In this document: positions 1-64,000 of the stretch, one piece after another
Position numbering within the stretch: the first letter of the stretch is position 1
Layout of the letters: the number at the start of each line of letters is the position of its first letter
NCBI GenBank assembly: GCA_001603955.1
Contig: LVAA01000062.1
Coordinates: forward strand, 8-64,007
Length of the DNA stretch: 64,000 nt
From: Syntrophobacterales bacterium Delta_02
GTDB lineage: Bacteria > Desulfobacterota > Syntrophorhabdia > Syntrophorhabdales > Syntrophorhabdaceae
Direction of reading: 5' to 3'
The notes under the pieces: model-generated
Seen by the model: only the letters and a program-made list of their open reading frames with translations
What the model was told of the DNA's origin: nothing
Databases searched by the model: none
Position numbers and translations under genes: made by a program

Positions 1-370
1 ACAACTTATTTTGGTTGTAACGGTGTCCGGTTTAAACGGGGGCTACTACATTAGCCTCGCAGTACCACATCTAATTACTCCTACATTGTGTTAGGTCAGA
101 CCTGATACACCATAGCTTATTTACACTAATATCAAATCCGGGATGGACCTGGAAACTGTACGAAAGTACAGGCAGGAAAGGCTTGATCCGGGCAGGTTTG
201 TCATATGGATGTGTCAACGGCCGGCTTAACAAAAAGAGGAATCTAGCCCAATTCGATCAGACCTTCCCTGAGGGCTATTGCCACGGCATGCGTCCGGTTC
301 AAGGCATCGCATGAAGGGACCCCGAGCGATCTCCGAAAGATGTTCAATAGAATTCGGTCGACACTCATCT

Positions 371-1612
371 TTAAACCAGTTCACGGGAAAGATATGTCAG
401 CAGACCAATCCTCTGATTGACAATGCCAAGTTTTCTTCTGATGTTGTTCCTGTGGAAATTGACGGCGCTTTGCGATATCTTCAGCGCCTGCGCTATCTCT
501 TTCGTCGCCTTTCCGTTCTTCACAAGATCAATTATTTGTGTTTCCCGGAGCGTAAGCCCCGGGTACCTGGAAGTAAGCTTGTGGAGGAACGGTGAAACGA
601 CCTGTTTGATGTTCTGCTCGATTATCTCGATGCAGGCCATGTACTGCCCATCGTGACGGCCTTTTTTCAACTCCCCGATGAACGGCAGGACAGACTTGTT
701 GATGTTCTCTGTTATACTCAGTTCCATTTCCAATTTCACATCGTGCTTCTCTTTGAGCAGCACCTTCAGCGCCGCGTTCAGTTCGCGAAGATGAGCTGAT
801 TTCGCCGCCAGCTCCCCTTCCGCCTTCTTCAATCCTTCCCGATCTTCTTCCCGTTCCGTAACATCGATGAACGTCTTCAGGTATCCGCCCGACGGCAACG
901 AGACCGGGATGATCCGGGCCACCTTCCGGGATCTGTCCTTGCAAGTCACCGTGAACGTGTACTTCCTGCCCTCCCTCAATGAAGGATTGCGCCTGAATCT
1001 CTCCACCTCCAGCCGCCGTTCTTCCAGTACCATCGATCGGTAATCACGATCAGGATAAGCCATCAGGAACCAGGTGGCTTCATCAGGGATATCGTAGAGG
1101 TCGTAGCCGGAAAACTCCCTGAACCTGGTGTTCACATAGGCCCACTTCCCGCCGGCATCAACAAGCACAGTAGCGAACGGAGCATTATCAACGATCGCCA
1201 TAAACCGTTGTGTCTGCACCTCAAGGCTCTCCTCCAATTGTTTTTCACGAGTGATGTCCCTCCACGTGGTATGGACAACCTTCCTGCCCTTGTAGGGGAC
1301 GGCGATCAACGATACATCGGTCCACAGCCTGTCACCGCCGAACGTCCGATGCTCCCAATGGAAACTATTGACACCCTTACCCAGGGCAATGTCTATCACC
1401 TCTCGGTCCTTTTCTGACGAGAACCGGCCATCGGGTTGTATGCCAGGGGATATACTGAATGGGCGCAGGCCGATCAACTCGTCCCTGCCCTTGCAATGCA
1501 TCACCTGTAACGCCGCTTCATTACAATCGATAAACCTGTAATCATCTATGAGCAAAACTGGGTCCCTCGTCCTTTCGAACAAGAGCCGGAACCTTTCCTC
1601 CGCTTCATTCAT
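371..1612 (-). CDS. PAS-domain LuxR/FixJ-family transcriptional regulator
   Basis: 413-aa ORF. PAS-like N-terminal two thirds, coiled-coil linker, C-terminal LuxR-type HTH (LTLRETQIIDLVKNGKATKEIAQALKISQSAVNFHRNNIRRKLGI). Confidence 0.8.
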   Translation of the reverse strand: MNEAEERFRLLFERTRDPVLLIDDYRFIDCNEAALQVMHCKGRDELIGLRPFSISPGIQPDGRFSSEKDREVIDIALGKGVNSFHWEHRTFGGDRLWTDVSLIAVPYKGRKVVHTTWRDITREKQLEESLEVQTQRFMAIVDNAPFATVLVDAGGKWAYVNTRFREFSGYDLYDIPDEATWFLMAYPDRDYRSMVLEERRLEVERFRRNPSLREGRKYTFTVTCKDRSRKVARIIPVSLPSGGYLKTFIDVTEREEDREGLKKAEGELAAKSAHLRELNAALKVLLKEKHDVKLEMELSITENINKSVLPFIGELKKGRHDGQYMACIEIIEQNIKQVVSPFLHKLTSRYPGLTLRETQIIDLVKNGKATKEIAQALKISQSAVNFHRNNIRRKLGIVNQRIGLLTYLSRELV

Positions 1613-1958
1613 GATCTCTATTTCTCCAGGATGAATTGTGAAATCGCGTAGCCATCGGTCAGGCTGCTCTCATACTCGTGCCTGCCTCGCGAAGAACCCT
1701 CTCCTTGTTTCCCGGTCGCCGTTGCCACCATTCCGCCGAAAGAGCCAGAACCATCGCTAATGCGAGCAACATCAAAAGAACACGTACAGCTGGAAAGAGC
1801 TCTAAATTCCGCTCCAGGTGCGAAATGACGACAGGAACCTCCCTGCCAATGCTCAAACAACTTGCTTTAGATGATGCATACGGATTGTAAAATGACTTTC
1901 AATAAGGAATCTTAACACAAAGGAAACGTCGATTTGTCGACGCTTTTTCAAGGATAGA

Positions 1959-1979
1959 ATATGGAGACATTTTCCATAT
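1959..1979. promoter_or_regulatory. Inverted repeat ATATGGA-N7-TCCATAT, candidate operator
   Basis: Perfect 7-bp arms at 1959-1965 and 1973-1979, about 70 bp upstream of the ATG at 2049. Lies in the AT-richer 436-bp spacer between two divergent PAS-LuxR genes. Confidence 0.3.
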
Positions 1980-2048
1980 TTTAAGTCAAGGGCACAAGGA
2001 ACCGAAAAAACAGCTATACAGGATCTAAGTGAAGGAAAACCTCTGTCT

Positions 2049-3383
2049 ATGACCGATAATCGGCCCGATGACTGCTTGAAAACGGGGAGCCACAATGATG
2101 ACTGGTGTCCGGAGATACCGGTATTAAAGGACCTTCTCGACTCGATCCCGGCGGCGGTGATCCTGGTGCGGGGCAACCGGTTCATCTTTGTCAATAGGGC
2201 TGCTGAGGCAGGGACCGGCTATTCCAGGGAGGAGCTTGCCGCGATGAACTTCTGGGACATCGCCCACCCCGATCACAAAGGGCTGGTCAAACGCATAGCG
2301 CGCGCACTCGTACAAGGGAAGGAGACTGCAAGGCGTTACGAGCTGAAGATCCTCGCGAAGGATGGTACGGAAAAGTGGGTCGAACTGATGGCGGCTCGCG
2401 CCACGATCCGCAATCGGCCTACGATCGTCGCCTCGGTCACAGAGATCACGGACCGCAAGAGATTGGAAGAGGAGTTAAGGTCCCATCATGACCACCTCAG
2501 TGTTCTGGTGGAAGACCGCATGGCCGAGATCCGTCGGGAGGCTACGAGGAGGCAGGAGAAGGAAGAGCAATACCTTTCCCTGGTAGAATGCGTGCCCGGG
2601 TGGGTATGGGAAACGGACGCTAACTTTGCCTACACCTACCTGAGCTCCAGGATATCCGAACATCTGGGATACCAGCCGGAAGAACTTATCGGAAAGACCC
2701 CCCTTGACATTGTCCCTGTCCACGAGAAAGAGCGCCTGGCACCTATCATGAATACGGTCGCGGCCGAAAAAAAACCCTTCGTCCCCTTTACTTTCAAGGT
2801 ATTCCACAAGAACGGGAGCGAAATTCTCGTTGAAGGGAACGCTCGAGCCTTCCTCGATGAGGATGGGAACCTTCTGGGATACCGCGGGAGCGCCCGCGAT
2901 ATCACCGCGCAGAAAAGGGCCGGGGACGCGCTGGAAGAACAGCGGCAGCAACTGGTGGCAAAGTCCCGGAGGCTTGCGGAGGTCAATACCACCCTGAAAG
3001 TGTTATTGAGACAGAGAGAGGATGACAGGAAGGAACTCGAAGAGAGATTCGTATCGAATATCCGGGAAATGGTCCTGCCCTATCTCAACAGGATGCGCAG
3101 AACCAGGTTGAACCGCGACCAGCAGAACTACCTCGATGTCGTCGTAAGCAACCTCAATGAGATAGCATCACCCTTCCTGAACACCTTGAGACACACGAAC
3201 CTTACACCAAGGGAACTCGAGGTGGCGTCTCTTATCAAGGAAGGTAAACAAACGAAGGAAATAGCCGAAATAACCGGTATCGCGCCAAGTTCGGTCGATT
3301 CTCACAGAAATGCCATAAGAAGGAAGCTTGGACTGAACTCCAGGAAGATCAATCTCCGTTCATACCTTCTGACGCTGAAATAG
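2049..3383 (+). CDS. PAS-domain LuxR/FixJ-family transcriptional regulator (paralog of 371..1612)
   Basis: 444-aa ORF with two PAS-like segments. Same coiled-coil plus HTH tail as its neighbour (LTPRELEVASLIKEGKQTKEIAEITGIAPSSVDSHRNAIRRKLGL). Confidence 0.85.
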   Translation: MTDNRPDDCLKTGSHNDDWCPEIPVLKDLLDSIPAAVILVRGNRFIFVNRAAEAGTGYSREELAAMNFWDIAHPDHKGLVKRIARALVQGKETARRYELKILAKDGTEKWVELMAARATIRNRPTIVASVTEITDRKRLEEELRSHHDHLSVLVEDRMAEIRREATRRQEKEEQYLSLVECVPGWVWETDANFAYTYLSSRISEHLGYQPEELIGKTPLDIVPVHEKERLAPIMNTVAAEKKPFVPFTFKVFHKNGSEILVEGNARAFLDEDGNLLGYRGSARDITAQKRAGDALEEQRQQLVAKSRRLAEVNTTLKVLLRQREDDRKELEERFVSNIREMVLPYLNRMRRTRLNRDQQNYLDVVVSNLNEIASPFLNTLRHTNLTPRELEVASLIKEGKQTKEIAEITGIAPSSVDSHRNAIRRKLGLNSRKINLRSYLLTLK

Positions 3384-3559
3384 GACCGCAACCGATCGGT
3401 CTGCCGCGACAAGCACACCATTATGTGGAGCCGCAATGCGAGCGGGTCTGATGACAAAGAGGTCCTTGGGGTGTTACGATAGTAATTATGGCTCCCGTCC
3501 TTCCCGCGCGTTTCTTTCAATGCCCCCGAAAGACATGCTGGCCACCATGCCGGTTTTCG

Positions 3560-5371
3560 ATGCTCCACCCGACAACCCTTGCCGCGCACGGGGAGATATC
3601 CAGTTCCCGCCTCCTCCTCGCTTTACTGATCGCTCTTTGTGTACTTCTGCTTGGGCCGTCCCTCCTGCTGGCGCAGGGGAAGGTCCGGGTCGCTATCGAA
3701 GGGGTACAGGGTGAGGAGTTGGAGAATGTCGAGGTCGCCCTGATATTGCCTGGCGGGCTCGTCAAGGACGGGGTCGTCAACGAGAGATGGCTCAAGCGTT
3801 TTGAGAAGCAGATACCCGGAAAAGTAAGGCAGGCCCTTGAACCCTTCGGGTTCTATGGTCCCACGGTGACGGTATCCTCCGAAGTATCCGGGCAAGGCGT
3901 GCACGAGATCCGTGTTTCCATCGATCCCGGGGAGCCTGTGCGGGTGGCTTCCGTGAGGTTGGCCGTCACGGGTGCAGGCAGCAAGGAAGAGGAACTTGCA
4001 AAGGTGATCTCGGCCTTTCCGCTCCGTGAGGGCGCAACGCTCCACCACGGTCTCTACGAGAACGGAAAGGACGATATCCGCAAGAAAGCGCTGGAACTCG
4101 GCTACCTCGACGCCGACTTCACGACGCATGAGATACGCGTCGATCCCGAGGAACGAACGGCCGCGATCGAACTAGTCCTCCAGACGGGCGACCTCTATTA
4201 CTTCGGCGAGACAGAGTTCTCCGGTGCCCCCCAGTATCCACGGTCCTTTTTCGGCCGTTACCTCGAGTTCAAGCCGGGTGATGTCTTCTCCCACCAGAAG
4301 ATCGCCCTGACCCAGCGCAACCTCATCAACGCGGACCGCTTCAGGACCGTCATCATCGACGCGGACAAGGAAAAAGCGCGGGACCACCGCGTGCCCATAG
4401 AGATCCGCCTTCGCCCATCGAAACCGAAGCGGTTGAAGCTCGGCGGCGGCTACGAGACCGACATCGGCCCGAAAGGGTCCATCAAGTACGAGGACGTGAA
4501 CTTCCTCGGGACGAGCCACAGGTTCCAGGCACAGTTCGATCTCAGCCAACCGCTCCAAGTCATCGGGGCCCGGTACACGATACCCGACACCAGGGATATA
4601 CGCAGTTTCTCTTCGATAAGTTTCAACATGAAGCGCGAGGACCAGACCACGGGAACATCGCTCTTCAGTGAATCGATGATGGCCGAATTCGAAAAGGCAA
4701 GGACCCTGGGGCGGGTACCGGTAGGATCCGTGTTCCTCCAGGTCCTGAAGGAGAACTCGGAAGTCGGCGAAGAACGGACGAACACTTTTTCGGTCCTCCC
4801 GGGGGCGCGGCTCTCCGGCATGAGCTATGACGATATGATACGCCCTACGCGGGGTTACCGGTATTCCATGGAGTTGAAAGGCACGCACCAGGCAATAGGT
4901 TCCACCACCGGGCTCATCCAGTTCACCGGAGACGGAGGGATCATCGTGCCTCTTCCCGCCAGGCTCTCCCTGCTCGCAAGATCGATGGTGGGGGCAACCC
5001 TCCAGAACGAATCCGATGCCGACCTGCCCATAGCCCTGCGCTTCTTCGCCGGGGGAGACAAGAGCGTCCGCGGGTACGCGTACAAATCCCTCGGACCGGA
5101 GGACGCCAACGGCGACGTGGTCGGGGGCAAAAATGTCCTGACGGGTAGTCTCGAACTGGAGCGCGCCGTGGGCAACGACTGGGGTGTGGCCGCGTTCTAC
5201 GACGCCGGAAACGCCTTCAACGACTTCAGGAACATGCAGCTCGTCCAGGGCGCCGGCATGGGCGTGCGGTACTATAGTCCCATCGGGCCGATAAAGCTCG
5301 ATATCGCCCGCCAGATAGGGGTAAGGGATCCCGATTTCAGAATACATATTTCCATAGGGTTCGGATTATGA
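3560..5371 (+). CDS. tamA: Omp85-family outer membrane protein, TamA-like translocation and assembly module subunit
   Basis: ORF 3488..5371. The internal ATG at 3560 gives a signal-peptide-like N-terminus (LLLALLIALCVLLLGPSLLLAQG). POTRA-like repeats are followed by a surface-antigen beta-barrel ending ...HISIGFGL. The stop overlaps the next start (ATGA at 5368). Confidence 0.8.
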   Translation: MLHPTTLAAHGEISSSRLLLALLIALCVLLLGPSLLLAQGKVRVAIEGVQGEELENVEVALILPGGLVKDGVVNERWLKRFEKQIPGKVRQALEPFGFYGPTVTVSSEVSGQGVHEIRVSIDPGEPVRVASVRLAVTGAGSKEEELAKVISAFPLREGATLHHGLYENGKDDIRKKALELGYLDADFTTHEIRVDPEERTAAIELVLQTGDLYYFGETEFSGAPQYPRSFFGRYLEFKPGDVFSHQKIALTQRNLINADRFRTVIIDADKEKARDHRVPIEIRLRPSKPKRLKLGGGYETDIGPKGSIKYEDVNFLGTSHRFQAQFDLSQPLQVIGARYTIPDTRDIRSFSSISFNMKREDQTTGTSLFSESMMAEFEKARTLGRVPVGSVFLQVLKENSEVGEERTNTFSVLPGARLSGMSYDDMIRPTRGYRYSMELKGTHQAIGSTTGLIQFTGDGGIIVPLPARLSLLARSMVGATLQNESDADLPIALRFFAGGDKSVRGYAYKSLGPEDANGDVVGGKNVLTGSLELERAVGNDWGVAAFYDAGNAFNDFRNMQLVQGAGMGVRYYSPIGPIKLDIARQIGVRDPDFRIHISIGFGL

Positions 5372-8300
5372 TGTTAAAGCGTCATCTATGGTATGCGATC
5401 CCCCTTCTGCTGGTGGTCCTTATCGTCTCTTCCGCCTCATGGGTACTCTACACCCGGAGCGGTACTGCCCTTCTGATGAAGGGAGTTCGCGGCGCTCTGT
5501 CGGGCACCCTCGAGATCAGGGAGGTCACGGGCACGGTGGGCCAGTCCCTCCGCATGGAAGGGATCATGATCCGCCTCGAGAACCTCACAGTAGCCATCGA
5601 CAGCGCTGACCTGAAATGGCATCCTCTCTACCTTGTCACCGGGAAACTGGCGATCAACGGTCTTGCCGCCGAGGGCATATCGATAACAGCCGGGGAAAGT
5701 CCTGAAGAGCCTGTAGACCTCAGTCTGCCTCGACTTCCGAAGTGGTTGACCCTCATCGATGCCCGGATCAGGAAATTAAAGGTCACCCGCCTCACTTACC
5801 GGGCCCCGGACAGCAAACCCATGGTAGTGAGGGATATCTCGGCGACCGTTCTTTTGGACCGCGGCACTCTTTTCGTCAGTGCCCTCGACCTCCACAGCCC
5901 TTCTGGCGGCGTCAAAGGCTCGGTAAGCCTCAACCTCGTGCGGCCCGCTCTCCAGGCGCGCCTTACGGCTAGCCTCCCGGAGAAGATCGCCGGGATCGAC
6001 ACCGTATCCGTGGACGCTCGATTTCCCTCGTCACGAGGGAAGGAACAGATCGCGGGGCCGCTCGTGCTGAAAGCCTTCTCAGGAAAGCAGGAGGGTCTCA
6101 ATTTCCAGTGCACCGTCGGCATTGCCCCTCAGGCCATCCGTATCAGCAACGCGAAGTTCTCGAGAAAGGAGGACGGAGGGACGATCGAGGCCGAAGGCGC
6201 GCTCGACTTTTCGGGAAAGGAACCGGCATTCTCTCTTTCGACAAAGATCAGCAATCTTGACATTGCCCCCGAAACAAAGGTGAAGACGGACATATCGGGA
6301 GACCTTCATATCGCCGGGACCACGGAGGACTTCGAGGGAGCGTTTTCTTTCGGGAACCGGGGAGAGTCCTGGAAGGACATGAAACTCAAAGGAAAGGTCC
6401 GCGGCGACACCAGGGTTATCGAGCTCAAGGACCTCGAGGCGAAGGTGCTCGGCGGCGCCATCTCAGGAAGTGTCAGCGTGTCCCGGGAAACCCCCATGCG
6501 GCTGTCCGCCCTGTTCACGGGATCCGGTCTCAACCCCGCGCGTATCAGACCAGACCTCGAGGGAAACCTGAACATCGGTGTGAAAGCCCAACTGCTCTTC
6601 CCCCCGGAACACCCGATGGAAGGATCCTTCACGGTCTCCCTGAAGGAGAGCACTTTCCAGAAGAGGGTTGTGTCGGCACACGTGGACGCCTCATTCCGCG
6701 ACGAGATCGTGAAGATCAATACCCTGTCCCTGAGGGGAAACGGATTTGCCGCGACCGCTTCCGGTGTTGTACAGGAACGGCTCGCCTGCGAGATACGGAT
6801 CGATGACGCCTCTAAACTCCTTCCCGGGGCAACGGGAAGTTTTTTTGCGAAAGGATGGGCCAGGTGGCGGGAGAACGAACCCGCCGGCGCCTTCACGGCA
6901 CAGGGAAAAAACATATCCTATGACGACGCGAGGCTCTCGTCCCTCAACGTGTCCGCAGAGATGCCGGAGGGCTACAAGGGTGATCTGACCATAGACATCA
7001 GGGGCAGGAGCCTGGCCTATGGCATCTTCCGGGCAAACACGCTCAGCCTCAAGGTCACCGGCAAGACGGGCGACCACAGGATCGCGCTGGCCGTTGCGCA
7101 CGACAGGAACTCTCTGGACATGCGGGCAACGGGAGGGTATGCCGATGGCTCCTGGCAGGGTACGATCGTCGGGCTTTCAGGAACGCAGGCTCCCTTCGGC
7201 AGGTTCGACCTGTCGTCGCCGGCGAAGGTCATCGCTTCGCAGAAACGGCTTTTCCTTTCGCCCTTCGTTCTCAAAAGCTCGACGGGGGAAAAACTCGACC
7301 TCGGCGCAGACATCGCCATGGAGCCCATGACCGGTTCCGCCGCCGTGAAATGGCAGCAGGTCGACCTGGGACGTGCAGGCGTGCTCATCGACCCGGCAAA
7401 GGTTCAGGGCATCTCATCGGGCGCGGCCCGTGTACAATGGCTCAGTCGTAAACGCCTGACTCTCAACGCGGAGATGAACGCGTCGGTGGTATTCTCCCAG
7501 GGATCCTTGAAGGTGAAAGCCGACAGCATCAATGGCAATCTGAACTGGGACGGTTCAGGGCTCCGCGCGTCCCTTGACGTGGAACTCGCCGGCGATGGCC
7601 GAATGAACGCGAGGATCGCCTCCAAACGACCAGCGGCCTTTTCCCTCCCGGACCAGGGAACCTTCCAGGCGGCCTGGAAACGGTTGGACATGGGAATGCT
7701 GCAACCCATCCTGCCCGGTACGGTGCGCCTCAAGGGACACCTTTCGGGCGAGGTCACGGGCAGCCTTCTGCCCGGCAACCGCTTCGAGGTTGCGGGACAG
7801 ACCGGCATCTCCGACGGTTCCTTCACCTGGCGTGGCGATGAGGGCGAGATCACCGCGCCCATCAGGGAAACGGCCCTCGACTGGACCTGGAAGGACACCT
7901 CCCTCAAGGGGAAGGCGAACCTCAGGCTCGGGCGGTACGGCCGTGTCGAGACCACGTTCCGGGTCCCTCTTCCAGCAAAGATCCCCATTGCCGTCAACAA
8001 GGGCTCCGGGATGATGGTCTCGATGCGGGGTACGATGAGCGAAAGGGGCCTTCTCGCCGCGCTGTTTCCCGGACTTGCCCAGGAGACAAGGGGACAGATC
8101 GATTTCGACCTCACGGGGAGCGGTACCCTGGCCGATCCCCGGATCACCGGCAGGCTAAACCTCAAGGGTTCGAGCGCGTACCTGCCTCCCGCGGGCATCC
8201 GTCTCAAGGATATGAACGCCGACGTTCTCTTCAACGACGACCGGATAACCCTATCCTCCTTCGTCGTCCACTCCGGTGAGGGCTCCATAAAGACCAGCGG

Positions 8301-9270
8301 CACGATGGTACATGCGATGGGGAAGATCAAGACCTTCGAAGGTACGTTGAAGGGCGAGGGCTTCCAGGCCGTGAACCTGCCGGAGCTTGACGTCAAGATC
8401 AGCCCGGACCTTACGATAGCCGGTGACCTGGCAAGAGTGTCGGTGAAGGGGTCTATCCTCATACCACAAGCCCTCATCCGGGAAGAACAGAAAGAAACCC
8501 TCATCAAGCCGAGCAGCGACGTCATCGTCGCGGGCAGGGAGAGAGGCCCGAAGCAGGCCCTCCCTTTTACGATCGACGTCGACGTCGACGTCATCCTCGG
8601 CAAAGAGGTCCTGGTGAAGGCATACGGCATCGACACGCGTCTTGCCGGAAAGGTCAACATCGCCATGAAGGATCCGGACGACATCAGGGCGAGCGGCGGC
8701 ATCCGCACCGTGAGGGGCAAGTTCGATGCCTACGGGGTCAAGCTCGACATACGCAGGGGCAACATCTCCTTCGGCGGAGGCCCCGTCGAGGCGGCAAACC
8801 TCGATATCCTCGCCCTGCGCACGGTAGGCGACGTATCGGCGGGCGTCCTCGTGGCGGGAACACCGGTATCCCCGCTCGTCAACCTCTATTCCCAACCCGC
8901 CATGGCGGACAGAGACATCCTGAGCTACATCGTTCTCGGCAGGGCATCGGGAGGGACGGGCCAGGGCGACGCCGCCCTTCTCGCGAGGGCGGCAAGCGGC
9001 CTGCTCACGGGCGGGAAGGCATCCTCCATCCAGAAACAGCTGGGTCTCGACGTTCTCGACATCGAGTCCACCGACGGCGACGTTTCGAAGTCCATCGTCA
9101 AACTCGGCAAATACCTCTCTCCGAAGCTTTTCGTCAGCTACGGCCGTTCGATATACACGGGCGAGAACATCTTCGGCATCCGGTACAGCCTCACGAGACG
9201 GGTGGACGTGGAAAGCACAATGGGCAACCAGAGCGGCGCCGCCATTTACTACAGGATAGAGTTCGATTAA
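5368..9270 (+). CDS. tamB: TamB-like translocation and assembly module protein (DUF490-type C-terminus)
   Basis: 1300 aa. N-terminal membrane anchor (LWYAIPLLLVVLIVSSASWVLY), long beta-rich repetitive body, TamB-like C-terminal end. Translationally coupled to the Omp85 gene. Confidence 0.8.
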   Translation: MMLKRHLWYAIPLLLVVLIVSSASWVLYTRSGTALLMKGVRGALSGTLEIREVTGTVGQSLRMEGIMIRLENLTVAIDSADLKWHPLYLVTGKLAINGLAAEGISITAGESPEEPVDLSLPRLPKWLTLIDARIRKLKVTRLTYRAPDSKPMVVRDISATVLLDRGTLFVSALDLHSPSGGVKGSVSLNLVRPALQARLTASLPEKIAGIDTVSVDARFPSSRGKEQIAGPLVLKAFSGKQEGLNFQCTVGIAPQAIRISNAKFSRKEDGGTIEAEGALDFSGKEPAFSLSTKISNLDIAPETKVKTDISGDLHIAGTTEDFEGAFSFGNRGESWKDMKLKGKVRGDTRVIELKDLEAKVLGGAISGSVSVSRETPMRLSALFTGSGLNPARIRPDLEGNLNIGVKAQLLFPPEHPMEGSFTVSLKESTFQKRVVSAHVDASFRDEIVKINTLSLRGNGFAATASGVVQERLACEIRIDDASKLLPGATGSFFAKGWARWRENEPAGAFTAQGKNISYDDARLSSLNVSAEMPEGYKGDLTIDIRGRSLAYGIFRANTLSLKVTGKTGDHRIALAVAHDRNSLDMRATGGYADGSWQGTIVGLSGTQAPFGRFDLSSPAKVIASQKRLFLSPFVLKSSTGEKLDLGADIAMEPMTGSAAVKWQQVDLGRAGVLIDPAKVQGISSGAARVQWLSRKRLTLNAEMNASVVFSQGSLKVKADSINGNLNWDGSGLRASLDVELAGDGRMNARIASKRPAAFSLPDQGTFQAAWKRLDMGMLQPILPGTVRLKGHLSGEVTGSLLPGNRFEVAGQTGISDGSFTWRGDEGEITAPIRETALDWTWKDTSLKGKANLRLGRYGRVETTFRVPLPAKIPIAVNKGSGMMVSMRGTMSERGLLAALFPGLAQETRGQIDFDLTGSGTLADPRITGRLNLKGSSAYLPPAGIRLKDMNADVLFNDDRITLSSFVVHSGEGSIKTSGTMVHAMGKIKTFEGTLKGEGFQAVNLPELDVKISPDLTIAGDLARVSVKGSILIPQALIREEQKETLIKPSSDVIVAGRERGPKQALPFTIDVDVDVILGKEVLVKAYGIDTRLAGKVNIAMKDPDDIRASGGIRTVRGKFDAYGVKLDIRRGNISFGGGPVEAANLDILALRTVGDVSAGVLVAGTPVSPLVNLYSQPAMADRDILSYIVLGRASGGTGQGDAALLARAASGLLTGGKASSIQKQLGLDVLDIESTDGDVSKSIVKLGKYLSPKLFVSYGRSIYTGENIFGIRYSLTRRVDVESTMGNQSGAAIYYRIEFD

Positions 9271-9350
9271 CGATTCTCTCTCGCCGGGGCGCCCCCGCCG
9301 GCCCCCTTCTGGCGTCCTCTCCCGGATCGATCATGCCGGTTTGCAACGGA

Positions 9351-10508
9351 TCAACGAATTTCACGGCCAGGCCGTGAGTTACAGGAAAAAAACGCAAGGG
9401 ATGATCCGGCCGCCCTCCGCACCAGGCCTTCCTCCTCGAGCAGCTCCAGGTGACCGATCACCTCCGATATACCCAGAAGGACCTGCCAATCAGGAAGGTT
9501 CAAAAAGAGGCTTTGCATGATCTCGAAGGGACTGCATATGCCCCTGGCAGTTACCACGGAAAGGATCTGACTCCTTCTCGCCCCGATGGAAGACAGGAGC
9601 CCTTCTATTCTCTCACCTGCATTACGCACAAGATCTCCATGGCCTGGAAACGCTTCTTTCAGGTCCAAGGCCTGAGCCTTCCTGAGGGATGCCACGTAAC
9701 TCTTCAAACTCTTGTATCCCTTCGCACCCTCCCGAGGTCTCTGAAGGACGGCGTTCGAGGAAATGTCCCTGATGAGGAAATCTCCCGTCAATGCCACTCG
9801 CCTTTCCCGGTCATGGAGCAAGAAACACCACGGAGTATGACCCGGCACGTGCACTACTTTAAAACTCATCGATCCCAGTTCTATCGCGTCGCCATCGGTC
9901 AGATACCGCGACACTCTAACCCTGCTGCCTTGCTGGACGAGGGCCTCCCGGAGACTCTCCAGACAATCACTTACCCGCGCCGGCACGCCGGCACTTTCCA
10001 GCAAAGTCCTGTAATACTGGAAGTCCTGTATCGTTTCGTCGGGAAAATTCTCCAGGTATCGTGCGCCTCCGCCGTACGTCCAGACTTCGGCGTCCGTCTC
10101 ACTGGCGATCCGGCCTGCAAGCCCGCAATGGTCAAAATGGGGGTGGGTAACGATGATCCTGCTTATATCCTTCGAGACCGAGTATCCCCTCGTTTTGAGC
10201 TCTTTCTTCAGCCTCTCGTAATACTTTTCCTCATTTGCGGGCACATCGATGAGAGTAGGTACCGGTTTTTCAGCGAAGTAGGTATTTGTCGTTCCAGACG
10301 CAAAAGGAGCGGGGATGGTAATCCTTTGAATACCCTCTACGTTCACCGCTCGAAGTTCCCCGATCAGCGCACCGAACCCGCGGGTCCGGCAATCCCGACA
10401 GACAGCCCTGCAAAAATCCGGAAGTTCCTCACCCCCGCACTCCTTTTGAACGTTCCTCTCCCGCAGTAATAAGGTTAAGACGATATACGGCTCCGTGATC
10501 CCCGACAA
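9351..10508 (-). CDS. MBL-fold metallo-hydrolase
   Basis: 385-aa ORF with the HxHxDH motif (VTHPHFDHCG) and a later HVPGHTP motif. The true start may lie downstream of 10508. Confidence 0.75.
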   Translation of the reverse strand: MSGITEPYIVLTLLLRERNVQKECGGEELPDFCRAVCRDCRTRGFGALIGELRAVNVEGIQRITIPAPFASGTTNTYFAEKPVPTLIDVPANEEKYYERLKKELKTRGYSVSKDISRIIVTHPHFDHCGLAGRIASETDAEVWTYGGGARYLENFPDETIQDFQYYRTLLESAGVPARVSDCLESLREALVQQGSRVRVSRYLTDGDAIELGSMSFKVVHVPGHTPWCFLLHDRERRVALTGDFLIRDISSNAVLQRPREGAKGYKSLKSYVASLRKAQALDLKEAFPGHGDLVRNAGERIEGLLSSIGARRSQILSVVTARGICSPFEIMQSLFLNLPDWQVLLGISEVIGHLELLEEEGLVRRAAGSSLAFFSCNSRPGREIR

Positions 10509-10535
10509 ACCTTGAGGTATGACAGAGCATTCAGA

Positions 10536-11129
10536 CTATTTTCTGGACCTGGACTTCGCCCCCGCTGCAAGAAAACCCTTCGCAAAAAGCCGGTACAAGG
10601 AATCGCCCAGTTCATCCATTGACATCGACCCCTCGGGATCATACCAGAGAGACGCCCACGTCACCATGCCGATAAGGACAAACGCCGCCGTCTTGATCTC
10701 AAAATCCCCCGCGGCAGGGTTTGCCTCTCTCAACTTCTCCCTGACAAACCCCGTCACCTCCTTACGCCTGGCCTTCGCCTCCTCCCACAGCGATGTCTCT
10801 GCGAATCCCCTGCTTATCAGAAAATGGACAACGTTCTTGTCCTGCAGGATCACGCGGCTCATATCGCGGACGAATTCCCGGAGGTCTTCCTCGGGGTCCT
10901 TTTTTGACCTCTTTTTCGTAAGCGCTTCCTTGATCCTTTCGTAGTAACGCACATCAACCTGGTTTAGCAGATCTTCCTTGCTCTTGATGTAGTGATAAAG
11001 GCCCGCAGCTGTCAGGTGGGTCGCTTCGCACAAATCACTTATCGATGTCGCCTCGTAACCCTTCTCGCAGAACAACCTGTAGGCAGCACTGATAACGTCA
11101 TCCAATCTGTTTCTTCTGTCTCGCGCCAT
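10536..11129 (-). CDS. TetR/AcrR-family transcriptional regulator
   Basis: 197 aa. N-terminal TetR HTH (YEATSISDLCEATHLTAAGLYHYIKSKEDLL). Confidence 0.85.
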   Translation of the reverse strand: MARDRRNRLDDVISAAYRLFCEKGYEATSISDLCEATHLTAAGLYHYIKSKEDLLNQVDVRYYERIKEALTKKRSKKDPEEDLREFVRDMSRVILQDKNVVHFLISRGFAETSLWEEAKARRKEVTGFVREKLREANPAAGDFEIKTAAFVLIGMVTWASLWYDPEGSMSMDELGDSLYRLFAKGFLAAGAKSRSRK

Positions 11130-11301
11130 TTTCCCCTCTTAATGCCAGACTCTCGATCAAAACCGTCCGCCTCGACGGCCTTACCTACCGAGTGTATGCT
11201 ATGTTATCACCCGAAAAAAAACCCGTCAATCGAAACATGACACTCTCGTATAGAATGCCGCTGTCCTGAGATCCGCCGACCGCCCCCGCCGTCGGCCTTC
11301 C

Positions 11302-11338
11302 GGGCGCGGCCTTACCGTGAACGGCAAAGGCCGCGCCC
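11302..11338 (-). terminator. GC-rich hairpin downstream of the PrpD-like gene (possible terminator, no clear U-tract on minus strand)
   Basis: 12-bp stem GGGCGCGGCCTT / AAGGCCGCGCCC (11302-11313 / 11327-11338). On the plus strand it is followed by TTCTTTGTT. Sits 23 bp past the stop of 11361..12710. Confidence 0.35.
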
Positions 11339-11360
11339 TTCTTTGTTACGGGGGAGTACA

Positions 11361-12710
11361 TCATAGGATTGATGCGAGTTCATCAACACCAATTGCGTCC
11401 AGCCTGTGAATCGCATCAATGAGTCTTGTCGTTCTTTCGCTCCCGAGATCAGGCATCGCCAGCGCCCTCAGCTTGCCGATAAGTTCCCGGACGGGCACCT
11501 CGTTCTCGGGTTCACCCCTGGGATAATCGATCCTGCCATGATACACCATCCCGTCCCCGGTGACGATCTCCGCTTCCGCGGGCCACTTATCTGGAAACTC
11601 CCTGTCCAACGCCGGGTCTGCCTCAACCGTCACTCTTGCCATCATCTTCCGAACAGCCTCATTATTGACCATCTCGTCGGTGAACATCGACGGATACACC
11701 GGTCCACCGCTGAGAAGTGCCACCGAAACAGTAAAACGCGAGCTCCAGAAGGCATCATCCCTGACAATCACTGTCGGCCGGTCGAGCCTGAACGCCTCTG
11801 AATACTGCCTGATTCTGATCTTTTCGATATCCTCGGGCCGTATCCGGTTTTCTACTACCATGGCCATAATCACGTCCGTGGGCGCCGCAAGGTGCCTGCA
11901 ACCTCCGTGAATCTTCGGAGCGGAATTGACTATCTTCCATTCCCTCCCGAGTCCCCCGGTAATAACGTGCCCGTCGTATGTCCCTACCAGCGCGGAGAGG
12001 AAACCGTCCGGTATGAAGCTACCTCCCTCCAGTATCGTGTCGGAACCCTTGTAGCCTTTCTGCGCCAGAAGAGCTGCCATGATCCCCGCTTGGCTGACCC
12101 TCCCGATGTTCAGCGATACGGCATCAAGATACCGGAATGCCTCACCCAGGCCCATGCCGGACAACGTCGCGATGGACAATGCGTCCGTTGTCATCTGCCT
12201 GTCAAAGCCGAGGAGTTTGCTGGCTGCGGCCGCGCTGCCCAGCGGCCCGATGACCCCGGTGGCATGAAAACCCTTGCGGCTGATCGCCGGGAACAGGGCC
12301 AGACCAACCCGAGAGAACACTTCGTATCCCAGCACAACGGCCGTGATAAGGTCCTTTCCGTTCACACCTGCCAGTTCCCCTGCGGCCAGCGCCGCCGGAA
12401 CCACCACGGCACCGGCATGGGAACCGCAGAACCGGTCTGTGTCCGAGATGTAGAATGATGAATAGCCGTTTACGAACGCCGTCCAGATTGCCGGCACCTT
12501 TCTGCCTTCGCCCCACAGCGTCGCCTCGGGGCTTCCTCCGAAACTGCTCACAAGGTCTACGAGTCGCCCGCTGTTTCCTTCATGTCTCCCCCAGTAAGAC
12601 CCGCCGATCGTATCCAGAATGTGCATTTTTGCCGCTTCCACGATATGCCCGGGCAGATCCCCAAAGGACGTTTCCGCTACAAGGCTAGCCAGTTCGCCTA
12701 CCAATGACAT
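11361..12710 (-). CDS. MmgE/PrpD-family protein (2-methylcitrate-dehydratase-like)
   Basis: 449 aa. Overall PrpD-family layout recognised from the translated sequence. Substrate unknown. Confidence 0.8.
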   Translation of the reverse strand: MSLVGELASLVAETSFGDLPGHIVEAAKMHILDTIGGSYWGRHEGNSGRLVDLVSSFGGSPEATLWGEGRKVPAIWTAFVNGYSSFYISDTDRFCGSHAGAVVVPAALAAGELAGVNGKDLITAVVLGYEVFSRVGLALFPAISRKGFHATGVIGPLGSAAAASKLLGFDRQMTTDALSIATLSGMGLGEAFRYLDAVSLNIGRVSQAGIMAALLAQKGYKGSDTILEGGSFIPDGFLSALVGTYDGHVITGGLGREWKIVNSAPKIHGGCRHLAAPTDVIMAMVVENRIRPEDIEKIRIRQYSEAFRLDRPTVIVRDDAFWSSRFTVSVALLSGGPVYPSMFTDEMVNNEAVRKMMARVTVEADPALDREFPDKWPAEAEIVTGDGMVYHGRIDYPRGEPENEVPVRELIGKLRALAMPDLGSERTTRLIDAIHRLDAIGVDELASIL

Positions 12711-12792
12711 TCCTTCCTCCTCTTACTTCATGCGCAGTTCAGCATCTTCGCCGGGTGTCCCGGCCTCAACGCCGGGCCACCCCTCTCCTCAA

Positions 12793-14094
12793 TCAGATCT
12801 TGACTTCGATAACCGGGAAAACAAAGTCTTCCGACAGACCTGAGAAGTCGGACATATCTTCCAGCAGAGCGCTGGCATGAGGTATCCTCTCCTGCTGGAC
12901 CGGCGTCGATGTGAGAAGCATATATCCCGGCTTGCCCGGTATCACGTTGTTATTCGTACAATAGTCCCAAATCTTCCAGTCATCGGCGACAAATTCGATC
13001 TCTCTTGTCTCCATATTGACACGGAAGAGCGGCCAGTACTTCTCTTTCCATTCCGCGACGGCCTCATCAGGCACCTCGTTCCCGTTCGACATGACACGCT
13101 GGAAGTACAGCCAGGGAGAGCCCGGGTTATACACATCCGCCTGGACCTCGGCCACGTAACTCGTGAGGCCCTTGACACCCGGAACGATGGTCTCGAAACC
13201 TTTCTGATCGCAGGGAACATCCGTCCGTGTCAGCTCAGCCTCCTCGATCGCATAGATCCCCGGAGTGGCGGGGCTGACAAATACGACCTTCCTCCCTGAC
13301 TCATTACTATAAATGGAAACCCCGTGAAGCCCATAAAAGATCTTCCTGTCAAGCCCTTCAAAGGCGGGAACAGCCCATTTGAACGGAATCAACTCCTTTC
13401 TGTTCTTATGGGTCCACCCGGAGAACCCGTCCTGCACGGTCCCGTCAGACAGGGTGATCGTCATGTCCTCCGGCCACGGCTGGCACCAGAAATCCCGGTG
13501 CGTAAAAGCAAGGGTCAGCTCCTCCGTTTCCAGGTCAAAGAGCCACATTACCCCGGCAAAACAGTCCGCCATGACAACCTTTTTATCATCAAGGAGATCG
13601 AACCCGGTGATGAACATGGCACCGTCCGGCCGGGTACCTTCAAGCACGTCCCTGAAGGGAACTGTGTTCGACGGCACCCTGGATTCCCGGACCAGCACGG
13701 CCTTCAGACCCTCCTCGCGGGAATATTCATAGTCATACCTGAGGATCAGCGCATCATGAAAACCTGCGATCTTGGGATATACTCCGTCAAGCAGGTACAA
13801 GGTCCCTTTTGAACCATCGCTGCCGATCTTCTCGTAATTTGCCAGTCTGAACTTGAAAGGCACGATATGGCCGCGGGCCGGCGCGGGGAACACCCCGAGG
13901 TCCTTCTTGGTCTCCTGATCGAACACCCGCAGCGACGCCACGGGGACCACCTGCCCGACGAAGAGGAGTGTTCCATCCCCCGCTATATCGTGGGCCTGGA
14001 CCCCGCTTTCGTCGAGTGTCAATATCGAATAGGGGCCGTTCACCTTCTCCTTCGCCGCCGCCCTGACGTTCACCTTCTTGCTAACGCTTTCCAT
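12793..14094 (-). CDS. Hypothetical protein, no recognisable family (beta-rich, propeller-like impression)
   Basis: ORF 12793..14187. The ATG at 14094 is preceded by a strong SD (AAGGAGG, 9-nt spacing). The alternative ATG at 14187 overlaps the activase stop as ATGA. Coding-like composition throughout. Confidence 0.6.
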   Translation of the reverse strand: MESVSKKVNVRAAAKEKVNGPYSILTLDESGVQAHDIAGDGTLLFVGQVVPVASLRVFDQETKKDLGVFPAPARGHIVPFKFRLANYEKIGSDGSKGTLYLLDGVYPKIAGFHDALILRYDYEYSREEGLKAVLVRESRVPSNTVPFRDVLEGTRPDGAMFITGFDLLDDKKVVMADCFAGVMWLFDLETEELTLAFTHRDFWCQPWPEDMTITLSDGTVQDGFSGWTHKNRKELIPFKWAVPAFEGLDRKIFYGLHGVSIYSNESGRKVVFVSPATPGIYAIEEAELTRTDVPCDQKGFETIVPGVKGLTSYVAEVQADVYNPGSPWLYFQRVMSNGNEVPDEAVAEWKEKYWPLFRVNMETREIEFVADDWKIWDYCTNNNVIPGKPGYMLLTSTPVQQERIPHASALLEDMSDFSGLSEDFVFPVIEVKI

Positions 14095-14183
14095 GTTACC
14101 TGACCTCCTTGGTTCTTCTCTCTCTTCCATATTCAAAGATCTGTTCAGGCCAGGGGCCGGGGAATCGGCCCCTGCCAGCCTGC

Positions 14184-14996
14184 TCATTTTCCGTTTCCCG
14201 AGATCTCATCCTCTTTCATCTTCAAGCCCAGCAAGGCCGCACCGAGGGCGCCCGTCCTTTGCGGTAATTCGGGGATGACCAGTCTTATCCCGAGTTTCTC
14301 TTCGAGGACCTGTCTCACCCCCAGATTGTTGGCAACCCCGCCCGTAAAGGCTACATCCTGCTCGATCTTAGGATTTCCGTTTGCCCGCCGTACTGTCTCG
14401 ATGACCCTCGTGACTATCGCCTCGCAAACCCCGGAGAGTATGGCATTGAGAGGCACCTTCTGCATGATCTTTGATATTACCTCGCTTTCCGCAAACACGG
14501 TACAGATATTGCTGATCTTGGCCCTCTCCGTCGCAGAGGCGACCACCTCTCCCCAATCAGGGAGCTCAATGCGAAGCGCCTTCGCCATGACCTCGGTAAA
14601 CCTTCCCGTTCCTGCAGCACATCTCGTATTCATTGCATAGTTCGTGATGCGACCTGTCTCATTAAGGATGATCGCCTTGCTGTCCTGGCCGCCTATGTCT
14701 ATGATCGTCCGCACCGAGGGACACATGTGGTGGACACCCATGGCATGGCACATGATCTCCGTTCGGCTTGCGTCAGCAAAAGGCGCACTGTACCGTCCAT
14801 ATCCCGTACTCACGATACAGCCAATGTCCTTTCTCTCAAGACCTGCCTCCCGCAAACCATCCCGCAGTAATCCGTCACTGAGCCCTTCTACGTCGGGAAT
14901 TGTCTCCGTACATATATAGCTCAGGACCTCCTTTCGGTCATCGATGATCACGAATTTGGCCGCTACAGAGCCCACATCTATTCCAACCGCGTACAT
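14184..14996 (-). CDS. BadF/BadG/BcrA/BcrD-type ATPase, activase of a 2-hydroxyacyl-CoA-dehydratase-type enzyme (HgdC-like)
   Basis: 270 aa. ASKHA phosphate-1 motif MYAVGIDVGSVAAKFVII, then DIGGQDSK and CAAGTGRF motifs typical of HgdC/BcrD-type activators. Confidence 0.85.
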   Translation of the reverse strand: MYAVGIDVGSVAAKFVIIDDRKEVLSYICTETIPDVEGLSDGLLRDGLREAGLERKDIGCIVSTGYGRYSAPFADASRTEIMCHAMGVHHMCPSVRTIIDIGGQDSKAIILNETGRITNYAMNTRCAAGTGRFTEVMAKALRIELPDWGEVVASATERAKISNICTVFAESEVISKIMQKVPLNAILSGVCEAIVTRVIETVRRANGNPKIEQDVAFTGGVANNLGVRQVLEEKLGIRLVIPELPQRTGALGAALLGLKMKEDEISGNGK

Positions 14997-15014
14997 GGCA
15001 TCACTCTCCCTCGT

Positions 15015-16322
15015 CTACAGCAACGTTTCGATGAAATTCGAGAGCTGCGACTTCATCCGCGCGTCATCCCAATCCCGCTCGTCCACGTAGTCGCTTCTCA
15101 TTTCAAACGTCGGAATACCGATATCCTGAAGGGCCTTTACAGTGAGCCGCATGGGACCGCTGAGCATCCTGCATGAATCCGCCACCTGGTAGATGGCGGC
15201 GTCTATCTTGCATTTTTTCGCCCAGTGTACGACCCACTGGGACCAGTAGGGGGGAAGCAGCCCCACTTCCGTGTACCCCACGTACCGTCCGGCAAGGGCC
15301 TTGATCGGGTCTTTCAGGTCGTACCGGAAAAGCTGCTGAACGATCGGCAGATAAACGGACCACACGAAAACAGCCCCGTACTGTTCTTCAAAGGCGTTGA
15401 AGAACCCCGGGGTGAACCACGTAGGGACGACCATGTGCATCAATCTGATCTTTTCATTGGGACATGCCACCAGTCCCTTGTCGACCCGGTCCTGCACTTC
15501 TTCGTACAGCGCCTTCGCGTGCTCCAGGCCAAGCCTGTGTCCCCTGAAGAACTGCGTGTTTATAACGTTGGGCATGTGGTCGGTCATGGTTATCGGGCAG
15601 GGCTTATTCGCCGTCAGTTCGAGGACCTTCCCGATGTATTCGAACTGCTTGTTGCTGTTTTCCATGACCTCTCTCAATTTTACCTCGCTCAGAGAGCGAC
15701 CGCAAAGGTTCTCCAGAAAGGATATGAGGGATTCCGTTTCCTTCATCTGAAAATCAAGCCTCGGTCCTTCCCTGTAACTCTCCGCCTCGATCTTTTCCTT
15801 CGTATCACACCAGATACCTTCAGGGATCTCGTAGGGAGCGGTCCGGTCGAAGACATAGATCGGGATGTTCAGCTCCTTCGCGATGAGCTCGTATATCCTT
15901 ATCTGGGGGTCGTCCGCGGCGTCCACCACTATGGCGGAGGGCTTCGGAACCCCTCCCCATGGCGCCTTGCTCGTGTCCTTGTCCAGGAAATAACCATACG
16001 GGAGGGCACAATACCTGCACAGATCCCTGAAATATCCGTGCTGGTTGAGGACATCCAGGTAATAGGGCGCCAGCTGTTTTGCCGATAGAAGGGCCGACCA
16101 GTGCAAATTGAATATGATGGGCAGGTCCATGGCATACATGATCTCATAGGGGCTGCCCACGTTCGTCCAGATGACCGGCTCACCCTCAGCCGCCCTCTGC
16201 CTGACCTCCTCGTAGTACTTTTTCTGAAAAGCGGTGATCGCCGCGGAGGCCTTGAGGAACTTGATGCTTCTCTCGCCCTGGAAGCCCTTGCTTTCCGTCC
16301 CTGCATAATGGTCCATCGTCAT
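15015..16322 (-). CDS. 2-hydroxyacyl-CoA dehydratase / BcrB-type subunit
   Basis: 435 aa. HgdB/BcrB-like by overall resemblance and size. Adjacent to the partner subunit and the activase. Confidence 0.75.
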   Translation of the reverse strand: MTMDHYAGTESKGFQGERSIKFLKASAAITAFQKKYYEEVRQRAAEGEPVIWTNVGSPYEIMYAMDLPIIFNLHWSALLSAKQLAPYYLDVLNQHGYFRDLCRYCALPYGYFLDKDTSKAPWGGVPKPSAIVVDAADDPQIRIYELIAKELNIPIYVFDRTAPYEIPEGIWCDTKEKIEAESYREGPRLDFQMKETESLISFLENLCGRSLSEVKLREVMENSNKQFEYIGKVLELTANKPCPITMTDHMPNVINTQFFRGHRLGLEHAKALYEEVQDRVDKGLVACPNEKIRLMHMVVPTWFTPGFFNAFEEQYGAVFVWSVYLPIVQQLFRYDLKDPIKALAGRYVGYTEVGLLPPYWSQWVVHWAKKCKIDAAIYQVADSCRMLSGPMRLTVKALQDIGIPTFEMRSDYVDERDWDDARMKSQLSNFIETLL

Positions 16323-16323
16323 G

Positions 16324-17466
16324 TTACTTGCCTCCTTTCAATATCTCGACGAACGCTTCGACCCTTGTCCGGAGCTGTTCGGGGTTATCCATCGTGTATT
16401 CCTGCATGTCAAAGGCAATGCTCGATATGCCCTCCTTCAGCAGGGCATCCCTCTGACCCGGATAGTGCCATCCGTGGCTGTCGTCCCATTTCAAGTAATT
16501 GAAGATAACTCCGTCGGCCCCGGCCGTTTTGGCGGTTGATACCACGTAGTCCAGGTGTTCCGACATGGGGTACATCCTTCCGTCATGGGATTTCATGTGG
16601 TACTTATCGGTAAGCGCATCCAGAAGCTCCAGCGAGGCATCCACGGGATCGTCGCTGTAACGGTCACCCGTGCAGACGTCTTCGGAAACAACCGTGGCCC
16701 CGCATGATTCGATAAGCTCATACAACTGTGTGTTGTCGATGATAGTCCCCGCCACATATATCCGCACCCCTTTTTCGGGTGCGGTGAGTCCTGCCGTTTC
16801 CTCCAGGAATTCCCTGAGCAGTTTGTTGTGCTCCTCCTTGGACATGAAAAAGGATGCCCCAATGATCTGCAATGCGTCCGTCCCGGAGAGCCGGGGAGGG
16901 TCAGATCTCCGCAGTTCCGTTACCTTCTTCAGAAGACGTCTGTTCTCGTTATGTACCTCAATCGCATCGAGGAGCGCCTGGTCGGTGATCTTCTTTCCCG
17001 CCAGTTCCTCGATCTTCTCCTTCAACGCGGCCACCCTCCCCCGCGTGTATGTATTCGCGATATACCTCTTGGTATGCAGGATATCAAAGAAGTACAGCGG
17101 GGGGAACTTCATCTCCGGGTGGTATTGCTTTTCCGTGCAGAGATAATAGTAACACCGTGACACGGAGTCATTCCCGTGGGGGAAGACCACGAGGTCCATG
17201 TACTCGTACTCGCCCCTCACGAATAGGTCGTGGACGGAACGCACGAAGGGACAGAAGTAGTCCTCCATGTACCGGTCCCCCTCTTCCGTGGGGACAGCGG
17301 GATTTCCCGTCACCATGATCGGCAGGAGCCCGGCAGCGGTTATAAGCTCTGTCGGCACTGTGGTGTAAAGGTATCCCACCACCTTGCCGCCCTTGCTTTT
17401 CCATTCCTGTGCCGCTAGATTTCGTTCGCGATAATACTTCTTGAGCTTTTCCAAGGCTGTCGTCAT
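16324..17466 (-). CDS. 2-hydroxyacyl-CoA dehydratase / BcrC-type subunit
   Basis: ORF 16324..17517. The ATG at 17466 (MTTALEKLKKYY...) has an AGGAGGA SD. HgdA/BcrC-like. Its stop lies 1 nt from the next gene. Confidence 0.75.
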   Translation of the reverse strand: MTTALEKLKKYYRERNLAAQEWKSKGGKVVGYLYTTVPTELITAAGLLPIMVTGNPAVPTEEGDRYMEDYFCPFVRSVHDLFVRGEYEYMDLVVFPHGNDSVSRCYYYLCTEKQYHPEMKFPPLYFFDILHTKRYIANTYTRGRVAALKEKIEELAGKKITDQALLDAIEVHNENRRLLKKVTELRRSDPPRLSGTDALQIIGASFFMSKEEHNKLLREFLEETAGLTAPEKGVRIYVAGTIIDNTQLYELIESCGATVVSEDVCTGDRYSDDPVDASLELLDALTDKYHMKSHDGRMYPMSEHLDYVVSTAKTAGADGVIFNYLKWDDSHGWHYPGQRDALLKEGISSIAFDMQEYTMDNPEQLRTRVEAFVEILKGGK

Positions 17467-17559
17467 TTGTGTATCCTCCTCAGTAATCAGTGCCTGCAAC
17501 TCCAACCAAACTGTCAACGCAGCGTGCTCCCGCGCAATCCTACTTGTGAAGGCATCATT

Positions 17560-18279
17560 TCAAAGCAACGTTCCTTCCTTGATCAGGCGGACCATAGTCG
17601 TGAAACTGGTACCGAATGCCACCGCCTTTTCCACTTCTTCCGGTCTGCTCCTGACCGCGTTCTTCTTGTGGCCCAAGCCCACGGCCTCGATATAACCGAG
17701 AACCTGCATGCCGAGAAAAACGGTGAACTGGTACAGGATCTTCAGGGTATCAACGGTAGGATCGAAGGGTTTCATGGCGTCGAGGACGTCCCTTATGTTC
17801 GAGGGCCTCTCCACAAGCTTCAGTTCCTTCACCATCCTTATGAGAGTTTCCGGTCTGGCCTTGTGGTTCACTTGGAAACTTTCCGTCGGCACCGCCGGCG
17901 GGGGATAGCCCGCGCCGACTATCAAGGCCACCGGTTTGCCCTCGAGACCTGATTCCCAGTTCGGATACACCAGGCTGTGCGTTCTGTCCATGAAAGCCTT
18001 CATTTGGGCCGTGACACTGCAGCAGTAAACCGGCGTCGACAGAACGATACCGTCACACGCCCTCATCTTCTCCGCTATTGCACCGAAGTCGTCGTTTATC
18101 TTGCAGATCCCATCCCTGTCGCAGCGGTCGCAGTCCGTACAGAACCCCACTTTCAACTTGCGCAACAGGACCTCCTCAACCTCTGCTCCGGCATTTCTTG
18201 CGCCCTCGCCGAATTGCTGCGCCAGAAAATGCGTATTGCCGCGAATGCGTGGGGACCCGATTATGCTGAGTATCTTCAT
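17560..18279 (-). CDS. Iron-sulfur flavoprotein / NADPH-dependent FMN reductase-like flavodoxin-fold protein
   Basis: 239 aa. Flavodoxin-like N-terminus MKILSIIGSPRIRGNTHFL and Cys cluster CTDCDRCDRDGIC as in Isf-type proteins. Confidence 0.75.
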   Translation of the reverse strand: MKILSIIGSPRIRGNTHFLAQQFGEGARNAGAEVEEVLLRKLKVGFCTDCDRCDRDGICKINDDFGAIAEKMRACDGIVLSTPVYCCSVTAQMKAFMDRTHSLVYPNWESGLEGKPVALIVGAGYPPPAVPTESFQVNHKARPETLIRMVKELKLVERPSNIRDVLDAMKPFDPTVDTLKILYQFTVFLGMQVLGYIEAVGLGHKKNAVRSRPEEVEKAVAFGTSFTTMVRLIKEGTLL

Positions 18280-18666
18280 ATCCCTTCTCCTTCGATTGGA
18301 TTAGCCCCGTCCCTTCTCCTCATTCTCGTTGCTGGCCAAGTGTTGACCGCACCTGCCGGGCACCGTTTCATACCTGCTGTACCCTGTGTGCAGGCTGATC
18401 TCCGCAACTCGATGGCCACCTTGCATCCTGCCAGGTCAGGGGTAATTTAGTGAGGGCCTTGCTCTTTTCGGGGTGTTTGTCCAAACAGTGTGGCAAGGGG
18501 CTCATCAAGTCACGGAGATAAACAACTGCCTCAGGTCCGGAAGCCGATACCTGTCGAAAACAGATCACGACTGTGTCGAACCCGTATTTCCTCATGCAAA
18601 AGTCTCTGTCCTTACAACGTTCTTCAGGTGTCTTCATTCTTGCACTGCCTTTTCCCGCAAAACCTG

Positions 18667-19222
18667 TCAGCCTTTCTGTGCGGGCCGATAGCCGTGTTTA
18701 GTGAACATTGCGCTACTTTGGTTGTACCCGCTACGAAGGAGCATCTTTGCGTATTCTATTGCCGTAATACGCGGTTCAATAACGGGCACAAGAACCCCAT
18801 TTCGCAGAAAATGATCTTTGTTCCGCGTATGCACGCACCATCCTCTGCGTGGCGAAAGCGGAATCCCTGTCGGGTTCCACGAGCACTATCTTGTCGCCCA
18901 GAGTGGAGGCAACCGCAAGGGTCGCCTCCCCGGGGCCTATTACAGGGAAAGAGACAAGTTCCCTCGCCGCTATCAGCCCGGGGTCTCCAAACCACCCGAC
19001 AATCGCCGCCCGGTATCCCTGCTTCTCTCCCTCGACAATCCTTTCTACTATTCCCGGAGTGTTATGCTCGACATCGGCATACCTTATCAGCGGATGTTTA
19101 CCTTCATCTATACCCACAACGTCCACGCCCGTCTGTTCATAATACTGCCTGGTCAGCGTAATCACGTCTGCTGGTTCGACAAACGGTAACACCATAAGTA
19201 TATCCCTCATATCTCGCCTCAC
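18667..19222 (-). pseudogene. Asp/Glu/hydantoin racemase family pseudogene (internal deletion plus frameshift)
   Basis: The 148-aa ORF 18776..19222 carries the N-terminal racemase half (GWFGDPGLIAARELVSFPVIGPGEA) and stops at ...AEQRSFSAKWGSCARY. A different frame over 18667..18810 encodes a family-typical C-terminus (NGVLVPVIEPRITAIEYAKMLLRSGYNQSSAMF). The central segment of roughly 60 aa is missing. Confidence 0.6.
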
Positions 19223-19233
19223 TCACGCTGAAT

Positions 19234-20700
19234 CTATTTCGCCTTCGAAAATGCTTCTATCGACAGATCACGCCTGTCCCAGAGGGCCGGAAGGGCGTAT
19301 GACTTGATGAACATGGAGTGTTTATCCACATAATCCCTCTCATGATTGTATGCGCTCCATGCGAAGGTGCCCATTTCCGGATACCACCCGTAGGTGATGT
19401 CGAAGGTTCGATAGAGGCGACCCTTCTGATCGTAGTTCTCCACGTGGTAGAAAAGAAACGTTTCTTTGTCGATATAAAAGATCCTCTTACTGTAAACATA
19501 GTTGGGATCCTGCTGCGTCATCTGGACCACATAGACCGGCCTGCGCTCGAACCTCACATTGCGTATCTCCCATTTGTCCTTCTCGGAAACATATTCGGCT
19601 CCGTCTATACTCGCGGCAGGGATGAGATATTCCCTTTCTCCTATCAGTTCGTACTTGTATGGATAGACAGTGGGCGATATCTTCTGAAAGAAGCCCTCAT
19701 TGTCATCGTATATCAGGTCGAGGCCGCCGACAGCATCCTGTGTATCGGTGGAGGTCAGTTTCCTTACCCTTCTCAACGAGGGCACGTAGGCCATCATCGA
19801 GTCTTTCTTGTTCGGGTCCAGATAGGTCAGCAGATATGTGGTGAGTCCCGCCATATCACGGGGATATGCAAACGAGAACAGGTACGTCCTGGATTCGCCC
19901 CGCTCCTGTGCCCTTTTGTCATACCAACCCTTGGGTCCTATCTCTCCCGATCGGCCGGCAAGCATGGCGTAGCGAACCTCGTGTCCACCCCAGTGGTCTA
20001 TTGCATGGTTCTTTGTCACACCGATACCATGGTTCCAGAGGACATAGCTGCCTCCCCACCCCAGGTACCGCTTTTCCATGTTGTAGATCACCTGCTGTGC
20101 CTTGAATTTTCCCGACGGTTTCGGGAAGGGGTATCCTCCCTGCCATGAAGCCTGTACAAGGTATCCCTTGTCGTCAAGTTTCGCCTTTCCCTGGTTTGCC
20201 CTCGTCATTTCCGCAACCGGAGTGTTCCAGTAATACTGGCGCGTTGGAATTATCTCAAATTGCGACATGTTGCCGCAGAAGGGAGGCGCGCCCGGTGCCA
20301 TCCGCTCGTATTGGAGGGGTATCAACAGCTCCTTGAACCCGGCGTCCTTCTGCACGTCCTTGTAAGTGTATTTCCCCGGTTTGATGTGGGGAGCAACCTT
20401 CCCTACCACCTCGGGCGCCTTGAAACCCACAATGGCCGCCCAGTCCTTCTTCATCTTCTCAACGTCGTAGACCAGTTTTGCGTAAAACTCTTTCGGAAGC
20501 ACCTGCTTGGGTCCCAGCGTGGTAAGCAGGGGACGCGGATCGTCCTTCCAGTTCTTGTGTTTCGCTATCGTCTGATACGCCCCACCCGGGAAGTATGTCT
20601 TGGGGTTAGGATACTCGAACCCGGCGGCAACCGACGCCATCAGGCAACACGCGGCAAATACCGCAAAACTGCACATAAGCCCTATTCCTGCACGTTTCAT
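19234..20700 (-). CDS. DUF1329-like (LolA-like outer-membrane lipoprotein-sorting family) periplasmic protein
   Basis: ORF 19234..20772. The likely start at 20700 gives a signal peptide (MKRAGIGLMCSFAVFAACCLMASVAA). Family assigned by resemblance and by the conserved partnership with a DUF1302-like barrel. Confidence 0.6.
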   Translation of the reverse strand: MKRAGIGLMCSFAVFAACCLMASVAAGFEYPNPKTYFPGGAYQTIAKHKNWKDDPRPLLTTLGPKQVLPKEFYAKLVYDVEKMKKDWAAIVGFKAPEVVGKVAPHIKPGKYTYKDVQKDAGFKELLIPLQYERMAPGAPPFCGNMSQFEIIPTRQYYWNTPVAEMTRANQGKAKLDDKGYLVQASWQGGYPFPKPSGKFKAQQVIYNMEKRYLGWGGSYVLWNHGIGVTKNHAIDHWGGHEVRYAMLAGRSGEIGPKGWYDKRAQERGESRTYLFSFAYPRDMAGLTTYLLTYLDPNKKDSMMAYVPSLRRVRKLTSTDTQDAVGGLDLIYDDNEGFFQKISPTVYPYKYELIGEREYLIPAASIDGAEYVSEKDKWEIRNVRFERRPVYVVQMTQQDPNYVYSKRIFYIDKETFLFYHVENYDQKGRLYRTFDITYGWYPEMGTFAWSAYNHERDYVDKHSMFIKSYALPALWDRRDLSIEAFSKAK

Positions 20701-20778
20701 CGCTTCCTTCCTCCTGATTATCTTGATATCCACATGTATCTTCATGGCGGATCCTTCTGTCTCCTCACGCACATCCTG

Positions 20779-22338
20779 CTAGAAGAACTTGTAGGAAACG
20801 GTCAGATACACCTGGTCCTTATGTGACAGCCTTTGCAGACTATGCCCCGTCGATTCTCCGTCGAAGATCACCATGCCCAGGCTGTATTTCCAGGACGTAT
20901 CCTTTTCCCAAGCGATCTGGGGCTTGTACATGGCACCCTTCATCGTCCAGTCCCGCATCCAGAAGAACGATGGCTGAAGCTTGTTATGGAAATAGCTCGT
21001 GCTTATAAAGAGGGTTGTCGTCCATGTGTTCTCCTTTACCGTATCGTTCCAGTCGGACAGGCCGTTGTACTGGTCCGGGTAACTCATTATCCTGCGGTTA
21101 TAGATCTGGGGAGAAATGCTGAAATACGTTGAGGGATTCAGCGGCTTGATCTTTATCTTCCAGTCCATGCCCACGGCTGCCCTCATCTCGTCATGGGTTT
21201 CGAACTCCTGGTTCGCATTCGTAAAGGTGTTATTGAAGGCATACAACGCCTCTGCGCGGAGTACCGGGGCGACGCCGCCCAGTGCGCTCGACGACAGCCA
21301 CGTCAGATCTTTTGAGAATGTGCCGCCCACGAAACGAAAGAGAGGGAAGTAGCTCTCCGTCGCCAGATGCATGATCTGTCGTCCGTCAAAATCCGATGTC
21401 TCGAACCGGACGGGACCCGTTACGCGTATAGCCGGGTCGTGGTCCCTGCCGTAGTAGCCGTTTAGGCTAACCCGTGCGTCAAGGACATTTCCTGACACCT
21501 TGAGCGCGTATGCATACCCCTGGGGATCGAAACTCTGCGGAGCACTGATGTCCTCGTCGAAAGACCCCATGTAAGCGTAATCAAAGGGATAGGCCCCTCC
21601 CAGGCTTATCGTCTTATAAGGTGCCCAGGTCCCGAAGTTTGTATTTCCCGGCCAGATCTGGTTGAACAGCTCCCTCGGGGAGTCGGCATTGGGGTTGAAC
21701 ACGAACTGAAAATTGAGATCCTGCAGCCAGTTCGTTTGAACCGCGGCCCGATATTCCGTTCTCAGGAGCCAGATGGGCATGATCGTGTTCTCGAACTGAA
21801 CGTCCGTCATGCCTCTGCGCATGTCAACAGGGTTGATCTGGTCCATCAGGCGGAAGCCGTCGGTCTGGCCCCAGGATACGATCTGCTTGCCTGCCCTGAT
21901 GTAGAAACCCTTGTTCTCCCAGGTAAGATGGAATTCGTTGATATAGTCCCTGGGCTCATCGAAAATGAACAGCCGGTCGCGGGCCTCGTTAAACTGTTTG
22001 TCACGCCATTCGCTCCTGCCACTATACATACCGTAGGCCCAATCCGCATTAAATTTGAGGCTCCCGAACAGGGACACGTTCGTCGTCGGCTGATACGTTG
22101 CCTCAAGCAGGGCCTGTGTCAGATAAGAGTTGAATCCCTTCTTATTATCGATCCAGTCACCGTCAACGGTGCCATAGCTCACGCTCTGGTTGATGTAGCC
22201 CTGAACGCTGAGCGGCCTTCCCCCAACCTGAAGCTCGTATCCTTGAGCCGGAAGCGAAAGGATACAGATTACGCCCGCGATAAGGGTGCCAAGACCAGCC
22301 TTGATAACAGACTTCGCCAGATTACTTCTCCATGTCAT
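20779..22338 (-). CDS. DUF1302-like outer membrane beta-barrel protein
   Basis: 519 aa. Signal peptide (GLGTLIAGVICILSLPAQG), aromatic-rich alternating beta pattern, C-terminal ...YLTVSYKFF typical of OM barrels. Confidence 0.6.
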   Translation of the reverse strand: MTWRSNLAKSVIKAGLGTLIAGVICILSLPAQGYELQVGGRPLSVQGYINQSVSYGTVDGDWIDNKKGFNSYLTQALLEATYQPTTNVSLFGSLKFNADWAYGMYSGRSEWRDKQFNEARDRLFIFDEPRDYINEFHLTWENKGFYIRAGKQIVSWGQTDGFRLMDQINPVDMRRGMTDVQFENTIMPIWLLRTEYRAAVQTNWLQDLNFQFVFNPNADSPRELFNQIWPGNTNFGTWAPYKTISLGGAYPFDYAYMGSFDEDISAPQSFDPQGYAYALKVSGNVLDARVSLNGYYGRDHDPAIRVTGPVRFETSDFDGRQIMHLATESYFPLFRFVGGTFSKDLTWLSSSALGGVAPVLRAEALYAFNNTFTNANQEFETHDEMRAAVGMDWKIKIKPLNPSTYFSISPQIYNRRIMSYPDQYNGLSDWNDTVKENTWTTTLFISTSYFHNKLQPSFFWMRDWTMKGAMYKPQIAWEKDTSWKYSLGMVIFDGESTGHSLQRLSHKDQVYLTVSYKFF

Positions 22339-22410
22339 TCCGTCCCCCTTTGATCCAGGTATTTTTTTACGTCGTCGTACAGATCGTCCCTTCCCGCACT
22401 TAAGCTGCTC

Positions 22411-24807
22411 CTATGATTCACCTCCTTCCGGCTGTGCGGCCTTGCCCTGCTTTCTGCTGATGAATTTGGGTTTTATGATCCATATGAGCAATGGATGCAG
22501 GGTCAGCGAAAGAAGCACGTTCACGCCCATGATAAGTGACAGGAAGAAACCAACCTCCGCCTGAAACTTCATGTCGGAGAAGAAGTACCAGGTCAGAATA
22601 GGCAGTATGATCGTGATTCCCGTATACACAATTGCCTTGCCGCAGGTACAGATGGACTGCACGATCGTTGCTTTCCAATCCCCTCTCATCAGATGGTACT
22701 CTTCCATGCAGCGGCTGTAGAGATAGATGGCGAAATCCACTCCCACGCCCGCGCCGATGGCAGCCACGGGAAGCGTGTTGATGGAAAGGCCGATGTTCTT
22801 CAGCGACATGTAGCTGAAAGACATGGCATTCGCCAGCATAAGCGGTATGGTCAACATGAGGCCGGCGACCACCGACCTGTAACAGCAGGCGCACAACAGG
22901 AAGATGCCGACATAGATGGCCAGGTCTATGTACAAATGCGTCCGCATCATCTCCTCGTTTACCCCGATCTCCATCCCGATCCTCCCTCCTGCGAGTTCGA
23001 AGTGCCCTTTCTCTGTCTTCATGGGATGGTCCTTGAAGTACGCGTAGGCCGTGTCCCGTATGCGCAGCAGGTTGTCCGAGGTATGGTCGGCAAAGAAGAG
23101 GGTCACCCGTGAGCGTTCCATTGGCGGGTCAAAATACCGGCGGAGCTGTGCCGTACCGGCGGTATTGGCCATGTAGCCGAGTAACCCTGACAACTGCTGT
23201 TCGTTCCACGGCAGCTTGTAGAATACCTGGTCCCCGTCGTGGAGGGTCAGGTTCACCATCTTCCCGAGATCGATGATGGAATTCGACGTCTTGTAGATAT
23301 CGGGCAATTTCTCCGCCATGTGGTAGGTGAACCCTTCAAAGGTCTGCATCACGGCGGGATCGTACACCGATTCCCTCTCACCTTCGTAGAACAACTCAAG
23401 GCTTTCCGATGATGCCTTGAAATCCTTGTTGATAACGGCCTGGTCCCGGTTGTACCGGTGGTCCTTGTAGAAAATGGGCGAACCGGGTACCGGGTCCCCT
23501 ATCTTCAGCTTGCCCATCTGCCAGACGCACCCGATGGTCAGCAGTACTATCGCCGCCCCCACCACGTACCGTCCTCGCGGAGAGATGGAGAAATCGGTAA
23601 TCTTCATCAGGATCTTCGCCTTCTTGTCCATCATGCACGTCTCTTTCTTCCACTGGGACGTGTCCACCTTAAGCGTGAAGAAGCTACACACCACGGGCAC
23701 CAGAAATCCCGTCATCAGAATGGTCGACATCCAGAAGGTCATGATGATGGCCAGGTGCTGCATCAGGACGATCTTGGCGATGAAGAGCACTGCAAACCCG
23801 GCGGCATCCCCGACGACCGCGGCGAAGTTGGGAATCCACATGGTGCGCATCGTCTCATAGCAAGCGCGAACCCGGTCACCACCGCTCGAATCCAGCTCCT
23901 CAAAATACCGACACGCGATCTGGTTGGAGTTCCCTATCATCCGAGCCCCCACCAGGAAGACAAGGACGTACAGGAGGGGGTTGAAGTTGATCCCCGTGAA
24001 CCCGATGAAGCCGAGTCCCCACACGGTAAGTATGACCGCGTTCACCACAGGGGAAAACATCCCCTGAAAGTTCTTGAAAATAAGAAAGAGCGCCAGAATA
24101 ATGGCCAGAATACTTATTCCGAAGACGAGGTACATGTGGGATTCACTGTTGTATATCCATCCCATGAGCACGGGGAATCCCACGATGTGGATGGACGTGT
24201 TCTCGTCTTCGTATTTCTTCTTGAGCGCCTGAAGTTTCTTGAACAGTTGCAGGTACGGTATATCATCCTGCATAACCGTGAGTATAGACGCGGATGTTCC
24301 GTCTTCGGATACAAGCGTTCCCGCGTACGCGTCGTTCGAGTAGATGTTCTTCTTGAGCCTGTCGATTTCCTCCTGCGTCTTTGGAACCTCAGGATACATG
24401 AGGGATGAAACCTCGATCTCTCCCTTCCCCCTGGTCTTCACGGTCTTCGTGGTCTGGCTCGCCAGGGAGGACGTGAGCAACCTGTAAACCTCATCCCACA
24501 GTTCAACCTCCTCCGTCATCTGCTTGATCTTCGTCAGGGTCTTTTCGTTGAAGATGTCCCCTTTATTGACCTTCACCGACATGACCACGCCCGACCCGCT
24601 GCCGCCGAACACCTTTGCGACCCTTTCGTTAAGCTTGAGGTAAGGATGGTCGTAAGGAAACATGTCTTTGACCACAACATCGGTCCGCATTCTGGTCGCA
24701 CCATAACCGGCGATCACGGTGACAACCAGGATGGCGATCAGGATCGCCAGCCTCTTCTGCACAACAAACCAACAGAACCTATCGAGTTTGCTTTTTATGG
24801 TTAACAT
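22411..24807 (-). CDS. RND-superfamily / MMPL-type exporter
   Basis: ORF 22411..24870. The likely start is at 24807 (MLTIKSKLDRF...). Two blocks of about 6 hydrophobic helices are separated by large soluble loops. Confidence 0.8.
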   Translation of the reverse strand: MLTIKSKLDRFCWFVVQKRLAILIAILVVTVIAGYGATRMRTDVVVKDMFPYDHPYLKLNERVAKVFGGSGSGVVMSVKVNKGDIFNEKTLTKIKQMTEEVELWDEVYRLLTSSLASQTTKTVKTRGKGEIEVSSLMYPEVPKTQEEIDRLKKNIYSNDAYAGTLVSEDGTSASILTVMQDDIPYLQLFKKLQALKKKYEDENTSIHIVGFPVLMGWIYNSESHMYLVFGISILAIILALFLIFKNFQGMFSPVVNAVILTVWGLGFIGFTGINFNPLLYVLVFLVGARMIGNSNQIACRYFEELDSSGGDRVRACYETMRTMWIPNFAAVVGDAAGFAVLFIAKIVLMQHLAIIMTFWMSTILMTGFLVPVVCSFFTLKVDTSQWKKETCMMDKKAKILMKITDFSISPRGRYVVGAAIVLLTIGCVWQMGKLKIGDPVPGSPIFYKDHRYNRDQAVINKDFKASSESLELFYEGERESVYDPAVMQTFEGFTYHMAEKLPDIYKTSNSIIDLGKMVNLTLHDGDQVFYKLPWNEQQLSGLLGYMANTAGTAQLRRYFDPPMERSRVTLFFADHTSDNLLRIRDTAYAYFKDHPMKTEKGHFELAGGRIGMEIGVNEEMMRTHLYIDLAIYVGIFLLCACCYRSVVAGLMLTIPLMLANAMSFSYMSLKNIGLSINTLPVAAIGAGVGVDFAIYLYSRCMEEYHLMRGDWKATIVQSICTCGKAIVYTGITIILPILTWYFFSDMKFQAEVGFFLSLIMGVNVLLSLTLHPLLIWIIKPKFISRKQGKAAQPEGGES

Positions 24808-24845
24808 CCTCCATGTCTCCTTCCACTCAAACCTGTTTGCCTGGC

Positions 24846-25946
24846 TCAGCGCACATCCACCTTGTGCCACGAAGTACCCGTCTCATTGCTGAAATAGATC
24901 CACCCACGCTTTCCCACGGCCGCAAAGCCTGCCTTTCCCCGCTGACACACGCCGCCTATGAATCCATACGTTACCGGAGGATCCACCTTGGCAGGCTCCA
25001 CGTTGCCGGGGTTATCCCTTCCCGACGCGAGAAGCCCCGTACCACCCATGATGATCCTTCCAGCATTGTGGGTCACGGCAAAGATGTGCGTTCGCGGTAA
25101 TGTAACGTTCATCTTGTTCCATGTCGCTCCCCCGTCCGTTGTCCTCCTGACGATGCTGTCTATCCCGACCGCCCATGCCGTGCGGGGATCTATCGCCGTG
25201 ATCTGAAAGAGGTAATCATCGGCCTCGATCTCACCTGTTGCATCGGAGATCACGTACCTCCCGGCCTGTTTTGTCCACGTAGCGCCACCGTTGGTTGTGT
25301 GAAAGATGTATCCGTATTCCCCGCAGGCCCACCCATTCATCTCATCGCAGAAGGAAACGCCCCTGAGAATGAAATCTGTATCCTTGAACTGAACGGCCCA
25401 TGTCTTGCCGCCGTCATCCGTGTGGATTATCGTTGTCTTTTCGCCCACGGCCCAACCTTTCAGTGGACTCAGGAACTGAACCCCCATGAGGAGAAGCGCG
25501 ACAGGGCTTTTCTGTTTCACCCACGTCTTCCCGCCATCGGATGTGTGAAGGATCGTGCCTCTGTCTCCCACGGCCCAACCGGTCTTTGCATCGACAAAAC
25601 TTATCGAGGTCAGGAGATCGATCGAGCCTGTGTTCTGTTTCGTCCACGTCTTCCCGCCATCGGATGTGTGCAGGATCGTACCCCACCGACCGCAGGCCCA
25701 TCCGTGGGTCTCGGATCCAAAACTTACCGAGAGCAGGTCGTGGGGATATCCCAGTCCTGAACCCGAAACCGCCGGGGCGCGCAGGAGAGCGAAGCAAAAG
25801 CACGACAGCACCAGGATCATAAACATCCTCGCGAGCAGTGACCTGGCAGCAGGAAACCGTCCTGATACCTTTCGGTGAGATCCAATGTTCTTCGGGTAAA
25901 ACTGCATTCTCCTCGTCTCCTTCATGTGCGGCAACCTCCCCTGCAC
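24846..25946 (-). CDS. BNR/Asp-box repeat beta-propeller protein (Ycf48-like)
   Basis: 366 aa. Signal peptide and repeated Asp-box motifs (TSDGGKTW twice, TDDGGKTW, TNGGATW, TDGGATW). Confidence 0.75.
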   Translation of the reverse strand: MQGRLPHMKETRRMQFYPKNIGSHRKVSGRFPAARSLLARMFMILVLSCFCFALLRAPAVSGSGLGYPHDLLSVSFGSETHGWACGRWGTILHTSDGGKTWTKQNTGSIDLLTSISFVDAKTGWAVGDRGTILHTSDGGKTWVKQKSPVALLLMGVQFLSPLKGWAVGEKTTIIHTDDGGKTWAVQFKDTDFILRGVSFCDEMNGWACGEYGYIFHTTNGGATWTKQAGRYVISDATGEIEADDYLFQITAIDPRTAWAVGIDSIVRRTTDGGATWNKMNVTLPRTHIFAVTHNAGRIIMGGTGLLASGRDNPGNVEPAKVDPPVTYGFIGGVCQRGKAGFAAVGKRGWIYFSNETGTSWHKVDVR

Positions 25947-26068
25947 GCTTCCGGCATGTAAAACCAGCGTTGATCAAGTTAGCTACCTAAGCTTCGGTAG
26001 GTGTCTTGTCGAAAAAAGATCGCACTCCGCTACCTGTACAATCCTTCCTTCGGCTGCACCGCGCATCA

Positions 26069-27487
26069 CTACTTTGCATATTTCTTCTCGAAAAGGTTCT
26101 TCTTCTTCAGGAACCGTTCCAGGCTGTTCGGAGCAACCCAGACAACCTCCGGCCTGATCTTGGTCTTGTTGTGCATGGCATCCTCGATCTCCTTCTTCAA
26201 TGCCCGGAGCTGCTCCTCTGTCGCGCCCGCCGCGTGTTCCACCTTCAGTTTCAGCGGTGGGACCACCCGTGGAGGTGGTTCGTCAAGGATGATACGGAAC
26301 TCGCCTGGGATTGCAGGAACAAAGGAATTGATGACCCCCTCGATCGCTGCCGGGTAGACCATTACACCCTTTACCTTGAGCATGTCGTCGTTCCGCCCCA
26401 CGATCTTGAAGCGGATACCCGTCTTCCCGCAGGGACACTGATCCGTATACACCTCGGTTATGTCATTCGGGCTTTGACGCAGGGCAGCCATCGCGATACC
26501 GCCATCGAGTTGTGTCTGCACCATCAGTCCTCTGGCCCCATTCTCCAGCGGGATGTGTTCGTGTGTCTCGGGGTCCACGAGTTCGAACATGACCAGATCC
26601 TCACCCGGGTAGTGAAGGCCCTGGTATTCAGGATAATCGCAGGAGCAACCGCCGAAGGCTACGTCGTACAGTCTCGCTCCGAAAGCCTCTTCGATCTTCC
26701 TGCGAACTTCCGGTATGCCCGCCCCTGCCTCACCGCCGCAGAGAAGGCTTTTTATCCCCAGGGCCCGTACGCTCTCTCCCGTCAGGCTCGGTGCTTTCTG
26801 GATTAGGTATTCCATGAGGGATGGGGTCCCAACAAGTGCCTTCGGCTTCAGCAGCCTGGCCCACTTTAAAATCGCCTCCGTCCCCGCCTCGGCCCCCACA
26901 GGAACGCAACACGCACCATAATCCGACACCGCCATGCACATGGATGCACCGCCCATGAACATACTCAAACCAAACCCATGAATCATCTTGTCTCCAGGGT
27001 AAACTTCCGCCCGCCAGAATTGCCTGCCCTCAAACTCCGCCCACACCGGCCGGTCCTCCGGAATAAAAGGATACGGTGAAGGCTCTCCCGTAGTCCCTGA
27101 CGTCGCAGCCAACAGCGACAGTCTATCCGCATCATCCCCCAAAAGTTCATGCAGGATACTGTTAAGGTCTCCCCCGCAACTCTCGGCCAGGGCCCGATAG
27201 TCCTCTTTCTTGTAGATGGGGATTCTCTTGTGGAAGTCATCCCATGTCCTGATGTCGTCCGGCTTCACTCCTGCCGCGTCAAGCCAGGACTTCCAAAAAG
27301 GGGTCCTGTTGTACAGATATTCTATCTTTCTCACAACCTTCGACCACTGGATCTCCCTCATCTCCGGTGTATTCTGCTTCATTTCCATTTCCATGTTCCA
27401 GTATGGTCTTCTCTCTCCTGCGCCCGACATCGTTTCCTCCTTCGCTGGCTGCGTTGAATATGAGTTCTCTCGTCCCCGCTTTTCCAT
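26069..27487 (-). CDS. Phenylacetate-CoA ligase / coenzyme F390 synthetase family adenylate-forming enzyme
   Basis: 472 aa. PaaK-type AMP motif (LLAATSGTTGEPSPYPF) and family-like C-terminal domain. The start could be a downstream Met. Confidence 0.8.
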   Translation of the reverse strand: MEKRGRENSYSTQPAKEETMSGAGERRPYWNMEMEMKQNTPEMREIQWSKVVRKIEYLYNRTPFWKSWLDAAGVKPDDIRTWDDFHKRIPIYKKEDYRALAESCGGDLNSILHELLGDDADRLSLLAATSGTTGEPSPYPFIPEDRPVWAEFEGRQFWRAEVYPGDKMIHGFGLSMFMGGASMCMAVSDYGACCVPVGAEAGTEAILKWARLLKPKALVGTPSLMEYLIQKAPSLTGESVRALGIKSLLCGGEAGAGIPEVRRKIEEAFGARLYDVAFGGCSCDYPEYQGLHYPGEDLVMFELVDPETHEHIPLENGARGLMVQTQLDGGIAMAALRQSPNDITEVYTDQCPCGKTGIRFKIVGRNDDMLKVKGVMVYPAAIEGVINSFVPAIPGEFRIILDEPPPRVVPPLKLKVEHAAGATEEQLRALKKEIEDAMHNKTKIRPEVVWVAPNSLERFLKKKNLFEKKYAK

Positions 27488-27615
27488 CCAAGGTCCCTGA
27501 ACGCCATCGAATTCACCCGGCCACCGAGTCAGCCTGCGTGCGGTGGACCATTTCCACTCTTTGCCTTACAGCTTCCGGCCTTGCCTGCAAAATCCGATGG
27601 CCCGTGCGACATCTG

Positions 27616-27633
27616 ATCTGCCCGCGGGCAGAT
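27616..27633. promoter_or_regulatory. Perfect 18-bp palindrome ATCTGCCCGCGGGCAGAT (candidate operator)
   Basis: Read directly at 27616-27633. Lies in the divergent spacer, about 130 bp upstream of the CoA-ligase ORF start. Confidence 0.3.
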
Positions 27634-27786
27634 TCATCACGTTCAACTGTTTCCCTTCACCTTACCTAGCGAGCCTTCGGTATGTTACTACCCGACAAAA
27701 TATCCTGTCAACTGAAAAATTAACCGAAGATTAATTTTTTTCTCCGTGGTATTTGGTCCGGCCAGAACCATCCGTATACGATACGC

Positions 27787-28530
27787 ATGGCAGACTTGCT
27801 TAGCGTATTACTCTGTTGCACTCTACACCCAGGTATTGTAGACTACGTACCACATATATCACAGCGATCCGGCACAACACAATCAGCGCGGACGAACTGT
27901 CACGCACATACAGGGAGCATGCAGACACTATCACGACAGGATTCCGCCGACCGCAGTCAGGTCTTTCGCATCGCAACAGGCAATTCGACAAAGGATTTAC
28001 GCCAGTTTATCGAGGCTGCCGGGGACATAAACAGGACCACTCAGGACGGCAACACCCTCCTGCACTGCGCCTGCTACAACCCGAATCCCGGCTCGGTCCG
28101 GTTTCTCCTGGAACAGGGCGCCGATGCAAATGCCCGGAACAGGTGGGGGGAAACGCCACTGCACGTCGCCTGCCGCCTGGGACACGACCGGGTTTCTTTC
28201 ATCCTTCTGAAGTATTCCGCGGATATCAATGCACGGGACGGCTCCGGCCGGACTCCTCTCAACTGGGCATGCAGGAACGGGTCTCTCGAAACGGTGACCC
28301 TCCTCCTGTCGAAGGGGGCGGACCCGCACATACCCGATGATCATGGCTCCACCGCGGTGGAGTATGCCGCCGTGCTCGGGGCAGACAAGACTCAAAGAGG
28401 ACAAATCGTGGGGGTCTTCTTCCAGTACGGTTTCGGCGTCAAGAGACTCCTGCCCGGACCCGAACCCTCCGGGCTGCCCGAAAGCAGACGCACCGCAACC
28501 ACGGACCGTACCGACTCGGCTTTAACCTGA
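27787..28530 (+). CDS. Ankyrin-repeat protein
   Basis: 247-aa ORF with 4-5 ANK repeats (GNTLLHCACYNPNPGSVRFLLEQGADANARNRWGETPLHVACRLGHDRVSFILLKYSADINARDGSGRTPLNWACRNGSLETVTLLLSKGADPH). An alternative start lies at 27919. Confidence 0.8.
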   Translation: MADLLSVLLCCTLHPGIVDYVPHISQRSGTTQSARTNCHAHTGSMQTLSRQDSADRSQVFRIATGNSTKDLRQFIEAAGDINRTTQDGNTLLHCACYNPNPGSVRFLLEQGADANARNRWGETPLHVACRLGHDRVSFILLKYSADINARDGSGRTPLNWACRNGSLETVTLLLSKGADPHIPDDHGSTAVEYAAVLGADKTQRGQIVGVFFQYGFGVKRLLPGPEPSGLPESRRTATTDRTDSALT

Positions 28531-28659
28531 AAGATCACGATCCTGAAAACACCTGTCTTTGGCTGGAAGATCCTGTCGCGCTACCCGGGCGCCAGGAGAC
28601 CGGAAGGGTTTCGTCCACCACACGCGTCTGATCTCGGGACTCAGGGCGTCGGACGGCCT

Positions 28660-28953
28660 TCAGTCCGTCGTCTCGGCTTGTTTCTTTCTTGCAGCCGCCT
28701 TTTTCGCCGGCTTCTTTGCCGCCATCGTCTCTATCTTCTCCGCCAGCCCGGTGAGCTGCCTTGAGAGACGGTCCGCCACGATCACCTGTACATCGCTGGC
28801 CACCATGGACTTGAGCGCTTCAAGCTTCCGGTTTGCTTCCTCAAGACGATCCTTTGAATCCTGGAGCGCCTTGTTCTTAACCGACAGCGCGATCTGTCCC
28901 GCCAGCGCCTCGATGCTCTCTCTCAGTTCGATGAACTCTGCAACGCTTGCCAT
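28660..28953 (-). CDS. Small coiled-coil protein with Lys/Ala-rich histone-H1-like tail
   Basis: 97 aa. SD GGAGAGGAAG upstream of the ATG. Heptad-like coiled coil, then AAKKPAKKAAARKKQAETTD. Confidence 0.55.
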   Translation of the reverse strand: MASVAEFIELRESIEALAGQIALSVKNKALQDSKDRLEEANRKLEALKSMVASDVQVIVADRLSRQLTGLAEKIETMAAKKPAKKAAARKKQAETTD

Positions 28954-29075
28954 TTCTGCTTCCTCTCCGTTGGTTCGCTGGTATGATGACTTGAATACAA
29001 GGGTGATGTTATTCCTTGTCGGCCGACCCCCGCGAACAGCTAATGAGCAAATAGGATCAGGTCGACCGTGAGTAT

Positions 29076-29083
29076 ATTATACA
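29076..29083 (-). promoter_or_regulatory. Extended -10 promoter element TGTATAAT (minus strand)
   Basis: The reverse complement of 29076-29083 reads TGTATAAT (TGnTATAAT). It lies about 120 nt upstream of the 28953 start codon. Confidence 0.35.
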
Positions 29084-29265
29084 ACTTTCCGGGTCACATG
29101 ACATCAACGATTTGAGAAATTCCCATGGGCGGGCATCGTCGTCGTTCGCACACTTCCCATGCCCCCGCGGACCACTCACTCCCCGTGACGCTTGAGCCAG
29201 CCCGGAACGAGCTTCCCCTCTTCGGCCCGTCGCGGCTGCGGGGAGGGGTCTCAAGGTCTCTCTCT

Positions 29266-29760
29266 TCACGCTGCCCCTCTTGCCAGCCGGTCGACATACT
29301 TCAACAATGTCGGAATCCGGGCGGTACCGTGCATCGACCGGATCCTTTCAGCAGCATCCACCGGGTCCATGCCGGCCGACGTAACATACAGGGGCCTCTT
29401 GCTCCTTCCCCGCAAGACCTCCACTCTCGTAGAGCCCCTGTACTCCGATTTCGCCACGCCGATCACGGGCACCTTCCCGCCAAGACTTTCAAAGAGATGC
29501 CGGCCGAGACCCGGTCGTCCGGCGAGCATCAAGTAACCGTCGACTATCATTTCCGCGGGAACCTCCTGGAACTCGTGGAGCAGCCTGAGAATGCAGGGCA
29601 GCTCACGCCTGTAGAACTGTCCGGGCACGTAGCGGAAGACCGCATCCACCGGCACGGTATACGTGAGACATGCCGTCGCGTCAGAATAGTGACGGAAGAG
29701 CACCGCCGCTGCCGATGCCTTCCCGTCCGGAAAGTAGTGGACGTCAAAAGCCGCTATCAT
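29266..29760 (-). CDS. Endonuclease V family protein (short form)
   Basis: 164 aa. Alignable by eye to Nfi: IAAFDVHY (catalytic Asp), YVPGQFYRRELP (PGxxxxRE), MIVDG, PVIGVAKS, PLYVTSAG...IPTLLKYVD. Confidence 0.7.
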   Translation of the reverse strand: MIAAFDVHYFPDGKASAAAVLFRHYSDATACLTYTVPVDAVFRYVPGQFYRRELPCILRLLHEFQEVPAEMIVDGYLMLAGRPGLGRHLFESLGGKVPVIGVAKSEYRGSTRVEVLRGRSKRPLYVTSAGMDPVDAAERIRSMHGTARIPTLLKYVDRLARGAA

Positions 29761-29803
29761 TGCCAGCCTTTCCCGTGCCCCCGATCATGATCCCGGCGGT
29801 TCT

Positions 29804-30343
29804 TCAGCGCCTGAAGTCCCAGCTCAGGTTGTCGATGGCATCCACTACCGTCCTCGTCCCCGTCGCGAGAAGCAACACGTCCTGCGCCACGCGCACATAC
29901 TTGTGGTTCGGCGGCGGCGGTCCGAGCTCCGCAAGAACACTTCGCGGAAGGTTATAATAGACAACGCTCTGAGGGAGAGGCTTCCCGATGGCCCATTTCT
30001 TCGCCTGACCCGGAGGCATGCAGCCGTTTTGTTTCTTCGCCAGGCCCGGAGGGCATTTTTTCCCCTTCCGGTACTGGGAGGCGTAGTAATTATGAATGAT
30101 ATCACGTTGATGGTCAGTAAAATAGCGGTGCTTTCCCTCGGGCCCCCGGGGAGGAGGCACCTTGCGCTCACCCTGCCATCCGTCCTTATCGGCTGGCTGC
30201 GTGTCGTACTTTCGAGACGGCTCCTTGCTCTTCCCGCCACCTGCCCAGGGCGGTTTCTCCGCCAGCACCGGGCCTGCAACAAGCATAACGGCGAATACGA
30301 GACCCAAAACGAGACCCAACTTTGAAGACAAGTGTTTCATCAT
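29804..30343 (-). CDS. Secreted RcnB/CigR-like protein
   Basis: ORF 29804..30376. The start at MMKHL (30343) gives a signal peptide (LGLVLGLVFAVMLVAGPVLA). PPGLAKK / PPGQAKK motifs, then G-PLP...Y..LP...YVRV..DVLL..., as in the RcnB-type C-domain. Confidence 0.6.
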   Translation of the reverse strand: MMKHLSSKLGLVLGLVFAVMLVAGPVLAEKPPWAGGGKSKEPSRKYDTQPADKDGWQGERKVPPPRGPEGKHRYFTDHQRDIIHNYYASQYRKGKKCPPGLAKKQNGCMPPGQAKKWAIGKPLPQSVVYYNLPRSVLAELGPPPPNHKYVRVAQDVLLLATGTRTVVDAIDNLSWDFRR

Positions 30344-30429
30344 TCCCTCCCGACCCTCCTGCGAAGGTCTTTGCACAATATAGAGCTACCAGAGATGGCA
30401 CAGGTATGTCAAGGTAAGACAAATAACAG

Positions 30430-30558
30430 GCGGAAGACCGCATCCACCGGCACGGTATGCGTTAGACATGCCATCGCGCCAGAATAGCGATGGAAGAGCA
30501 CCGCCACAGATGCCTTTCCGTTCGGAGAGTAGCAGACATCAAGTGCGGCGATCGTCAC
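30430..30558 (-). pseudogene. Truncated duplicate of the 5' end of the endonuclease-V-like gene
   Basis: 129 bp, about 83% identical by eye to 29632-29760, with one 3-bp indel. Encodes VTIAALDVCYSPNGKASVAVLFHRYSGAMACLTHTVPVDAVFR, then diverges to a stop. Confidence 0.65.
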
Positions 30559-30574
30559 CTATTCGCCCTCCTCC

Positions 30575-32728
30575 CTATTCGTTCTTCATGGTCAGGGATA
30601 TCCGCCCGCGGGCGAGGTCGATGGAGAGGACCGTCACCATCACCTGCTGATGGACCTTCACCACCTCGGCGGCGTTCTTCACGAACCGGTTCGCGAGCTG
30701 GCTCACGTGGACAAGGCCGTCCTGATGAACGCCTATGTCTACAAAGGCGCCAAATGCCGTCACATTCGTCACGATGCCCGGAAGCCTCATCCCCGGCCTC
30801 AGGTCCTCCATCCTTTCTATGCCTTCCGCGAAGGCAAACACGTGGAACTCCTCCCTCGGGTCCCTGCCCGGCCGCGCAAGCTCGGCCATGATGTCCGTGA
30901 GCGTGGGCAGACCGGTCTTTTCCGTGACGTAGCGGCGAAGGTCCATGTTCTTCCTCAGGCCTTCATCACCCATGAGGTCCGCGACGGAGCATCGGGCGTC
31001 ACGCGCCATAGCCTCAACGACAGGGTAGCTCTCGGGATGGACGGCGCTCCCGTCGAGAGGGTTCGACGAGCCCCGTATCCGCAGGAACCCAGCCGACTGC
31101 TCGAAGGCCTTCGGCCCCAGCCTCGGAACCTTCATCAGCTCCTTTCTCGCCCCGAATGGACCGTTCTCGTTCCGGTACGACACGATGGCCTTTGCAAGGG
31201 CGGGACCCAGGCCGGACACGTAGGCGAGGAGCTGCGCGCTCGCCGTGTTGACCTCGACCCCGACGGCATTCACACAGCTCATCACCACGTCATCGAGGGC
31301 CCTCCTCAAGGCCGGTTGATCAACGTCATGCTGATACTGGCCGACACCGATCGACTTCGGGTCGATCTTGACGAGTTCGGCGAGGGGGTCCATAAGACGT
31401 CTCCCGATGGACACGGCCCCCCTGACCGTCACGTCTTCGTCGGGAAATTCCTCCCGGGCGACAGCGGACGCCGAGTAGATGGACGCCCCGCTCTCGTTGA
31501 CGCTGATCGTCTGCACCCGGCGCGGCAGGTCGAGCGCCTTCAGGAAGGACTCCGTTTCCCTGCCCGCCGTTCCGTTTCCCACGGCCACGGCCTCGACCCC
31601 GTACCGTTCGCACAGATCCGCTATGGTGCGGCCCGCCTCGTCGCGCTGGCTTTTCGACGTGTGGGGATAGATCGTGTCCCGGTGAAGAAGCTTGCCCTGC
31701 CTGTCGAGACAGACCACCTTGCATCCCGTCCTGAATCCCGGATCGATGGCGAGAACGCTCTTCTGCCCCAGCGGCGGAGCGAGGAGAAGCTGACGGAGGT
31801 TCTCCGAGAAGACCCTGATCGCCTCCGCGTCGGCCCGTTCCTTCAAGGTCACTCGGACCTCCGTCTCCATGGACGGAAAAAGGAGCCTCGCCGCGCCGTC
31901 TTCAACGGCTGCCGCAACCTCTTCGGGCGCCGGCGTAGCCGCGTTGACAAAGCGGTCCCTGAGCAGCCTTAAGGCCTCCTCCTCGCAGCCCGTGACGGAA
32001 AGCATCAGGAACCCCTCCCTCTCCCCCCGCCTCATGGCGAGCACCCGGTGGGACGGCGCGCTCCTGACCGGTTCCTGCCACTCATAATAGTCCCTGTACC
32101 TGGCACCCCCTTCTTCCTTTCCCGGTATCACCCTTGACGTAAGATGGGCCTTCGCAAGGAAAAGCTCCCTCAGCGCCGCCCGCGCCGATGCGTCCTCACT
32201 GATCCACTCGGCAATGATGTCCCGGGCGCCCGCGAGCGCCTCCTCTACCGTTTCCACACCCTTTTCGCCGTCGACGAAGGCAGCGGCCTGCCCGGCCGGG
32301 TCGAGCCCGGCGGAATCCACCCCTTCACCTGTGAAGAGCATCCGTGCGAGGGGCTCCAATCCTTTTTCCCTCGCGACTGTGGCACGGGTCCTGCGCTTGG
32401 GGCGGTAGGGCAGGTAGAGGTCCTCGAGAACGGCAAGTGTTTCGGCCGCTTCGAGCTGCTCCTTCAGCTCCTCTGTGAGCAGCTCTCTCTCCTCCAGGGA
32501 CCGCAGGATCGCCCCCTTTCGTTTATCCAGTTCTGCGAGCTCCTCCAGCCGGTCCCGTATCGCGCCTATAGCCACCTCGTCAAGGGACCCCGTGGCCTCT
32601 TTCCGGTAGCGGGCAATGAAAGGGACCGTGGCGCCGTCGGCAAGAAGCGCGGCCGCGGCCCTCACCCTTCCCTCGGGAATGCCGAGTTCTCTTGCTATCT
32701 TTTCACTATGTTCCATCTTCCTTTTCAC
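30575..32728 (-). CDS. tex: Tex-family transcription accessory protein (S1 RNA-binding)
   Basis: 717 aa. N-terminal TVPFIARYRKEATGSLDEV motif, YqgF-like and HhH regions, C-terminal S1 domain (GMRLPGIVTNVTAFGAFVDIGVHQDGLVHVSQL). Confidence 0.9.
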   Translation of the reverse strand: MKRKMEHSEKIARELGIPEGRVRAAAALLADGATVPFIARYRKEATGSLDEVAIGAIRDRLEELAELDKRKGAILRSLEERELLTEELKEQLEAAETLAVLEDLYLPYRPKRRTRATVAREKGLEPLARMLFTGEGVDSAGLDPAGQAAAFVDGEKGVETVEEALAGARDIIAEWISEDASARAALRELFLAKAHLTSRVIPGKEEGGARYRDYYEWQEPVRSAPSHRVLAMRRGEREGFLMLSVTGCEEEALRLLRDRFVNAATPAPEEVAAAVEDGAARLLFPSMETEVRVTLKERADAEAIRVFSENLRQLLLAPPLGQKSVLAIDPGFRTGCKVVCLDRQGKLLHRDTIYPHTSKSQRDEAGRTIADLCERYGVEAVAVGNGTAGRETESFLKALDLPRRVQTISVNESGASIYSASAVAREEFPDEDVTVRGAVSIGRRLMDPLAELVKIDPKSIGVGQYQHDVDQPALRRALDDVVMSCVNAVGVEVNTASAQLLAYVSGLGPALAKAIVSYRNENGPFGARKELMKVPRLGPKAFEQSAGFLRIRGSSNPLDGSAVHPESYPVVEAMARDARCSVADLMGDEGLRKNMDLRRYVTEKTGLPTLTDIMAELARPGRDPREEFHVFAFAEGIERMEDLRPGMRLPGIVTNVTAFGAFVDIGVHQDGLVHVSQLANRFVKNAAEVVKVHQQVMVTVLSIDLARGRISLTMKNE

Positions 32729-32787
32729 GTCTCCCGTATGATCGTTCGCGGCTCTTGACAGGCTGCTGAAAAAACCTTCTTATCGTC

Positions 32788-32808
32788 ATCCCGGACTTGA
32801 TCCGGGAT
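32788..32808. repeat. REP-like palindrome of the widespread VIPDLIRDP-type class
   Basis: ATCCCGG-ACTTGAT-CCGGGAT. A degenerate IPAFAGMT-type copy follows at about 32864-32887 (CACCGGCCTTCGCCGGAATGAAGG). Confidence 0.6.
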
Positions 32809-33043
32809 CCAGAGGCTTTTCTATCCCCACGTATTTCCCGGAGGTCGCTTCCGCGAGTGAAGACACCGGCCTTCGCCGGAATGAAGGGAAAGCATGAACC
32901 AAACCCGGAAACAACTCCGTCAAGAACCCGTTAAGAAACTAACTATAACCGAAGCCGCGGGGAAAGTGAAGCCCGATGGGGGCGGTGGCATTCTGCTATA
33001 CTGTATGTATACGGCCTACGAGATGTGGAAGGAGGTAGATGGA

Positions 33044-33571
33044 ATGCAACACCTGATTTCCTTCGTGGCACTGGCAGCGATCCTGCTCACCTTTTCGGGA
33101 GCAGCGGGCAAGGAGGTGACGAAAATGGACGTGATGACCATCGAAAGTCCTGCCTTCAGGGATAACGGCACGATCCCGAAACAGTATACCTGTGACGGGA
33201 AGGATATCAATCCGCCCCTGGTATTCCGGAACGTCCCCCCGGGGACCCGATCCCTTGCGCTTATCGTCGACGACCCCGACGCGCCTGCCGGGATATGGGT
33301 CCACTGGGTCGTGTGCAACATCGATCCGGGAACAAGGGAGATCAAGGAGAACACGGTACCTCCCGGCGCGCTTCAGGGGAAGAACGACTTCAGGAGGACG
33401 AACTACGGAGGACCGTGCCCCCCATCCGGGACACACCGGTACTTCTTCAAGCTATATGCCCTGGACACAGTCCTCGCCATCGACGGGAACCCGACAAAAC
33501 AGGGTCTCGAGAAGGCGATGAAGGGCCACATACTCGCAGAGGCGCAGACGGTCGGACTGTACAAGAGATAA
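33044..33571 (+). CDS. YbhB/YbcL-family PEBP (Raf kinase inhibitor-like) protein, secreted
   Basis: ORF 32894..33571. The ATG at 33044 has a GGAGG SD and gives a signal peptide. PEBP motifs DDPDAPAGIWVHWV and GPCPPSGTHRYFFKLYALD. Confidence 0.85.
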   Translation: MQHLISFVALAAILLTFSGAAGKEVTKMDVMTIESPAFRDNGTIPKQYTCDGKDINPPLVFRNVPPGTRSLALIVDDPDAPAGIWVHWVVCNIDPGTREIKENTVPPGALQGKNDFRRTNYGGPCPPSGTHRYFFKLYALDTVLAIDGNPTKQGLEKAMKGHILAEAQTVGLYKR

Positions 33572-33610
33572 CTCCTGTCCAGGGGGGCGCCATGAAGGCC
33601 TGAAAAACAG

Positions 33611-33639
33611 TTGACACTGTATACTCTCCCTGATAACCT
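33611..33639 (+). promoter_or_regulatory. Candidate sigma70 promoter for the dodecin gene
   Basis: TTGACA (33611-33616), 17-nt spacer, TAACCT (33634-33639). AAGGAGG SD precedes the ATG at 33668. Confidence 0.35.
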
Positions 33640-33667
33640 TGATTAAAAAAGGCACAAGGAGGCTTTT

Positions 33668-33883
33668 ATGAGGTCTGAAGGCAGGGTCGCACGCGTTACG
33701 GAGGTCATCGCGGGATCTCCCAAGAGTTTTGAAGATGCCGTGGTTATCGGGTTCAGACGAGCTTCCAAGACGCTACGGGGTATTACCGGCCTGCGCGTGA
33801 AGGAACAGCGCGCGAGGGTCGAGGATGGAAAGATAATAGAATTCCGCGTCACCCTCGAGGTCATCTTTATCCTGGAAAGCTGA
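33668..33883 (+). CDS. Dodecin-family flavin-binding protein
   Basis: 71 aa. ARVTEVIAGSPKSFEDAVVIGFRRASKTLRGITGLRVKEQRARVEDGKIIEFRVTLEV matches the dodecin pattern. Confidence 0.85.
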   Translation: MRSEGRVARVTEVIAGSPKSFEDAVVIGFRRASKTLRGITGLRVKEQRARVEDGKIIEFRVTLEVIFILES

Positions 33884-33910
33884 TATACACCGTACAGCAT
33901 AAAGAGCAAG

Positions 33911-33944
33911 GCGTAAGGTCTCACATCTTACGCTTTCTTTTTTC
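33911..33944 (+). terminator. Rho-independent terminator after the dodecin gene
   Basis: Stem GCGTAAG / CTTACGC (33911-33917 / 33927-33933), followed by TTTCTTTTTT. Confidence 0.7.
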
Positions 33945-33950
33945 TGAAAG

Positions 33951-34056
33951 GCCTTCAAGGTCCAACGTCAAAGGTTCAACGTTAGAAGAATACGGAATGG
34001 GGATCGTTCCGGGAGAGAAAACTGTTTCAGGTTCCGGGTTTCACGTTTCAAGTTAA
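33951..34056. repeat. Composite repeat element (chimeric: 9-mer-type left part, 7-mer-type right part)
   Basis: The left part TTCAACGTTAGAAG resembles TTGAACGTTAAGAAC of the 42.2-kb element. The right part is 4 heptads GTTTCAG GTTCCGG GTTTCAC GTTTCAA (34024-34051). Lies between convergent gene ends. Confidence 0.5.
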
Positions 34057-34105
34057 AAGCCAGGAAAAACACCGGTGCCCGCAGGGGCGGGGTCTGTCAC
34101 CGGTC

Positions 34106-34942
34106 TTACCCGGTCTCTTCGAGACGCCTGACGAGATTACCTGCCACCTGTCTTCGATATTGCGCTGACGCGCGGATATCGCTTATGGGACGGACCCCCT
34201 CTCGGGTAATGGCCGCCGCCGACACCAGGGTGTCTCCATCCATGGGTTTCCCGGCAAAGCACTCGTCGAGGTCCCGCGAGGTAAATACCGTGGGGGCAAC
34301 GCTTCCAAAGGCGCACCGCGCCCTGGCGACGACCCCCCCGGCGCCGATGGCCGCGGCGAAGGCGAAGGAGGCAACGCTGATCGCCATGGCCTTGCGCTGT
34401 CCCACCTTCTCGAAATGGTTGAAGTTGAAACCATGGTCCTTCCGCATGACGACGGCACAGAGGACCTCGCCTGGCGCAAGCTGCGTCCGGCCGGGACCCG
34501 TGATGAAGGCCTCGACGGGTATCCTGCGTTCCCCCCGGGGCGAACGAAGCTCCACTTCGGCTCCATAGATGTAGAGCGGCGGTAATGTGTCGCCCGCCGG
34601 GGATGCGGTACAGATATTGCCGCCGATCGTCCCCATGTTCCGCACCGCCGGCGCCCCCACGTGCCGTGCCGCCTCGCGGAGAAGAGGGAAAAGGCCCTTG
34701 ACGAGACCGCCGGACACCAGTTCGCTGTGTGTCGTTGCGGCGCCGATACGCACCTCGTCCGCGCTTTCCTCGACCACCCTTAGTTCCTTTACTTTCTCGA
34801 TACAGACCAGGGGGCTTTCAACACCCTGAAATGGCAGGCGCACCATGAGATCGGTACCACCGGCGAAGATCCTCACCGCGGGCTGATCGGAGATTATCCC
34901 GAGGAGTTCCTCCAGTGACAGCGGGAGATAGACCTTAGCCAT
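34106..34942 (-). CDS. Molybdenum hydroxylase FAD-binding subunit (CoxM/XdhB-like)
   Basis: ORF 34106..34987. The start MAKVYLPL at 34942 overlaps the upstream stop (ATGGCTAA). FAD motif IFAGGTDLMV. Confidence 0.85.
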   Translation of the reverse strand: MAKVYLPLSLEELLGIISDQPAVRIFAGGTDLMVRLPFQGVESPLVCIEKVKELRVVEESADEVRIGAATTHSELVSGGLVKGLFPLLREAARHVGAPAVRNMGTIGGNICTASPAGDTLPPLYIYGAEVELRSPRGERRIPVEAFITGPGRTQLAPGEVLCAVVMRKDHGFNFNHFEKVGQRKAMAISVASFAFAAAIGAGGVVARARCAFGSVAPTVFTSRDLDECFAGKPMDGDTLVSAAAITREGVRPISDIRASAQYRRQVAGNLVRRLEETG

Positions 34943-35420
34943 CCGAACCGCCCCCCCGCATCTTTGCCGCAGCGTCCTCGATGGCATCGACTATCTTCTG
35001 GTATCCCGTACACCGGCAAATGTTGCCGCTGATCGCTTCCCGGATCTCTTCCCGCGTCGGCCCGGCATTCTCCTCCAGGAACCCGACGGCCGTCATCACC
35101 ATGCCGGGCGTGCAGAAACCGCATTGCACCGCGCCGAGTTCGACGAAAGAACTCTGCACGGGATGCAGCTCACCGCCGCGGGAAACCCCCTCGATGGTGA
35201 CCACCTTTCTGCCATTCAGCTGTGCCGCCGTCATGAGACAGGATAGTTTCACCACGCCGTCGATGAGGACCGAGCAGGCACCGCACTCCCCCTCACCGCA
35301 CCCCTCCTTCGTACCGGTAAGGCCAAGATCCTCGCGCAGAACATCTACGGCCCTCCTGGCAGGGTCTGTCACGACGGTCATGGGGGAACCGTTCAGGATA
35401 AAGGATATCTTCTCTTTCAC
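34935..35420 (-). CDS. (2Fe-2S)-binding small subunit of a molybdenum hydroxylase (CoxS-like)
   Basis: 161 aa. GCGEGECGACSV, QCGFCTPGMVM and NICRCTGYQKI motifs. Confidence 0.9.
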   Translation of the reverse strand: MKEKISFILNGSPMTVVTDPARRAVDVLREDLGLTGTKEGCGEGECGACSVLIDGVVKLSCLMTAAQLNGRKVVTIEGVSRGGELHPVQSSFVELGAVQCGFCTPGMVMTAVGFLEENAGPTREEIREAISGNICRCTGYQKIVDAIEDAAAKMRGGGSDG

Positions 35421-37702
35421 CCCTCCCCTCCTTCCCGGGCAAGAGCCGACAACACCCTCTCCGGGGTCAGCGGCAGTCTCGATACCCTCACCCCGCAGGC
35501 ATCGTGAAAGGCATTGGCTATGGCGGGCAGGGACCCGCTGATGACCACCTCTCCGATCCCCTTCATACCGAAGGGACCCGTCGTTTCATCGGACTCTACA
35601 GGAACGGAGACCATGTCGGGGACATCCAGGGACGTGGGAACGATGTAGGTCGCCAGGTCTCCCGTCTCGTGCCGGCCATCCTTTACGATGTAATCCTCCA
35701 TGAGGGCGTACCCGATGCCCTGCGCGATGGAACCCTGGACCTGCTGATCGTACAGGGAGCGGTTCAACACCCTGCCCGCATCGGTGACGGCCACATAATC
35801 GACGACATCTATCCTTCCCGTCAGGGTATCGACCTCGATGCGGGCCAGATGCGCGCCGTAGGAGAACAGCACGTGTGTGCCAAGGTACATTATCTCCATG
35901 GTATTCTCGTCGTAAGGGGTCCGGAAATAACCCTTGCACGACCTGTCTCCGGCATCGATGAGGGCCGCCACGTCACGGAGGGAGATCTCACGGCCCCTTT
36001 CCCTGATCCTCACAGCACCCGGGACCAGCTCCACCGAGTCAGCACCCTCGACCCCCGAAGACCGGGCAGCCGACTGAAGGATGGCCTCCCTGAGTGCCGT
36101 CGCCGCCTGTATAACGGCATTACCGAAGGTGTACGTCGTACGGCTTGCCGAGGAGGAGCCCGAGGGAAGACCGTGGTCCGTATCGGGCTGGACGATCTCC
36201 ATCGTTGCCGGGTCCTGGTTCAGTACCTCAGCCGCTATCCTGAGGTAGGTGGCCGCATTCCCCTGTCCCATATCGGTGACACCCGAATAGACGCGAAACG
36301 TCCCGTTCTCTCTCAGTTCCACCCGGGCATTCGCCTCGTCGGGAACCACGGCGGGATAACCTATCGCGTGGGCCATGCAGCCGACACCGCAGCCGCGCCT
36401 CTTCCACCCGCGGGCCGACGCCTTCCAGGCCTCCCGGTCTCTCCACAAAGGATGGTCCAGGAGCCTGTCCACACACTCCGGGAACCCCGTCGAGTATTTA
36501 AGCTCCACGCCCACGCAGTTCAGGTCGCCCGTCCTCAGCGCGTTGACACGGCGCAGCTCGAGAGGGTCAAGGGCGAGCTTCTGCGCCACCATGTCGACAA
36601 CCTGTTCCATGCCCGCCATCGACTGCGGCACGCCGAAACCCCGAAAAGGGCCTCCCAGGGCATTGTTCGTATAGGCACAATACCCCTCGATGTGAACGTT
36701 GGGTATCCGGTATGCCGATCCGGCATGTTCCACACCCATTGCCATGATCTCGCCGGAGAGTCCCGCGTAAGGGCCACCGTCGAAGTAGAGCCTGCAGGAA
36801 AGCGCCTGAAACGCGCCGTCTTTCTTCGCTCCGAGGCGATAGTACGTCTTTGCGGGGAGCCTCTTCACCCCGGCGAGAAAACTCTCCCGTCTGTTCCACC
36901 ACATCTTCACGGGCACTCCCCCCGAGTTCAAAGCGGCAAGGCCCAGCAGGCATTGCACCGTTATACCGTCCTTCCCGCCGAAGGCCCCTCCGAGATAGGG
37001 GGCAATGACACGCACTTTATCCACGCCGAGGCCCAGGGCGGCCGCCATCTCCTTCCTGTCCCGGTGGGGGTTCTGCGTCGATACCACAATGACCAGCACC
37101 CCGCCGTCATCGACATAGGCCCAACCGGCTTCCGTTTCGAGATAGGCGTGCTCCTGGCGCGGTGCCTCGAAAATACCCTCGGCTACGACGTCGCAATCGC
37201 GAAAGGCCGCGTCGGGGTCTCCCCGCCTTACACGTACAGCCCTCAGGAGATTCCCTTCCTCGTTGTCCTCGTGGATCCTGGGCGCACCTTCCTTCAGGGC
37301 CTCTTCAGGATCGAAGACACCCGGCAGCAGCTCGTGGTCGAAGGTGATGAGATCGAGCGCCTCGCAAAGCGCCTGACGGCTGTGGGCCACCACCACGGCG
37401 ATGGGGTCCCCCGCGTGGCGGATGACCCTGTCGACAAGCACCGGCTGATGGTTCCTCACGATCCCGAGCCTGTTCGACCCGCCAACATCGCGGAAGGTCA
37501 GGATGCGAACAACACCGGGATGCGCCGCGGCGAGTGATGTGTGAACGGCTAGCAGCCGTGCGTGCGGCACGAGAGCCCGCTTCGCGCCGGCCCAGAAGAA
37601 CTCTTCCGAATACTCGTCGGCGGCGTATCTCTCCCGTCCCGTGACCTTCGAGAAGGCGTCGAGGCGGGGTCCGTCGAGGACATGTCTCCCACCTTCCTTC
37701 AC
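35417..37702 (-). CDS. Xanthine dehydrogenase / aldehyde oxidoreductase family molybdopterin-binding large subunit
   Basis: 761 aa. GGAFGGK and GGPFRGFGVPQ motifs. 4-nt overlaps with both neighbours. Confidence 0.9.
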   Translation of the reverse strand: MKEGGRHVLDGPRLDAFSKVTGRERYAADEYSEEFFWAGAKRALVPHARLLAVHTSLAAAHPGVVRILTFRDVGGSNRLGIVRNHQPVLVDRVIRHAGDPIAVVVAHSRQALCEALDLITFDHELLPGVFDPEEALKEGAPRIHEDNEEGNLLRAVRVRRGDPDAAFRDCDVVAEGIFEAPRQEHAYLETEAGWAYVDDGGVLVIVVSTQNPHRDRKEMAAALGLGVDKVRVIAPYLGGAFGGKDGITVQCLLGLAALNSGGVPVKMWWNRRESFLAGVKRLPAKTYYRLGAKKDGAFQALSCRLYFDGGPYAGLSGEIMAMGVEHAGSAYRIPNVHIEGYCAYTNNALGGPFRGFGVPQSMAGMEQVVDMVAQKLALDPLELRRVNALRTGDLNCVGVELKYSTGFPECVDRLLDHPLWRDREAWKASARGWKRRGCGVGCMAHAIGYPAVVPDEANARVELRENGTFRVYSGVTDMGQGNAATYLRIAAEVLNQDPATMEIVQPDTDHGLPSGSSSASRTTYTFGNAVIQAATALREAILQSAARSSGVEGADSVELVPGAVRIRERGREISLRDVAALIDAGDRSCKGYFRTPYDENTMEIMYLGTHVLFSYGAHLARIEVDTLTGRIDVVDYVAVTDAGRVLNRSLYDQQVQGSIAQGIGYALMEDYIVKDGRHETGDLATYIVPTSLDVPDMVSVPVESDETTGPFGMKGIGEVVISGSLPAIANAFHDACGVRVSRLPLTPERVLSALAREGGEG

Positions 37703-38823
37703 AGGGCAGCCTCCCGTTCGGAAAGGATCTCACCGAGACCCCGCACGAAGTCCTCCATCGCCTCATGTACCCCGATGCTTACGCGGATCCAGTTGGGGAA
37801 ACGAAAACCCGTCATCGTCCGAATCATGACCCCCCTTGCCATGAGTTGCCGGTACACAAGGGTATCGCTCAGAGGGAGCCTCACCATGACGTAGCACCCT
37901 TCACCGGCGTGCGTCTCCAGGCCAAGGCTCGCCAGCTCCTCAAGCAGGTACGCCTTCTCGGCATTGACGTGCCGCCTCGTCCGGGCCACGTGCTCATCGT
38001 CGCCGATGGCGGCCAGCGCCGCCTCCTGGGCAAGGCCGTTCACCGAGTAGACGACACAGGTCCGCCGGATCACATCCACAACGTCACGGCTCCCCGCAAG
38101 ATAACCGATGCGGAGCCCGGCAAGGCCGTACATCTTGGAAAATGTCCGGAAGGTCACGAGGTTGGGGTACTCCTTGAGGAGCTTCATCGCGTCGGGATAG
38201 TCGTCTGCCTCGACGAATTCGCAGTATGCCTCGTCGACGACGACGACCTGTCTCCCGGCGACCCTGTCGAGAAACCTTCTGAGCCTCGTTTCGTCCCAGT
38301 AGGTCCCCGTGGGGTTGTTGGGGTTGCAGACGAAGAGTATTTTCGTCCTGTCGTCTATGCGGGCAAGCATCCCCTCGTCGTCGAAACCGAAATCCTTGAG
38401 AGGCGTGAGCCTCGCCTCGAAGCCGGAGAAGGCCGCCACCCATTCATAGACGGCAAAGGTCTTGTCGGCGGTGATGATGTTGTCCCCTTCCTGGCAGAAA
38501 GCCTTGATAACAAAGGCGATGGCCTCGTTCGCCCCGTTGCCGAACACGATCTGGTCGGGATCGAGACCGAATCTTTCCGCCAACCTCACGCGCAGGTACC
38601 AGGAATCACCGCTGGGATAAATGCTCGCCCTCTTCGGCGGGAACTGCGCGATGACCCGCGCCGAGCCCTCGGGAGGGCCCAGGGGGTTCTCGTTGTTGTT
38701 CAGCCGCCACAGGTGGTCCACCTTGTAGAACCTCATCAGTTCCGGGTCGGGACGGGACGGGATGTACGCCTCGAACTTCTTGATATATTCAGGGACAAGC
38801 CTGTTAAGGGGAACGTCAAACAC
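37699..38823 (-). CDS. Class I/II PLP aminotransferase, histidinol-phosphate aminotransferase-like
   Basis: 374 aa. NNNENPLGPP, CNPNNPTG, and FSKMYGLAGLRIGY (PLP lysine). Confidence 0.85.
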   Translation of the reverse strand: MFDVPLNRLVPEYIKKFEAYIPSRPDPELMRFYKVDHLWRLNNNENPLGPPEGSARVIAQFPPKRASIYPSGDSWYLRVRLAERFGLDPDQIVFGNGANEAIAFVIKAFCQEGDNIITADKTFAVYEWVAAFSGFEARLTPLKDFGFDDEGMLARIDDRTKILFVCNPNNPTGTYWDETRLRRFLDRVAGRQVVVVDEAYCEFVEADDYPDAMKLLKEYPNLVTFRTFSKMYGLAGLRIGYLAGSRDVVDVIRRTCVVYSVNGLAQEAALAAIGDDEHVARTRRHVNAEKAYLLEELASLGLETHAGEGCYVMVRLPLSDTLVYRQLMARGVMIRTMTGFRFPNWIRVSIGVHEAMEDFVRGLGEILSEREAAL

Positions 38824-38833
38824 GTGAGAGACC

Positions 38834-40141
38834 TCAATCCCGCAGGGTGAAGAAAAGCCAATCCGCCTTGCCCTGGTAAGGGATAACGATGGAGGGCACG
38901 AATCCGTTCGCCTCGATGACGGGATAGAGCCGCGCGTGCCAGCCGTGACCGAGATCGATCCGGAAAAGGATATTGGCTATCCCTTCGGCTCGGAGGACAT
39001 CGATGTGCCTCGCCAGGTTCTCCCGGGCATCGGCGCCATCCCACAGGGGTGAAAGGACCACGAGGTTCTGGCTGTGCTGGAACCTCGCACCGAAGACGGA
39101 GTGAGGGTTGCGCCTCTCCCCTTCATGCCGGACGGGGACGATCTCCCGGGCAAGGAAGTGCCTTGTATACCAGGTCTTGAGGAACTCCTCCATGCCGGCG
39201 TGGGCATAGACCCTGCACCCCGGGTCTTCCTTAAGCTCGCGGAAGAGAAAATCCCAGGGCCTTCTCTCTCCCTTGAGAATGAAATCGATGGTCCCCAGTT
39301 TTTCAAAGTAACCCGGGGGGAGCTCCGCCGTGGGATACCGGTTCATCAGACAGATCGCCTCCGACCTGGCAACAGTCGAGACAAGCGCCGTGACGAGACC
39401 TTCCCCCACGTCCCGCCTTCCCTCTTCGACGAAGACGTACGGACCGTAGCACTCGATCGTCGAAGCCCCCGAACTGCGCCATGTCATGCCTCCCGCGATC
39501 CTCCCTTTCTTGTCCGTTGCGGTCAGCACCCCGTATTCCCCGCTCGCAACCATGTCGACGACCTTGCCCGGATAGCGGAGATCCTCGGGGTAGACGAACG
39601 GGTCATACCGGTGCGCCAGGGAACGGACGAACATCTTGAGGTCCTCCGCATCCGGGCGGCCGTAGGACAGACCTTCCCGGTCAGGTACTTCTTCACCTTT
39701 CCACGGCTCCGCTTCGGGATAGGTCTTCTCCTTTATCAGGTCTATCCCCGTCCCCATGAGGGCGTTGTGGAATATCGACATCCTGTCCACGGAACGCGAC
39801 GCGATGAGAAGACCCATCTCATCGAACCCCTCCTCATCGGGTGAGACATTCGCCGTTAGATTGAACGCACGGGGGTCGAAGTCGATGTTGTCGAAGGCGA
39901 ACCGCAGGAGGGCATAGTAGAAGCCGTTCTCCATCGTGAGGGTGACCGGTCTCACTTCGCCGGTCATCCTGCACAGATAGGCGAACATCTCCTCGGAGGC
40001 CAGGGTCAGTTTCAAGGCGTCCCTGTCCTCCAGGCCGAATATCCGGGATGACGATTCGGCAAAGGAAAGAACGAGGGGAAGGAACTTCATGTCCGTTGTT
40101 ACAGATAGAACGATGTCTGCTTTCCGGTCCTGCATTGCCAC
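38834..40141 (-). CDS. Hypothetical multi-domain protein (possible GNAT-like folds, family not recognised)
   Basis: 435-aa ORF with coding-like composition. First gene of the aminotransferase / Mo-hydroxylase operon, with a 10-nt gap to the next gene. Confidence 0.5.
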
Positions 40142-40309
40142 CCCCAGCGGCGTTATCTATGGCTTACCCTGCGACGGCCTTATGGTATATATCAGGAATA
40201 CATCGTTCCTGCAACCTCTTGTTCACCAGTTGCGCACAACGGCGTGCGAGACGTGTCCTTCAATGACAATGTCGTCCTTACGTTTCCCTTTTACCCCGAT
40301 TCTGCTACA

Positions 40310-42241
40310 ATGTGGCCCATGGCCACACCCCTTCTCCCCATGACACAGGCCGAGGTAAAGGACCGCGGGTGGGACGGCCTCGACGTCGTCCTCGTGACCG
40401 GCGACGCCTACGTGGACCATCCTTCCTACGGCACCGCCGTCATCGGGCGCGTCCTCGAGGCGGCGGGCTTTCGCGTCGGCGTCATCGCTCAGCCGGACTT
40501 CAGGACCACGCGCGATCTCAGCCGCTTCGGAAGGCCCCGGCTTTTCTTCGGCATAACCGCCGGCAACGTGGATTCCATGGTCGCCAACTATACCGCGCAC
40601 AAACGCCCGCGGCTAAGCGATGATTACTCTCCCGGAGGAAAACCCGGGCTGCGTCCCGACCACGCCGCCATCGTCTACGCCAACAGGGCCCGCGAGGCTT
40701 TCAGGGACGTCCCCATCGTGCTCGGCGGCATCGAGGCAAGCCTCCGCCGGTTCGCCCACTACGACTGGTGGAAGAACGAGGTCCGGCGTTCCATCCTTCT
40801 CGACAGCAGGGCGGACATCCTCGTGTACGGCATGGGGGAGGCACAGGTGGTAGAGATAGCCCGGAGGCTCGCGGCGGGTGAGAACCTTCACGGGATCAGG
40901 GGAACAGCGGTGGTGACGGCCGCAGGCCGCACCACCTCGCAGGTCCCATGCCACACGTCGCAAGGGACAGCACAAGGGCAAAAGACTGAATTCTCCCCAA
41001 ATGCCGTCTCGGCAATATCTGCATTCCGAAACGGGAAAGGGGAAACGGGAAACCTGAAACGTGTGACCTGCGACCTGGGACTTGTAGTTGAGATCCCTTC
41101 GTATGAGGAGGTAAGGGGGGATATCGACAAGTTCAATGAGGCATTCCGGATCGTTGTGGAGAACCAGGATCCCTTTACGGGAAAAACACTGGCGCAGGGG
41201 CATGCCAACCGCTTCGTCATCCAGTATCCCCCTGCCCTGCCGCCGGACACGAAAGACCTCGATGCCGTTTACGAGCTTCCCTATGCTCGCCGCTGCCATC
41301 CGTCGTATGACAGGGCGGGGGGCGTGCCCGGTTTCGAAACGGTACGCTTCTCCATTATTTCCCACCGGGGTTGTCCCGGCGAGTGCTCGTTCTGCGGCCT
41401 CTCTCTCCACCAGGGGAGGATTGTCTCGTCGCGAAGCGAATCGTCGGTACTGAAGGAGGCCGGGACACTTGCGAGGAGAAGGGATTTCCGCGGCACCATC
41501 ACCGACGTGGGCGGTCCTACCGCCAACCTCTACGGGGCTGTCTGCGGAAGGTGGCAGGGAAAAGGGGCCTGCGGCACCCGTCACTGCCTCACGCCTTCGC
41601 CGTGCAGGAACCTCAAGCCCGGTTACGAAAAGGGCCTTTCCCTTTATGGAAAGCTGCGCGCGCTGCCGGGCGTCAAACACGTCTTCATCGAGAGCGGCTT
41701 CCGCCACGACCTTCTTGTCGACCCGAAGGCCCGCGGCTATCTCGAAAGGATCTGCAGGGACCATCTGAGCGGGCGCATGAAGGTTGCCCCTGAACATTCT
41801 TCCGACAGGGTCCTCGATATCATGAACAAACCCTCCTTTTCGGTATACGAGCAATTCTCAGCCCTCTACCACTCGATATGCAGAAAGCTGGGGAAGGACC
41901 AGCACCTCGTCAGCTATTTCATCAGCGCCCACCCCGGCTGCACACTGGAGGATTCTCTTTCCCTCGCCCTGAGACTTGGCGAACTGGGTATCCACCCCGA
42001 ACAGATACAGGATTTCATGCCCCTGCCAATGACCCTTTCCGGCACCATATATCACACAGAGAAAGACCCTTTCACCGGAAAACACGTGTATGTCCCCAAG
42101 ACCTTCCGGGAGAGAAAGATGCACCGCGCCCTCATCCAGTACAAGAACCCGAAGAACACCCCGCTGGTCAGGGAGGCGCTGAAACTCCTCAAGAAGGAGT
42201 ACCTGCTGCCGAGGCTGATGCCGGGGAGAAAGACGGTTTAA
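40310..42241 (+). CDS. ygiQ: YgiQ-family (UPF0313) radical SAM protein
   Basis: ORF 40244..42241. The start at 40310 or 40319 aligns with family N-termini ([34 protein letters not shown]). Radical SAM motif [12 protein letters not shown]. Confidence 0.85.
40937..41083. repeat. Intragenic heptad-repeat segment inside ygiQ (look-alike of the intergenic composite elements)
   Basis: 8 consecutive heptads GAAACGG GAAAGGG GAAACGG GAAACCT GAAACGT GTGACCT GCGACCT GGGACTT (41028-41083). ACGTGTGACCTGCGA (41059-41073) is complementary to TCGCAGGTC...CACACGT (40937-40958). AAAAGACT at 40980-40987. Confidence 0.5.
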
Positions 42242-42399
42242 ACCGCTTGAACCGCTTGAACCGCTTGAACCGCTTGAACGTTAAGAACGAAAGACGGGAG
42301 CGAACGAGTACGGTCTGACTCCGGGTTGTCATGCGTGGGACGGACCCTGTCCGCTCCTTCATTTCCAGTTTCTAACGTTCAAGCGGTTCAAGCCGTCTT
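42230..42399. repeat. Composite hairpin element, 9-mer class, with (AACCGCTTG)x4
   Basis: Perfect 4x 9-mer at 42241-42276. Inverted partner AACGTTCAAGCGGTTCAAGCC at about 42374-42394. Termini AAGACGG (42230-42236) and CCGTCTT (42393-42399). The ygiQ stop TAA lies at 42239-42241. Confidence 0.8.
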
Positions 42400-42478
42400 T
42401 CCCCGGTCTTTGTTTGCCTTACCCCCTGTTTCGTTGTATGATACCACGAATATCAGGTCAACAAGGGGGTCGTAGGAA

Positions 42479-43165
42479 TTGGTGACGGGGAATATTGTCT
42501 GGCACAGGTTCGTTTGTCTTGCGGGGATCCTTCTTATCGCGGTTGCCTTGCTCCCTCCCTCCTCCGCCGAGGCGGCGCGGCGCAGGTCGCTTCATGCCGG
42601 AAAGGACGTTAGGGGGATCACATTCGAGGAATTCTGGGCCAAGGCCCGCGAGGAAGGGATGAAGTGGGCAGGCAGGCGGCTAAGGGTGCGAAGGATCGTA
42701 TCTGTGGCCGTGGTGGGTTTTGATGGACGCAACGGACGCTCGCCTGTCTGGGAGGCACAACTGGTGCGTTGCGACAGGACCCAGTCGCCTGACGATGAAG
42801 AGGTCATCTCAAGGATATGCAGGGGAAAGACGATCACGGTCCGCATGGTGGAGGCAGGAGTGGAAAGGGCCGACCCCGGGGTACACGTATCAAAGGAGAG
42901 GCCTTTCCGGGGCGCTTCCATCCCCGAGGAGAGGATCGTCATCAGTCCCCAGCGTGCTGAGGAAACGGCCAACAAGTACAAGCAATACAACCCTGCCGAG
43001 GTCGACAGTTACAGCTATGAACTCAGGTATGACCACAGGAATGACAGGCCCCTCTGGGTCATCAAGAGAACCTGCGGCTACAGGGGCAAATCGGAAGGCC
43101 GCTGTCAGCCGGGCGACCACTGGATAGTCAAGGTCGACGCGGAATCGGGAGAGATCGCAAAGTGA
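42479..43165 (+). CDS. Hypothetical secreted protein
   Basis: 228 aa with a TTG/GTG start after an AAGGGGG SD. Signal-peptide-like FVCLAGILLIAVALLPPSSAEA. Confidence 0.5.
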   Translation: MVTGNIVWHRFVCLAGILLIAVALLPPSSAEAARRRSLHAGKDVRGITFEEFWAKAREEGMKWAGRRLRVRRIVSVAVVGFDGRNGRSPVWEAQLVRCDRTQSPDDEEVISRICRGKTITVRMVEAGVERADPGVHVSKERPFRGASIPEERIVISPQRAEETANKYKQYNPAEVDSYSYELRYDHRNDRPLWVIKRTCGYRGKSEGRCQPGDHWIVKVDAESGEIAK

Positions 43166-43306
43166 AAGACCGCTTGAGCCGCTTGAATAGCTTGAGCCGC
43201 TTGACGGCTTGCTGACAAAGTGGACTTATGCGTCATTCCGGCGAAGGCCGGAATGACGACAAAACAAAGAAAGACCGAACCGAGAAGCGGTTTTATCAAC
43301 GGTCTG
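43166..43306. repeat. Composite hairpin element, 9-mer class, with a nested REP-like palindrome
   Basis: Starts right after the stop TGA (43163-43165): AAGACCG CTTGAGCCG CTTGAATAG CTTGAGCCG CTTGAC. The right part is GAGAAGCGGTTTTATCAACGGTCT. The core holds a 12-bp perfect stem at 43231-43258. Confidence 0.7.
43231..43258. repeat. REP-like palindrome of the widespread IPAFAGMT-type class
   Basis: CGTCATTCCGGC-GAAG-GCCGGAATGACG. The minus-strand translation reads VIPAFAGMT. Confidence 0.7.
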
Positions 43307-43329
43307 TTGAAGGTGAACGAGGACAATAC

Positions 43330-43821
43330 ATGAAAATACTGCTGTCACCGATCACGAAGGATGATGCCCGGCAGATCATGGAGATCTTCAACTATTACAT
43401 TGAGAACACCTTTGCGGCCTATCCGGAGCATCCCCTTCCCGATGATTTCTTCGAGATGCTTCTCATCATGAGCAGCGGGTATCCGACGGTTGTCGCCAGG
43501 ACAGAGGACGGGATGGTGACCGGGTTCGGCCTGCTTCGGCCTTACAATCCCCTCCCCGCCTTTTTCAAGACCGCCGAGATCACCTATTTTCTCAAACCCG
43601 GTTTCACGGGCCAGGGCATCGGCAAGGCGATACTCGACTATCTCCTCGATATGGCAAAGGAGAAAGGGATCAACGCGGTCCTCGCGAACGTGTCGTCCCT
43701 CAACGAGGAAAGCATCGCCTTCCACCTGAAGAACGGCTTCTCCGAATGCGGCCGCTTCAGGGAGGTAGGCCAAAAAAAGGGACACGTCTTCGACGTGATC
43801 TACTTCCAAAAACTGCTCTAA
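43330..43821 (+). CDS. GNAT-family N-acetyltransferase
   Basis: ORF 43228..43821. The upstream extension crosses a repeat, so the start is taken at 43330 (MKILLSPITKDDARQIMEIFNYYIENT). GNAT motif A-like FTGQGIGKAILDYLL. Confidence 0.85.
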   Translation: MKILLSPITKDDARQIMEIFNYYIENTFAAYPEHPLPDDFFEMLLIMSSGYPTVVARTEDGMVTGFGLLRPYNPLPAFFKTAEITYFLKPGFTGQGIGKAILDYLLDMAKEKGINAVLANVSSLNEESIAFHLKNGFSECGRFREVGQKKGHVFDVIYFQKLL

Positions 43822-43979
43822 AAGACGGTTCCAAGTCTCAGGTCTCAGGTTTCAAGGAAAAGATAAAAACTGTCCTGGTCAGTCCCTCTTCGGTTTTTGA
43901 CTCGAAACGCGCAACCCGGAACCTTTACAGCAACTGTCTTTTGCCTGAAACCTGGAACTTGAAACCTGAAACCGTCTTC
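43822..43979. repeat. Composite hairpin element, GGTTTCA heptad class (type specimen)
   Basis: 9-bp terminal inverted repeats AAGACGGTT (43822-43830) and AACCGTCTT (43970-43978). Left arm GGTTCCA AGTCTCA GGTCTCA GGTTTCA. Right arm CCTGAAA CCTGGAA CTTGAAA CCTGAAA. Fills the gap between the convergent stops at 43821 and 43982. Confidence 0.85.
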
Positions 43980-43981
43980 AA

Positions 43982-45538
43982 CTATCTTTTGATCATCATC
44001 TCGATCAGGTGTGGGCCCGGCTCTTTCATGGCCCGTTTCATTTCCCGGGCCAGCGCCCTGGCGTCTTCGACGCGGGTCGCGCTGACGCCGAGGCCCCGGG
44101 AGAGATCGACCCAATCTATGGGGGGACTGTCGATATCGACGAGAGCACGGGCCGCCTTGCCGGGATCCGTCAGGCCTGCCCGCTCCAGTTCCATGGCGAT
44201 GATGCGGTATCCGCCGTTGTTGCACAGGAGCGTAGTGACGTTCAGGTCTTCGCGCGCCATCGTCCAGAGGGCCTGAACGGTGTACATGGCACTGCCGTCC
44301 GCCTGGATGTTGATGACGGTCCGCCCGGGCGCGGCAAGAGCGGCGCCCACGGCACAGGGCATCCCGTAGCCGATGGCCCCTCCCGCGATGGTCATGAAAC
44401 CGTGAGGGGCACATCCATGGGAAAGGGGATAGTAGGGGAAAGATGTCGTCAAACCCTCGTCGACGACGATCCCTTCCTCGGGCTGCAGGGCCGCTATGAC
44501 CGCCGAGACCGTCTCCGGCGTGAGGGGACCTGTCGGAAGGGAAGACCTTTTCGCGTACGTGCCGCACCCCTTCGCCACCGCCGCCTTCCCCGGCCTGCCG
44601 ACACAGTCCGCAAGGGCCTCGAGCGCCTCGCTCACGTCCTGACCGGAATGGTCTATGGCAATCTTCGCGGCCCCGTCAGGGATAACACTACCGGGGACGC
44701 CCTCGTAACCGAAAAAAGTGACGGGGTCCCAGGCACCCGCCAGGACAACCACATCGTACCGCGCCATAAGCTCCATCGCCGACTCCGGAAAGTAGGGGAT
44801 CCTCGTCACTGCCGGCAGTGATCCGCCGCGGTCCACGTACCCGGGAAAGCTGTTGGCCAGAAGGTCACACCCCGTTGCCGCGCGGATGCGCGCCGCCGTC
44901 AGCAGTCCCTTTATGCGCAACGCCCTCCCCCCGAGGACCATCGCCGTTCTTCTGCCCGTCCTCAGAACCCTTGCCGCCCGGTCCACAGCCTCGAGATCGA
45001 CGGGCTCGAAGGAGGGAGAGGCCATGATAACGGGAATATCGGCGCAGTCGGCCCACTGATGGTCATTGGGGATTATGAGGCTCGCCACCTGACCCCGGGC
45101 ACCCGCCGCTATGACCGCCGCCATATCCCGCGAGAGGCTTCTGTGGCTCCTGCAAGTCCTCTTCCATCCTGAAACGGTCCCCGCCAGCGCCGCTATGTCC
45201 ATGTTAAGGGGAGGGTCCGCGTGGCGATGCCATGATGCGTGCTCACCGATAACGTTGACGACGGGCGACATCGCGCGCCGCGCGTTGTGAAGACAGGCTA
45301 TCCCGTTCGCAAAACCGGGACCAAGGTGGAGAAGGGCCATCGCCGGCCTGTCGAGGACCCTTCCAAAACCATCGGCCGCACCCGTGCAAACCCCTTCGAA
45401 GAGGCCGAGCACGCACCTTATGCCCGGCTCCTTATCAAGGGCCGCAACGAGCGGTATCTCCGTCGTCCCCGCGTTGGCAAAACAGATATCGACACCATTC
45501 AGGACAGCCGTCCTCAAGGCCAGTTCCGCGCCGTTCAT
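43982..45538 (-). CDS. Thiamine-pyrophosphate enzyme, acetolactate-synthase-large-subunit-like
   Basis: ORF 43982..45757. The N-terminal 73 codons run through repeats, so the start is taken at 45538 (MNGAELALRTAVLNGVDICFANAGTTEIP). TPP motif GGAIGYGMPCAVGAALA. Confidence 0.85.
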   Translation of the reverse strand: MNGAELALRTAVLNGVDICFANAGTTEIPLVAALDKEPGIRCVLGLFEGVCTGAADGFGRVLDRPAMALLHLGPGFANGIACLHNARRAMSPVVNVIGEHASWHRHADPPLNMDIAALAGTVSGWKRTCRSHRSLSRDMAAVIAAGARGQVASLIIPNDHQWADCADIPVIMASPSFEPVDLEAVDRAARVLRTGRRTAMVLGGRALRIKGLLTAARIRAATGCDLLANSFPGYVDRGGSLPAVTRIPYFPESAMELMARYDVVVLAGAWDPVTFFGYEGVPGSVIPDGAAKIAIDHSGQDVSEALEALADCVGRPGKAAVAKGCGTYAKRSSLPTGPLTPETVSAVIAALQPEEGIVVDEGLTTSFPYYPLSHGCAPHGFMTIAGGAIGYGMPCAVGAALAAPGRTVINIQADGSAMYTVQALWTMAREDLNVTTLLCNNGGYRIIAMELERAGLTDPGKAARALVDIDSPPIDWVDLSRGLGVSATRVEDARALAREMKRAMKEPGPHLIEMMIKR

Positions 45539-45548
45539 GAAAACTCCT

Positions 45549-45620
45549 GGTGATGGGTCATGGGTGATGGGAAAGACTCGAAGGCCATACCTATTACCCA
45601 TGACCCATGACCTATAACCC
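45549..45620. repeat. Composite hairpin element, GGTGATG/CCCATGA heptad class (copy 1)
   Basis: Left arm GGTGATG GGTCATG GGTGATG GG. Short core GAAAGACTCGAAGGCCATA. Right arm CCTATTA CCCATGA CCCATGA CCTATAA CCC. Lies 11 nt upstream of the ATG at 45538. Confidence 0.8.
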
Positions 45621-45637
45621 GTTCTATGTTTTTTTTC

Positions 45638-45667
45638 AGTATATATGGAACCGCTAGGTTCTGACAA
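45638..45667 (-). promoter_or_regulatory. Candidate sigma70 promoter for the TPP-enzyme gene
   Basis: The minus strand reads TTGTCA (45662-45667), 18-nt spacer, TATACT (45638-45643). This would place element 45549-45620 in the 5' UTR. Confidence 0.3.
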
Positions 45668-45682
45668 GGTATATTGAGAATC

Positions 45683-45770
45683 AGGTGAGGCGGGTGATAG
45701 GCTATGGGAAGAAATGCGGGTTGGAACCGTTGGAACCGTTACACCGTTCTTCCCCATGACCCATGACCCG
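45683..45770. repeat. Composite hairpin element, GGTGATG/CCCATGA class (copy 2, degenerate left arm)
   Basis: Left AGGTGAGGCGGGTGATAGGCTATGGG. The core contains tandem GGAACCGTT x2 (about 45723-45740). Right CCCATGA CCCATGA CCCG. Confidence 0.6.
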
Positions 45771-45863
45771 ATTTGCCCCTGGCACCTATTTTTGTCCCGT
45801 CCGTACCGGTCATCTTGTTATCCCCGGCCAAACAACTTATAATAGAGTTGATTTGAGAAGAAA

Positions 45864-45945
45864 GGTAATAGGTAATAGGTGACGGGCGGCCGACCATGAC
45901 CCTGCGGTTCTTTTTCCCATCACCCATGACCCATTACCCGTAACC
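45864..45945. repeat. Composite hairpin element, GGTAATA/CCCATTA class (copy 3)
   Basis: Left GGTAATA GGTAATA GGTGACG GG. Right CCCATCA CCCATGA CCCATTA CCCGTAA CC. Ends 18 nt before the ATG at 45963. Confidence 0.8.
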
Positions 45946-45962
45946 TGTTTCATCGAGGTTCC

Positions 45963-47822
45963 ATGCCAGAAAGGGAAAATGACAAAGAAAAGCTCCTCGC
46001 CGAGATCGACGGGCTCAGAAAACGCATTGGCGAGCTTGAAACGACTCAGGCCGAGTTCAGGCAGGTCGAAGCGACACTGCGCAAGACGGAGGAGAAGTAT
46101 CGCAGCATCTTCGAGGATGCCATAGAAGGCATCTTTCAGACGAGCGTCGAAGGACGTTTTCTGAGCGCCAACCCCTCTCTCGCCCGTGTCCACGGGTATG
46201 ATTCCCCCCAGGATCTGATCGACTCCGTCACGAACATTTCGAGACAACTCTACGTCGATCCCGAAGACCGCGCCCGAACCATGGAAAAAATGGACCGGGA
46301 AGGATCGGTAAGGAACTTCGAAACGCAGATGTACAGCAAGGATGGCAGCATCCACTGGATCTCCATGAACATACGTGCCGTCCGTGACAAGTTTGACACG
46401 GTCCGCTACTACGAAGGCACGATGCTGGATATCACGGAGCGAAAGAAGGCGGAGGCCGCCCTCCAGGAAAGCGAAGAGCGTTACCGCACCGCCATCGAGA
46501 ATTCCAACGACGGTGTGGCCATCATCCAGGGCTATACCCTGCAATACGTGAACAGGCGTTTCGTCGAGATGTTCGAATTCCCCTCTACCGAAGAGGTTAC
46601 AGGCAAGTCGGTCCTTTCCACCATCCATCCCGACGATCTCTCGAGGGTGAAAGACATCAATCAGCGGCGCCAGCGGGGAGAGACGGTTCCTTCGCGATAC
46701 GAGTTCAAGGGCATAACCGGGAAGGGCAAGACGATCCATGTCGAGGTCTCCGCCGCCACCATCCCCTACCGCAACGCAACGGTCTATCTCGTTTATCTCA
46801 GGGACGTCACGGAGCGCAAGGAGGCCGAGGAGGCCCTCATCCAGTCCCGCAACGCCCTGGAAAGTCTCAACCGCGCCAAGACGAAGGCGGTCAATCACAT
46901 CTCTCACGAGCTCAAGACGCCGTTGTCCGTCATCCAGGGGAGCATGAGGCTCATACGACGAAAGCTCGAGCCCACACCCCACTACGGGACCATACGGGAA
47001 CTGGTCGATTCCATCGAGCGCAACCTTCAGAGACTTCTCGGCATCTCCCGTGAAACAGACCAGATATTCAGGCTTTCCCAGGAACTCGAAGCGGTCATGC
47101 TCGTGGGCGATCTCGACAGGCTGTGGCAAAGGATGGAGAGCCTCTCCGAGGTGCCCTCCGACGTGCGCGGTCACTGGAACGCCCTGAGGGGATGGATCGA
47201 CCAGTACTTCGCGGCAAGCACGCAGTTTTTCCAGTCCATCGACCTTTATACCTTCGTCGTTTCCATCGTGGAGCGCATGAAGAGCCGGTTGCCCGGCCGC
47301 AGCCTCGACATCAGGGTGGACGGAGAGAACGACCTCTTCATCTCCATGGATCCAAAGGTCCTTCGCGACATCGCGGAAGGCCTCATCAAGAACGCCATCG
47401 AGAACACGCCTGACGGCGGCGTCATAAAGATAGGGCTCGAGCAGAAGGACGACCGGATCGTATTGAGCGTCACGGACACAGGTGTCGGCATCACCGAAGA
47501 GAACAAGCGCTACCTCCTCGATGGTCTCCACCACGCGAAGGAGACGGACCTCTATTCTTCAAAGAAACCGCTGGAGTTCGGAGCGGGGGGAAAGGGGCTC
47601 GACCTCTTGAGGATCAAGTATTACTCCCTCCGGTTCGGCTTCGACATCTCCTTCGAGAGCAACCGTTGCACGCACATCCCCACGGACCACGACCTCTGCC
47701 CGGGAAACATCAGCGAATGCGCCGCCATCAAGGGCAAAGATGAATGTCTCGCCTCGGGCGGGACGACCTTCAGCGTCTCCTTCCCCGTCGGGAAACGATC
47801 CGGTTCCATCGATGAAGCGTGA
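45963..47822 (+). CDS. PAS-domain sensor histidine kinase
   Basis: 619 aa. N-terminal coiled coil, two PAS segments (YRSIFEDAIEGIFQTS...), H-box HISHELKTPLSV, ATPase domain with a Cys-rich insert. Confidence 0.85.
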   Translation: MPERENDKEKLLAEIDGLRKRIGELETTQAEFRQVEATLRKTEEKYRSIFEDAIEGIFQTSVEGRFLSANPSLARVHGYDSPQDLIDSVTNISRQLYVDPEDRARTMEKMDREGSVRNFETQMYSKDGSIHWISMNIRAVRDKFDTVRYYEGTMLDITERKKAEAALQESEERYRTAIENSNDGVAIIQGYTLQYVNRRFVEMFEFPSTEEVTGKSVLSTIHPDDLSRVKDINQRRQRGETVPSRYEFKGITGKGKTIHVEVSAATIPYRNATVYLVYLRDVTERKEAEEALIQSRNALESLNRAKTKAVNHISHELKTPLSVIQGSMRLIRRKLEPTPHYGTIRELVDSIERNLQRLLGISRETDQIFRLSQELEAVMLVGDLDRLWQRMESLSEVPSDVRGHWNALRGWIDQYFAASTQFFQSIDLYTFVVSIVERMKSRLPGRSLDIRVDGENDLFISMDPKVLRDIAEGLIKNAIENTPDGGVIKIGLEQKDDRIVLSVTDTGVGITEENKRYLLDGLHHAKETDLYSSKKPLEFGAGGKGLDLLRIKYYSLRFGFDISFESNRCTHIPTDHDLCPGNISECAAIKGKDECLASGGTTFSVSFPVGKRSGSIDEA

Positions 47823-49215
47823 CCTCGTCCCCTCTTCCCGTGACGGACGCACCGTGAGCGTCACCGTGACCGACATTGCCATGCCGGGCGACGCGGGAGT
47901 GGCCAAGGCCGGTGATTTTGTGGTCTTCGTTCCCGGCACCATTCCCGGCGACAGGGTGGTCATACGCATCGTGAAAAGGGAGAGGCGCTACGGCTACGGC
48001 GAGGTTGTCGCCATCGAGGAACCCTCGCCCTTGCGCGTTGAACCCGCGTGCCCTCATTTCGGCGCCTGCGGGGGCTGTACCATCCAATCCATGGACTATG
48101 CCAGGCAGCTCGAGATGAAGGCCTCCCACCTCAGGGAATCCCTGAAAAGGATCGGCCGCCTTAACATCGCTGAAGACCGGTTCGAGAAGATCACCCCCTC
48201 TCCGCGGGCGTATCTCTACCGCAGCAAGATAGAACTGACCTTCGGCTACGACGGGAACGGCGTCATCGCCGGGATGCGTGAGAGCGCGGGAGCCGGCGGT
48301 TTCGCCCGTTCCGGCGTCCTGCCCGTGCCCGAGTGCAGGATCTTCTGCGACGGCCTGAGGCAGATACTCGCCGTGATCGAAGACCACGTACACGGAGAAG
48401 GCCTTTTTCCCTATGACGAACGAACGAAAAAGGGGACGCTGCGTCATCTCGTCCTCAAAGAGTCAAAGGCAACGGGACATGTCATGGTCATCGTCGAAAC
48501 GAAAGGTGCCCAGGAGCACCGATTGGGTGAGCTCTACCGGCGGCTGAGCGAAGAGGTTCCTCACGTGACAAGCCTCTGGAGGGCCGTCAACGACCGCCCC
48601 GGGTCCTATATCGATTATAGCCGTCTTCGCCATGAGGGCGGCGGGCGATATATCGAGGAATCCCTGGCGGGACTCACATTGCGCGTCTATCCCGCATCTT
48701 TCTTCCAGCCAAACCCGGCAGGGGCGACCCTGATCTACGAGAGGGTGGGACGCATTGCCGCGGAACTGAAAGCGGGGAACGTCCTCGGCCTTTACTGCGG
48801 CATGGCCCCCATGGAGCTTTTACTGTCGCGCCACTCGCAAAACGTTGTCGGCGTCGATTCCTCGAGGGCGAACATCGAGAATGCCCGCGAGAACGCACTG
48901 CTCAACGGCATCGGCAATTGCTCCTTCCTTGCGGGAAGGGTCGAGGATATCGTCACGGACAGGGGTTTCGGCAAGCCCGACATGGTGGTCATAGACCCGC
49001 CGAGGAGCGGCGTCAGCCCCCGCGGCACGGACCTCATCATCAGCCTCGCGCCGAAGGCCCTCATATACGTTTCCTGCAACCCTGCCACCCTCGCCCGGGA
49101 CCTCGGGCGTTTCGCCGCGGCAGGCTACGCGGTCGAACTCGTGGCCCCCTTCGACCTGTTCCCCCACACCTCCCACCTGGAAACGCTGACGGTCCTCAGG
49201 AAGAGGAGAAGATGA
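47812..49215 (+). CDS. RumA/RlmD-type 23S rRNA (uracil-C5)-methyltransferase with TRAM domain
   Basis: ORF 47740..49215. The ATG at 47812 overlaps the kinase stop. TRAM-like N-terminus, Fe-S Cys motif CPHFGACGGC, MTase motifs VIDPPRSG and YVSCNPATLARD. Confidence 0.85.
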   Translation: MKRDLVPSSRDGRTVSVTVTDIAMPGDAGVAKAGDFVVFVPGTIPGDRVVIRIVKRERRYGYGEVVAIEEPSPLRVEPACPHFGACGGCTIQSMDYARQLEMKASHLRESLKRIGRLNIAEDRFEKITPSPRAYLYRSKIELTFGYDGNGVIAGMRESAGAGGFARSGVLPVPECRIFCDGLRQILAVIEDHVHGEGLFPYDERTKKGTLRHLVLKESKATGHVMVIVETKGAQEHRLGELYRRLSEEVPHVTSLWRAVNDRPGSYIDYSRLRHEGGGRYIEESLAGLTLRVYPASFFQPNPAGATLIYERVGRIAAELKAGNVLGLYCGMAPMELLLSRHSQNVVGVDSSRANIENARENALLNGIGNCSFLAGRVEDIVTDRGFGKPDMVVIDPPRSGVSPRGTDLIISLAPKALIYVSCNPATLARDLGRFAAAGYAVELVAPFDLFPHTSHLETLTVLRKRRR

Positions 49216-49553
49216 AAAGAGAAAAGATGGACAAAAAAGCCGAGGCTCACGAACCCCCCGAACGCTTCGAGACGACCCGGCACTACATCTCGGCACTCCT
49301 CGAGGAAGGGACATACACATCGAAAGAGCTGTCGAGCATCGTCAAGATACCGGAGAGGGACATCTGCGACCACCTGGAACACCTGCAGCGCTCCCTGAGC
49401 AAGGGTGACAGGCGCCTCACCGTGATCTGTGCCTCCTGCAAGCACTGCGGGTTCGTCTTCAAGAAGCGCGACCGCCTCACAAAACCCGGCAAATGCCCCT
49501 CCTGCCGCTCCATCCACATCCAGCCACCGGTGTTTCATATAGAACAGTTTTAA
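49212..49553 (+). CDS. Small HTH plus zinc-ribbon regulator-like protein
   Basis: 113-aa C-terminal part of ORF 48918..49553. The ATG at 49212 overlaps the upstream stop (ATGA). CASCKHCGF...CPSCRS zinc-ribbon. Confidence 0.6.
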   Translation: MKREKMDKKAEAHEPPERFETTRHYISALLEEGTYTSKELSSIVKIPERDICDHLEHLQRSLSKGDRRLTVICASCKHCGFVFKKRDRLTKPGKCPSCRSIHIQPPVFHIEQF

Positions 49554-49657
49554 GTGTTAAGTTTTAAGTGAAATACCCTGCGAGGCAGAAGACGTTCGGT
49601 GCAGACTCTCACCGCCGGGCATTCAACACTTAAAACTTAACACTTAAAACTTAAAAC
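49547..49657. repeat. Composite hairpin element, GTTTTAA/GTGTTAA heptad class
   Basis: Left arm GTTTTAAGTGTTAAGTTTTAAGTG (49547-49570). Right arm CACTTAAAACTTAACACTTAAAACTTAAAAC (49627-49657), its reverse complement plus one extra unit. The first unit supplies the stop TAA at 49551-49553. Confidence 0.85.
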
Positions 49658-49716
49658 GGTAACTTCTCATCATTATTGCAATTACCAAGCTTTTCTGTTA
49701 TATATTTCGATTGCCT

Positions 49717-50778
49717 ATGCGTGATACCGTGGTCAGGGTGTGGAATGGTGAAGCGAGAGTGGCACGGTGGTTCCTTTACATACCCCTTGCTTTTCTGTCC
49801 TACCTGTACCAGATAGCACTCATGGCAAGAGAGTATATGTTCAGGACGGGGATCATGACGACACAGAGTGCCCCCATACCGGTTGTCAGCGTGGGGAACA
49901 TCACCCTTGGAGGGACGGGGAAAACGCCTGTCGTCGAAAGGCTCTGCCGCAGGTTCAAGGACGCGGGCTTTAACCCGGGGATCATAACACGGGGATACAT
50001 GAGGAAGAGGAACGGGACATTCGCCGTGGACGTGAGGAACGACTCGGCCGAGACCGCCGGAGACGAGGCATACATGCTTGCCAGGAGAACCCGGATACCC
50101 GTCATCGTGGGCAAGAACCGCCTGCAGGCGATCGAACGGGGGATCGAAGAGAAGAACATCGATATGGCCGTTCTCGACGATGGTTTCCAGGTGCGGGACC
50201 TGAGAAAGGATGTGGACATTCTCATACTCAACGGACGGGAATCGTTGAGCAGGCAGGAACTCTTTCCCCTCGGGCCCTACCGTGAACCGGTCTCCCGCGT
50301 GCGCGAATCCGACACCATACTTGTGAGCAAATCGGAACCGGACAGCGCCACTGTCTATTTCACGAGGGGCATCCCCCGGTTCCAGGTGAGATACGAACCC
50401 GTCCATCTTTACAACGTAAAGAAGAACGCCATAGCCCATTACCGATTCCTCAGGAACAAGAAGGTCCTCGCCTTCAGCGGGCTTGGCGACAACCAGTCTT
50501 TCTTTCAGCTTTTGAGGCAGATAGGCGCCGATGTAGTCCGGGAGATGCCCTTTCCCGACCATCACAGGTATTCAACGGGGGATCTCGGGAGGATGCAGTC
50601 GGCGGACAGTGTCCAGTGTATCGTCACCACGGAAAAGGATGCCGTGAAGCTTATGGGGATGGAGGTTCCCGACAACCTCTTCTACCTCTCCATCGAGGCG
50701 CGGATAGACGATGAAGATACACTGATGGAACTCCTGCTCAAGAAGCTCGGGACCCGTTCCCCGGACCGCCTCGCCTAA
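49717..50778 (+). CDS. lpxK: Tetraacyldisaccharide 4'-kinase
   Basis: ORF 49711..50778 (TTG), with an ATG at 49717. P-loop GNITLGGTGKTP. Confidence 0.85.
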   Translation: MRDTVVRVWNGEARVARWFLYIPLAFLSYLYQIALMAREYMFRTGIMTTQSAPIPVVSVGNITLGGTGKTPVVERLCRRFKDAGFNPGIITRGYMRKRNGTFAVDVRNDSAETAGDEAYMLARRTRIPVIVGKNRLQAIERGIEEKNIDMAVLDDGFQVRDLRKDVDILILNGRESLSRQELFPLGPYREPVSRVRESDTILVSKSEPDSATVYFTRGIPRFQVRYEPVHLYNVKKNAIAHYRFLRNKKVLAFSGLGDNQSFFQLLRQIGADVVREMPFPDHHRYSTGDLGRMQSADSVQCIVTTEKDAVKLMGMEVPDNLFYLSIEARIDDEDTLMELLLKKLGTRSPDRLA

Positions 50779-50906
50779 AGAGGAGATGAAGCGGGTCGGG
50801 GAAGAAAGCTCAAAGAACGATCTCACACCTCGACCCTGCAGACACAACAGATAGCAGCGCCTCCCGCCATGGGGCGGGACGGAAAATACGACAAGGAGGA
50901 GAGAGC

Positions 50907-52427
50907 ATGTCAGAACAGGTATTCATTTTCGACACGACATTGCGCGACGGCGAGCAATCGCCCGGCAATACCATGAACACTCAAGAAAAGCTCAGGGTGG
51001 CACGGCAGCTCGAGCTCCTCGGCGTTGACATCATAGAAGCCGGCTTTCCCATCGCCTCCGAGGGCGATTTCGATGCCGTCAAGCAGATAGCGAAACTCGT
51101 GAAGAACTGCCAGATCGCCGGGCTCGCCCGCGCCAATGACGAGGACATAGACCGGGCGTGGAAGGCGATAAAGATCGCGGCCCACCCCCGTATCCACACC
51201 TTCATCTCCACGTCGGACATCCACCTCAAGCACCAGTTCAGAAAGACGCGCGACGAGGTGCTCGAGATCGCGGTGGCCGCCGTGAAGAGGGCGAAGAAAT
51301 ACACCGACAACGTCGAGTTCTCCGCGATGGATGCGACGAGGAGCGATTGGGATTACCTGTGCAAGGTGCTCGCCGAGGTCATCGAGGCCGGGGCGACAAC
51401 GGTCAACATACCCGACACCGTCGGCTATGCCGTCCCCCACGAGTTCGGCGAGCTCATCGCCTACATCAGGAAGAACGTCCCCAACATAGACAGGGCGGTC
51501 ATCAGCGTCCATTGTCACAATGACCTCGGCCTTGCCACGGCCAACTCCATCGCCGCCATCCACAACGGCGCGCGTCAGGTGGAATGCACGATAAACGGCA
51601 TCGGTGAGAGGGCGGGGAATGCCTCTCTCGAAGAGATAGCCATGACCCTGAGGACGAGGAAGGCGAGCTTCACCGCCGACACCCGCATCGTCTCCGAGAA
51701 GATATACCCGACAAGCAGGCTCATAACCTCCATCACCGGCGTGCCCGTGCAGCCCAACAAGGCCATCGTGGGCGCCAACGCCTTCGCTCACGAGTCGGGC
51801 ATCCACCAGGACGGCCTCCTGAAGGCGAAGCTCACCTACGAGATCATGACCCCGGAATCAGTAGGCATCCCCAAGAGCTCTCTCGTCCTCGGAAAGCACT
51901 CCGGCAGGCACGCTTTCAGGGACCGCATCGAGAACCTGGGGTACATCCTCGACGACAAGGAACTGAACCTTGCCTTCAAGCGCTTCAAGGCGCTCTCGGA
52001 CATGAAGAAGAACGTCTACGATGAAGACATCGAGATGATCATCATGGACGAGATATACAAGACGGCTGAGAGGGCGAAGCTCGTGTATCTCAACGTGAGC
52101 TGCGGGAACACGACGATACCGACGGCCACGGTGAAGATGGAGATAGACGGGAATACCGTCCAGGACGTGGGCACCGGCGACGGTCCCGTCCACGCCGCCT
52201 TCAAGGTCATCAAGAGGCTCGTCAAGACGACAAGCAAGCTCGAGAAATTCTCCGTGAACTCCATCACGCAGGACATGGATGCCCAGGGCGAGGTCTTTGT
52301 CAAGCTCTCCGACAAGGGACTCAAGGCCATAGGGAAAGGAGCGGACACGGACATCATCGTCGCCAGCGCAAAGGCATATATAAACGCGCTGAACAGGCTG
52401 GAATACATGAAAACAAAGAGATCCTGA
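50907..52427 (+). CDS. leuA: 2-isopropylmalate synthase (LeuA/CimA family)
   Basis: 506 aa. [22 protein letters not shown], and a C-terminal LeuA regulatory domain. Strong AAGGAGG SD. Confidence 0.9.
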
Positions 52428-52438
52428 GAGGAAACGAT

Positions 52439-53701
52439 ATGGGAATGACCATTACGGAAAAGATACTGGCAGCGCACGCGGACAAGGACCGGGTCGAACC
52501 CGGGGAGATCGTGGATTGCAGGATAGACCTCGCCATGGCGAACGACATCACGGCGCCCCTCTCCCTCGAGGAATTCGAGAAGGTCGGGGCGAAGGACGTC
52601 TTCGACCCCAACAAGGTCGTCTTCGTCCTTGACCATTTTACACCCAACAAGGATATACTCTCTGCCGAGAATTGCAAGAGGATACGGGAATTCTCGCGGA
52701 AGTACGGGATCGTCAACTTCTTCGAGGGCGGCGAATGCGGCATAGAACACGCCCTGCTGCCCGAGAAGGGGCTCGTGGTGGCGGGCGACCTCGTCATCGG
52801 TGCTGACAGCCACACCTGTACCTACGGGGCCCTGGGAGCCTTCTCCACGGGCATGGGCTCGACGGATGTGACCTACGGCATGGTGACGGGACGCACCTGG
52901 CTGAAGGTCCCTGAGAGCATCAAGTTCCATTGCTACGGGAAATGGCAGAAATGGGTGACGGGAAAGGAACTCATCCTTCACATCCTGGGCATGATCGGGG
53001 TTGACGGGGCGCTTTACAGTGCCATGGAATACGGCGGTGAGGCAATAGCCGCCCTGTCCATGGATTCGCGCTTCTCCATCGCCAACATGGCCATCGAGGC
53101 CGGGGGGAAGAACGGCATATTCCCTGTCGACGACAAGACAATAGCCTACATGAAGGAACACGCCACGCGGCCCTACAAGGTCTACGCGAGCGACAGCGAT
53201 GCGAAATACAGCCAGGTGCATGAGATCGACGCCTCGAAGGTCGGCTTCGGTGTCGCATGCCCCTCGCTTCCATCAAACGTGCGAGACGCGGGGGAACTGG
53301 GCGACATAGACATAGACCAGGTCGTCATCGGTTCCTGCACCAACGGCAGGCTCGAAGACCTGGAGATGGCAGCCGTCATCCTCAGGGGAAAGAAGGTCAG
53401 GAAAGGTCTGAGGTGCATCGTTATCCCCGCAACCCCTGCGATCTACGGCGAGGCCATGCGACGGGGATACTTCCAGACATTCCTCGACGCCGGCTGCATC
53501 ATATCGCCGCCCACCTGCGGCCCCTGCCTCGGAGGCCACATGGGCATACTGGCAAAGGGAGAGAGGGCCGTGGCCACAACGAACAGGAACTTCATCGGAA
53601 GGATGGGGCATCCCGAGAGCGAGGTCTACCTCGCCGGTCCTGCCGTGGCGGCGGCCACCGCCATCAAGGGGAAGATAGTACGCCCTGAGGAGGTAATATG
53701 A
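52439..53701 (+). CDS. leuC: 3-isopropylmalate dehydratase large subunit (short, type II)
   Basis: 420 aa. Aconitase-family Cys motifs including VIGSCTNGR and PPTCGPCLG. Confidence 0.9.
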
Positions 53702-54183
53702 TCGTCAAAGGAAGGATCTGGAAATTCGGCGATAATATCGATACCGATATCATCATACCCGCAAAGTATCTCGCGCACACCGACCCGAAGGTCCTGGGAC
53801 AGCACTGCATGGAACCCCTTGCCCCGGACTTCTCGAAGGAGGTCAGGGCCGGGGACATTATCGTCTCGGGTACCAATTTCGGCTGCGGGTCGTCCCGGGA
53901 GCACGCACCGCTCGCCATTACCGCGCTCGGTATACCCCTTGTCATCGCAAAGACCTTCGCCCGGATATTCTACCGCAACGCCTTCAACAAGGGCCTGGCG
54001 CTCCTGGAAGCGGACATCTGCGATCTCGTGAAGGACGGTGACGAGATCGAGGTCGACATCTCGACGGGCATTATCCGCTGCGGCGAGAGTGAGGTCAAAG
54101 CCAAACCCATCCCCCCCTTCATGGTGGAACTCATCAACGAGGGCGGGTTGATAAACTATCTCAAGAAAAAGCTGGAGGGCTAA
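53698..54183 (+). CDS. leuD: 3-isopropylmalate dehydratase small subunit
   Basis: 161 aa. [13 protein letters not shown] motif. ATGA overlap with leuC. Confidence 0.9.
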
Positions 54184-55200
54184 ATGAAACAGTACAACGT
54201 AGCAGTCGCCGGAGCCACCGGCGCGGTCGGAAATGAAATGGTAAAAGTCCTCGAGGAACGGAATTTCCCGGTCAAGAACCTGACGCTTCTCGCTTCCTCG
54301 CGGAGCGTGGGCAAGACTATGAGCTTCCATGGCGAAGACGTAAAGGTGCAGGAACTGAAGGAGGACTCCTTCAAGGACATCGATATCGGCCTGTTCTCCC
54401 CCGGCGGATCCGTCAGCCTCAAGTTCGCGCCCATCGCGGCGGCAAGTGGATGTGTCGTCATCGACAACACGAGCGCCTTCAGGATGGAGAAGGACATTCC
54501 CCTCGTCGTGCCCGAGGTCAACGAGCACGCGATCGCTGAGCATACAAAGCGGGGCATCATCTCTAACCCCAACTGCTCCACGATCCAGATGGTCGTCGCC
54601 CTGAAACCGCTCCACGACGCGGCGAAGATCAAGAGGATCGTCGTATCCACCTACCAGGCCGTCTCGGGGACGGGCCAGAAGGCCATCACAGAACTGGAGA
54701 GCCAGGTGCTCGCCATATACAACATGAAAGAAATAGAGAAAAAGGTCTATCCCCACCAGATCGCCTTCAACGTCCTGCCCCATATCGACAGTTTCCTCGA
54801 TACGGGCTACACCAAGGAAGAGATGAAGATGGTCAACGAAACGAAAAAGATCATGGAAGACAAATCCATCAAGGTCACGGCGACAACCGTGAGGGTCCCC
54901 GTCTTCTACGGACATTCAGAGTCGGTGAACATCGAGTTCAAAAGCGAGATGACACCGGAAATGGCACGGCAGCTCCTGAAGAAGGCCCCCGGCATAAAAG
55001 TGGTCGACGACCCGGGAAAGAACATGTACCCCCTCGCCATCGACGCCGCCGGCAAGGACGATACCTACGTGGGGAGGATCCGGGTTGACGATACCGTCAA
55101 GTACGGACTCAACATGTGGATAGTCGCCGACAACATCAGAAAAGGCGCCGCCCTGAACGCCGTCCAGATAGCGGAAGCCCTGGTAAAGAAATACCTGTAA
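54184..55200 (+). CDS. asd: Aspartate-semialdehyde dehydrogenase
   Basis: 338 aa. VAVAGATGAVG NAD motif and active-site SNPNCSTI. The start abuts the leuD stop. Confidence 0.9.
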   Translation: MKQYNVAVAGATGAVGNEMVKVLEERNFPVKNLTLLASSRSVGKTMSFHGEDVKVQELKEDSFKDIDIGLFSPGGSVSLKFAPIAAASGCVVIDNTSAFRMEKDIPLVVPEVNEHAIAEHTKRGIISNPNCSTIQMVVALKPLHDAAKIKRIVVSTYQAVSGTGQKAITELESQVLAIYNMKEIEKKVYPHQIAFNVLPHIDSFLDTGYTKEEMKMVNETKKIMEDKSIKVTATTVRVPVFYGHSESVNIEFKSEMTPEMARQLLKKAPGIKVVDDPGKNMYPLAIDAAGKDDTYVGRIRVDDTVKYGLNMWIVADNIRKGAALNAVQIAEALVKKYL

Positions 55201-55221
55201 CCTTACACACCGGAACTCACG

Positions 55222-55254
55222 AACCCTCCCCCTGAAAGGGAGGGTTTTTTCTTT
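55222..55254 (+). terminator. Rho-independent terminator between convergent asd and the hybrid kinase gene
   Basis: Stem AACCCTCCC / GGGAGGGTT (55222-55230 / 55238-55246), followed by a T-tract. Confidence 0.75.
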
Positions 55255-55284
55255 CACGGCCTGCCCTGAATGCGCTAAAGCCTG

Positions 55285-58200
55285 TCAGGCCCTATCAAGT
55301 ACCTCCCTGACCATCCTGAGGAGAACGTTGGACCCCAGGGGTTTCGAGAGAAAATCAAACTCCCCCTCCTCGATACCCTTCTCGAGGACAACGTCCTGGG
55401 TATACCCGCTTATGAAGATGACCTTCATTCCCGGGGTGATCCCGCTTATCGCCTCGTAGGCTTCCCTGCCGTTCTTTCCGGGCATCACCGAATCGATGAT
55501 CAGAAGGTCCACTCTCTCGAGTTGCCTGAACTTCTCCACCGCATCCTCACCATCGACGGCTTCGAGGACCGTGTAGCCGTATTTCGTCAACACGTCCCGT
55601 ATCAGACGTCGCACGTCGGCATCATCATCGGCGACAAGAACGGTTTCGGTCCCTCCCCTCACCTGCTGCGGGGAAACGACCTCCTGTTCCGCGGTCGTGG
55701 ATATAGCGGGAAGGTATATATGGAAGGTCGTGCCCATGCCCTTCTCGCTGTACACGTTGATATAACCTCCGTGCCGCTTGACGATCCCGTAGACCGTTGA
55801 GAGCCCGAGACCGGTCCCTTTCCCCGTTTCCTTAGTGGTAAAAAAGGGATCGAAAATATGCTCTTTCGCGTGCTCGTCTATACCTGATCCGTTATCGGAA
55901 ATGGAAAGGAGAGCGTATTTCCCCGGTTCGCCCAGTCCGTGAGCCGCGACAAACTCACCGTCCAGCTCCACGAGTTCAGTCTCGATCGTCAGCGTCCCGC
56001 CTCGCGGCATGGCGTCCCTTGCGTTGCTCGCAAGGTTGAAGAGTATCTGGTCGATCTGCGTCGTGTCAGCCATGACCACCAGAGCTTCCTCGCTGAGACA
56101 GGCCTTGAGCTTGATATCCTCGGTGATGAGCCTCTCCAGCAATTTCTGGGTACTCCTTACGGCCTCGTTCAGATCGACAGGGCTCAGGCGCACCGGTTGG
56201 AGCCTGCTGAAGGTAAGAAGGCTTGCCGTGAGGTTAACGGCCTTCTGTGAAGAGGTCATGATGTGCTCCACGTATTCCTGAAGGGGATCCTCCTCGCTGA
56301 GCTCGAGTTGGAGGAAGGTCGCGTATCCCATCAGGACCGAAAGGATGTTGTTGAAGTCATGGGCGACACCGCCCGCGAGGGTGCCAATGGCCTCCATCTT
56401 CTGCGACTGCCGGACCCGGGCCTCGAGACGCCTGCGCTCGGTCACGTCTTCGGCGGTATTATCGTAGTAAAGCACGTTCCCCGCCGCATCACGGACCACC
56501 CTGGAATTTATGCTGACCCAGATCCTGGTACCGTCCTTGCGACGCATTTCCACCTCGAAACCTTCCACCACACCCCTCAATTCAAGCAACTCTTTCCTTC
56601 TTTCCCGGTCCCCGGCATCGGCATACAACTCCTGCGCTATGTCAGCGACTGAATCGATCATCTCCTGCTGTGACCCGTACCCGAACATTCGCGCACCCGC
56701 CGGGTTGATGTTCAGGAACCGTCCTTCCGGTGTGGACCGGAATATCCCCTCGATGGAGTTCTCGAAGATGCTCCGGAATTCTTCCTCGCTCCGGCGCAGT
56801 TCCTCCTCCGTCCGCTTACGGTCGCTGATGTCGACGAGAAAACCCTCAAGGAACGCCGGATTGCCCTCCTCACCGCGTCCTATCCGTGCGCTTAAGGAAA
56901 CCCATATCCTCTGTCCGTCCGCGCGACGGCACCGGCATTCATGCCCGACGATCTCCCCCTTCTCCAGGACCGCGCCGAGAACGTTGTCCGGACCTCCATC
57001 ATCCACGGAGAGCTGACTCCTCAGATCGCTCACACTCGCCATCAGGTGCTCCGGGGAATCATAGCCCAGGATACGCGCCATTGAGGGGCTAGCGCTCAGG
57101 ATCCTTCCTTCGGGATCCGTCTGGAAGAGGCCTTCGATCGCGTTCTCGAAGATCTCCCGGTACTTCCTTTCGCTGCGGCTCAGTCCCGCCATCGTTTCCC
57201 TGAGTCTTTCCGTCATCAGGTTGAATGTCCGCGCAAGGGTACCGACCTCATCACGCGCACCGGGGTCCACCACCTGGTTCAGATCTCCGCCCGTAATGAT
57301 CTCTGCGGCCCTTGTCATCTGACGGATATGGCGCGTAATGGTCCAGGCAACGAAGATGCCAAGAAGCCCTATGAGAAGCGTGATCGTGATCCCTGCCACA
57401 CCCATAATGCGCGTCATCCGGTTCCTTCCGCCGCTCAGGATGGTACGATAAGAGTGCAGTTCATCCTCGTGGACACCGACCCCGATCACCCAGTCCCAGG
57501 GAGCGTAATAGGCCAGGCGGGCCACCTTCCACCTCGGCTCCGTCTCACCGGGGTTCTGCCAGCGGTATCGTTCGGTGGCCATTTCCCCGGGTTTCAGGGC
57601 GGTCGCCTTCCCTATGATCTCCCTGATGACATAGCGGCCGTCGCTGTCCCTGCTGTCCCATACGTTCTCATCGTCCCTCTCGCCCTTCCAGGATATGATG
57701 TAGCGGCCCCGGTCTTCCCCCTTGCCCCCGACGACATAGACATATCCGGTCTCTCCCACCTTCGTCTGCTGAATGGCGTTGCGTATCCGCATCTCGACGC
57801 TCTTCTGCTTGATACCGGCATATATCATCCCCACAAGCTTGCCCGCCTTGTCCCTGAGCGGTTCGTACGCCGTCAGGTACCAGGCGTTCACCACATAGGC
57901 GCGGCCGTGATAGGTCTTTCCCCCCAGCACTGCGGCGACTACGGGGTTCGGGCTGCCGTCGGGATTGATGGCGGGTATGTACGTGCCTATAGCGCGCCTG
58001 CCCTGTGAATCCCTGACGTTCGTCGCCACGCGGAGCATGTCTCCCCGCTCGTTCATGCGCTGAAAAATGGTGGCTGTCTCGCCGACAAGCCCCTTGACAT
58101 CGTCGACCACCGGGGTCCTGACGGTCGGCTGCGAATTCTGCCCGATCCATTTCCCACCCACGAGCATCCCCGGCAATCCCACCCTTACGGACCGCCCGGT

Positions 58201-58530
58201 GAACTGGTTCACCGCCGTCCACTCCACTCTCTGGCGGGAAAGGTCCGCGCCGCCTCTGGCGGCGAGTATGTGCCGCATGACATTGAGGTTTCTTGAGAGC
58301 TGCTCCCGGACGGCCTCATCCTCCGTCCGGACCAGGTTGTAGGCACCCTGAGTGATGTGATCCAGGTCCGCATCCAACAGCCGGTCCACTTCCCTCTGAG
58401 CAAGGTCGTTGTACTGGCCGCTCTGCCAAACGGCAAGTGCCACAAGGGCGGCCGCTGTAATAAGGACACTGCCCGCCCCCAGAATGGAGATCTTGATGTT
58501 GAGCTTCAGGTCCCTCAGAAAACGAAACAT
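55285..58530 (-). CDS. Hybrid sensor histidine kinase / response regulator with Cache-like periplasmic domain, HAMP and two PAS domains
   Basis: 1081 aa. Two TM segments flank a domain of about 330 aa. HAMP, PAS x2, HisKA ([10 protein letters not shown]), HATPase (GTGLGLS), REC ([11 protein letters not shown]...[14 protein letters not shown]). Confidence 0.9.
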
Positions 58531-58688
58531 TTCTTCGCCTCCCTAACTCCTGTAGCCCCCCATTACGCAAGTATAGCATTGACCTCCTCTTTTGGGTATG
58601 ACTTACGCAAGCATCGAAACTCTCCCCGAAAAAAACCCGGTATCGGCCAATCCGGTCGCGATAACCGTACGATGGCCTTTCGTTCCTT

Positions 58689-58719
58689 CCCATCACCCAT
58701 GACCCATCACCTGTTACCC
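58689..58719. repeat. Solo arm of the CCCATGA heptad class
   Basis: CCCATCA CCCATGA CCCATCA CCTGTTA CCC. No convincing partner arm upstream. Confidence 0.6.
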
Positions 58720-58738
58720 GCCTCTCTCATTTTTCCCT

Positions 58739-58767
58739 TTGCATTTGAGGCCGCAAGCGCCTAGAAT
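58739..58767 (+). promoter_or_regulatory. Candidate sigma70 promoter giving a leaderless or near-leaderless mRNA for 58774..59349
   Basis: TTGCAT (58739-58744), 17-nt spacer, TAGAAT (58762-58767). The ATG at 58774 begins 7 nt after the -10. No SD. Confidence 0.45.
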
Positions 58768-58773
58768 ATCCCC

Positions 58774-59349
58774 ATGCCCGATACCATTGCAACAGACGGA
58801 TCCGTAAGAGAGCTGACCTTCCAGGTCCCTCTTTCGGAGATCTACAAGTTCAACGAACCGGAAAAGGTGAGCGACCTTGGTCAGGTCCTGGAGGCCGGCC
58901 GGCAGAAACCTGCCGCCATGGGTCCCGCCAAGAGGTTCATCACAAGCACGATAGGGATATTCTGCCTCATGATCGGCCTTACGGGCCTCTTCGGCCGGAA
59001 CCCCGATATCTTCAGCGTCCTCTGGATCATCTTCGGAACGGTGATCATCTGGGTCTTCCTGGCAAAGCCGGAGATGGACAAGAGGAAGGCCGGGGGCGCC
59101 TCCGACACGAAGAAGGAACCCGAGGTGACCCTCGTCGTCAACTCCAACAGGATAGTGATACGCTTACCCGGCAGTGAGACGGCAAGGGAGTGGACGGAAT
59201 TCCTTCAGTACAAGAAAACAAAGAAGGGGATCCACCTCCACTTCCTCGACGGCACAACGATCTGGCTGCCCGAAGAAGCTTTCTACGACAAGGACGAAAT
59301 GAAGGAACTTCTGCGGTTGCTTCAAAAGAAGGTTCCAGGTTCCAGGTGA
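58774..59349 (+). CDS. Hypothetical membrane protein (YcxB-like layout: two TM helices then a soluble C-domain)
   Basis: 191 aa. Hydrophobic pair ITSTIGIFCLMIGLTGLF / FSVLWIIFGTVIIWVFLA. The last 7 codons lie in a repeat arm. Confidence 0.6.
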   Translation: MPDTIATDGSVRELTFQVPLSEIYKFNEPEKVSDLGQVLEAGRQKPAAMGPAKRFITSTIGIFCLMIGLTGLFGRNPDIFSVLWIIFGTVIIWVFLAKPEMDKRKAGGASDTKKEPEVTLVVNSNRIVIRLPGSETAREWTEFLQYKKTKKGIHLHFLDGTTIWLPEEAFYDKDEMKELLRLLQKKVPGSR

Positions 59350-59459
59350 AAAACCTCTGAAGTAGAAGAGAGCTGTCCCTCTTGGGGCTTTGACTCGAAA
59401 CGCGCAACCCGGAACCCACAACTGTCTTTTGCCTGAAACCTGAGACTTGAGACCTTCTT
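59326..59459. repeat. Composite hairpin element, GGTTCCA heptad class, sharing a core with 43822..43979
   Basis: Terminal inverted repeats AAGAAGGT (59326-59333) and ACCTTCTT (59452-59459). Left arm GGTTCCA GGTTCCA GGTG. Right arm CCTGAAA CCTGAGA CTTGAGA CC. The core 59375-59453 is near-identical to 43882-43965. Confidence 0.85.
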
Positions 59460-59791
59460 TATCTTTTCGGTGGTTTCGTGGTTTCCAGCTCGGCTATCTC
59501 TTCTTCGATGTCGCGTATGGTGAGACGCATCCGCGTGATCGAGTTGATGCGGTCACGGATAAAGGGATCGTCGGAGGAGACGCTCTTATCGCAGGTGAAC
59601 TGGTCGTACACGTATTCGCCTATCTCCGCGTTCGTCTTTTGAATGGACCGCTGCAGCTTCGTAACGTCAAGATATTTCCGCTTGCCGATCATGGCCTGCT
59701 TCTCCACGCCGAAGGCTATATCCTGGGCCGTCTCCTTCAGCGTCTTCAACCCTTCCTCGGTCCTCTTCCTTATATCATCAATAAGCGCCAC
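59459..59791 (-). CDS. Hypothetical coiled-coil protein
   Basis: ORF 59459..59851. A GTG at about 59791 follows a GGAGG SD. A promoter-like TTGACC...CAGAAT lies inside the longer ORF. No family recognised. Confidence 0.45.
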   Translation of the reverse strand: MALIDDIRKRTEEGLKTLKETAQDIAFGVEKQAMIGKRKYLDVTKLQRSIQKTNAEIGEYVYDQFTCDKSVSSDDPFIRDRINSITRMRLTIRDIEEEIAELETTKPPKR

Positions 59792-59862
59792 CACGACCTC
59801 CGATCCAACATGGATTTTCAATATTCTGCACCTTTCCGCAGGAAAGGTCAAACAGACCGAAA

Positions 59863-59967
59863 AAGACCGCTCGAGCCGCTTGACGCCCCGTCGAACCTTA
59901 AAGAAAGACTTTGCCTCTGCATCTTCCGTTCAAACGGTTCAAGCGGTTCAAGCGGTTTCAACCGTCT
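59863..59967. repeat. Composite hairpin element, 9-mer class
   Basis: Left AAGACCG CTCGAGCCG CTTGACG. Core with GAAAGACT (59903-59910). Right GTTCAAACG GTTCAAGCG GTTCAAGCG GTTTCAACCGTCT, ending at the phosphofructokinase stop (59968-59970). Confidence 0.75.
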
Positions 59968-61137
59968 CTAATACAGAAACATCGGTTTCCCCAGCGTGTC
60001 GCGCACCTTTGGACGGTATGTCTCCACGTCGTACAGGGCAGTCACGTCGACCTGTTTCTTCGCGGCAACGACCATGTCCAGCGGGACCGTGGTGTATATC
60101 GCCTGATGGAGCGCCACCATGCGGCCCCTGTGGCCCATCGCTATCTGGTCGAGGGCCAGGCTGCCGTAAGACACGGCCACCATCCGGTCGAGGGAGTCGG
60201 GTGCTCCGGAACGCATCATGTAGGCAAGCTGCTGGTAGATGACGTTCACGCCCGAGCGCTGCTTTATCTCCTGGGAAATGATGTAACCCACACCGCCCAG
60301 CTTCTTGTGGCCGTAGGCATCCTCTATCCCCGTCTCGGTCACGGTCCCACCCACGGTATGAGCACCCTCGGAAATGGTCATGATCGCGTAGTTGGAGGGG
60401 TTCCTGGACCGGTCCGTCACGAGAAAACCGACGAGCCTGTCGAGGTCGAAAGGCACCTCCGATATGACCGCCCTGTCGACGTCGGCAAGGTAGGCCGCTA
60501 TGAGCGACGTTTCACCGGAGTTCCGGCCGAAAAGCTCGACGACACAGATGCGTTCATGGGAACCCGTCGTGGTCCGCAGGGCGTTGATGGCATCCACCGA
60601 GCGTGTGACGGCCGTCGAGAAACCGATGCAGAAATCCGTTCCGAACACGTCATTGTCCATGGTCTTCGGAATGGCGACAACCTGGACACCCTCCTTGTTG
60701 AGCCGGACCGCGTAGCTTAAGGTGTCGTCCCCGCCTATGGGGATGATCGCGTCTACTGCAAGGAACTCGAGAACCTTCAGGATATGCCTCGTGCAGTCGA
60801 TCCTTCCCGATTCCGTCGGGACCCGGTCGCCTGCCTCCACAAAGGGAGGCACTTCATCGGGATTAACGTTGCCCGGATTGGTCCGCGACGTGTGAAGGAT
60901 GGTCCCGCCGGTACGGTCGATGGTCCTCACCGTGTCGAGACTCAGAGGCATGACAAACCGCTGCGCCGTTTTCGGATTGTCGGGATCGATGTCGAGAAGG
61001 CCCATCCACCCTCTGCGGATACCCACCACGTCGATATCCTTCGAATCGGCACGGGCAACGACGGCCTTTATGGCCACGTTAAGCCCCGGAACATCTCCTC
61101 CCCCCGTCAGCACGGCGATCTTCTTCCTCCTTCCCAT
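59968..61137 (-). CDS. pfp: 6-phosphofructokinase, predicted pyrophosphate-dependent
   Basis: 389 aa. [21 protein letters not shown] (Asp rather than Gly) and IPKTMDND (Lys rather than Gly), which are the positions known to discriminate PPi- from ATP-dependent PFKs. Confidence 0.85.
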
Positions 61138-61185
61138 AAAAACACCTCCAATCCCTATCCGGGGCAGCTTCTGACTATAATGTTC

Positions 61186-61214
61186 TGTATAGTCGGGAAA
61201 GAAGGGAATGTCAA
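61186..61214 (-). promoter_or_regulatory. Candidate sigma70 promoter of the phosphofructokinase gene
   Basis: The minus strand reads TTGACA (61209-61214), 17-nt spacer, TATACA (61186-61191). GGAGG SD lies 6 nt before the ATG at 61137. Confidence 0.45.
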
Positions 61215-61225
61215 GGAAAGAGGAA

Positions 61226-61436
61226 AAGACCGTTTCAGGTTTCAGGTTTCAGGTTTCAGGTTTCAGGTTTCAGGTTTCAGGTTTCAGGTTTCAGGTTTCA
61301 GGTTTCAGAAGAAAGACTGCGGGAGGAGGCCGGTTGTCAACACAATTACTGGCTGGTGCCATTTGCTCCGCCAGGGTCTCCCCCCGGTGGCCGTTTCTTG
61401 CCTTTGCCTGAAACCTGGAACCTGAGACCTGAAACC
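61226..61436. repeat. Composite hairpin element, GGTTTCA heptad class, with expanded left arm
   Basis: AAGACCG, then (GTTTCAG)x11, GAAAGACT at 61311-61318, and right arm CCTGAAA CCTGGAA CCTGAGA CCTGAAA CC (61407-61436). Confidence 0.85.
61232..61308. repeat. Perfect heptanucleotide microsatellite (GTTTCAG)x11
   Basis: 77 bp with no interruption. Begins 18 bp upstream of the -35 of the candidate phosphofructokinase promoter. Confidence 0.95.
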
Positions 61437-61479
61437 ATCAACGACCTGAACTTCGGAAACCGAAGTTCAGGTCGTTGAT
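61437..61479. repeat. Perfect 20-bp-stem palindrome
   Basis: ATCAACGACCTGAACTTCGG-AAA-CCGAAGTTCAGGTCGTTGAT. The right end overlaps the -35 of the candidate promoter for 61524..62567. Confidence 0.9.
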
Positions 61480-61503
61480 ATTGTTACACCTTTATGCTAC
61501 ATT
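61475..61503 (+). promoter_or_regulatory. Candidate sigma70 promoter of the dGTPase-like gene
   Basis: TTGATA (61475-61480), 17-nt spacer, TACATT (61498-61503). Short leader without an obvious SD before the ATG at 61524. Confidence 0.35.
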
Positions 61504-61523
61504 AGGTTGTTGGTTACAGCCGA

Positions 61524-62567
61524 ATGAATATCCGTGAAAGACTGGAGGAAAGGGAAGAGCAGATCCTGTCGCCCTGGGCGCAGAAGAGCGTCGCCACGCG
61601 CGGACGGGTCCGTCGGGAGGCCGAGTGCGACATCAGGCCCGCCTTCCAGCACGACCGCGACAGGATAACACACAGCAAATCCTTCCGGCGGCTCAAGTAC
61701 AAGACGCAGGTCTTCCTTTCGCCCACGGGGGACCACTACCGGACACGGTTGACGCACACCCTCGAGGTGTCACAGATAGCGCGGACCATCGGCCGGGCCC
61801 TGGCCCTCAATGAGGACCTCGTGGAGGCCATAGCCCTCGCCCACGACCTCGGCCACACGCCCTTCGGTCATTCCGGCGAGGACGTCCTCAACACGCTCTA
61901 TCCCGGCGGTTTCAGGCATTACGAGCAAAGCCTGCGGGTTGTGGACCTCCTAGAGAAGGACGGGGCGGGCCTCAACCTGACGATGGAGGTCCGCGACGGC
62001 GTCGTCAAACACTCGAAAGGGAAAGGGGAGATAATTATCCGGGATGATGATGAAAGGCCGCTGACAAAAGAGGCAGAGGTGGTCCGCATCGCCGACATCG
62101 TCGCTTACCTGAACCACGATATCGATGACGCCATACGGGGCAACGTCATCAAGGAAGAGGATATCCCGGAACACCTCAGGGACGGTCTCGGTCACAACGT
62201 GTCGGAGCGCATCGATACAATGGTGCGCGGCGTCATCTCCAACACGCTGGGCAACGGCAGGATGGAACTGGGATGCGGTGAGGAACTGGAGACCCACATG
62301 GTGGAGATGCGCGATTTCCTTTATGATCGCGTCTATGAAAGCCCCATCGTTCACGCGGATTTCATCAAGTGCTCGAAGATCATCGAGGACCTCTACGGGT
62401 ACTTCCTCAAGCACCGCGACGCATTCCTCAAGGAAACGGGCCGCGAAGACTTCTACGACGACCCCGTCGCCTGCGTCCGGGACTTTATCGCGGGCATGAC
62501 CGACCGTTATGCCTTCAGTCTTTTTGAAAGGATCTTCCTGCCCATGCCATGGAACATTCCGGTGTAG
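61524..62567 (+). CDS. dGTP triphosphohydrolase-like HD-domain phosphohydrolase
   Basis: 347 aa. FQHDRDRITHSKSFRRLKYKTQVF, then HD motif RLTHTLEV...LAHDLGHTPFGH. Confidence 0.85.
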   Translation: MNIRERLEEREEQILSPWAQKSVATRGRVRREAECDIRPAFQHDRDRITHSKSFRRLKYKTQVFLSPTGDHYRTRLTHTLEVSQIARTIGRALALNEDLVEAIALAHDLGHTPFGHSGEDVLNTLYPGGFRHYEQSLRVVDLLEKDGAGLNLTMEVRDGVVKHSKGKGEIIIRDDDERPLTKEAEVVRIADIVAYLNHDIDDAIRGNVIKEEDIPEHLRDGLGHNVSERIDTMVRGVISNTLGNGRMELGCGEELETHMVEMRDFLYDRVYESPIVHADFIKCSKIIEDLYGYFLKHRDAFLKETGREDFYDDPVACVRDFIAGMTDRYAFSLFERIFLPMPWNIPV

Positions 62568-62646
62568 AAAAGGAAGACCCGGAAACTTGAACGAACAACG
62601 ACCATCAAGCGCGTTTTGATAGGTACACACGGAAAGGGAGCTCACA

Positions 62647-64000
62647 ATGATGGATAAGGTTTACGACCCCCACAGCATCGAAAAGAAATGGTACGCCGAC
62701 TGGCTGGAGAAGGGGTATTTCAAGGCAAAAAGTGATTCCGGGGAAGAGTATTTCTCGATGGTCATCCCACCGCCCAACGTCACCGGGTCTCTTCACATGG
62801 GCCATGCCCTCAACAACACGTTGCAGGACATCGTGACCCGGTATTTCCGCATGTGCGGGGTCAACACCCTGTGGCTTCCCGGGACCGACCATGCGGGGAT
62901 AGCCACGCAGAATGTTGTCGAGCGCGAGCTCGCGAAGGAAGACAGCGACCGCGAGGCCCTGGGAAGGGAAAAGTTCATAGAACGGGTCTGGCAGTGGAAA
63001 AAGCAGTCCGGCGGAACCATCATCGAACAACTCAAGAGACTCGGCGCGTCCTGCGACTGGTCCCGCGAGCGGTTTACTATGGACGAGGGGCTGACGCGCG
63101 CCGTCCGCGAGGTCTTTGTCAGGCTGTATAACGAAGGGTTGATCTACCAGGATAATTACATCATAAACTGGTGCCCGCGCTGCAAGACCGCCCTTTCCGA
63201 CCTCGAGGCGGAGCATGAGGAGACACAGGGGCACCTCTATTACATCCATTACCCCCTCGCCTCCGGCGAGGGACACCTGACCGTTGCGACTACCAGGCCG
63301 GAGACCATGCTCGGTGACACCGCCGTTGCCGTCAACCCCGAAGATCCCCGGTACGGGAAATATGTCGGGCAGGAGGTCATCCTCCCCATAGTCGACAAGA
63401 AGATCCCCGTCATCGGCGACAGTTACGTCGATGTCGAGTTCGGTACGGGCGCGCTGAAGGTCACCCCGGCGCATGACCTTAATGACTTCGAGATCATGAA
63501 GAGGCACGACCTCGCGCTGATAAAGGTCATAGACGAGAACGGCAACATGAACGAGAACGCCCTCCACTACAAGGGGATGGACCGCTTTGATTGCCGCAGG
63601 AAGATCGTCGAGGAACTCGAAGAGAAAGGTTACCTGGAAAAGACGGAGCCTTATCTCATGGGTGTGGGCAAGTGCTACCGCTGTAAGACCGTCGTGGAGC
63701 CCGCCCTCTCCCTGCAGTGGTTCCTGAGGATGAAACCGCTCGCCGAGCCCGCCATCGCCGCCGTGCGCGAGCACCGCGTCCGCATCATCCCGGAGATGTG
63801 GGAAAAGGTCTACTTCGAATGGATGGAGAACATCAGGGACTGGTGTATATCCCGCCAGATCTGGTGGGGCCACCGGATACCGGTGTGGTACTGCGAATCC
63901 TGCGGCGAGATGATCGTCTCCGTCAACGATCCACCGGCATGTACCAGGTGCGGCGGCGCCCTCAGGCAGGAATCGGATGTCCTCGACACCTGGTTTTCGT
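62647..64000 (+). CDS. valS: Valine--tRNA ligase (5' part, open at window end)
   Basis: Absent from the ORF track because it has no stop inside the window. ATG at 62647: MMDKVYDPHSIEKKWYADWLEKGYF...PPPNVTGSLHMGHALN (HIGH motif), GTDHAGIATQ, FTMDEGL. GGAAAGGGAG SD. Confidence 0.9.
   Translation, partial: MMDKVYDPHSIEKKWYADWLEKGYFKAKSDSGEEYFSMVIPPPNVTGSLHMGHALNNTLQDIVTRYFRMCGVNTLWLPGTDHAGIATQNVVERELAKEDSDREALGREKFIERVWQWKKQSGGTIIEQLKRLGASCDWSRERFTMDEGLTRAVREVFVRLYNEGLIYQDNYIINWCPRCKTALSDLEAEHEETQGHLYYIHYPLASGEGHLTVATTRPETMLGDTAVAVNPEDPRYGKYVGQEVILPIVDKKIPVIGDSYVDVEFGTGALKVTPAHDLNDFEIMKRHDLALIKVIDENGNMNENALHYKGMDRFDCRRKIVEELEEKGYLEKTEPYLMGVGKCYRCKTVVEPALSLQWFLRMKPLAEPAIAAVREHRVRIIPEMWEKVYFEWMENIRDWCISRQIWWGHRIPVWYCESCGEMIVSVNDPPACTRCGGALRQESDVLDTWFS

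Follow-up and report, generated by a model that had tools for sequence, protein, structure and literature searches.

Tandem heptamer repeats of cyanobacteria (STRRs) were reportedly described by Mazel et al. in 1990. In Geobacter metallireducens, Aklujkar et al. 2009 (PMC2700814) identified putative global-regulator binding sites of classes 1-3, comprising 8-mers GTTGCTYN in four copies (24 pairs), 8-9-mers TCTCCGTS[Y] in three copies (21 pairs) and heptamers MTYCTGA in five copies (8 pairs). The sites form opposite-strand pairs at a variable distance, are intergenic and have IS elements inserted adjacent to them (PMC2700814). In Xanthomonas, GGGAATC heptamers are arranged as convergent inverted pairs, with 70-75 per genome (Rehm et al. 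2015, PMC4692102). [quoted passage not shown] The Nostoc recO gene is associated with eight copies of GAC(C/T)AAT, and in Nostoc reporter assays heptamer repeats changed the effects of LexA and NtcA (bioRxiv 10.1101/2022.06.06.494920). TAACTGA repeats are found in Beggiatoaceae, with a single inverted set among 170 in Beggiatoa (PMC4679880).

The window analysed here is a stretch of 64,000 nucleotides of Syntrophorhabdus DNA. The first-pass annotation had proposed that intergenic gaps in its second half hold composite hairpins with tandem-array arms, at eleven loci. Tandem Repeats Finder (TRF) revealed tandem 7- or 9-nt arrays at every one of these loci, and ten of the eleven proved to be inverted pairs of such arrays (Table 1). 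The exception is 33951-34056 (E1), which had been listed as a hairpin element and turned out to be a remnant. In the window, arrays of period 7-9 with 2.5 or more copies number 19, and 5 strict inverted array pairs are present; in 200 dinucleotide shuffles of the window the means were 1.3 arrays (maximum 6) and 0.0 pairs (maximum 0). The elements are thus more frequent than expected from simple-sequence chance. An element is present in 10 of the roughly 13 intergenic gaps from 33.9 to 61.5 kb and in none of at least 12 gaps between 1 and 33 kb. Two 76-nt direct repeats at 29.6 and 30.4 kb flank no paralogous genes.

Table 1. Array elements and related features of the window. Fold z, stability z-score; where two values are given, the second is for the minus strand.
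Feature	Position	Strand	Fold z	Composition
E1	33951-34056		+0.5 / -1.2	Decayed remnant, no hairpin; two 'arms' not complementary
YgiQ look-alike	40937-41083	+	-2.8 / -3.6	In frame inside the YgiQ radical-SAM reading frame
E2	42229-42400		-8.2	AAAGACGG + (CCGCTTGAA)x4, 93-nt core, (TTCAAGCGG)x2 + CCGTCTTT
E3	43165-43305		-7.8	AAAGAC + (CCGCTTGAG-type)x4; degenerate right arm with CGGTCT end
E4	43821-43978		-5.7 / -7.8	AAAGACGG + 4 GGTTTCA-type units, core X
E5	45549-45620		-6.5	(GGTGATG/GGTCATG)x3, core AAAGACTCGAAGGCCATA, (CCCATGA-type)x5
E6	45683-45770		-1.7 / -2.8	Weak hairpin, GGTGATA/CCCATGA class
E7	45864-45945		-1.2 / -5.1	(GGTAATA)x2.6 ... (CCCATCA-type)x3.4
E8	49546-49657		-8.1 / -9.6	(GTTTTAA/GTGTTAA)x3.6, 57-nt core, (TTAAAAC/TTAACAC)x4.3
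Solo arm	58689-58719		no fold	(CCCATCA-type)x3.3, divergent-gene gap
E9	59326-59459		-2.8	E4 paralog; AAGAAGG + (TTCCAGG)x2.6, core X, GTCTTTTGCC + CCTGAAA-type arm
E10	59862-59967		-4.0 / -3.6	AAAGACCG + 2 CCGCTTGA-type units, AAAGAC-bearing core, (GTTCAAGCG)x3.3 + CCGTCTC
E11	61225-61436		-8.6	AAAGACC + (GTTTCAG)x11, all copies perfect

The elements show all three features of paired tandem-repeat sites, or inverted heptamer SSR pairs: arms of at least three 7-9-nt units (2.3-11 copies across the loci by TRF), complementary arrays on opposite strands separated by 13-233 nt, and a dispersed, mostly intergenic placement near stop or start codons. The Syntrophorhabdus loci contain 8 or more unit classes. 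Stop codons abut AGAC far more often than expected under neutral drift. E2, E8 and E9 include the stop codons of YgiQ (42239-42241), of a Zn-ribbon regulator gene (49551-49553) and of the gene upstream of E9 (59347-59349), respectively. The first base of E3 is the last base of the upstream stop codon, E10 is abutted by the PFK stop codon (the minus strand reads TAG|AGAC), and E4 occupies the whole gap between two convergent stop codons. Other copies lie at the 5′ side of genes. E5 is located in the 5′ UTR of a ThDP-enzyme gene, past a conserved promoter-like site and ahead of the ribosome-binding site, E7 in the 5′ UTR of a PAS histidine-kinase gene after TTGTTA-17-TATAAT, and E11 in a divergent-gene gap immediately upstream of the conserved PFK promoter. 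A promoter-like site (42414-42442) is also found just downstream of E2. E1 follows an intrinsic-terminator-like hairpin (~33910-33945) of a dodecin-like gene.

The right side of E4 reads GTCTTTTGCC + (CCTGAAA-type)x4 + CCGTCTT, and E11 continues with AAGAAAGAC, core Y (TTGTCAACACAAT) and TTTGCC + (CCTGAAA-type)x4.3. The loop of E6 includes a small 9-mer array, (GTTGGAACC)x2.3, and the core of E3 carries the palindrome GTCATTCCGGCGAAGGCCGGAATGAC (43232-43257). The element inside the YgiQ reading frame is composed of degenerate left heptads, a GGGCAAAAGAC junction, a core and a right arm GAAACGG...GAAACCTGAAAC...GACCTGCGACCTGGGAC. It adds about 26 residues relative to the closest homologs, within a hypervariable linker, whose DNA consists of a heptamer array in each of the five genomes under comparison.

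The unit classes had been presented as unrelated sequences. Most of them can, however, be written as GGT-initial variants (GGTTTCA, GGTTCCA, GGTTTTA, GGTGATG, GGTTCAAGC and GGTTCCAAC), and orthologous arrays are about 2 substitutions per unit apart, homogenised over the whole array. The recurrent (A)GAAAGAC motif was confirmed in that AAAGAC is found at all five positions given for it; 11 of the 24 plus-strand AAAGAC sites of the window lie in or at elements, which cover about 3% of the sequence. AGAC or GTCT adjoins 50% of arrays, compared to 19% of random positions. The family is present throughout Syntrophorhabdus genomes, and the junctions AGAC(N)G-units-CAAAAGAC ... GTCTTTTGCC-units-C(N)GTCT are shared across the genus.

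As in Syntrophorhabdus, several classes coexist in the G. metallireducens genome, and MTYCTGA matches CTGAAAC at 6 of 7 positions. The Geobacter sites differ in their unit sequences and in lineage, and were read as protein-binding sites without a test (PMC2700814); the AGAC punctuation, core inversion, in-ORF copy and evolutionary dynamics described here are not reported there. Xanthomonas has one G-rich, quadruplex-capable unit, whereas Syntrophorhabdus has many classes and no G-tracts. Cyanobacterial STRRs and the Beggiatoaceae repeats are likewise dispersed heptamers beside start or stop codons with several classes per genome, and the GACCAAT/TTGGTCA unit equals the Syntrophorhabdus AATGACC class up to rotation; those repeats are, however, mostly direct arrays, with few inverted pairs in Nostoc. 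The Syntrophorhabdus elements are therefore another instance of an architecture that is already described and still unexplained. The implied novelty of the architecture is not supported, given the Geobacter (PMC2700814) and Xanthomonas (PMC4692102) precedents. A search of the whole window against Rfam at gathering thresholds gave no matches. Below threshold, only spurious miRNA-precursor matches to E5 were obtained.

The distinction from REP/BIME, ERIC, CRISPR and classical MITEs was, on the other hand, supported. The units are contiguous, with no spacers, and no cas genes are present in the window. A BLAST search of E4 against plasmids gave no match. Viral contigs contain 20 GGTTTCA arrays, none with an inverted partner, and carriage of the hairpins by phages is unsupported. 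About 25 Acidobacteriaceae matches of the genome scan represent one conserved coding sequence and were discarded.

Fold z-scores were calculated with RNA parameters against 100 dinucleotide shuffles. Stable folding was borne out for most loci: all ten paired loci were well above shuffled sequence in stability, the weakest being E6 and E7, on the plus strand; E1 did not fold. Seven element-free gaps in the 1-33 kb part had z-scores of about 0, except for one with a terminator-like hairpin. Permuting the order of units within arms cost just 1.3 kcal/mol on average (Wilcoxon p = 0.04), which supports pairing of arms by unit class and not in strict register and agrees with the earlier suggestion that they pair in several registers. 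Because this effect is weak, the idea that the arms are exact copies produced by template switching was dropped.

Dynamics of the elements were read from four syntenic relatives (L163, L166, L167 and L169) compared with the window. The same elements recur at syntenic sites in independent NCBI, JGI and Logan assemblies. Copy numbers vary: the left arm of E4 counts 4 units in the window against 6 in L163, the left/right units of E2 number 4/2, 11/11, 5/4 and 2/0 in four genomes, and the E11 arms contain 11 perfect versus 4 imperfect copies. Units change as well. The same codons of the YgiQ linker are occupied by (GGTTCCA)x4, (GCGGGTT)x5 or (TCGCAGG)x3-4 in different genomes. At E2 and E8 the change is complementary in the two arms. 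The E2 pair CCGCTTGAA/TTCAAGCGG of the window corresponds to CCGTTGGAA/TTCCAACGG in L163 and L167, and GTGTTAA/TTAACAC of E8 to GTTTTAG/CTAAAAC in L163, the L167 variants also being complementary. Cores can be flipped. The E8 core of the window aligns to that of L163 with a score of 49 as reverse complement and 14 forward, and the E4 core to that of L167 with scores of 77 and 19, L163 being collinear (95); the two inversions are independent events.

Conservation differs between sites. E5 is also found in L163, L166 and L167, which keep the right arm of E7 too; the E6 ortholog of L163 has another core, and E8 is absent at the corresponding site of L166. Only the left arm is present at the E3 site of L163, L167 and L169, and a solo (CCTGNGA)x9 array occupies the E1 site in L163. 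Besides these orthologous E3 sites, a solo arm is present downstream of PFK in L083, where the E10 site holds (GGTAATA)x5; L084 has a CCTGAAA-type arm there. The E11 site carries a GGTAATG-class element in L083 and (CTGTTCC)x10 in L084, and the E4 site of L169 an 8-mer-armed element instead of E4. Upstream of PFK (window, L083, L084) and at the E4 site (L169, L166) 4 of the 7 unit positions differ and the cores are unrelated, which looks more like replacement than divergence in place. An element shared by L044 and L048 retains its copy numbers at 87% DNA identity, and no polymorphism in elements was found among the near-identical strains L163, L164 and L165; a divergence of L164 that is confined to the region beyond the IS is probably an assembly join. 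Among the compared genomes, the LpxK-LeuA gap, which has no element, shows good conservation, and therefore the gaps with elements are the fast-evolving ones.

Most cores are unique. Core X, however, is present at three window sites, with 93% identity over 42 nt between E9 and E4 and as a degenerate inverted copy with at most 4 mismatches at 34030-34057 in E1. Core Y is found in E11, in L013 and at the E4 site of L169 (there with different 8-mer arms), and the palindrome GTCATTCCGGCGAAGGCCGGAAT in the cores of E3, of L163 E2 (twice) and of L083. In L163, an IS is inserted within an outer arm.

We hold with moderate confidence that the elements are DNA-level palindromes that evolve by slippage and recombination between arms, with loops that collect insertions, and that form long UTR hairpins if transcribed. 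They consist of 7-, 8- or 9-nt arrays in inverted pairs, in most cases within an AGAC...GTCT bracket, and would reside for a long time per site in untranslated Syntrophorhabdus DNA and in one tolerant protein linker. The comparisons show units being gained, lost and homogenised within an arm, as replication slippage or unequal exchange would do, and a site therefore acquires a lineage-specific unit. The concerted change of arms and the flip of the intervening segment, also seen in the comparisons, correspond to gene conversion and crossover, the two outcomes of recombination between inverted repeats. Arm-to-arm gene conversion and spacer inversion are familiar from plastid inverted repeats and Y-chromosome palindromes, which resemble the elements in these respects; they differ in measuring kilobases rather than tens of bases and in having arms without the tandem-repeat substructure. 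Of the two origins that the first-pass annotation had considered, a shared generating mechanism is supported by the comparisons, in which slippage, homogenisation and recombination between arms can be seen. Frequent arm-to-arm conversion would also predict a mirror order of unit variants across arms; the support for this is only weak, which counts against the explanation. The loop gathers other small repeats, and now and then an arm is lost and a solo array is left.

Identical cores at unrelated sites indicate that at least parts of elements have been copied to new places; this copying step is left without a mechanism, because the genomes compared revealed neither a transposase nor a target-site duplication nor a clean empty site. 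We infer that at the DNA level the elements are for the most part selfish or neutral passengers, and not dedicated terminators or protein-binding sites. Transcribed copies would give mRNAs very long hairpins, at their 3′ ends or in their 5′ UTRs, where they may, by analogy with REP, act as exonuclease barriers, RNase III substrates or obstacles beside stop codons. That stop codons so often abut AGAC hints at targeting or function, and selection on structure would also explain why hairpin potential outlasts sequence turnover.

Such selection is central to an alternative that appears unlikely but carries some weight, namely, that the elements are functional RNA hairpins, 3′-end stabilisers or terminators and 5′-UTR stabilisers, in which units drift freely as long as the arms pair. 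The comparable Xanthomonas repeats are mostly transcribed and located at most 50 bp from stop codons (PMC4692102). In Syntrophorhabdus, folds are very stable, most copies begin on a stop codon or just a few bases from one, AAAAGAC...GTCTTTT with its A-rich and T-rich flanks recalls a bidirectional terminator, the E2 and E8 arms are still complementary despite unit turnover, and E5 and E7 are kept in four genomes. However, selection on structure was not supported, as no strand-specific signature of it emerged: the sense strand was the better folder in 9 cases and the antisense strand in 8, in a comparison based on crude ORF calling, which reveals no RNA-strand bias and no G-U signature. A scan for intrinsic terminators called no element, and the loops measure 13-230 nt rather than the expected 3-8 nt. 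Nor are the elements confined to gene 3′ ends: E5 and E7 lie in 5′ UTRs and E11 upstream of a promoter in a divergent gap, places where a terminator would do harm or serve no purpose. Solo arms and decayed copies are frequent, and at several sites L166 and L169 have no hairpin or another one, with the genes retained.

It seems rather improbable that the elements are non-autonomous transposable elements of MITE or REPIN type, moved by a trans-acting enzyme that recognises AGAC-flanked ends, with the classes as subfamilies at hot spots. Like the elements, REP/BIME sequences are extragenic palindromes in intergenic gaps, often in inverted pairs with a variable linker and with turnover at orthologous sites; a REP is a single imperfect palindrome of 20-40 nt with a GTAG-type head and a cognate RAYT transposase. 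MITEs such as Correia and Nezha and the Rickettsia palindromic elements share with the present elements a small size, inverted ends and copies that provide stop codons or lie in frame within genes. In line with such a scheme, end and junction motifs are conserved between loci and between genomes, paralogous copies have a common core, close relatives can carry different classes at one site, one copy is in frame in an ORF, others supply stop codons, and a 10-mer from the end of the L163 IS is also present in two elements. Yet the arms here are multi-class tandem arrays flanked by AGAC and not GTAG, in place of a single palindrome, and internal sequence is not common to most copies. Since most cores are unique, whole-element copy-and-paste is not the main mode. 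Neither a target-site duplication, at any boundary compared between genomes, nor a clean empty site was seen. No RAYT (Y1 transposase) gene was present among the scanned window ORFs or the called genes of L163-L169, and some 300 kb of Syntrophorhabdus loci for which Pfam annotation was precomputed contained neither a RAYT nor an IS200-type gene. The YgiQ array changes its unit class in place, with no insertion. A parent IS with matching ends was not found in the loci covered. The L163 IS, with terminal inverted repeat CGGTCTGTTGCCCAAA, shares just CGGTCT(GTTG) with two elements; its 10-mer CGGTCTGTTG recurs at the E3 right end and in one L016 element, and this match of 6-10 nt in two elements was too weak to consider the elements MITEs of that IS.

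A speculative and quite improbable possibility is that a widespread, unrecognised process builds or reseeds palindromes of 7-9-nt period, specified by structure and not by sequence; an enzyme that recognises AGAC-flanked hairpins at stop codons and uses a short template to extend or copy their arms could be one such agent. GGTTTCA with a TTTGCC junction is found in Acidobacteriota, Bacteroidota, Planctomycetota and Desulfobacterota, TTGGTCA in Nostoc and GGTGATG in L108. If true, this process would explain the recurrence of units in distant phyla and the swaps of whole elements at identical sites.

We consider it very improbable that the arrays are binding sites for nucleoid-associated or global regulatory proteins (IHF/HU), after the proposal of Aklujkar et al. 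for G. metallireducens (PMC2700814). The regular 7-9-nt period and paired arrangement, the position of E11 and of the L084 array immediately upstream of the PFK promoter -35 element and the altered LexA and NtcA effects in Nostoc reporter assays (bioRxiv 10.1101/2022.06.06.494920) are in line with it. However, at least 8 unit classes would need equally many proteins, the class at a given gene switches between close relatives whose gene and promoter are conserved, many copies sit far from promoters in gaps flanked by convergent stop codons, and one copy is translated. Chance simple-sequence content or an assembly artefact, to which the tendency of short-read contigs to break at elements and a Logan contig with identical YgiQ that stops right past the gene might point, has a negligible probability and is already refuted by the lack of an inverted pair in all 200 shuffles and by the syntenic recurrence in independent assemblies.

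Knowledge of gene-adjacent heptamer repeats goes back to 1990 (cyanobacterial STRRs) and that of paired ones to 2009 (Geobacter) and 2015 (Xanthomonas). In Syntrophorhabdus the repeats are dense and multi-class and can be compared between several syntenic genomes at 80-93% identity, and the dynamics of the elements can therefore be read directly: unit homogenisation at a single site (even in a reading frame), complementary change of arms, core flip and loops that serve as landing pads. In practical terms, the repeats break short-read assemblies, create spurious N- or C-terminal extensions of called genes, as with the ThDP-enzyme and GNAT starts that run through arrays, and insert low-complexity linkers into proteins. 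How such structures are maintained becomes a testable question.

Ten elements between 42.2 and 61.5 kb of the window have the arm-core-arm geometry described in the first-pass annotation: one arm of 7- or 9-nt units in tandem, a core that is unique and 13-100 nt long, and a second arm of the reverse-complement units. Folding bore this out, with strong elements reaching z values of -4 to -9.6 against dinucleotide shuffles, compared with ~0 for the window's element-free gaps. The window contains 19 arrays of period 7-9 and five strict inverted pairs; the means of 200 shuffles were 1.3 and 0, and no shuffle contained an inverted array pair. The leftmost locus, E1, had also been listed as a hairpin, but both of its "arms" lie on the same strand and its fold is no more stable than that of shuffles (z +0.5). 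It also holds a degenerate inverted copy of the core shared by E4 and E9; E1 is a decayed remnant.

The outer ends of the elements are usually (A)AGAC(N)G ... C(N)GTCT(T), and the inner junctions are often ...GGCAAAAGAC at one side and GTCTTTTGCC... at the other. Of 120 arrays, 50% have AGAC/GTCT no more than 14 nt away, vs 19% of random positions, and 8.3% have it at both flanks, vs 0.7% of random positions. The E4/E9 core (core X) is 93% identical over 42 nt. Judged by the decayed heptads on its reverse strand (GGTTCCG GGTTGCG CGTTTCG AGTCAAA), it reads as an inner arm of greater age. In related genomes, arms are often nested or duplicated.

Positions and structures of repeat features in the window and in comparison loci from other genomes (L-numbers)
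Feature	Source	Position	Structure
E1	window	33951-34056	
E2	window	42229-42400	(CCGCTTGAA)4/2 units; 93-nt core
E2 site	L163		~11/11 CCGTTGGAA-type units; 233-nt core with two copies of small palindrome
E2 site	L167		5/4 units; 24-nt loop
E2 site	L169		2 units, without right arm
E2 site	L166		solo AATGACC array
E3	window	43165-43305	4-unit left arm orthologous in L163; core and right arm in window only
E4	window	43821-43978	4 units
E4 site	L163		same core; 6 units; IS within outer arm
E4 site	L167		core inverted (reverse-complement score 77, forward 19)
E4 site	L169		replaced by element with 8-mer arms and core Y (the E11 core)
E5	window	45549-45620	
E6	window	45683-45770	
E7	window	45864-45945	
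E8	window	49546-49657	
E8 site	L163		core inverted (reverse-complement score 49, forward 14)
E8 site	L166		element absent
E9	window	59326-59459	
E10	window	59862-59967	
E11	window	61225-61436	
Solo arm	window	58689-58719	
Copy within YgiQ gene	window	40937-41083	
Small palindrome	window	43232-43257	GTCATTCCGGCGAAGGCCGGAAT(GAC/CCA); z -7.6
Related copies	window	~32780-32810, ~32860-32885	
Related copies	L163	11969, 12095	
Related copy	L083	3718	
20-bp perfect palindrome	window	61437-61479	ATCAACGACCTGAACTTCGG-AAA-CCGAAGTTCAGGTCGTTGAT; z -11
76-nt direct repeats	window	29632-29707, 30430-30505	92% identical, 798 nt apart
Four tandem 123-nt repeats	window	25264-25731	61-81% identical; in minus-strand ORF 24846-25946
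IS	L163	13891-15345 (ends ~13753, ~15405)	terminal inverted repeat CGGTCTGTTGCCCAAA; TTGA flanks both sides
Solo arm	L083	5172-5215	(GGTAATA)x5
Hairpin	L049 (Planctomyces MAG)	~1700-1830, minus strand	GGTCTCA/CCTGAGA; TTTGCC junction
Gene calls entering arrays	L163, L169, L166	17091, 4599, 11836	

By hand estimate from coordinates, the elements occupy about half of the intergenic DNA at 33.9-61.5 kb, and 10 of ~13 gaps hold one. Stop codons of YgiQ, a Zn-ribbon regulator gene and ORF 58774-59349 lie inside E2, E8 and E9, respectively, while E3, E4 and E10 start on or beside a stop codon (TGA|AAGAC, TAA|AAGAC, TAG|AGAC). Elements also occur beyond 3' ends and are not confined there: E5 and E7 each separate a conserved promoter-like site from the ribosome-binding site of a divergent gene, and E11 adjoins the conserved -35 of the PFK promoter on its upstream side. 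The first 33 kb, with ordinary genes, contain no element in at least 12 gaps. G+C there is 0.53-0.55 over 10-28 kb vs ~0.59-0.62 in 34000-61500, and GC skew is strongly negative; one possibility is that this element-free half is younger DNA or is replicated differently.

Other repeats were noticed in the window. The small palindrome, also present in L060, L065 and L069, recurs within cores of several hairpin elements (as an inverted pair in E2 of L163) and in other gaps; it resembles a separate REP-like family whose copies land in the loops. The 20-bp palindrome adjoins E11 upstream of an HD-domain gene, has its right half conserved in L083, and is a candidate operator or terminator. The 76-nt repeats show no significant fold and their neighbouring genes are not paralogs; the 123-nt repeats are probably a repeated protein domain.

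A scan with the junction-plus-arm pattern TTTGCCTGAAACCTGRRAC, one genome per species, yielded 23 loci in six or more Syntrophorhabdus MAGs; the majority share the build of the window elements and have different cores. On this basis the window was assigned to a Syntrophorhabdus. Within 158 kb of these loci, 33 inverted array pairs were counted, with further unit classes AATGACC/TTGGTCA, GGTTTTA, CGTTAGAAC and ATAGGACGA. Loci picked solely for a PFK homolog, a selection unbiased for repeats, carry other inverted arrays directly after the stop codon (e.g. GGTGATG x4.3 in L108). Single Acidobacteriota, Bacteroidota, Planctomycetota and other Desulfobacterota genomes likewise contain bona fide GGTTTCA hairpins that include the TTTGCC junction; none of 20 GGTTTCA arrays in viral contigs had an inverted partner. 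The L049 hairpin immediately follows a tRNA-3'-end-like GGTTCGAATCC...CACCA.

Orthologous sites were compared in syntenic relatives (YgiQ identity 86% for L163, 85% for L169, 80% for L167 and 79% for L166) and, for the PFK region, in L083 (87%) and L084 (82%). Outer borders of the E2 site (AAAGACGG ... CGGTCTTTGTTTGCC) are unchanged between genomes. At E8 the unit variants of the two arms differ complementarily between genomes. In the PFK flanks, one position, next to the conserved promoter, is occupied by GGTTTCA arrays in the window, GGTAATG in L083 and CTGTTCC in L084. As controls, one element in L044 and L048 (DNA 87% identical) is unchanged in copy number and core, and the LpxK-LeuA gap, which has no element, shows good conservation. 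The L163 IS, encoding a DDE_Tnp_1 / DUF772 transposase, is inserted in one of the outer arms (CCTGAAA) at the E4 ortholog, an echo of ISGme8/9 insertions beside paired repeat sites of Geobacter; the contig of L164 diverges right past this IS. The L083 solo arm directly follows the PFK stop codon, where synteny with the window ends, a coincidence suggesting that arrays may mark rearrangement breakpoints.

The linker of YgiQ homologs is hypervariable, and in each genome compared the DNA behind it is an array of tandem heptamers. Units are lineage-specific, fully homogenised and ~2 substitutions apart: (GGTTCCA)4 in L166, (GCGGGTT)5 in L167, (TCGCAGG)3-4 in L169, L163 and the window. Protein P0005 has an extra 21 nt, i.e. 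three units, and the window gene an extra core and right arm, in frame. The linker array is a case of concerted evolution in place, and different units at one site need not, alone, mean independent insertion. Automatic gene calls that run into arrays add repeat-encoded residues to the N-termini of ThDP-enzyme and GNAT genes and to the C-terminus of YgiQ; these extensions are annotation artefacts.

The changes seen by comparison are unit gain and loss, unit homogenisation, arm loss, loop insertions, coordinated and complementary change of both arms, and two independent core inversions. Core X recurs at unrelated sites (E4, E9, E1), as does core Y (E11, L013 and, with different arms, the E4 site of L169). 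We infer that slippage or unequal exchange would act within arms and recombination between inverted arms, where gene conversion would keep arms complementary and crossover would flip the core; some copying process would seed new sites. Support is weak for a strictly mirrored order of variants in the two arms, suggesting that arms act mostly as independently slipping arrays, reconciled occasionally.

An explanation chiefly at the DNA level, in which the elements are selfish or neutral and affect mRNA as a REP-like side effect, is ranked above a dedicated RNA or protein-binding function, because fold energies show no sense-strand preference (9 vs 8), no element is terminator-shaped, some copies occupy 5' UTRs or positions upstream of promoters, and in relatives hairpins are absent or swapped while genes are intact. 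Functional and transposon alternatives are kept alive by AGAC abutting stop codons very tightly and by pairing that outlasts sequence turnover.

No Rfam family matched, and the definitions of REP/BIME, MITE, CRISPR and intrinsic terminator each fail at least one tested feature. No publication on repeats of this sort in Syntrophorhabdus came up in the literature. The window elements show every feature that defines the paired tandem-repeat sites described in Geobacter metallireducens (PMC2700814), where 8-mers, 8-9-mers and heptamers form opposite-strand pairs at variable distance, and every feature that defines the Xanthomonas GGGAATC inverted pairs (PMC4692102); cyanobacterial STRRs / heptamer repeats and Beggiatoa TAACTGA repeats are direct-repeat relatives. 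The elements are a real, dense, well-structured repeat family of a paired tandem-repeat kind that is already known and still unexplained. The family adds no new category; its added value is comparative evidence on how such elements evolve.

Follow-up and report, generated by a model that had tools for sequence, protein, structure and literature searches.

Intergenic palindromes with tandem-repeat arms at gene boundaries in Syntrophorhabdaceae

The convergent GNAT and TPP-enzyme genes of the window (the whole 64,000-nucleotide stretch of DNA that was analyzed) are separated by an imperfect palindrome, and about 10 related elements, this type copy included, lie at 42-62 kb of the window. With their counterparts in relatives they form a dispersed repeat family with defined, oriented termini, as had been proposed from an earlier sequence-only reading, and the counts of AAGAC at the arm ends of 43 elements support that view. 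We consider it probable that the family represents lineage-specific, dispersed intergenic palindromes of a REP/BIME-like kind, shaped by slippage and arm-to-arm copying, with effects at the RNA level being secondary. In architecture, it is a further example of the paired convergent tandem-heptamer repeats of the Xanthomonas and Geobacter class.

The type element and related copies in the window

The copies recognized in the window, with their component parts, are as follows.

43822-43978, no strand assigned: type element, lying between the stop codon of the GNAT gene and that of the convergent TPP-enzyme gene; left arm 43822-43865 (AAGACGG, GTYTCAR heptamers, GGAAAAGATA), core 43866-43934, right arm 43935-43978 (TGTCTTTTGCC, CTGRAAC heptamers, CCGTCTT)
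42225-42410, no strand assigned: ygiQ 3'-end element, with the ygiQ stop TAA (42239-42241) inside; in order, AAAGACGG (42229-42236), the 9-mer AACCGCTTG x4.3, a second AAAGACGG (42290-42297), core, right arm GTTCAAGCGGTTCAAGCCGTCTTT and an extra CCGGTCTTT
43166-43305, no strand assigned: degenerate 9-mer element, whose first base follows the TGA of a PepSY-like ORF; left array 43166-43208, nested small palindrome CGTCATTCCGGCGAAGGCCGGAATGACG at 43231-43258, right part AAAGACCGAACCGAGAAGCGGTTTTATCAACGGTCT to about 43305
45549-45625, - strand: short 5'UTR hairpin of the TPP-enzyme gene, with the -10 box (45643-45638) on one side and the SD/ATG (45548-45536) on the other; GGTGATG/GGTCATG heptamers in the arms, AAAGAC at 45572-45577
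45720-45769, no strand assigned: unpaired arrays in a divergent promoter region; 9-mer GTTGGAACC x2.3 and CCCATGA x2.4
45862-45948, + strand: 5'UTR hairpin of a PAS-histidine-kinase gene, between TATAAT (45838-45843) and the SD GAGG (45955-45958); arms GGTAATA... and ...CCCATCACCCATGACCCATTACC
49544-49660, no strand assigned: hairpin with perfect 25-bp arms, in which AGTTTTA and AGTGTTA units alternate
58689-58711, no strand assigned: solo half-element, CCCATCA/CCCATGA x3.3, C-rich on the + strand
59325-59460, no strand assigned: paralogue of the type copy, with termini AAAGAAGGT/ACCTTCTTT
59863-59967, no strand assigned: 9-mer-flavour element, AAGACCGCTCGAGCCGCTTGA ... GTTCAAGCG x3.3 ... CCGTCT, abutting the PFK stop (59968-59970)
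61226-61443, no strand assigned: element between the divergently oriented PFK and HD-domain genes, upstream of both; in order, AAGACCG, GTTTCAG x11, AAAGAC (61312-61317), core, right arm CCTGAAAC x4.3

The arms of the type copy are 42-44 nt long and 81% complementary, and its RNA folding z-scores are -5.8 (+ strand) and -6.9 (- strand). The 9-bp left terminus, AAGACGGTT, occupies 43822-43830 and follows directly after the TAA of the GNAT gene (43819-43821), as previously described. The right terminus, AACCGTCTT, is also present, but it lies at 43970-43978, so that the element ends at 43978 and not at 43979, where the sequence-only reading had placed its last base. The 3-nt gap (43979-43981) that had been noted before the TPP-enzyme stop (CTA, 43982-43984) is correct. 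The termini reported for other copies could likewise be recovered: AAGACGG at 42230 with CCGTCTT at 42393-42399, the ygiQ stop lying inside the element; AAGACCG at 43166, directly after the TGA at 43163-43165; AAGACCG at 59863 with CCGTCT at 59962-59967, the latter running up to the PFK stop; and the variant termini of the copy at 59326-59459 (AAGAAGGT at 59326, ACCTTCTT at 59452-59459). The AAGACCG at 61226 is also in place and is without a right-hand partner; the arms of this element are unbalanced, and GTCTT is missing at its right end. The core of the 59325 element is 93% identical over 42 nt to that of the type copy (43882-43923).

Placement against stop codons is exact. The elements had been described as sitting at gene 3' ends, and they are flush with or overlap the stop codon at all 8 gene-end junctions of the window where they occur, and at many in relatives. 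In some cases the final codons of the adjoining gene, stop included, are part of the element. The stop TAA (49551-49553) of the gene upstream of the 49544 element lies inside its first unit, the left arm of the 59325 element is read for 8 codons by the upstream ORF, up to its stop at 59347-59349, and the right terminus of the same element is overlapped by the TAA of the convergent gene. A restriction to 3' ends, however, did not hold up. Two copies of the window lie in 5'UTRs, each after the -10 box and ahead of the ribosome-binding site, and the half-element at 58689 is 63 nt upstream of a + strand gene start at 58774. Counted by junction type, elements are found at 10 of 39 divergent, 16 of 126 co-directional and 9 of 42 convergent junctions, figures that use crude ORF calls and are biased because the metagenome loci were picked for their element content. 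Density per kb is similar across the three types, and a preference for 3' ends was therefore discarded, leaving flush placement as the only finding.

The earlier reading had missed several copies that are away from gene 3' ends, and those at 45549-45625, 45862-45948, 49544-49660 and 58689-58711 were absent from it. Additional features seen here are the tandem 7-9-nt construction of the arms and the presence of AAAGAC at inner arm ends as well.

Architecture and turnover of the family

Across Syntrophorhabdaceae loci, 76 arrays were counted, and a set of 43 non-redundant elements (86 outer and 86 inner arm ends) was used to describe the family. The arms consist of tandem units of 7-9 nt, typically in 3-6 copies, with at least 10 unrelated flavours that include GTTTCAG, AACCGCTTG and GGTGATG (TRF rows match the arm positions). 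The two arrays of an element are on opposite strands, convergent and at variable distance, and are able to form a stem-loop, with stems of 20-70 bp, loops of 8-330 nt and an overall size of 100-220 bp. The arms behave as true inverted copies, in that the order of unit variants is mirrored between them, for example in the 49546 copy (25/25) and in L083 (30/30). Exact AAGAC is found at 15 of the 86 outer and 18 of the 86 inner arm ends, against a background of 2.6%, while the reverse orientation occurs at 0/86 and 1/86, respectively; the frequency of the exact motif at arm ends of the whole family is thus only about 17-21%. The 5' arm has more G than C in 39 of 43 elements. The corresponding strand rule is followed, with the G-rich arm at or overlapping stop codons and, in the 5'UTR copies, the C-rich arm abutting the Shine-Dalgarno (SD) sequence.

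Within the window there are 39 occurrences of AAGACSG (20.6 +/- 4 expected) and 14 long stems, 8 of them with a score of at least 20, compared with 0-1 stems and none of that score in four dinucleotide shuffles. RNA folding z-scores of the elements range from -2.6 to -10.7. A search with Rfam covariance models gave 0 matches at the gathering threshold, and only chance matches to miRNA hairpins at E>0.1. Variation by transitions only is striking in the GTTTCAG flavour and was considered as a signature of the family, but overall there are 106 transitions and 69 transversions, and it was rejected as a general one. The tandem arms do not have a unique alignment register.

Matching architecture is present in Syntrophorhabdaceae MAGs and metagenome contigs. 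Paired tandem arrays number nine in the window, one in locus L001, six in L002 and eight in L003, and are absent from 72 of 76 other loci retrieved with the same protein query; among the sampled loci, the family is nearly confined to Syntrophorhabdaceae. The same flavour and termini are carried by 23 metagenome loci, and two further loci have a core of the 61226 type, TGTCAACACAAT: L082, and L104, where it occupies the GNAT-TPP junction. Viral contigs gave no evidence for carriage of the family by phages: GTTTCAG x3 occurs in 25 of them, but most of these arrays stand alone ahead of a start codon and lack both AAGAC and a partner.

Turnover between relatives, compared at orthologous junctions defined by synteny, is fast, and takes the form of presence/absence, half-elements, change in unit number and replacement of flavour. 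The 45549 hairpin is present in L002 and L106 and absent from L001, L003 and L108, and the 45862 hairpin is present in L002 and L106/L107 and absent from L108 and L003. Both 5'UTR hairpins occur in the window and L002 and are missing in L001 and L003, with the promoters conserved in all four. At the junction of the 43166 element (junction B), the closest relatives, L104 and L105, have the left half only. The copy number of the 9-mer is 4.3/2 in the window versus about 2/1 in L105. The type junction carries another flavour in L104, L106, L108, L135, L001, L002 and L003, and is reduced to a 16-nt remnant in L137. Despite this complete turnover of sequence, a hairpin of some kind stands at the GNAT-TPP junction in 9 of 10 genomes. 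Empty sites in related genomes had been suggested as a check on whether these sequences are ordinary conserved intergenic DNA, and the insertion/deletion polymorphism seen here indicates that they are not.

Origin of the elements

Each arm is a polar module of the form 5'-AAAGAC(S)G, n copies of a 7-9-nt unit that usually begins with SGT, (S)AAAAGAY-3', and an element consists of two such modules facing each other over a variable core. Under the favoured reading of REP-like dispersed palindromes, the arrays would lengthen or shorten via replication slippage, and arm complementarity, including the order of unit variants, could be kept by intrastrand template switching or gene conversion. Copies may spread or replace one another via recombination between similar arms, or via a postulated structure-specific enzyme; if such an enzyme acts, AAAGAC/GTCTTT at the base and top of the stem would be the recognition feature. 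Mobility itself is suggested solely by comparative data, namely presence/absence among relatives and shared cores. Cores are mostly unique in the roughly 330 kb sampled, and only the 43822/59325 pair shares one within the window, so many elements could have arisen or been remodelled in place. In L001, L108, L002 and L135, the unit adjoining the TPP gene includes the gene's own CCG-TAA/TGA end, an argument that some arrays, at least, were generated locally. The positions have parallels, as REP termini often provide stop codons (PMC3733652), and the heptamer pairs of Xanthomonas cluster at or overlap stop codons by the same strand rule (PMC4692102). Since the elements are transcribed within UTRs, their RNA hairpins should be very stable, and are probably barriers to exonucleases and to convergent read-through as a secondary effect. 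Occupancy of the GNAT-TPP junction in nearly all genomes and the exact abutment to stops and SD sequences could, against this reading, reflect selection for a function that we have treated as secondary.

Selection may instead be primary, the hairpins being kept as bidirectional terminators and/or protectors of mRNA 3' (and 5') ends, with tandem units as an easy way to long stems; this is a possibility we regard as rather unlikely. The stems are very stable on both strands, and the 160-bp convergent GNAT-TPP spacer is entirely element, so that no other terminator is available there. Some hairpin is kept at this junction in 9/10 genomes. In L003 the orthologue has A5 on one side and T7 on the other, as in a classic bidirectional terminator, the outer flanks are moderately A-rich (0.30-0.43 versus a background of 0.22), and comparable repeats in Xanthomonas exceed controls in the frequency with which transcripts start or stop there (PMC4692102). 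However, five or more T within 8 nt after the stem are present at only 17% of arm ends, and a simple terminator scan called no element, which leaves the canonical bidirectional-terminator role, one of two readings offered earlier, weak. Termination at the 5'UTR copies, if efficient, would switch the gene off, as they follow the promoter and precede the SD, and elements occur at like frequency per kb in divergent, co-directional and convergent junctions. The element is only 16 nt long in L137, and is missing from the 5'UTRs of L001 and L108. The idea of an optimized RNA structure was dropped because G:U pairs are not enriched on the sense strand (26 G:U versus 45 A:C mismatches) and its folding is not consistently better than that of the antisense strand, which has the better fold in the two 5'UTR copies.

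A broader and distinctly unlikely proposal is that polar tandem arrays are a general "ORF-boundary" element across phyla, spanning Syntrophorhabdaceae, Geobacter, Xanthomonas, cyanobacteria and many phage contigs. The G-rich strand would then lie just after stops and the C-rich strand just before ribosome-binding sites or starts, through a placement that is translation-coupled or enzyme-driven, and a dedicated enzyme that makes or moves the arrays (e.g. an HUH/Y1 or template-repeating activity) would recognize or cleave the Syntrophorhabdaceae AAAGAC(S)G motif, rather than the arrays serving as G-quadruplexes or regulator binding sites.

The other earlier reading, a MITE-like origin, was borne out in the oriented termini, small size and polymorphism, but not in target-site duplication, transposase or shared core. 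That the elements are classical MITEs, i.e. non-autonomous IS derivatives whose transposase binds AAGACSG terminal inverted repeats and prefers gene ends, appears very unlikely. The defined, oriented inverted motif at the termini, a size of 100-220 bp, presence/absence among relatives and the single window pair with a common core would all fit. No target-site duplication was found at any polymorphic junction: 5'UTR sites with and without the hairpin showed none, and junction B has TTGA microhomology only, although divergence of the flanks limits the power of this comparison. The AAGAC motif is at inner arm ends as well and exact at only about 17-21% of arm ends family-wide, there are at least 10 arm flavours with mostly unrelated cores, and half-elements and tandem modules occur. 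There was no transposase among the 10 ORFs scanned in the window or in Pfam-annotated orthologous loci, nor a RAYT (Y1 transposase) gene among the same 10 ORFs or the Pfam-annotated loci L106-L109 and L137.

Also very unlikely is a reading in which an IHF/HU-like nucleoid-associated protein or global regulator binds along the arrays, as proposed for G. metallireducens, or one in which they form G-quadruplex non-B DNA, as for Xanthomonas: the apparent likeness in architecture to Geobacter class 3 pairs (inner flank GYCTTTC, then YCTGA-type heptamers), the copies in promoter regions and the conserved AAAGAC as a possible protein-binding site speak for them, but unit sequences differ wholly between copies and between orthologous sites, so the units themselves cannot be a specific binding site, the units (GTTTCAG, AACCGCTTG, GGTGATG, AGTTTTA) have GG at most and not the G3+ tracts needed, and the Geobacter proposal is explicitly speculative (PMC2700814).

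Comparison with known repeat systems

Hairpins between convergent genes with A-rich/T-rich flanks, such as the A5/T7 of L003, resemble bidirectional intrinsic terminators, but these have a short, GC-rich stem, a loop of 3-8 nt and a U-tract, whereas the present elements have long stems and loops, a U-tract in about 17% and copies in 5'UTRs. The intergenic TAACTGA heptamers of Beggiatoaceae, Cyanobacteria and Bacteroidetes (MacGregor 2015, PMC4679880) and the STRR of cyanobacteria share tandem CTGA-containing heptamers, intergenic abundance and a position few nt upstream of starts. The TAACTGA repeats are almost exclusively direct (169 direct sets vs 1 inverted), and are without a hairpin partner or AAAGAC boundary.

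The REP/BIME/REPIN sequences of Enterobacteria and Pseudomonas and the tagged REP super-families are likewise imperfect palindromes that occur outside genes in high copy number, for the most part as inverted dimers with a spacer of variable length but also as singletons; their sequence types are species-specific, and they are transcribed and lie downstream of ORFs, often with termini that adjoin or provide the stop (PMC3116915, PMC3733652). A single REP unit is a palindrome of 20-40 bp in its own right, with a stem of 8-9 bp and GTAG or CGTC as its tag, while the arms described here are non-palindromic arrays and the tag is AAAGAC(S)G.

About 70-75 of the heptameric repeats known as GGGAATC in Xanthomonas and GGGGAYT in Nostoc occur as convergent pairs (Rehm et al. 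2015, PMC4692102). The Xanthomonas repeats are likewise tandem heptamers, with about 4 units preferred, in convergent arrays on opposite strands that can form stem-loops, G-rich on the coding strand 0-50 bp from or overlapping the stop and C-rich just upstream of starts (PMC4692102). They are also alike in being transcribed and in keeping their type, single or paired, but not their length, from one species to the next (PMC4692102). They have one unit sequence with G3 tracts, read as a G-quadruplex, whereas many flavours with GG at most are found in Syntrophorhabdaceae, together with 8- and 9-nt units, AAAGAC(S)G at both arm ends and replacement of flavour between close relatives.

In Geobacter metallireducens, 'predicted global regulator binding sites' of classes 1-3 were listed in Additional files 7-9 of Aklujkar et al. 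2009 (PMC2700814). These are intergenic and multicopy; the sites are paired, one on each strand, with an interval of variable length, and each site consists of 4-5 tandem units of 8, 9 or 7 nt, as in the arms here (PMC2700814). Class 3 (MTYCTGA, with inner flank GTCTTTC/GCCTTTC) appears closely similar to the right arm GTCTTTTGCC with CCTGAAA units; compared by eye with the published alignment, GTCTTTTGCC plus (A)ACCTGA matches MTYCTGA at 6 of 7 unit positions and in the flank. The Geobacter sites were described as annotation only, with a speculative IHF/HU role, and the published alignment is without outer termini (PMC2700814).

Paired tandem heptamers have thus been read as G-quadruplexes in Xanthomonas (PMC4692102) and as regulator sites in Geobacter (PMC2700814), and the many unit flavours without G-tracts seen here argue against G-quadruplexes as the unifying principle. 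The oriented AAAGAC(S)G that brackets each array offers a concrete candidate recognition site, and the syntenic junctions of close relatives give clean comparative evidence for gain, loss and replacement. For annotation, the elements account for over-extended ORFs and contig breaks in Syntrophorhabdaceae MAGs. Their exact placement against stop codons and Shine-Dalgarno sequences is a further informative feature of the family.

Arm architecture and the AAAGAC boundary

The element between the convergent genes for a GNAT protein and a TPP enzyme (the type copy) starts directly after the TAA stop codon of the GNAT gene (43819-43821) and ends 3 bases before the stop codon of the TPP-enzyme gene (43982-43984). 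The sequence-only reading had placed its left end and termini correctly, but its right end lies at 43978, one base short of the 43979 given; the other termini it listed (42230/42399, 43166, 59863/59967, 61226 and 59326/59459) were all found, and the sequence matches its description, while its interpretation was only partly supported overall. The type copy has arms of 42-44 nt with 81% complementarity; its RNA has a folding energy of -58.4 kcal/mol (z = -5.8) on the + strand and -72.5 kcal/mol (z = -6.9) on the - strand. Such long stems are not chance products, since there are 14 in the window (eight with a score of at least 20) versus 0-1 in each of four dinucleotide-shuffled windows, none of them scoring 20 or more.

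Each arm is built from short units in tandem, a feature missed in the sequence-only reading, and AAAGAC is found at the inner as well as the outer end of each arm:

43822-43830, left terminus of the type copy, AAGACGGTT
43970-43978, right terminus of the type copy, AACCGTCTT
43822, 59325 and 61226, elements with GTYTCAR heptamers, 11 copies at 61226
42230, 43166 and 59863, elements with the 9-mer AACCGCTTG
45549-45948 and 58689, GGTGATG/GGTCATG units
49546, AGTTTTA/AGTGTTA units
42229-42297, left array bracketed by AAAGACGG...AAAGACGG
61226-61319, AAGACCG...AAAGACTG

The full element can thus be written AAAGACSG-(unit)n-SAAAAGAY-core-RTCTTTTS-(unit')n-CSGTCTTT. The window and related loci together gave 43 non-redundant elements (86 outer and 86 inner arm ends), in which exact AAGAC lies near 15 outer and 18 inner ends (background 2.6%), and in reverse orientation near none of the outer and one of the inner ends. 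In 39 of the 43, G exceeds C in the 5' arm, a G-rich polarity beyond what palindromy alone demands. The order of unit variants is mirrored between arms (25/25 at 49546, 30/30 in the comparison locus L083), so the arms are true inverted copies; those at 61226 are unbalanced (11 units vs 4.3), indicating later slippage. An Rfam search of the elements returned no matching family.

These genomes seem to carry a separate REP-like family as well: the small palindromic repeat CGTCATTCCGGCGAAGGCCGGAATGACG, with variants such as CGTCATCCCGGACTTGATCCGGGATCC, is unrelated to the tandem-unit elements, and copies of it lie both nested in their loops and elsewhere (window 43231-43258, 32783-32812 and 32864-32888; L001 5679-5702; L082 7567-7587; L002 ~9744-9762). 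At 61437-61479, immediately behind the 61226 element's right arm and 45 nt before an HD-domain gene, ATCAACGACCTGAACTTCGG AAA CCGAAGTTCAGGTCGTTGAT forms a perfect inverted repeat of 20 bp with a 3-nt loop and no tandem units. A 123-bp tandem repeat (25510-25731; 1.8 copies, 78% identical) lies within a - strand coding region.

Placement relative to genes and a possible role in RNA

The flush placement at gene ends described earlier holds at 8/8 such window junctions, where an element abuts or overlaps the adjacent gene end, and three ORFs terminate within an element (ygiQ and the genes ending at 49553 and 59349). Confinement to gene 3' ends was not borne out. With the promoters of two divergent genes predicted at 45815-45843 on the + strand and 45667-45638 on the - strand, hairpins 45549-45625 and 45862-45948 fall within the 5'UTRs of these genes, the hairpin 3' ends directly against Shine-Dalgarno sequences, and the 61226 element is also in a divergent region. 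In the sampled loci, elements occur at 10/39 divergent, 16/126 co-directional and 9/42 convergent junctions (1.3, 1.2 and 1.8 per kb of spacer, respectively), figures limited by rough ORF calling and by sampling bias. All elements of the window lie within 42-62 kb, with none in the first 42 kb despite nine gaps of 100-300 bp between genes there. When the longest ORF is taken, the GNAT and TPP genes extend into elements at 43228-43329 (MRHSGEGRNDD...) and 45539-45757 (MGKNGVTVPT...), the real starts being 43330 and 45538; in these genomes such elements will make predicted ORFs too long.

The case for the elements as dedicated terminators is weak. At least five T in 8 nt follow only 17% of arm ends, a simple terminator scan called no element, some copies sit within 5'UTRs, sense-strand mismatches comprise 26 G:U vs 45 A:C, and the antisense strand is the better fold in both 5'UTR copies. 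On the other hand, the convergent GNAT-TPP spacer consists wholly of the element, a hairpin is kept there in 9/10 genomes, and the orthologue in L003, a relative, is flanked by A5/T7, which makes an RNA-barrier role plausible at some sites.

Distribution and turnover

The closest genomes are Syntrophorhabdus/Syntrophorhabdaceae MAGs (TPP enzyme 66-75% identity, GNAT protein up to 91%). Paired tandem-array hairpins number nine in the window and one, six and eight in L001, L002 and L003, and are absent from 72 of the 76 loci that the same query gave for other taxa. Isolated hairpins with tandem 7-8-nt units, without AAAGAC termini, come from Blastocatellia, Heliomicrobium and unclassified MAGs (L028 7972-8076; L034 8004-8092; L079 3707-3773), so the architecture is not unique to Syntrophorhabdaceae. 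A right-arm-junction scan of metagenomes gave 23 loci, many with the full architecture, and in some a stop codon directly precedes an AAGACSG-type terminus (TAG-AAGACGG, L082; TAG-AAGACCG, L093; TAAAGACCG, L098; TAG-AAGAAGG, L091). GTTTCAG arrays of 3-18 copies also occur in 25 diverse viral contigs (L110-L134; e.g., L111 5882(-), L114 2008, L125 9809(-)); they are mostly solo, with CCTGAAAC repeats on the other strand a few nt upstream of a start codon, and resemble the TAACTGA repeats of Beggiatoaceae and cyanobacteria.

Synteny comparison with nine relatives revealed rapid turnover of elements between conserved flanking genes, which is not the behavior of ordinary conserved intergenic DNA. 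Empty sites, which the sequence-only reading had proposed to look for, were present: both 5'UTR hairpins, seen in the window, L002 and L106/L107, are cleanly missing in three relatives that have kept the -10 boxes, L001, L108 and L003. At 43166, after a PepSY-like ORF, L104 and L105 carry only TGA-AAGACCG and three 9-mers, and the window has ~107 bp extra, bounded by TTGA/TTGA. At 42230, the ygiQ 3' end, L105 has the same element with ~2 and 1 9-mers per arm vs 4.3 and 2 in the window, and there the first unit contains the ygiQ stop of L105. The GNAT-TPP junction has another unit type or arrangement in each relative:

L104, 8-mer GTTCAAGA arms and a 61226-like core
L135, CGTGAAG/CGTAAAG units
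L106, CAATCACC-type units
L108 and L001, GTAATTA/GTAAGGA units
L002, CGTAATT units
L003, GGTTCAA units
L136, GTTTCAG type, rearranged
L137 (GCA_029980365.1), 6330-6360, 16 nt between stops, AGACAGTATAGAGTCC

The L137 spacer keeps just the two termini of the L108 element, a result to be read with caution because this MAG has many fragmented genes (possible assembly artefact). Target-site duplications were not visible at any compared junction in the nine relatives. In several lineages the unit adjoining the TPP stop includes the gene's own CCG-TAA/TGA, a sequence arrangement suggesting that some arrays were generated or remodelled locally.

Four consecutive ORFs without a Pfam match (101, 112, 429 and 113 aa; 52971-55257, - strand) occupy the position that aconitase genes take after leuA in L106 and L108; a 422-aa ORF (62605-63873, - strand) likewise had no Pfam match.

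Relation to known repeats

An origin as classical MITEs, the other reading offered earlier, is unlikely, as the elements showed neither target-site duplications at the junctions compared nor a conserved interior. Stop codons are often supplied by REP termini (Di Nocera et al. 2013, PMC3733652), but REP units are self-palindromic with a GTAG or CGTC tag, features that the window elements lack. In Xanthomonas, ~70-75 GGGAATC heptamer repeats occur as convergent pairs (Rehm et al. 2015, PMC4692102), which match the present elements in arrangement and strand rule. In G. metallireducens, MTYCTGA heptamers occur in paired tandem sets of five with the inner flank GTCTTTC/GCCTTTC (Aklujkar et al. 2009, PMC2700814, Additional file 9), which by eye nearly match the right arm here. 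Given these likenesses and the mismatch with REPs and MITEs, we assign the elements to the paired tandem-heptamer repeats, a known but mechanistically unexplained class. We consider it moderately probable that they are a REP-like family of dispersed palindromes, which slippage and arm-to-arm copying would shape and in which RNA hairpin effects would be secondary. As a genuine and unusual family, it bears on the origin and role of this repeat class. Published precedents exist; what is new relative to them is the AAAGAC boundary motif, the many unit types without G-tracts and the comparative evidence of turnover.

Follow-up and report, generated by a model that had tools for sequence, protein, structure and literature searches.

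The perfect heptamer tract that lies upstream of the phosphofructokinase gene (pfk) in the 64-kb stretch of DNA analysed here (the window) is probably one arm, expanded recently and without its partner, of an intergenic hairpin of foldback type built of tandem 7-nt (sometimes 9-nt) units, one of a family that is abundant in this genome and its Syntrophorhabdaceae relatives. The tract is a member of the kind of intergenic heptanucleotide simple sequence repeat (SSR) and inverted heptamer pair known from Xanthomonas, Nostoc and Calothrix: its 7-nt unit is repeated head to tail, it is intergenic, and it has in common with that kind dispersed arrays, inverted pairing, a mode of about four units and a slot that is kept. 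A hairpin element has held this slot, between the conserved divergent promoters of pfk and of a dGTPase-like gene (the HD gene), in most related species, while the sequence and number of the units, the length of the core and even its orientation change fast there. The original prediction had offered two readings of the tract, a contingency or phase-variable switch and a very recent expansion. The first is not supported, in view of the genome-wide population of similar hairpins, the turnover of units at the slot and the constancy of the pfk promoter. The second gains support, as far as sequence can speak to it, from the perfection of the tract, from the shortness of its partner and of 42 other arms, and from the roughly two units found in the corresponding arm of L001, the nearest species with a homologous core. 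The number of units in the long arm, we infer, does not serve as a designed control of pfk.

Architecture of the element and its promoters

The features of the locus and its sister elements are listed in Table 1. For the long arm, TRF gives a period of 7, 11.0 copies, 100% matches and a score of 154 over 77 bp with no interruption, and in 200 dinucleotide-preserving shuffles of the window the longest perfect period-7 run had a mean length of 14.9 nt and never exceeded 18 nt; the observed run is 77 nt long. Thus the perfect 11-copy tract that had been predicted is real in the sequence, as is its description as the expanded arm of an inverted element whose other arm has about four units. The two arms can pair in eight registers with 93% complementarity, and they are predicted to fold into one long stem on both strands (z = -5.4 and -5.3; none of 200 shuffles was as stable). 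Because any four of the eleven units can pair with the short arm, the hairpin would survive changes in length. The tract itself is likely to be hypermutable. The enclosed core has no second copy within the window. On its pfk side the element carries a border motif common to other elements, AAAGACCG (61225-61232), which spans the junction between the outer flank and the first base of the array; on the other side, the hairpin with the 20-bp stem directly adjoins the short arm and extends over the -35 of the HD promoter, and relatives have kept it.

The divergent spacer measures 386 bp, and Pfam matches establish its neighbours as PFK and an HD/dGTPase-like gene, as had been proposed. The proposed PPi-dependent type of the PFK agrees with its GGDD and PKTMDND motifs, which we take to be the PPi-dependent signature (the Gly104Asp/Gly124Lys rule). 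Minus-strand coordinates likewise bear out the predicted promoter geometry, TTGACA-17-TATACA with the array just upstream: the gap between the -35 and the first GTTTCAG unit is 17 nt (61215-61231), and the array is wholly upstream of the -35. The consensus scan tool did not call this promoter because its -10 has no T at position 6. A TTGACA-N17/18-TATAnn promoter is kept in 14 of 17 Syntrophorhabdaceae loci, three of which (L020, L021, L052) are free of the element. Upstream of about -43 of pfk there is no conservation among four species with nearly identical promoters, which leaves the suggestion that 7-bp steps rotate an upstream site with no conserved sequence for a change of spacing to displace.

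Two further candidates within the element were set aside. A second promoter in the core was considered on account of a TTGACA common to the window and L001, but it is not followed by an acceptable -10, and the promoter scan finds none. A mechanical open reading frame (ORF) of 67 aa (61208-61411), which runs through the array, was rejected as coding because the region is unalignable in the closest species.

Table 1. Features of the pfk-HD locus and of its sister hairpins (window positions; a dot marks features given without strand)
Feature	Position	Strand	Description	Evidence
9-mer (AACCGCTTG) hairpin	42225-42404	.	borders AAAGACGG...CCGTCTTT	
Sister element, GTTTCAG type	43822-43978	.	42-nt arms, 81% complementary; between convergent genes	
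GGTGATG/CCCATGA hairpin	45549-45620	.	in divergent spacer	
Two more GGTGATG/CCCATGA-type hairpins	~45690-45772, 45863-45945		same divergent spacer as 45549-45620	
AGTGTTA/ACTTAAA hairpin	49544-49660	.	25-nt arms, 100% complementary	
Sister element, GTTCCAG/CTGAAAC type	59330-59455	.	core paralogous to that at 43.8 kb, orthologous to L001 5800-5940	
9-mer (GTTCAAGCG) hairpin	59862-59967	.	directly after pfk stop codon	
pfk	59968-61137	-	GGDD / PKTMDND	Pfam PF00365, E=4.7e-66
pfk promoter	61186-61214	-	TTGACA (61214-61209), 17-nt spacer, TATACA (61191-61186)	
Outer flank	61215-61231	-	GGTCTTTTCCTCTTTCC in pfk direction; T-rich tract after hairpin	
Long arm	61232-61308	+	perfect (GTTTCAG)x11; pfk direction reads (CTGAAAC)x11	sequence, TRF, shuffles
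Core between arms	61309-61406	.	98 nt; folds internally; homologous to L001 core, poorly conserved	
Short arm	61407-61436	+	4.3 imperfect inverted units, 82% matches; CCTGAAACCTGGAACCTGAGACCTGAAACC	
Adjoining hairpin	61437-61479	.	perfect 20-bp stem ATCAACGACCTGAACTTCGG/aaa/CCGAAGTTCAGGTCGTTGAT	
HD promoter	61475-61503	+	TTGATA-17-TACATT with TG	
HD + HD_assoc (dGTPase-like) gene	61524-62567	+		Pfam

Sister hairpins and turnover at the slot

The element is far from alone. Intergenic DNA of the 64 kb covered holds at least 12 arrays or hairpins, and between 34 and 62 kb there are at least nine full hairpins and three partial ones, all made of short tandem units of four types (GTTTCAG, GGTGATG/CCCATCA, ACTTAAA and the 9-mer GTTCAAGCG). 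A repeat match at 41018-41084 was removed from the family, as it lies inside a YgiQ radical-SAM coding region. The elements at 43.8, 59.3 and 34 kb have a core in common, with a 28-nt motif that shows no difference between 43896 and 59389 but has diverged at 34030. The elements lie in spacers of all three orientations (convergent, tandem and divergent), on an ORF map too crude for proportions, and five of the sister elements (59.9, 59.3, 43.8, 42.2 and 49.5 kb) sit at the 3' ends of genes. An inverted motif, AAAGACSG...CSGTCTTT, recurs at the borders of the elements (there are 13 occurrences of AAAGACSG, where 5 would be expected, most of them at such borders). Of 24 elements, 12 have a T-run of 4 or more no farther than 14 nt away, against an expectation of 13.7% (p=2.4e-5). 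The RNA folding energies of the elements show neither a consistent strand preference nor a consistent relation to gene orientation, and so give no evidence of selection on a transcript.

The same kind of element is frequent in the family as a whole, with 23 inverted short-period array pairs in 328 kb of Syntrophorhabdaceae DNA, or 0.70 per 10 kb in these loci versus 0.14 in outgroups. Arm lengths (n=43) have a median of 4.1 units and, apart from the sole outlier at 11.0, a range of 2.1 to 5.6, and the 42 other arms are mostly imperfect. Against this distribution, eleven perfect units would represent a recent, lineage-specific slippage expansion. At the pfk-HD slot itself, nine of eleven syntenic species carry an inverted tandem-unit element, of about seven unit types: GTTTCAG in the window, a GTTCAAG-like unit in L001, ATAGGAC in L012, GGTAATG in L014, GTAATGG in L006 and L022, TTCCACG in L015, GTTCCAC/GTTCCAG in L017 and CAGGGGT in L018, with none in L016 and L019. 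In the alignment of the slot across species, the flanks and both promoters are conserved and the middle is unalignable; the elements differ between species, yet they always start directly after the conserved 20-bp hairpin. Between L006 and L022, whose pfk genes are 94% identical, the arm differs (7.4 units in L006, 4.4 in L022) and the core is inverted. In two other species imperfect arms were invariant over 4-6 samples. The pfk DNA closest to that of the window is 86-88% identical. Exact-protein look-ups for the window PFK and HD matched no record, a scan of metagenome contigs for the exact array/core junction pattern gave no match, and a degenerate scan for the pfk promoter found other species only and no conspecific. 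A scan of viral contigs for (GTTTCAG)x4 yielded eight solo arrays, unrelated and set in sequence of varied GC content, and no inverted partner beside any of them.

This pattern would be accounted for if replication slippage lengthens and shortens the arms, and if intramolecular recombination or template switching between the arms keeps them complementary and allows the core to flip. Arm length would usually settle near four units, and the eleven perfect units would be a young slippage expansion that has so far neither decayed nor been trimmed. That the hairpin architecture persists at an orthologous slot, with the unit replaced in nearly every species examined, bears on the question of why such repeats exist. 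Occupancy in nine of eleven species may mean that the structure is selected there. In their build, the elements may be long-stem, often bidirectional intrinsic terminators or insulators with A-rich/T-rich borders, a suggestion that we put forward more tentatively. The T-rich border of the present element faces the pfk -35 and, if functional, the element would most likely block stray transcription between the two promoters. As an intrinsic terminator it is atypical: its loop, of at least 98 nt, is far above the canonical size, it sits between divergent genes, and a terminator scan of the pfk-HD spacer found none. At such a divergent position no upstream transcript is expected. Family members with short cores do show the stem, short loop and T-run of a terminator.

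Weighing the alternatives

In the contingency-switch reading, slippage would change the unit number and thereby alter pfk promoter activity, through rotation or displacement of an upstream site or through DNA structure, and glycolytic or gluconeogenic flux would come to differ among the cells of the population. An 11-unit perfect heptamer is of the length class that phase-varies in hmw of H. influenzae (PMC12721329), the conserved -35 is close by, the activity of the ctxAB promoter correlates with the number of heptads upstream of it (bioRxiv 10.1101/2021.05.14.444153), and copy number at the locus does vary between related species. We nevertheless regard the switch as improbable. The region beyond about -43 is not conserved, the unit sequence differs in every species, the promoter has the same form in the three element-free loci, and many hairpin arms equivalent to the tract stand beside unrelated genes. 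Moreover, pfk belongs to central metabolism and is not a surface or host-interaction gene, no promoter was found that would place the array within a transcript, and phase variation was judged unlikely for the analogous arrays of Xanthomonas and Nostoc (PMC4692102). Thus, among the properties of phase-variable loci, the tract has the long, perfect and slippage-prone SSR but lacks a position at which this SSR would alter a promoter, a regulator site or a transcript. A related idea, to which we would give slightly less credit, is that the 11-unit arm is a working hypermutable length-tuner, in which slippage shifts the foldback register, the loop size and the distance from core to -35, and so modulates insulation, termination or the pfk promoter. 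If that were true, a syntrophic population would have heritable and reversible heterogeneity in central carbon flux, a housekeeping gene of a free-living anaerobe would be under a contingency locus, and heptamer foldbacks would be a genome-wide source of such tuners. It is very improbable that the units serve as protein-binding sites, whether for an activator, for a nucleoid protein or for a SARP-like regulator that recognises heptamer direct repeats. ToxT, ToxR and H-NS do bind heptameric direct repeats at ctxAB (bioRxiv 10.1101/2021.05.14.444153), SARP regulators are reported to bind them as well, and the array is promoter-proximal, but the unit at the slot is not conserved between species, a 7-bp spacing is out of helical phase, and inverted pairs of the same units occur at the 3' ends of unrelated genes. 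As a caution for genome scans, then, a perfect microsatellite beside a good promoter does not by itself make a contingency locus; here it is the genomic and phylogenetic context that shows the tract to be one arm of a common structural repeat.

A non-autonomous mobile element (MITE or foldback transposon), the arms of which would be terminal inverted repeats of transposase-binding heptamers and which would have inserted independently beside a 20-bp hairpin hotspot, is the alternative that we take most seriously, although it too is unlikely. Dispersed copies with a common core, the recurrent inverted border motif and the presence of different elements in one slot, each starting right after the conserved hairpin, all speak for this reading. 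On the other hand, Pfam finds no transposase, RAYT or integrase among the approximately 49 ORFs of the window, and the flanks of 24 elements, the borders of which are imprecisely defined, show no evident target-site duplication. The pfk-HD element has the terminal inverted repeats of a MITE but, with its core unique within the window, not the multiple near-identical copies that include internal sequence. Orthologous elements are retained and diverge gradually (window and L001; L006 and L022), and hairpins of like architecture with unrelated units occur in Chloroflexota, which argues for a general mutational process. We also hold it improbable that the hairpin is a transcribed structured RNA, that is, a 5' leader or small RNA cut by a double-strand-specific RNase, with arm length tuning the fate of the RNA. 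The predicted fold is indeed very stable (-94 kcal/mol, z=-5.3), the hairpin that RNase III cleaves in hmw has ten heptamer repeats as one of its arms (PMC12721329) and most heptamer arrays of Xanthomonas are transcribed (PMC4692102). Yet the only promoter-like site upstream on either strand is the HD promoter, which points away, the family folds without strand bias and the core is poorly conserved. Rfam at the gathering threshold matched nothing in the whole window, and a permissive Rfam search of the spacer yielded nothing beyond miRNA-like matches below threshold, which fall on the adjoining 20-bp hairpin. Lastly, tandem repeats are classic sites of assembly error, and an assembler could have inflated or arbitrarily fixed the copy number; this seems highly unlikely for an array of 77 bp, which is shorter than standard reads, the flanks of which join cleanly to conserved sequence on both sides, and which has comparable perfect counterparts in independent assemblies (13.6 units in L039 and 18 in L099). 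CRISPR, iteron and replication-origin readings were set aside, as the units are contiguous without spacers and replication genes are absent nearby.

Relation to known heptamer arrays

The expanded hairpin arm proposed here has its closest precedent in the intergenic heptamer arrays of Xanthomonas (GGGAATC) and Nostoc PCC 7120 (GGGGA(C/T)T) described by Rehm et al. 2015 (PMC4692102), which likewise consist of 7-nt units arranged head to tail with a strong intergenic bias; Mrazek 2007, as quoted in PMC4679880, provides a further one. Those genomes have about 186 heptamer arrays each, some 70-75 of them in closely spaced inverted pairs that could fold into stem-loops or cruciforms; four units is the commonest array length, though long perfect arrays occur now and then (14 perfect units, up to 26). 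The arrays stand beside housekeeping genes and vary at orthologous sites, and they have been assigned no function (PMC4692102). There are also clear differences. One G-rich, G-quadruplex-capable unit dominates each of those genomes, whereas the window has at least four unrelated unit types in 64 kb, none of them G-rich, and in Syntrophorhabdaceae, unlike in Xanthomonas and Nostoc, one unit gives way to another at an orthologous slot from species to species. The arms are here split by cores of up to ~240 nt, T-rich borders are frequent, and divergent spacers are not avoided, although the sample is small. As GTTTCAG/CTGAAAC contains neither a G-run nor a C-run, the tract does not fall in the G-quadruplex subclass of Rehm et al. 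The heptanucleotide SSR class is thus extended to Syntrophorhabdaceae, key syntrophic degraders of aromatic compounds in anaerobic digesters. A modal arm length of about four units that also holds for units unable to form G-quadruplexes weakens the G-quadruplex explanation offered for Xanthomonas. The STRR heptanucleotides of Calothrix PCC 7601 and Anabaena, reportedly described by Mazel et al. in 1990, are said to comprise several units per genome, tandem and dispersed in intergenic DNA, and to serve as strain markers. Several heptamer units per genome are thus found in both cases, although phylum and units differ. In practical terms, tracts such as this one are likely to serve as strain markers of the VNTR type, and to be places where assemblies of digester metagenomes break.

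The (ATCTTTC)n repeats of H. influenzae hmw1A/hmw2A form a long perfect SSR near a promoter. They make up one side of a long hairpin, the other arm of which is not identical to them, and their copy number changes by slippage (PMC12721329). They lie, however, in a transcribed 5'-UTR of an adhesin gene, the expression of which is inverse to repeat length and requires RNase III processing (PMC12721329), whereas the array here is upstream of the -35 of a central-metabolism gene, with no transcript predicted across it. The TTTTGAT heptads of V. cholerae ctxAB are also directly upstream of a core promoter, and their number differs between strains and biotypes (bioRxiv 10.1101/2021.05.14.444153); they are AT-rich ToxT/ToxR/H-NS sites of 3-8 units, in contrast to a unit that is not conserved across species. 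The TAACTGA repeats of marine Beggiatoaceae, cyanobacteria and Bacteroidetes (MacGregor 2015, PMC4679880) are similarly abundant intergenic heptamers near housekeeping genes, in direct repeats of 2-6 copies (up to 43 in some taxa), but they involve only one unit, nearly always in direct orientation and a short way before start codons; that genome has a single inverted case.

REP, BIME and REPIN sequences of proteobacteria, the subject of PMC3116915, are likewise dispersed intergenic hairpins, often at the 3' ends of genes, some of which act as terminators or mRNA stabilisers. A REP is a single conserved palindrome of 20-40 nt with a cognate RAYT transposase and without stems of tandem units, and no RAYT is found in the window. 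An assignment of the tract to REP/BIME/REPIN was rejected, since the stems here consist of tandem units that vary in sequence, and the window encodes no Y1 transposase. Drosophila Foldback (FB) elements have long, inverted and unequal arms of short tandem repeats around a variable loop, and recombination between the arms leads to inversions; they are eukaryotic and kilobase-scale, and a transposase-encoding partner is known. The likeness of the window hairpins to FB is one of architecture only.

The tract and its foldback element

The tract is an uninterrupted (GTTTCAG)x11 array (TRF: period 7, 11.0 copies, 100% matches, score 154), confirming the perfect microsatellite of the original prediction; its 77 nt compare with a mean of 14.9 and a maximum of 18 nt for the longest perfect period-7 stretch in dinucleotide-preserving shuffles of the window (n=200). 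As had also been described correctly, it is the expanded arm of an inverted element in a divergent spacer, here the 386 bp between the genes for phosphofructokinase (pfk) and an HD-domain dGTPase-like protein (HD gene). The short arm, with three substitutions in four units, is 93% complementary to the long arm and can pair with it in eight registers across a core of 98 nt, and both strands fold as one long stem closed by the arms (-47.5 kcal/mol, z=-5.4, as DNA; -94.4 kcal/mol, z=-5.3, as RNA; 0/200 shuffles equal either value). Reading towards pfk, one passes from the long arm through GGTCTTTTCCTCTTTCC to the pfk -35, 17 nt from the first repeat unit.

Coordinates of the tract, its flanking features and the related hairpins in the window
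Feature	Position	Strand	Basis or remark
pfk	59968-61137	minus	Pfam PFK, E=4.7e-66
pfk -10 TATACA	61191-61186	minus	17-nt spacer from -35
pfk -35 TTGACA	61214-61209	minus	read from sequence
Long arm (tract)	61232-61308		TRF
Short arm, 4.3 imperfect inverted units, CCTGAAACCTGGAACCTGAGACCTGAAACC	61407-61436		TRF and inverted-repeat search
Perfect 20-bp-stem hairpin	61437-61479		adjoins short arm; overlaps -35 of HD promoter
HD + HD_assoc dGTPase-like gene	61524-62567	plus	Pfam
Full hairpin	42225-42404
Full hairpin	43822-43978
Full hairpin	45549-45620
Full hairpin	about 45690-45772
Full hairpin	45863-45945
Full hairpin	49544-49660
Full hairpin	59330-59455
Full hairpin	59862-59967
Full hairpin	61226-61436		holds the tract
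Partial hairpin	about 34024-34061
Partial hairpin	43166-43204
Partial hairpin	58672-58718

The TTGACA-17-TATACA geometry originally predicted for the pfk promoter is exact. Because 14 of 17 Syntrophorhabdaceae loci have TTGACA-N17/18-TATAnn upstream of pfk, including three with another upstream gene and no repeat element, the promoter is, as judged from its conservation, real and autonomous. A consensus scan of the spacer failed to call it only because TATACA lacks T at position 6; the sole promoter called was TTGATA-17-TACATT of the HD gene. The phosphofructokinase carries GGDD and PKTMDND, which we take to be a PPi-dependent signature (Gly104Asp/Gly124Lys rule), and the source names of its closest homologues assign the host to the Syntrophorhabdaceae.

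The element is one of a dense family: the window has nine or more full hairpins built in this way. Their stems consist of GTTTCAG-like, GGTGATG/CCCATCA-like or ACTTAAA-like heptamers or of the 9-mer GTTCAAGCG, and they form the longest local inverted repeats of the entire window; no tandem-unit hairpins were detected at 1-34 kb. Several elements are bordered by AAAGAC(C/G)G close to the outer end of one arm and by its complement beyond the other; 8 of the motif's 13 occurrences are at element borders (5 occurrences expected; 0/100 shuffles reach 13). An Rfam search matched no family, and no transposase, RAYT or integrase was found among the approximately 49 ORFs of the window.

A weak match at 41018-41084 was excluded from the family as it falls within a YgiQ-type radical-SAM coding region, where a degenerate GAAACNN heptamer-like stretch runs in frame in Radical_SAM_N; since this region is 340 residues long and its profile has 301 positions, a repeat-derived insertion is possible. 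The 28-nt core motif TTTGACTCGAAACGCGCAACCCGGAACC is identical at 43896-43923 and 59389-59416, has four mismatches at 34030-34057 (minus strand) and one in the relative's locus L001 (about 5840), an orthologue of one window element; this conservation exceeds that of flanking coding DNA (about 86%). A second divergent spacer (45540-45962) has the gene of a TPP enzyme on one side and that of a PAS histidine kinase on the other; in it are three consecutive GGTGATG/CCCATGA-type hairpins, the first starting about 10 nt upstream of the minus-strand gene's start codon, beside its Shine-Dalgarno sequence.

The pfk-HD spacer in related species

Exact-protein look-ups and a metagenome-contig junction scan found no conspecific sequence, and the closest pfk genes share 86-88% DNA identity with that of the window. 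Among orthologous loci drawn from metagenomes and species-representative genomes, the HD-pfk arrangement is syntenic in 11 species, and 9 of the 11 have an inverted tandem-unit element in the same slot, which is bounded towards the HD gene by its promoter and the conserved hairpin, and towards pfk by the -35 of that gene. The window has GTTTCAG arms of 4 and 11 units and L001 GTTCAAG-like arms of about 4 and about 2 around a homologous core; the other units are ATAGGAC (L012), GGTAATG with a 20-nt core (L014), GTAATGG with a core of about 240 nt (L006, L022), TTCCACG (L015), GTTCCAC and GTTCCAG (L017) and CAGGGGT (L018), while L016 and L019 have no element. In the four closest species two blocks of near-perfect identity, one comprising the HD promoter, HD 5'UTR and half of the hairpin and the other the pfk -35, -10, 5'UTR and Shine-Dalgarno sequence, enclose an unalignable middle, and nothing is conserved upstream of about -43 of the pfk promoter. 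The comparison shows a persistently occupied slot in which unit, unit number and core orientation turn over rapidly.

All four species share a small hairpin, GCCCCGGAnnGGGGAT, in the pfk 5'UTR (window 61138-61180 and orthologues), shortly before the Shine-Dalgarno sequence GGAGGTG. On the HD side, identity is almost 100% across 61437-61503 (promoter, 5'UTR and half-hairpin), compared with 86-89% in the coding DNA of these species; the loop of the 20-bp-stem hairpin is TTT or AAA by species (pfk direction), and this hairpin may be an operator or insulator.

Probable arm expansion and possible roles

Inverted pairs in Syntrophorhabdaceae DNA (L001, L014-L022 and the window) contribute 43 arms, with a median of 4.1 units and a range of 2.1-5.6; the tract (11.0 units) is the sole exception to this range, and the majority of arms are imperfect. 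The long arm is a unique, perfect outlier and probably young, the matching arm of L001 having only about two units; this favours the very recent expansion that the original prediction had offered as an alternative. Arm length also differs between L006 and L022 (7.4 vs 4.4 units; pfk 94% identical), where the core of about 190 nt between inverted GTAATGG arms is flipped while the flanks are collinear (L006:3516-4000 vs L022:9512-10000; L006 204-310 = L022 288-182, 87%). The heptamer arms therefore recombine, and invertible segments between them are a possibility. Short imperfect arms are stable within species: in the L001 lineage five independent samples have the same spacer, and in the L006 lineage four to six samples do. 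Long perfect arrays arise sporadically elsewhere, as (GTTTCAG)x18 in viral contig L099 and (AACCTGC)x13.6 in L039, a Chloroflexia MAG; the latter is a solo array (19106-19200) with four others of 7-9 units within 21 kb. We suggest that arms lengthen and shorten by replication slippage, that intramolecular recombination or template switching would keep them complementary, and that the 11-unit arm would have expanded recently, on one side only, and would have no designed role in regulation. As cited in PMC4679880, Mrazek et al. (2007) reported that, among long SSRs, heptanucleotides are the commonest class in most prokaryotic genomes, and proposed a connection with the footprint of the polymerase.

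The other reading in the original prediction, a contingency or phase-variable switch, appears unsupported by either context or phylogeny. At the level of the family, a T-run of at least 4 lies within 14 nt of an end in 12 of 24 Syntrophorhabdaceae elements (13.7% expected, p=2.4e-5), borders average 5.5 T of 14 (background 3.8), and several members lie at gene 3' ends. Together with the A-rich/T-rich inverted border motif, this matches, as far as sequence indicates, the structure of intrinsic terminators that have long stems and are often bidirectional. For the tract's own element such a role is doubtful, because the genes are divergent, the loop is at least 98 nt and a terminator scan of the pfk-HD spacer found none; at best it might shield both promoters from stray transcription. 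Folding energies across the family have no consistent strand preference and so do not point to selection for any one transcript.

Inverted short-period array pairs occur at 0.70 per 10 kb in Syntrophorhabdaceae loci vs 0.14 in outgroup loci (about fivefold). Chloroflexota outgroups also carry them, often beginning directly 3' of the pfk stop codon, and the phenomenon spans phyla; heptamer-stem, short-loop hairpins follow this stop at L039:11165-11247, L061:11155-11229 and L089:11155-11217.

Similar repeats elsewhere and other features of the window

The nearest published counterparts are heptameric SSRs that lie between genes in Xanthomonas (GGGAATC) and Nostoc (GGGGA(C/T)T). In Xanthomonas campestris there are 186 such arrays, with 2-26 units each (mode 4, longest perfect 14), and about 70-75 form close inverted, stem-loop-capable pairs (PMC4692102). 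These arrays mostly occupy the same gene intervals in sister species while varying in length and sequence, and adjoin housekeeping genes without an assigned function, phase variation being judged unlikely (PMC4692102). Unlike these, the present family has several unit types in one genome, a unit replaced between species at an orthologous slot, and units that are not G-rich, so that G-quadruplexes are not possible. Arms nevertheless cluster tightly at about 4 units, and because of this the G-quadruplex explanation of the Xanthomonas mode may not be general. Regulatory analogues, such as (ATCTTTC)n inside the transcribed 5'-UTR hairpin of hmw (PMC12721329) or the TTTTGAT heptads of ctxAB that bind ToxT, ToxR and H-NS (bioRxiv 10.1101/2021.05.14.444153), do not fit the tract, whose unit is not conserved between species and for which no transcript or binding site is indicated. 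The tract extends a known, functionally unexplained kind of repeat to a new lineage, and its interest lies mainly in the family, with its architecture conserved while units are replaced, its mode of about 4 units without G-quadruplex potential and its terminator-like borders.

An imperfect (CACTGGC)x11 array at L023:17497-17573 comes after the promoter-like TATAGTATACT and ends a few bases before an ATG start codon, a placement reminiscent of the TAACTGA repeats of Beggiatoaceae. Elsewhere in the window, a 76-nt direct repeat (29632-29707 and 30430-30505, 92% identical) flanks a DUF1236 gene, and four copies of a 123-bp period repeat in a BNR/YCF48-like gene (25264-25731) are most simply beta-propeller protein repeats. 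The gene content of 12793-17517 and 34106-37702 fits an anaerobic aromatic-compound degrader: a BcrAD/BadFG-type ATPase is encoded together with two HGD-D subunits, as is a molybdenum hydroxylase of three subunits (MoCoBD, FAD_binding_5, Fer2_2) that resembles 4-hydroxybenzoyl-CoA reductase.
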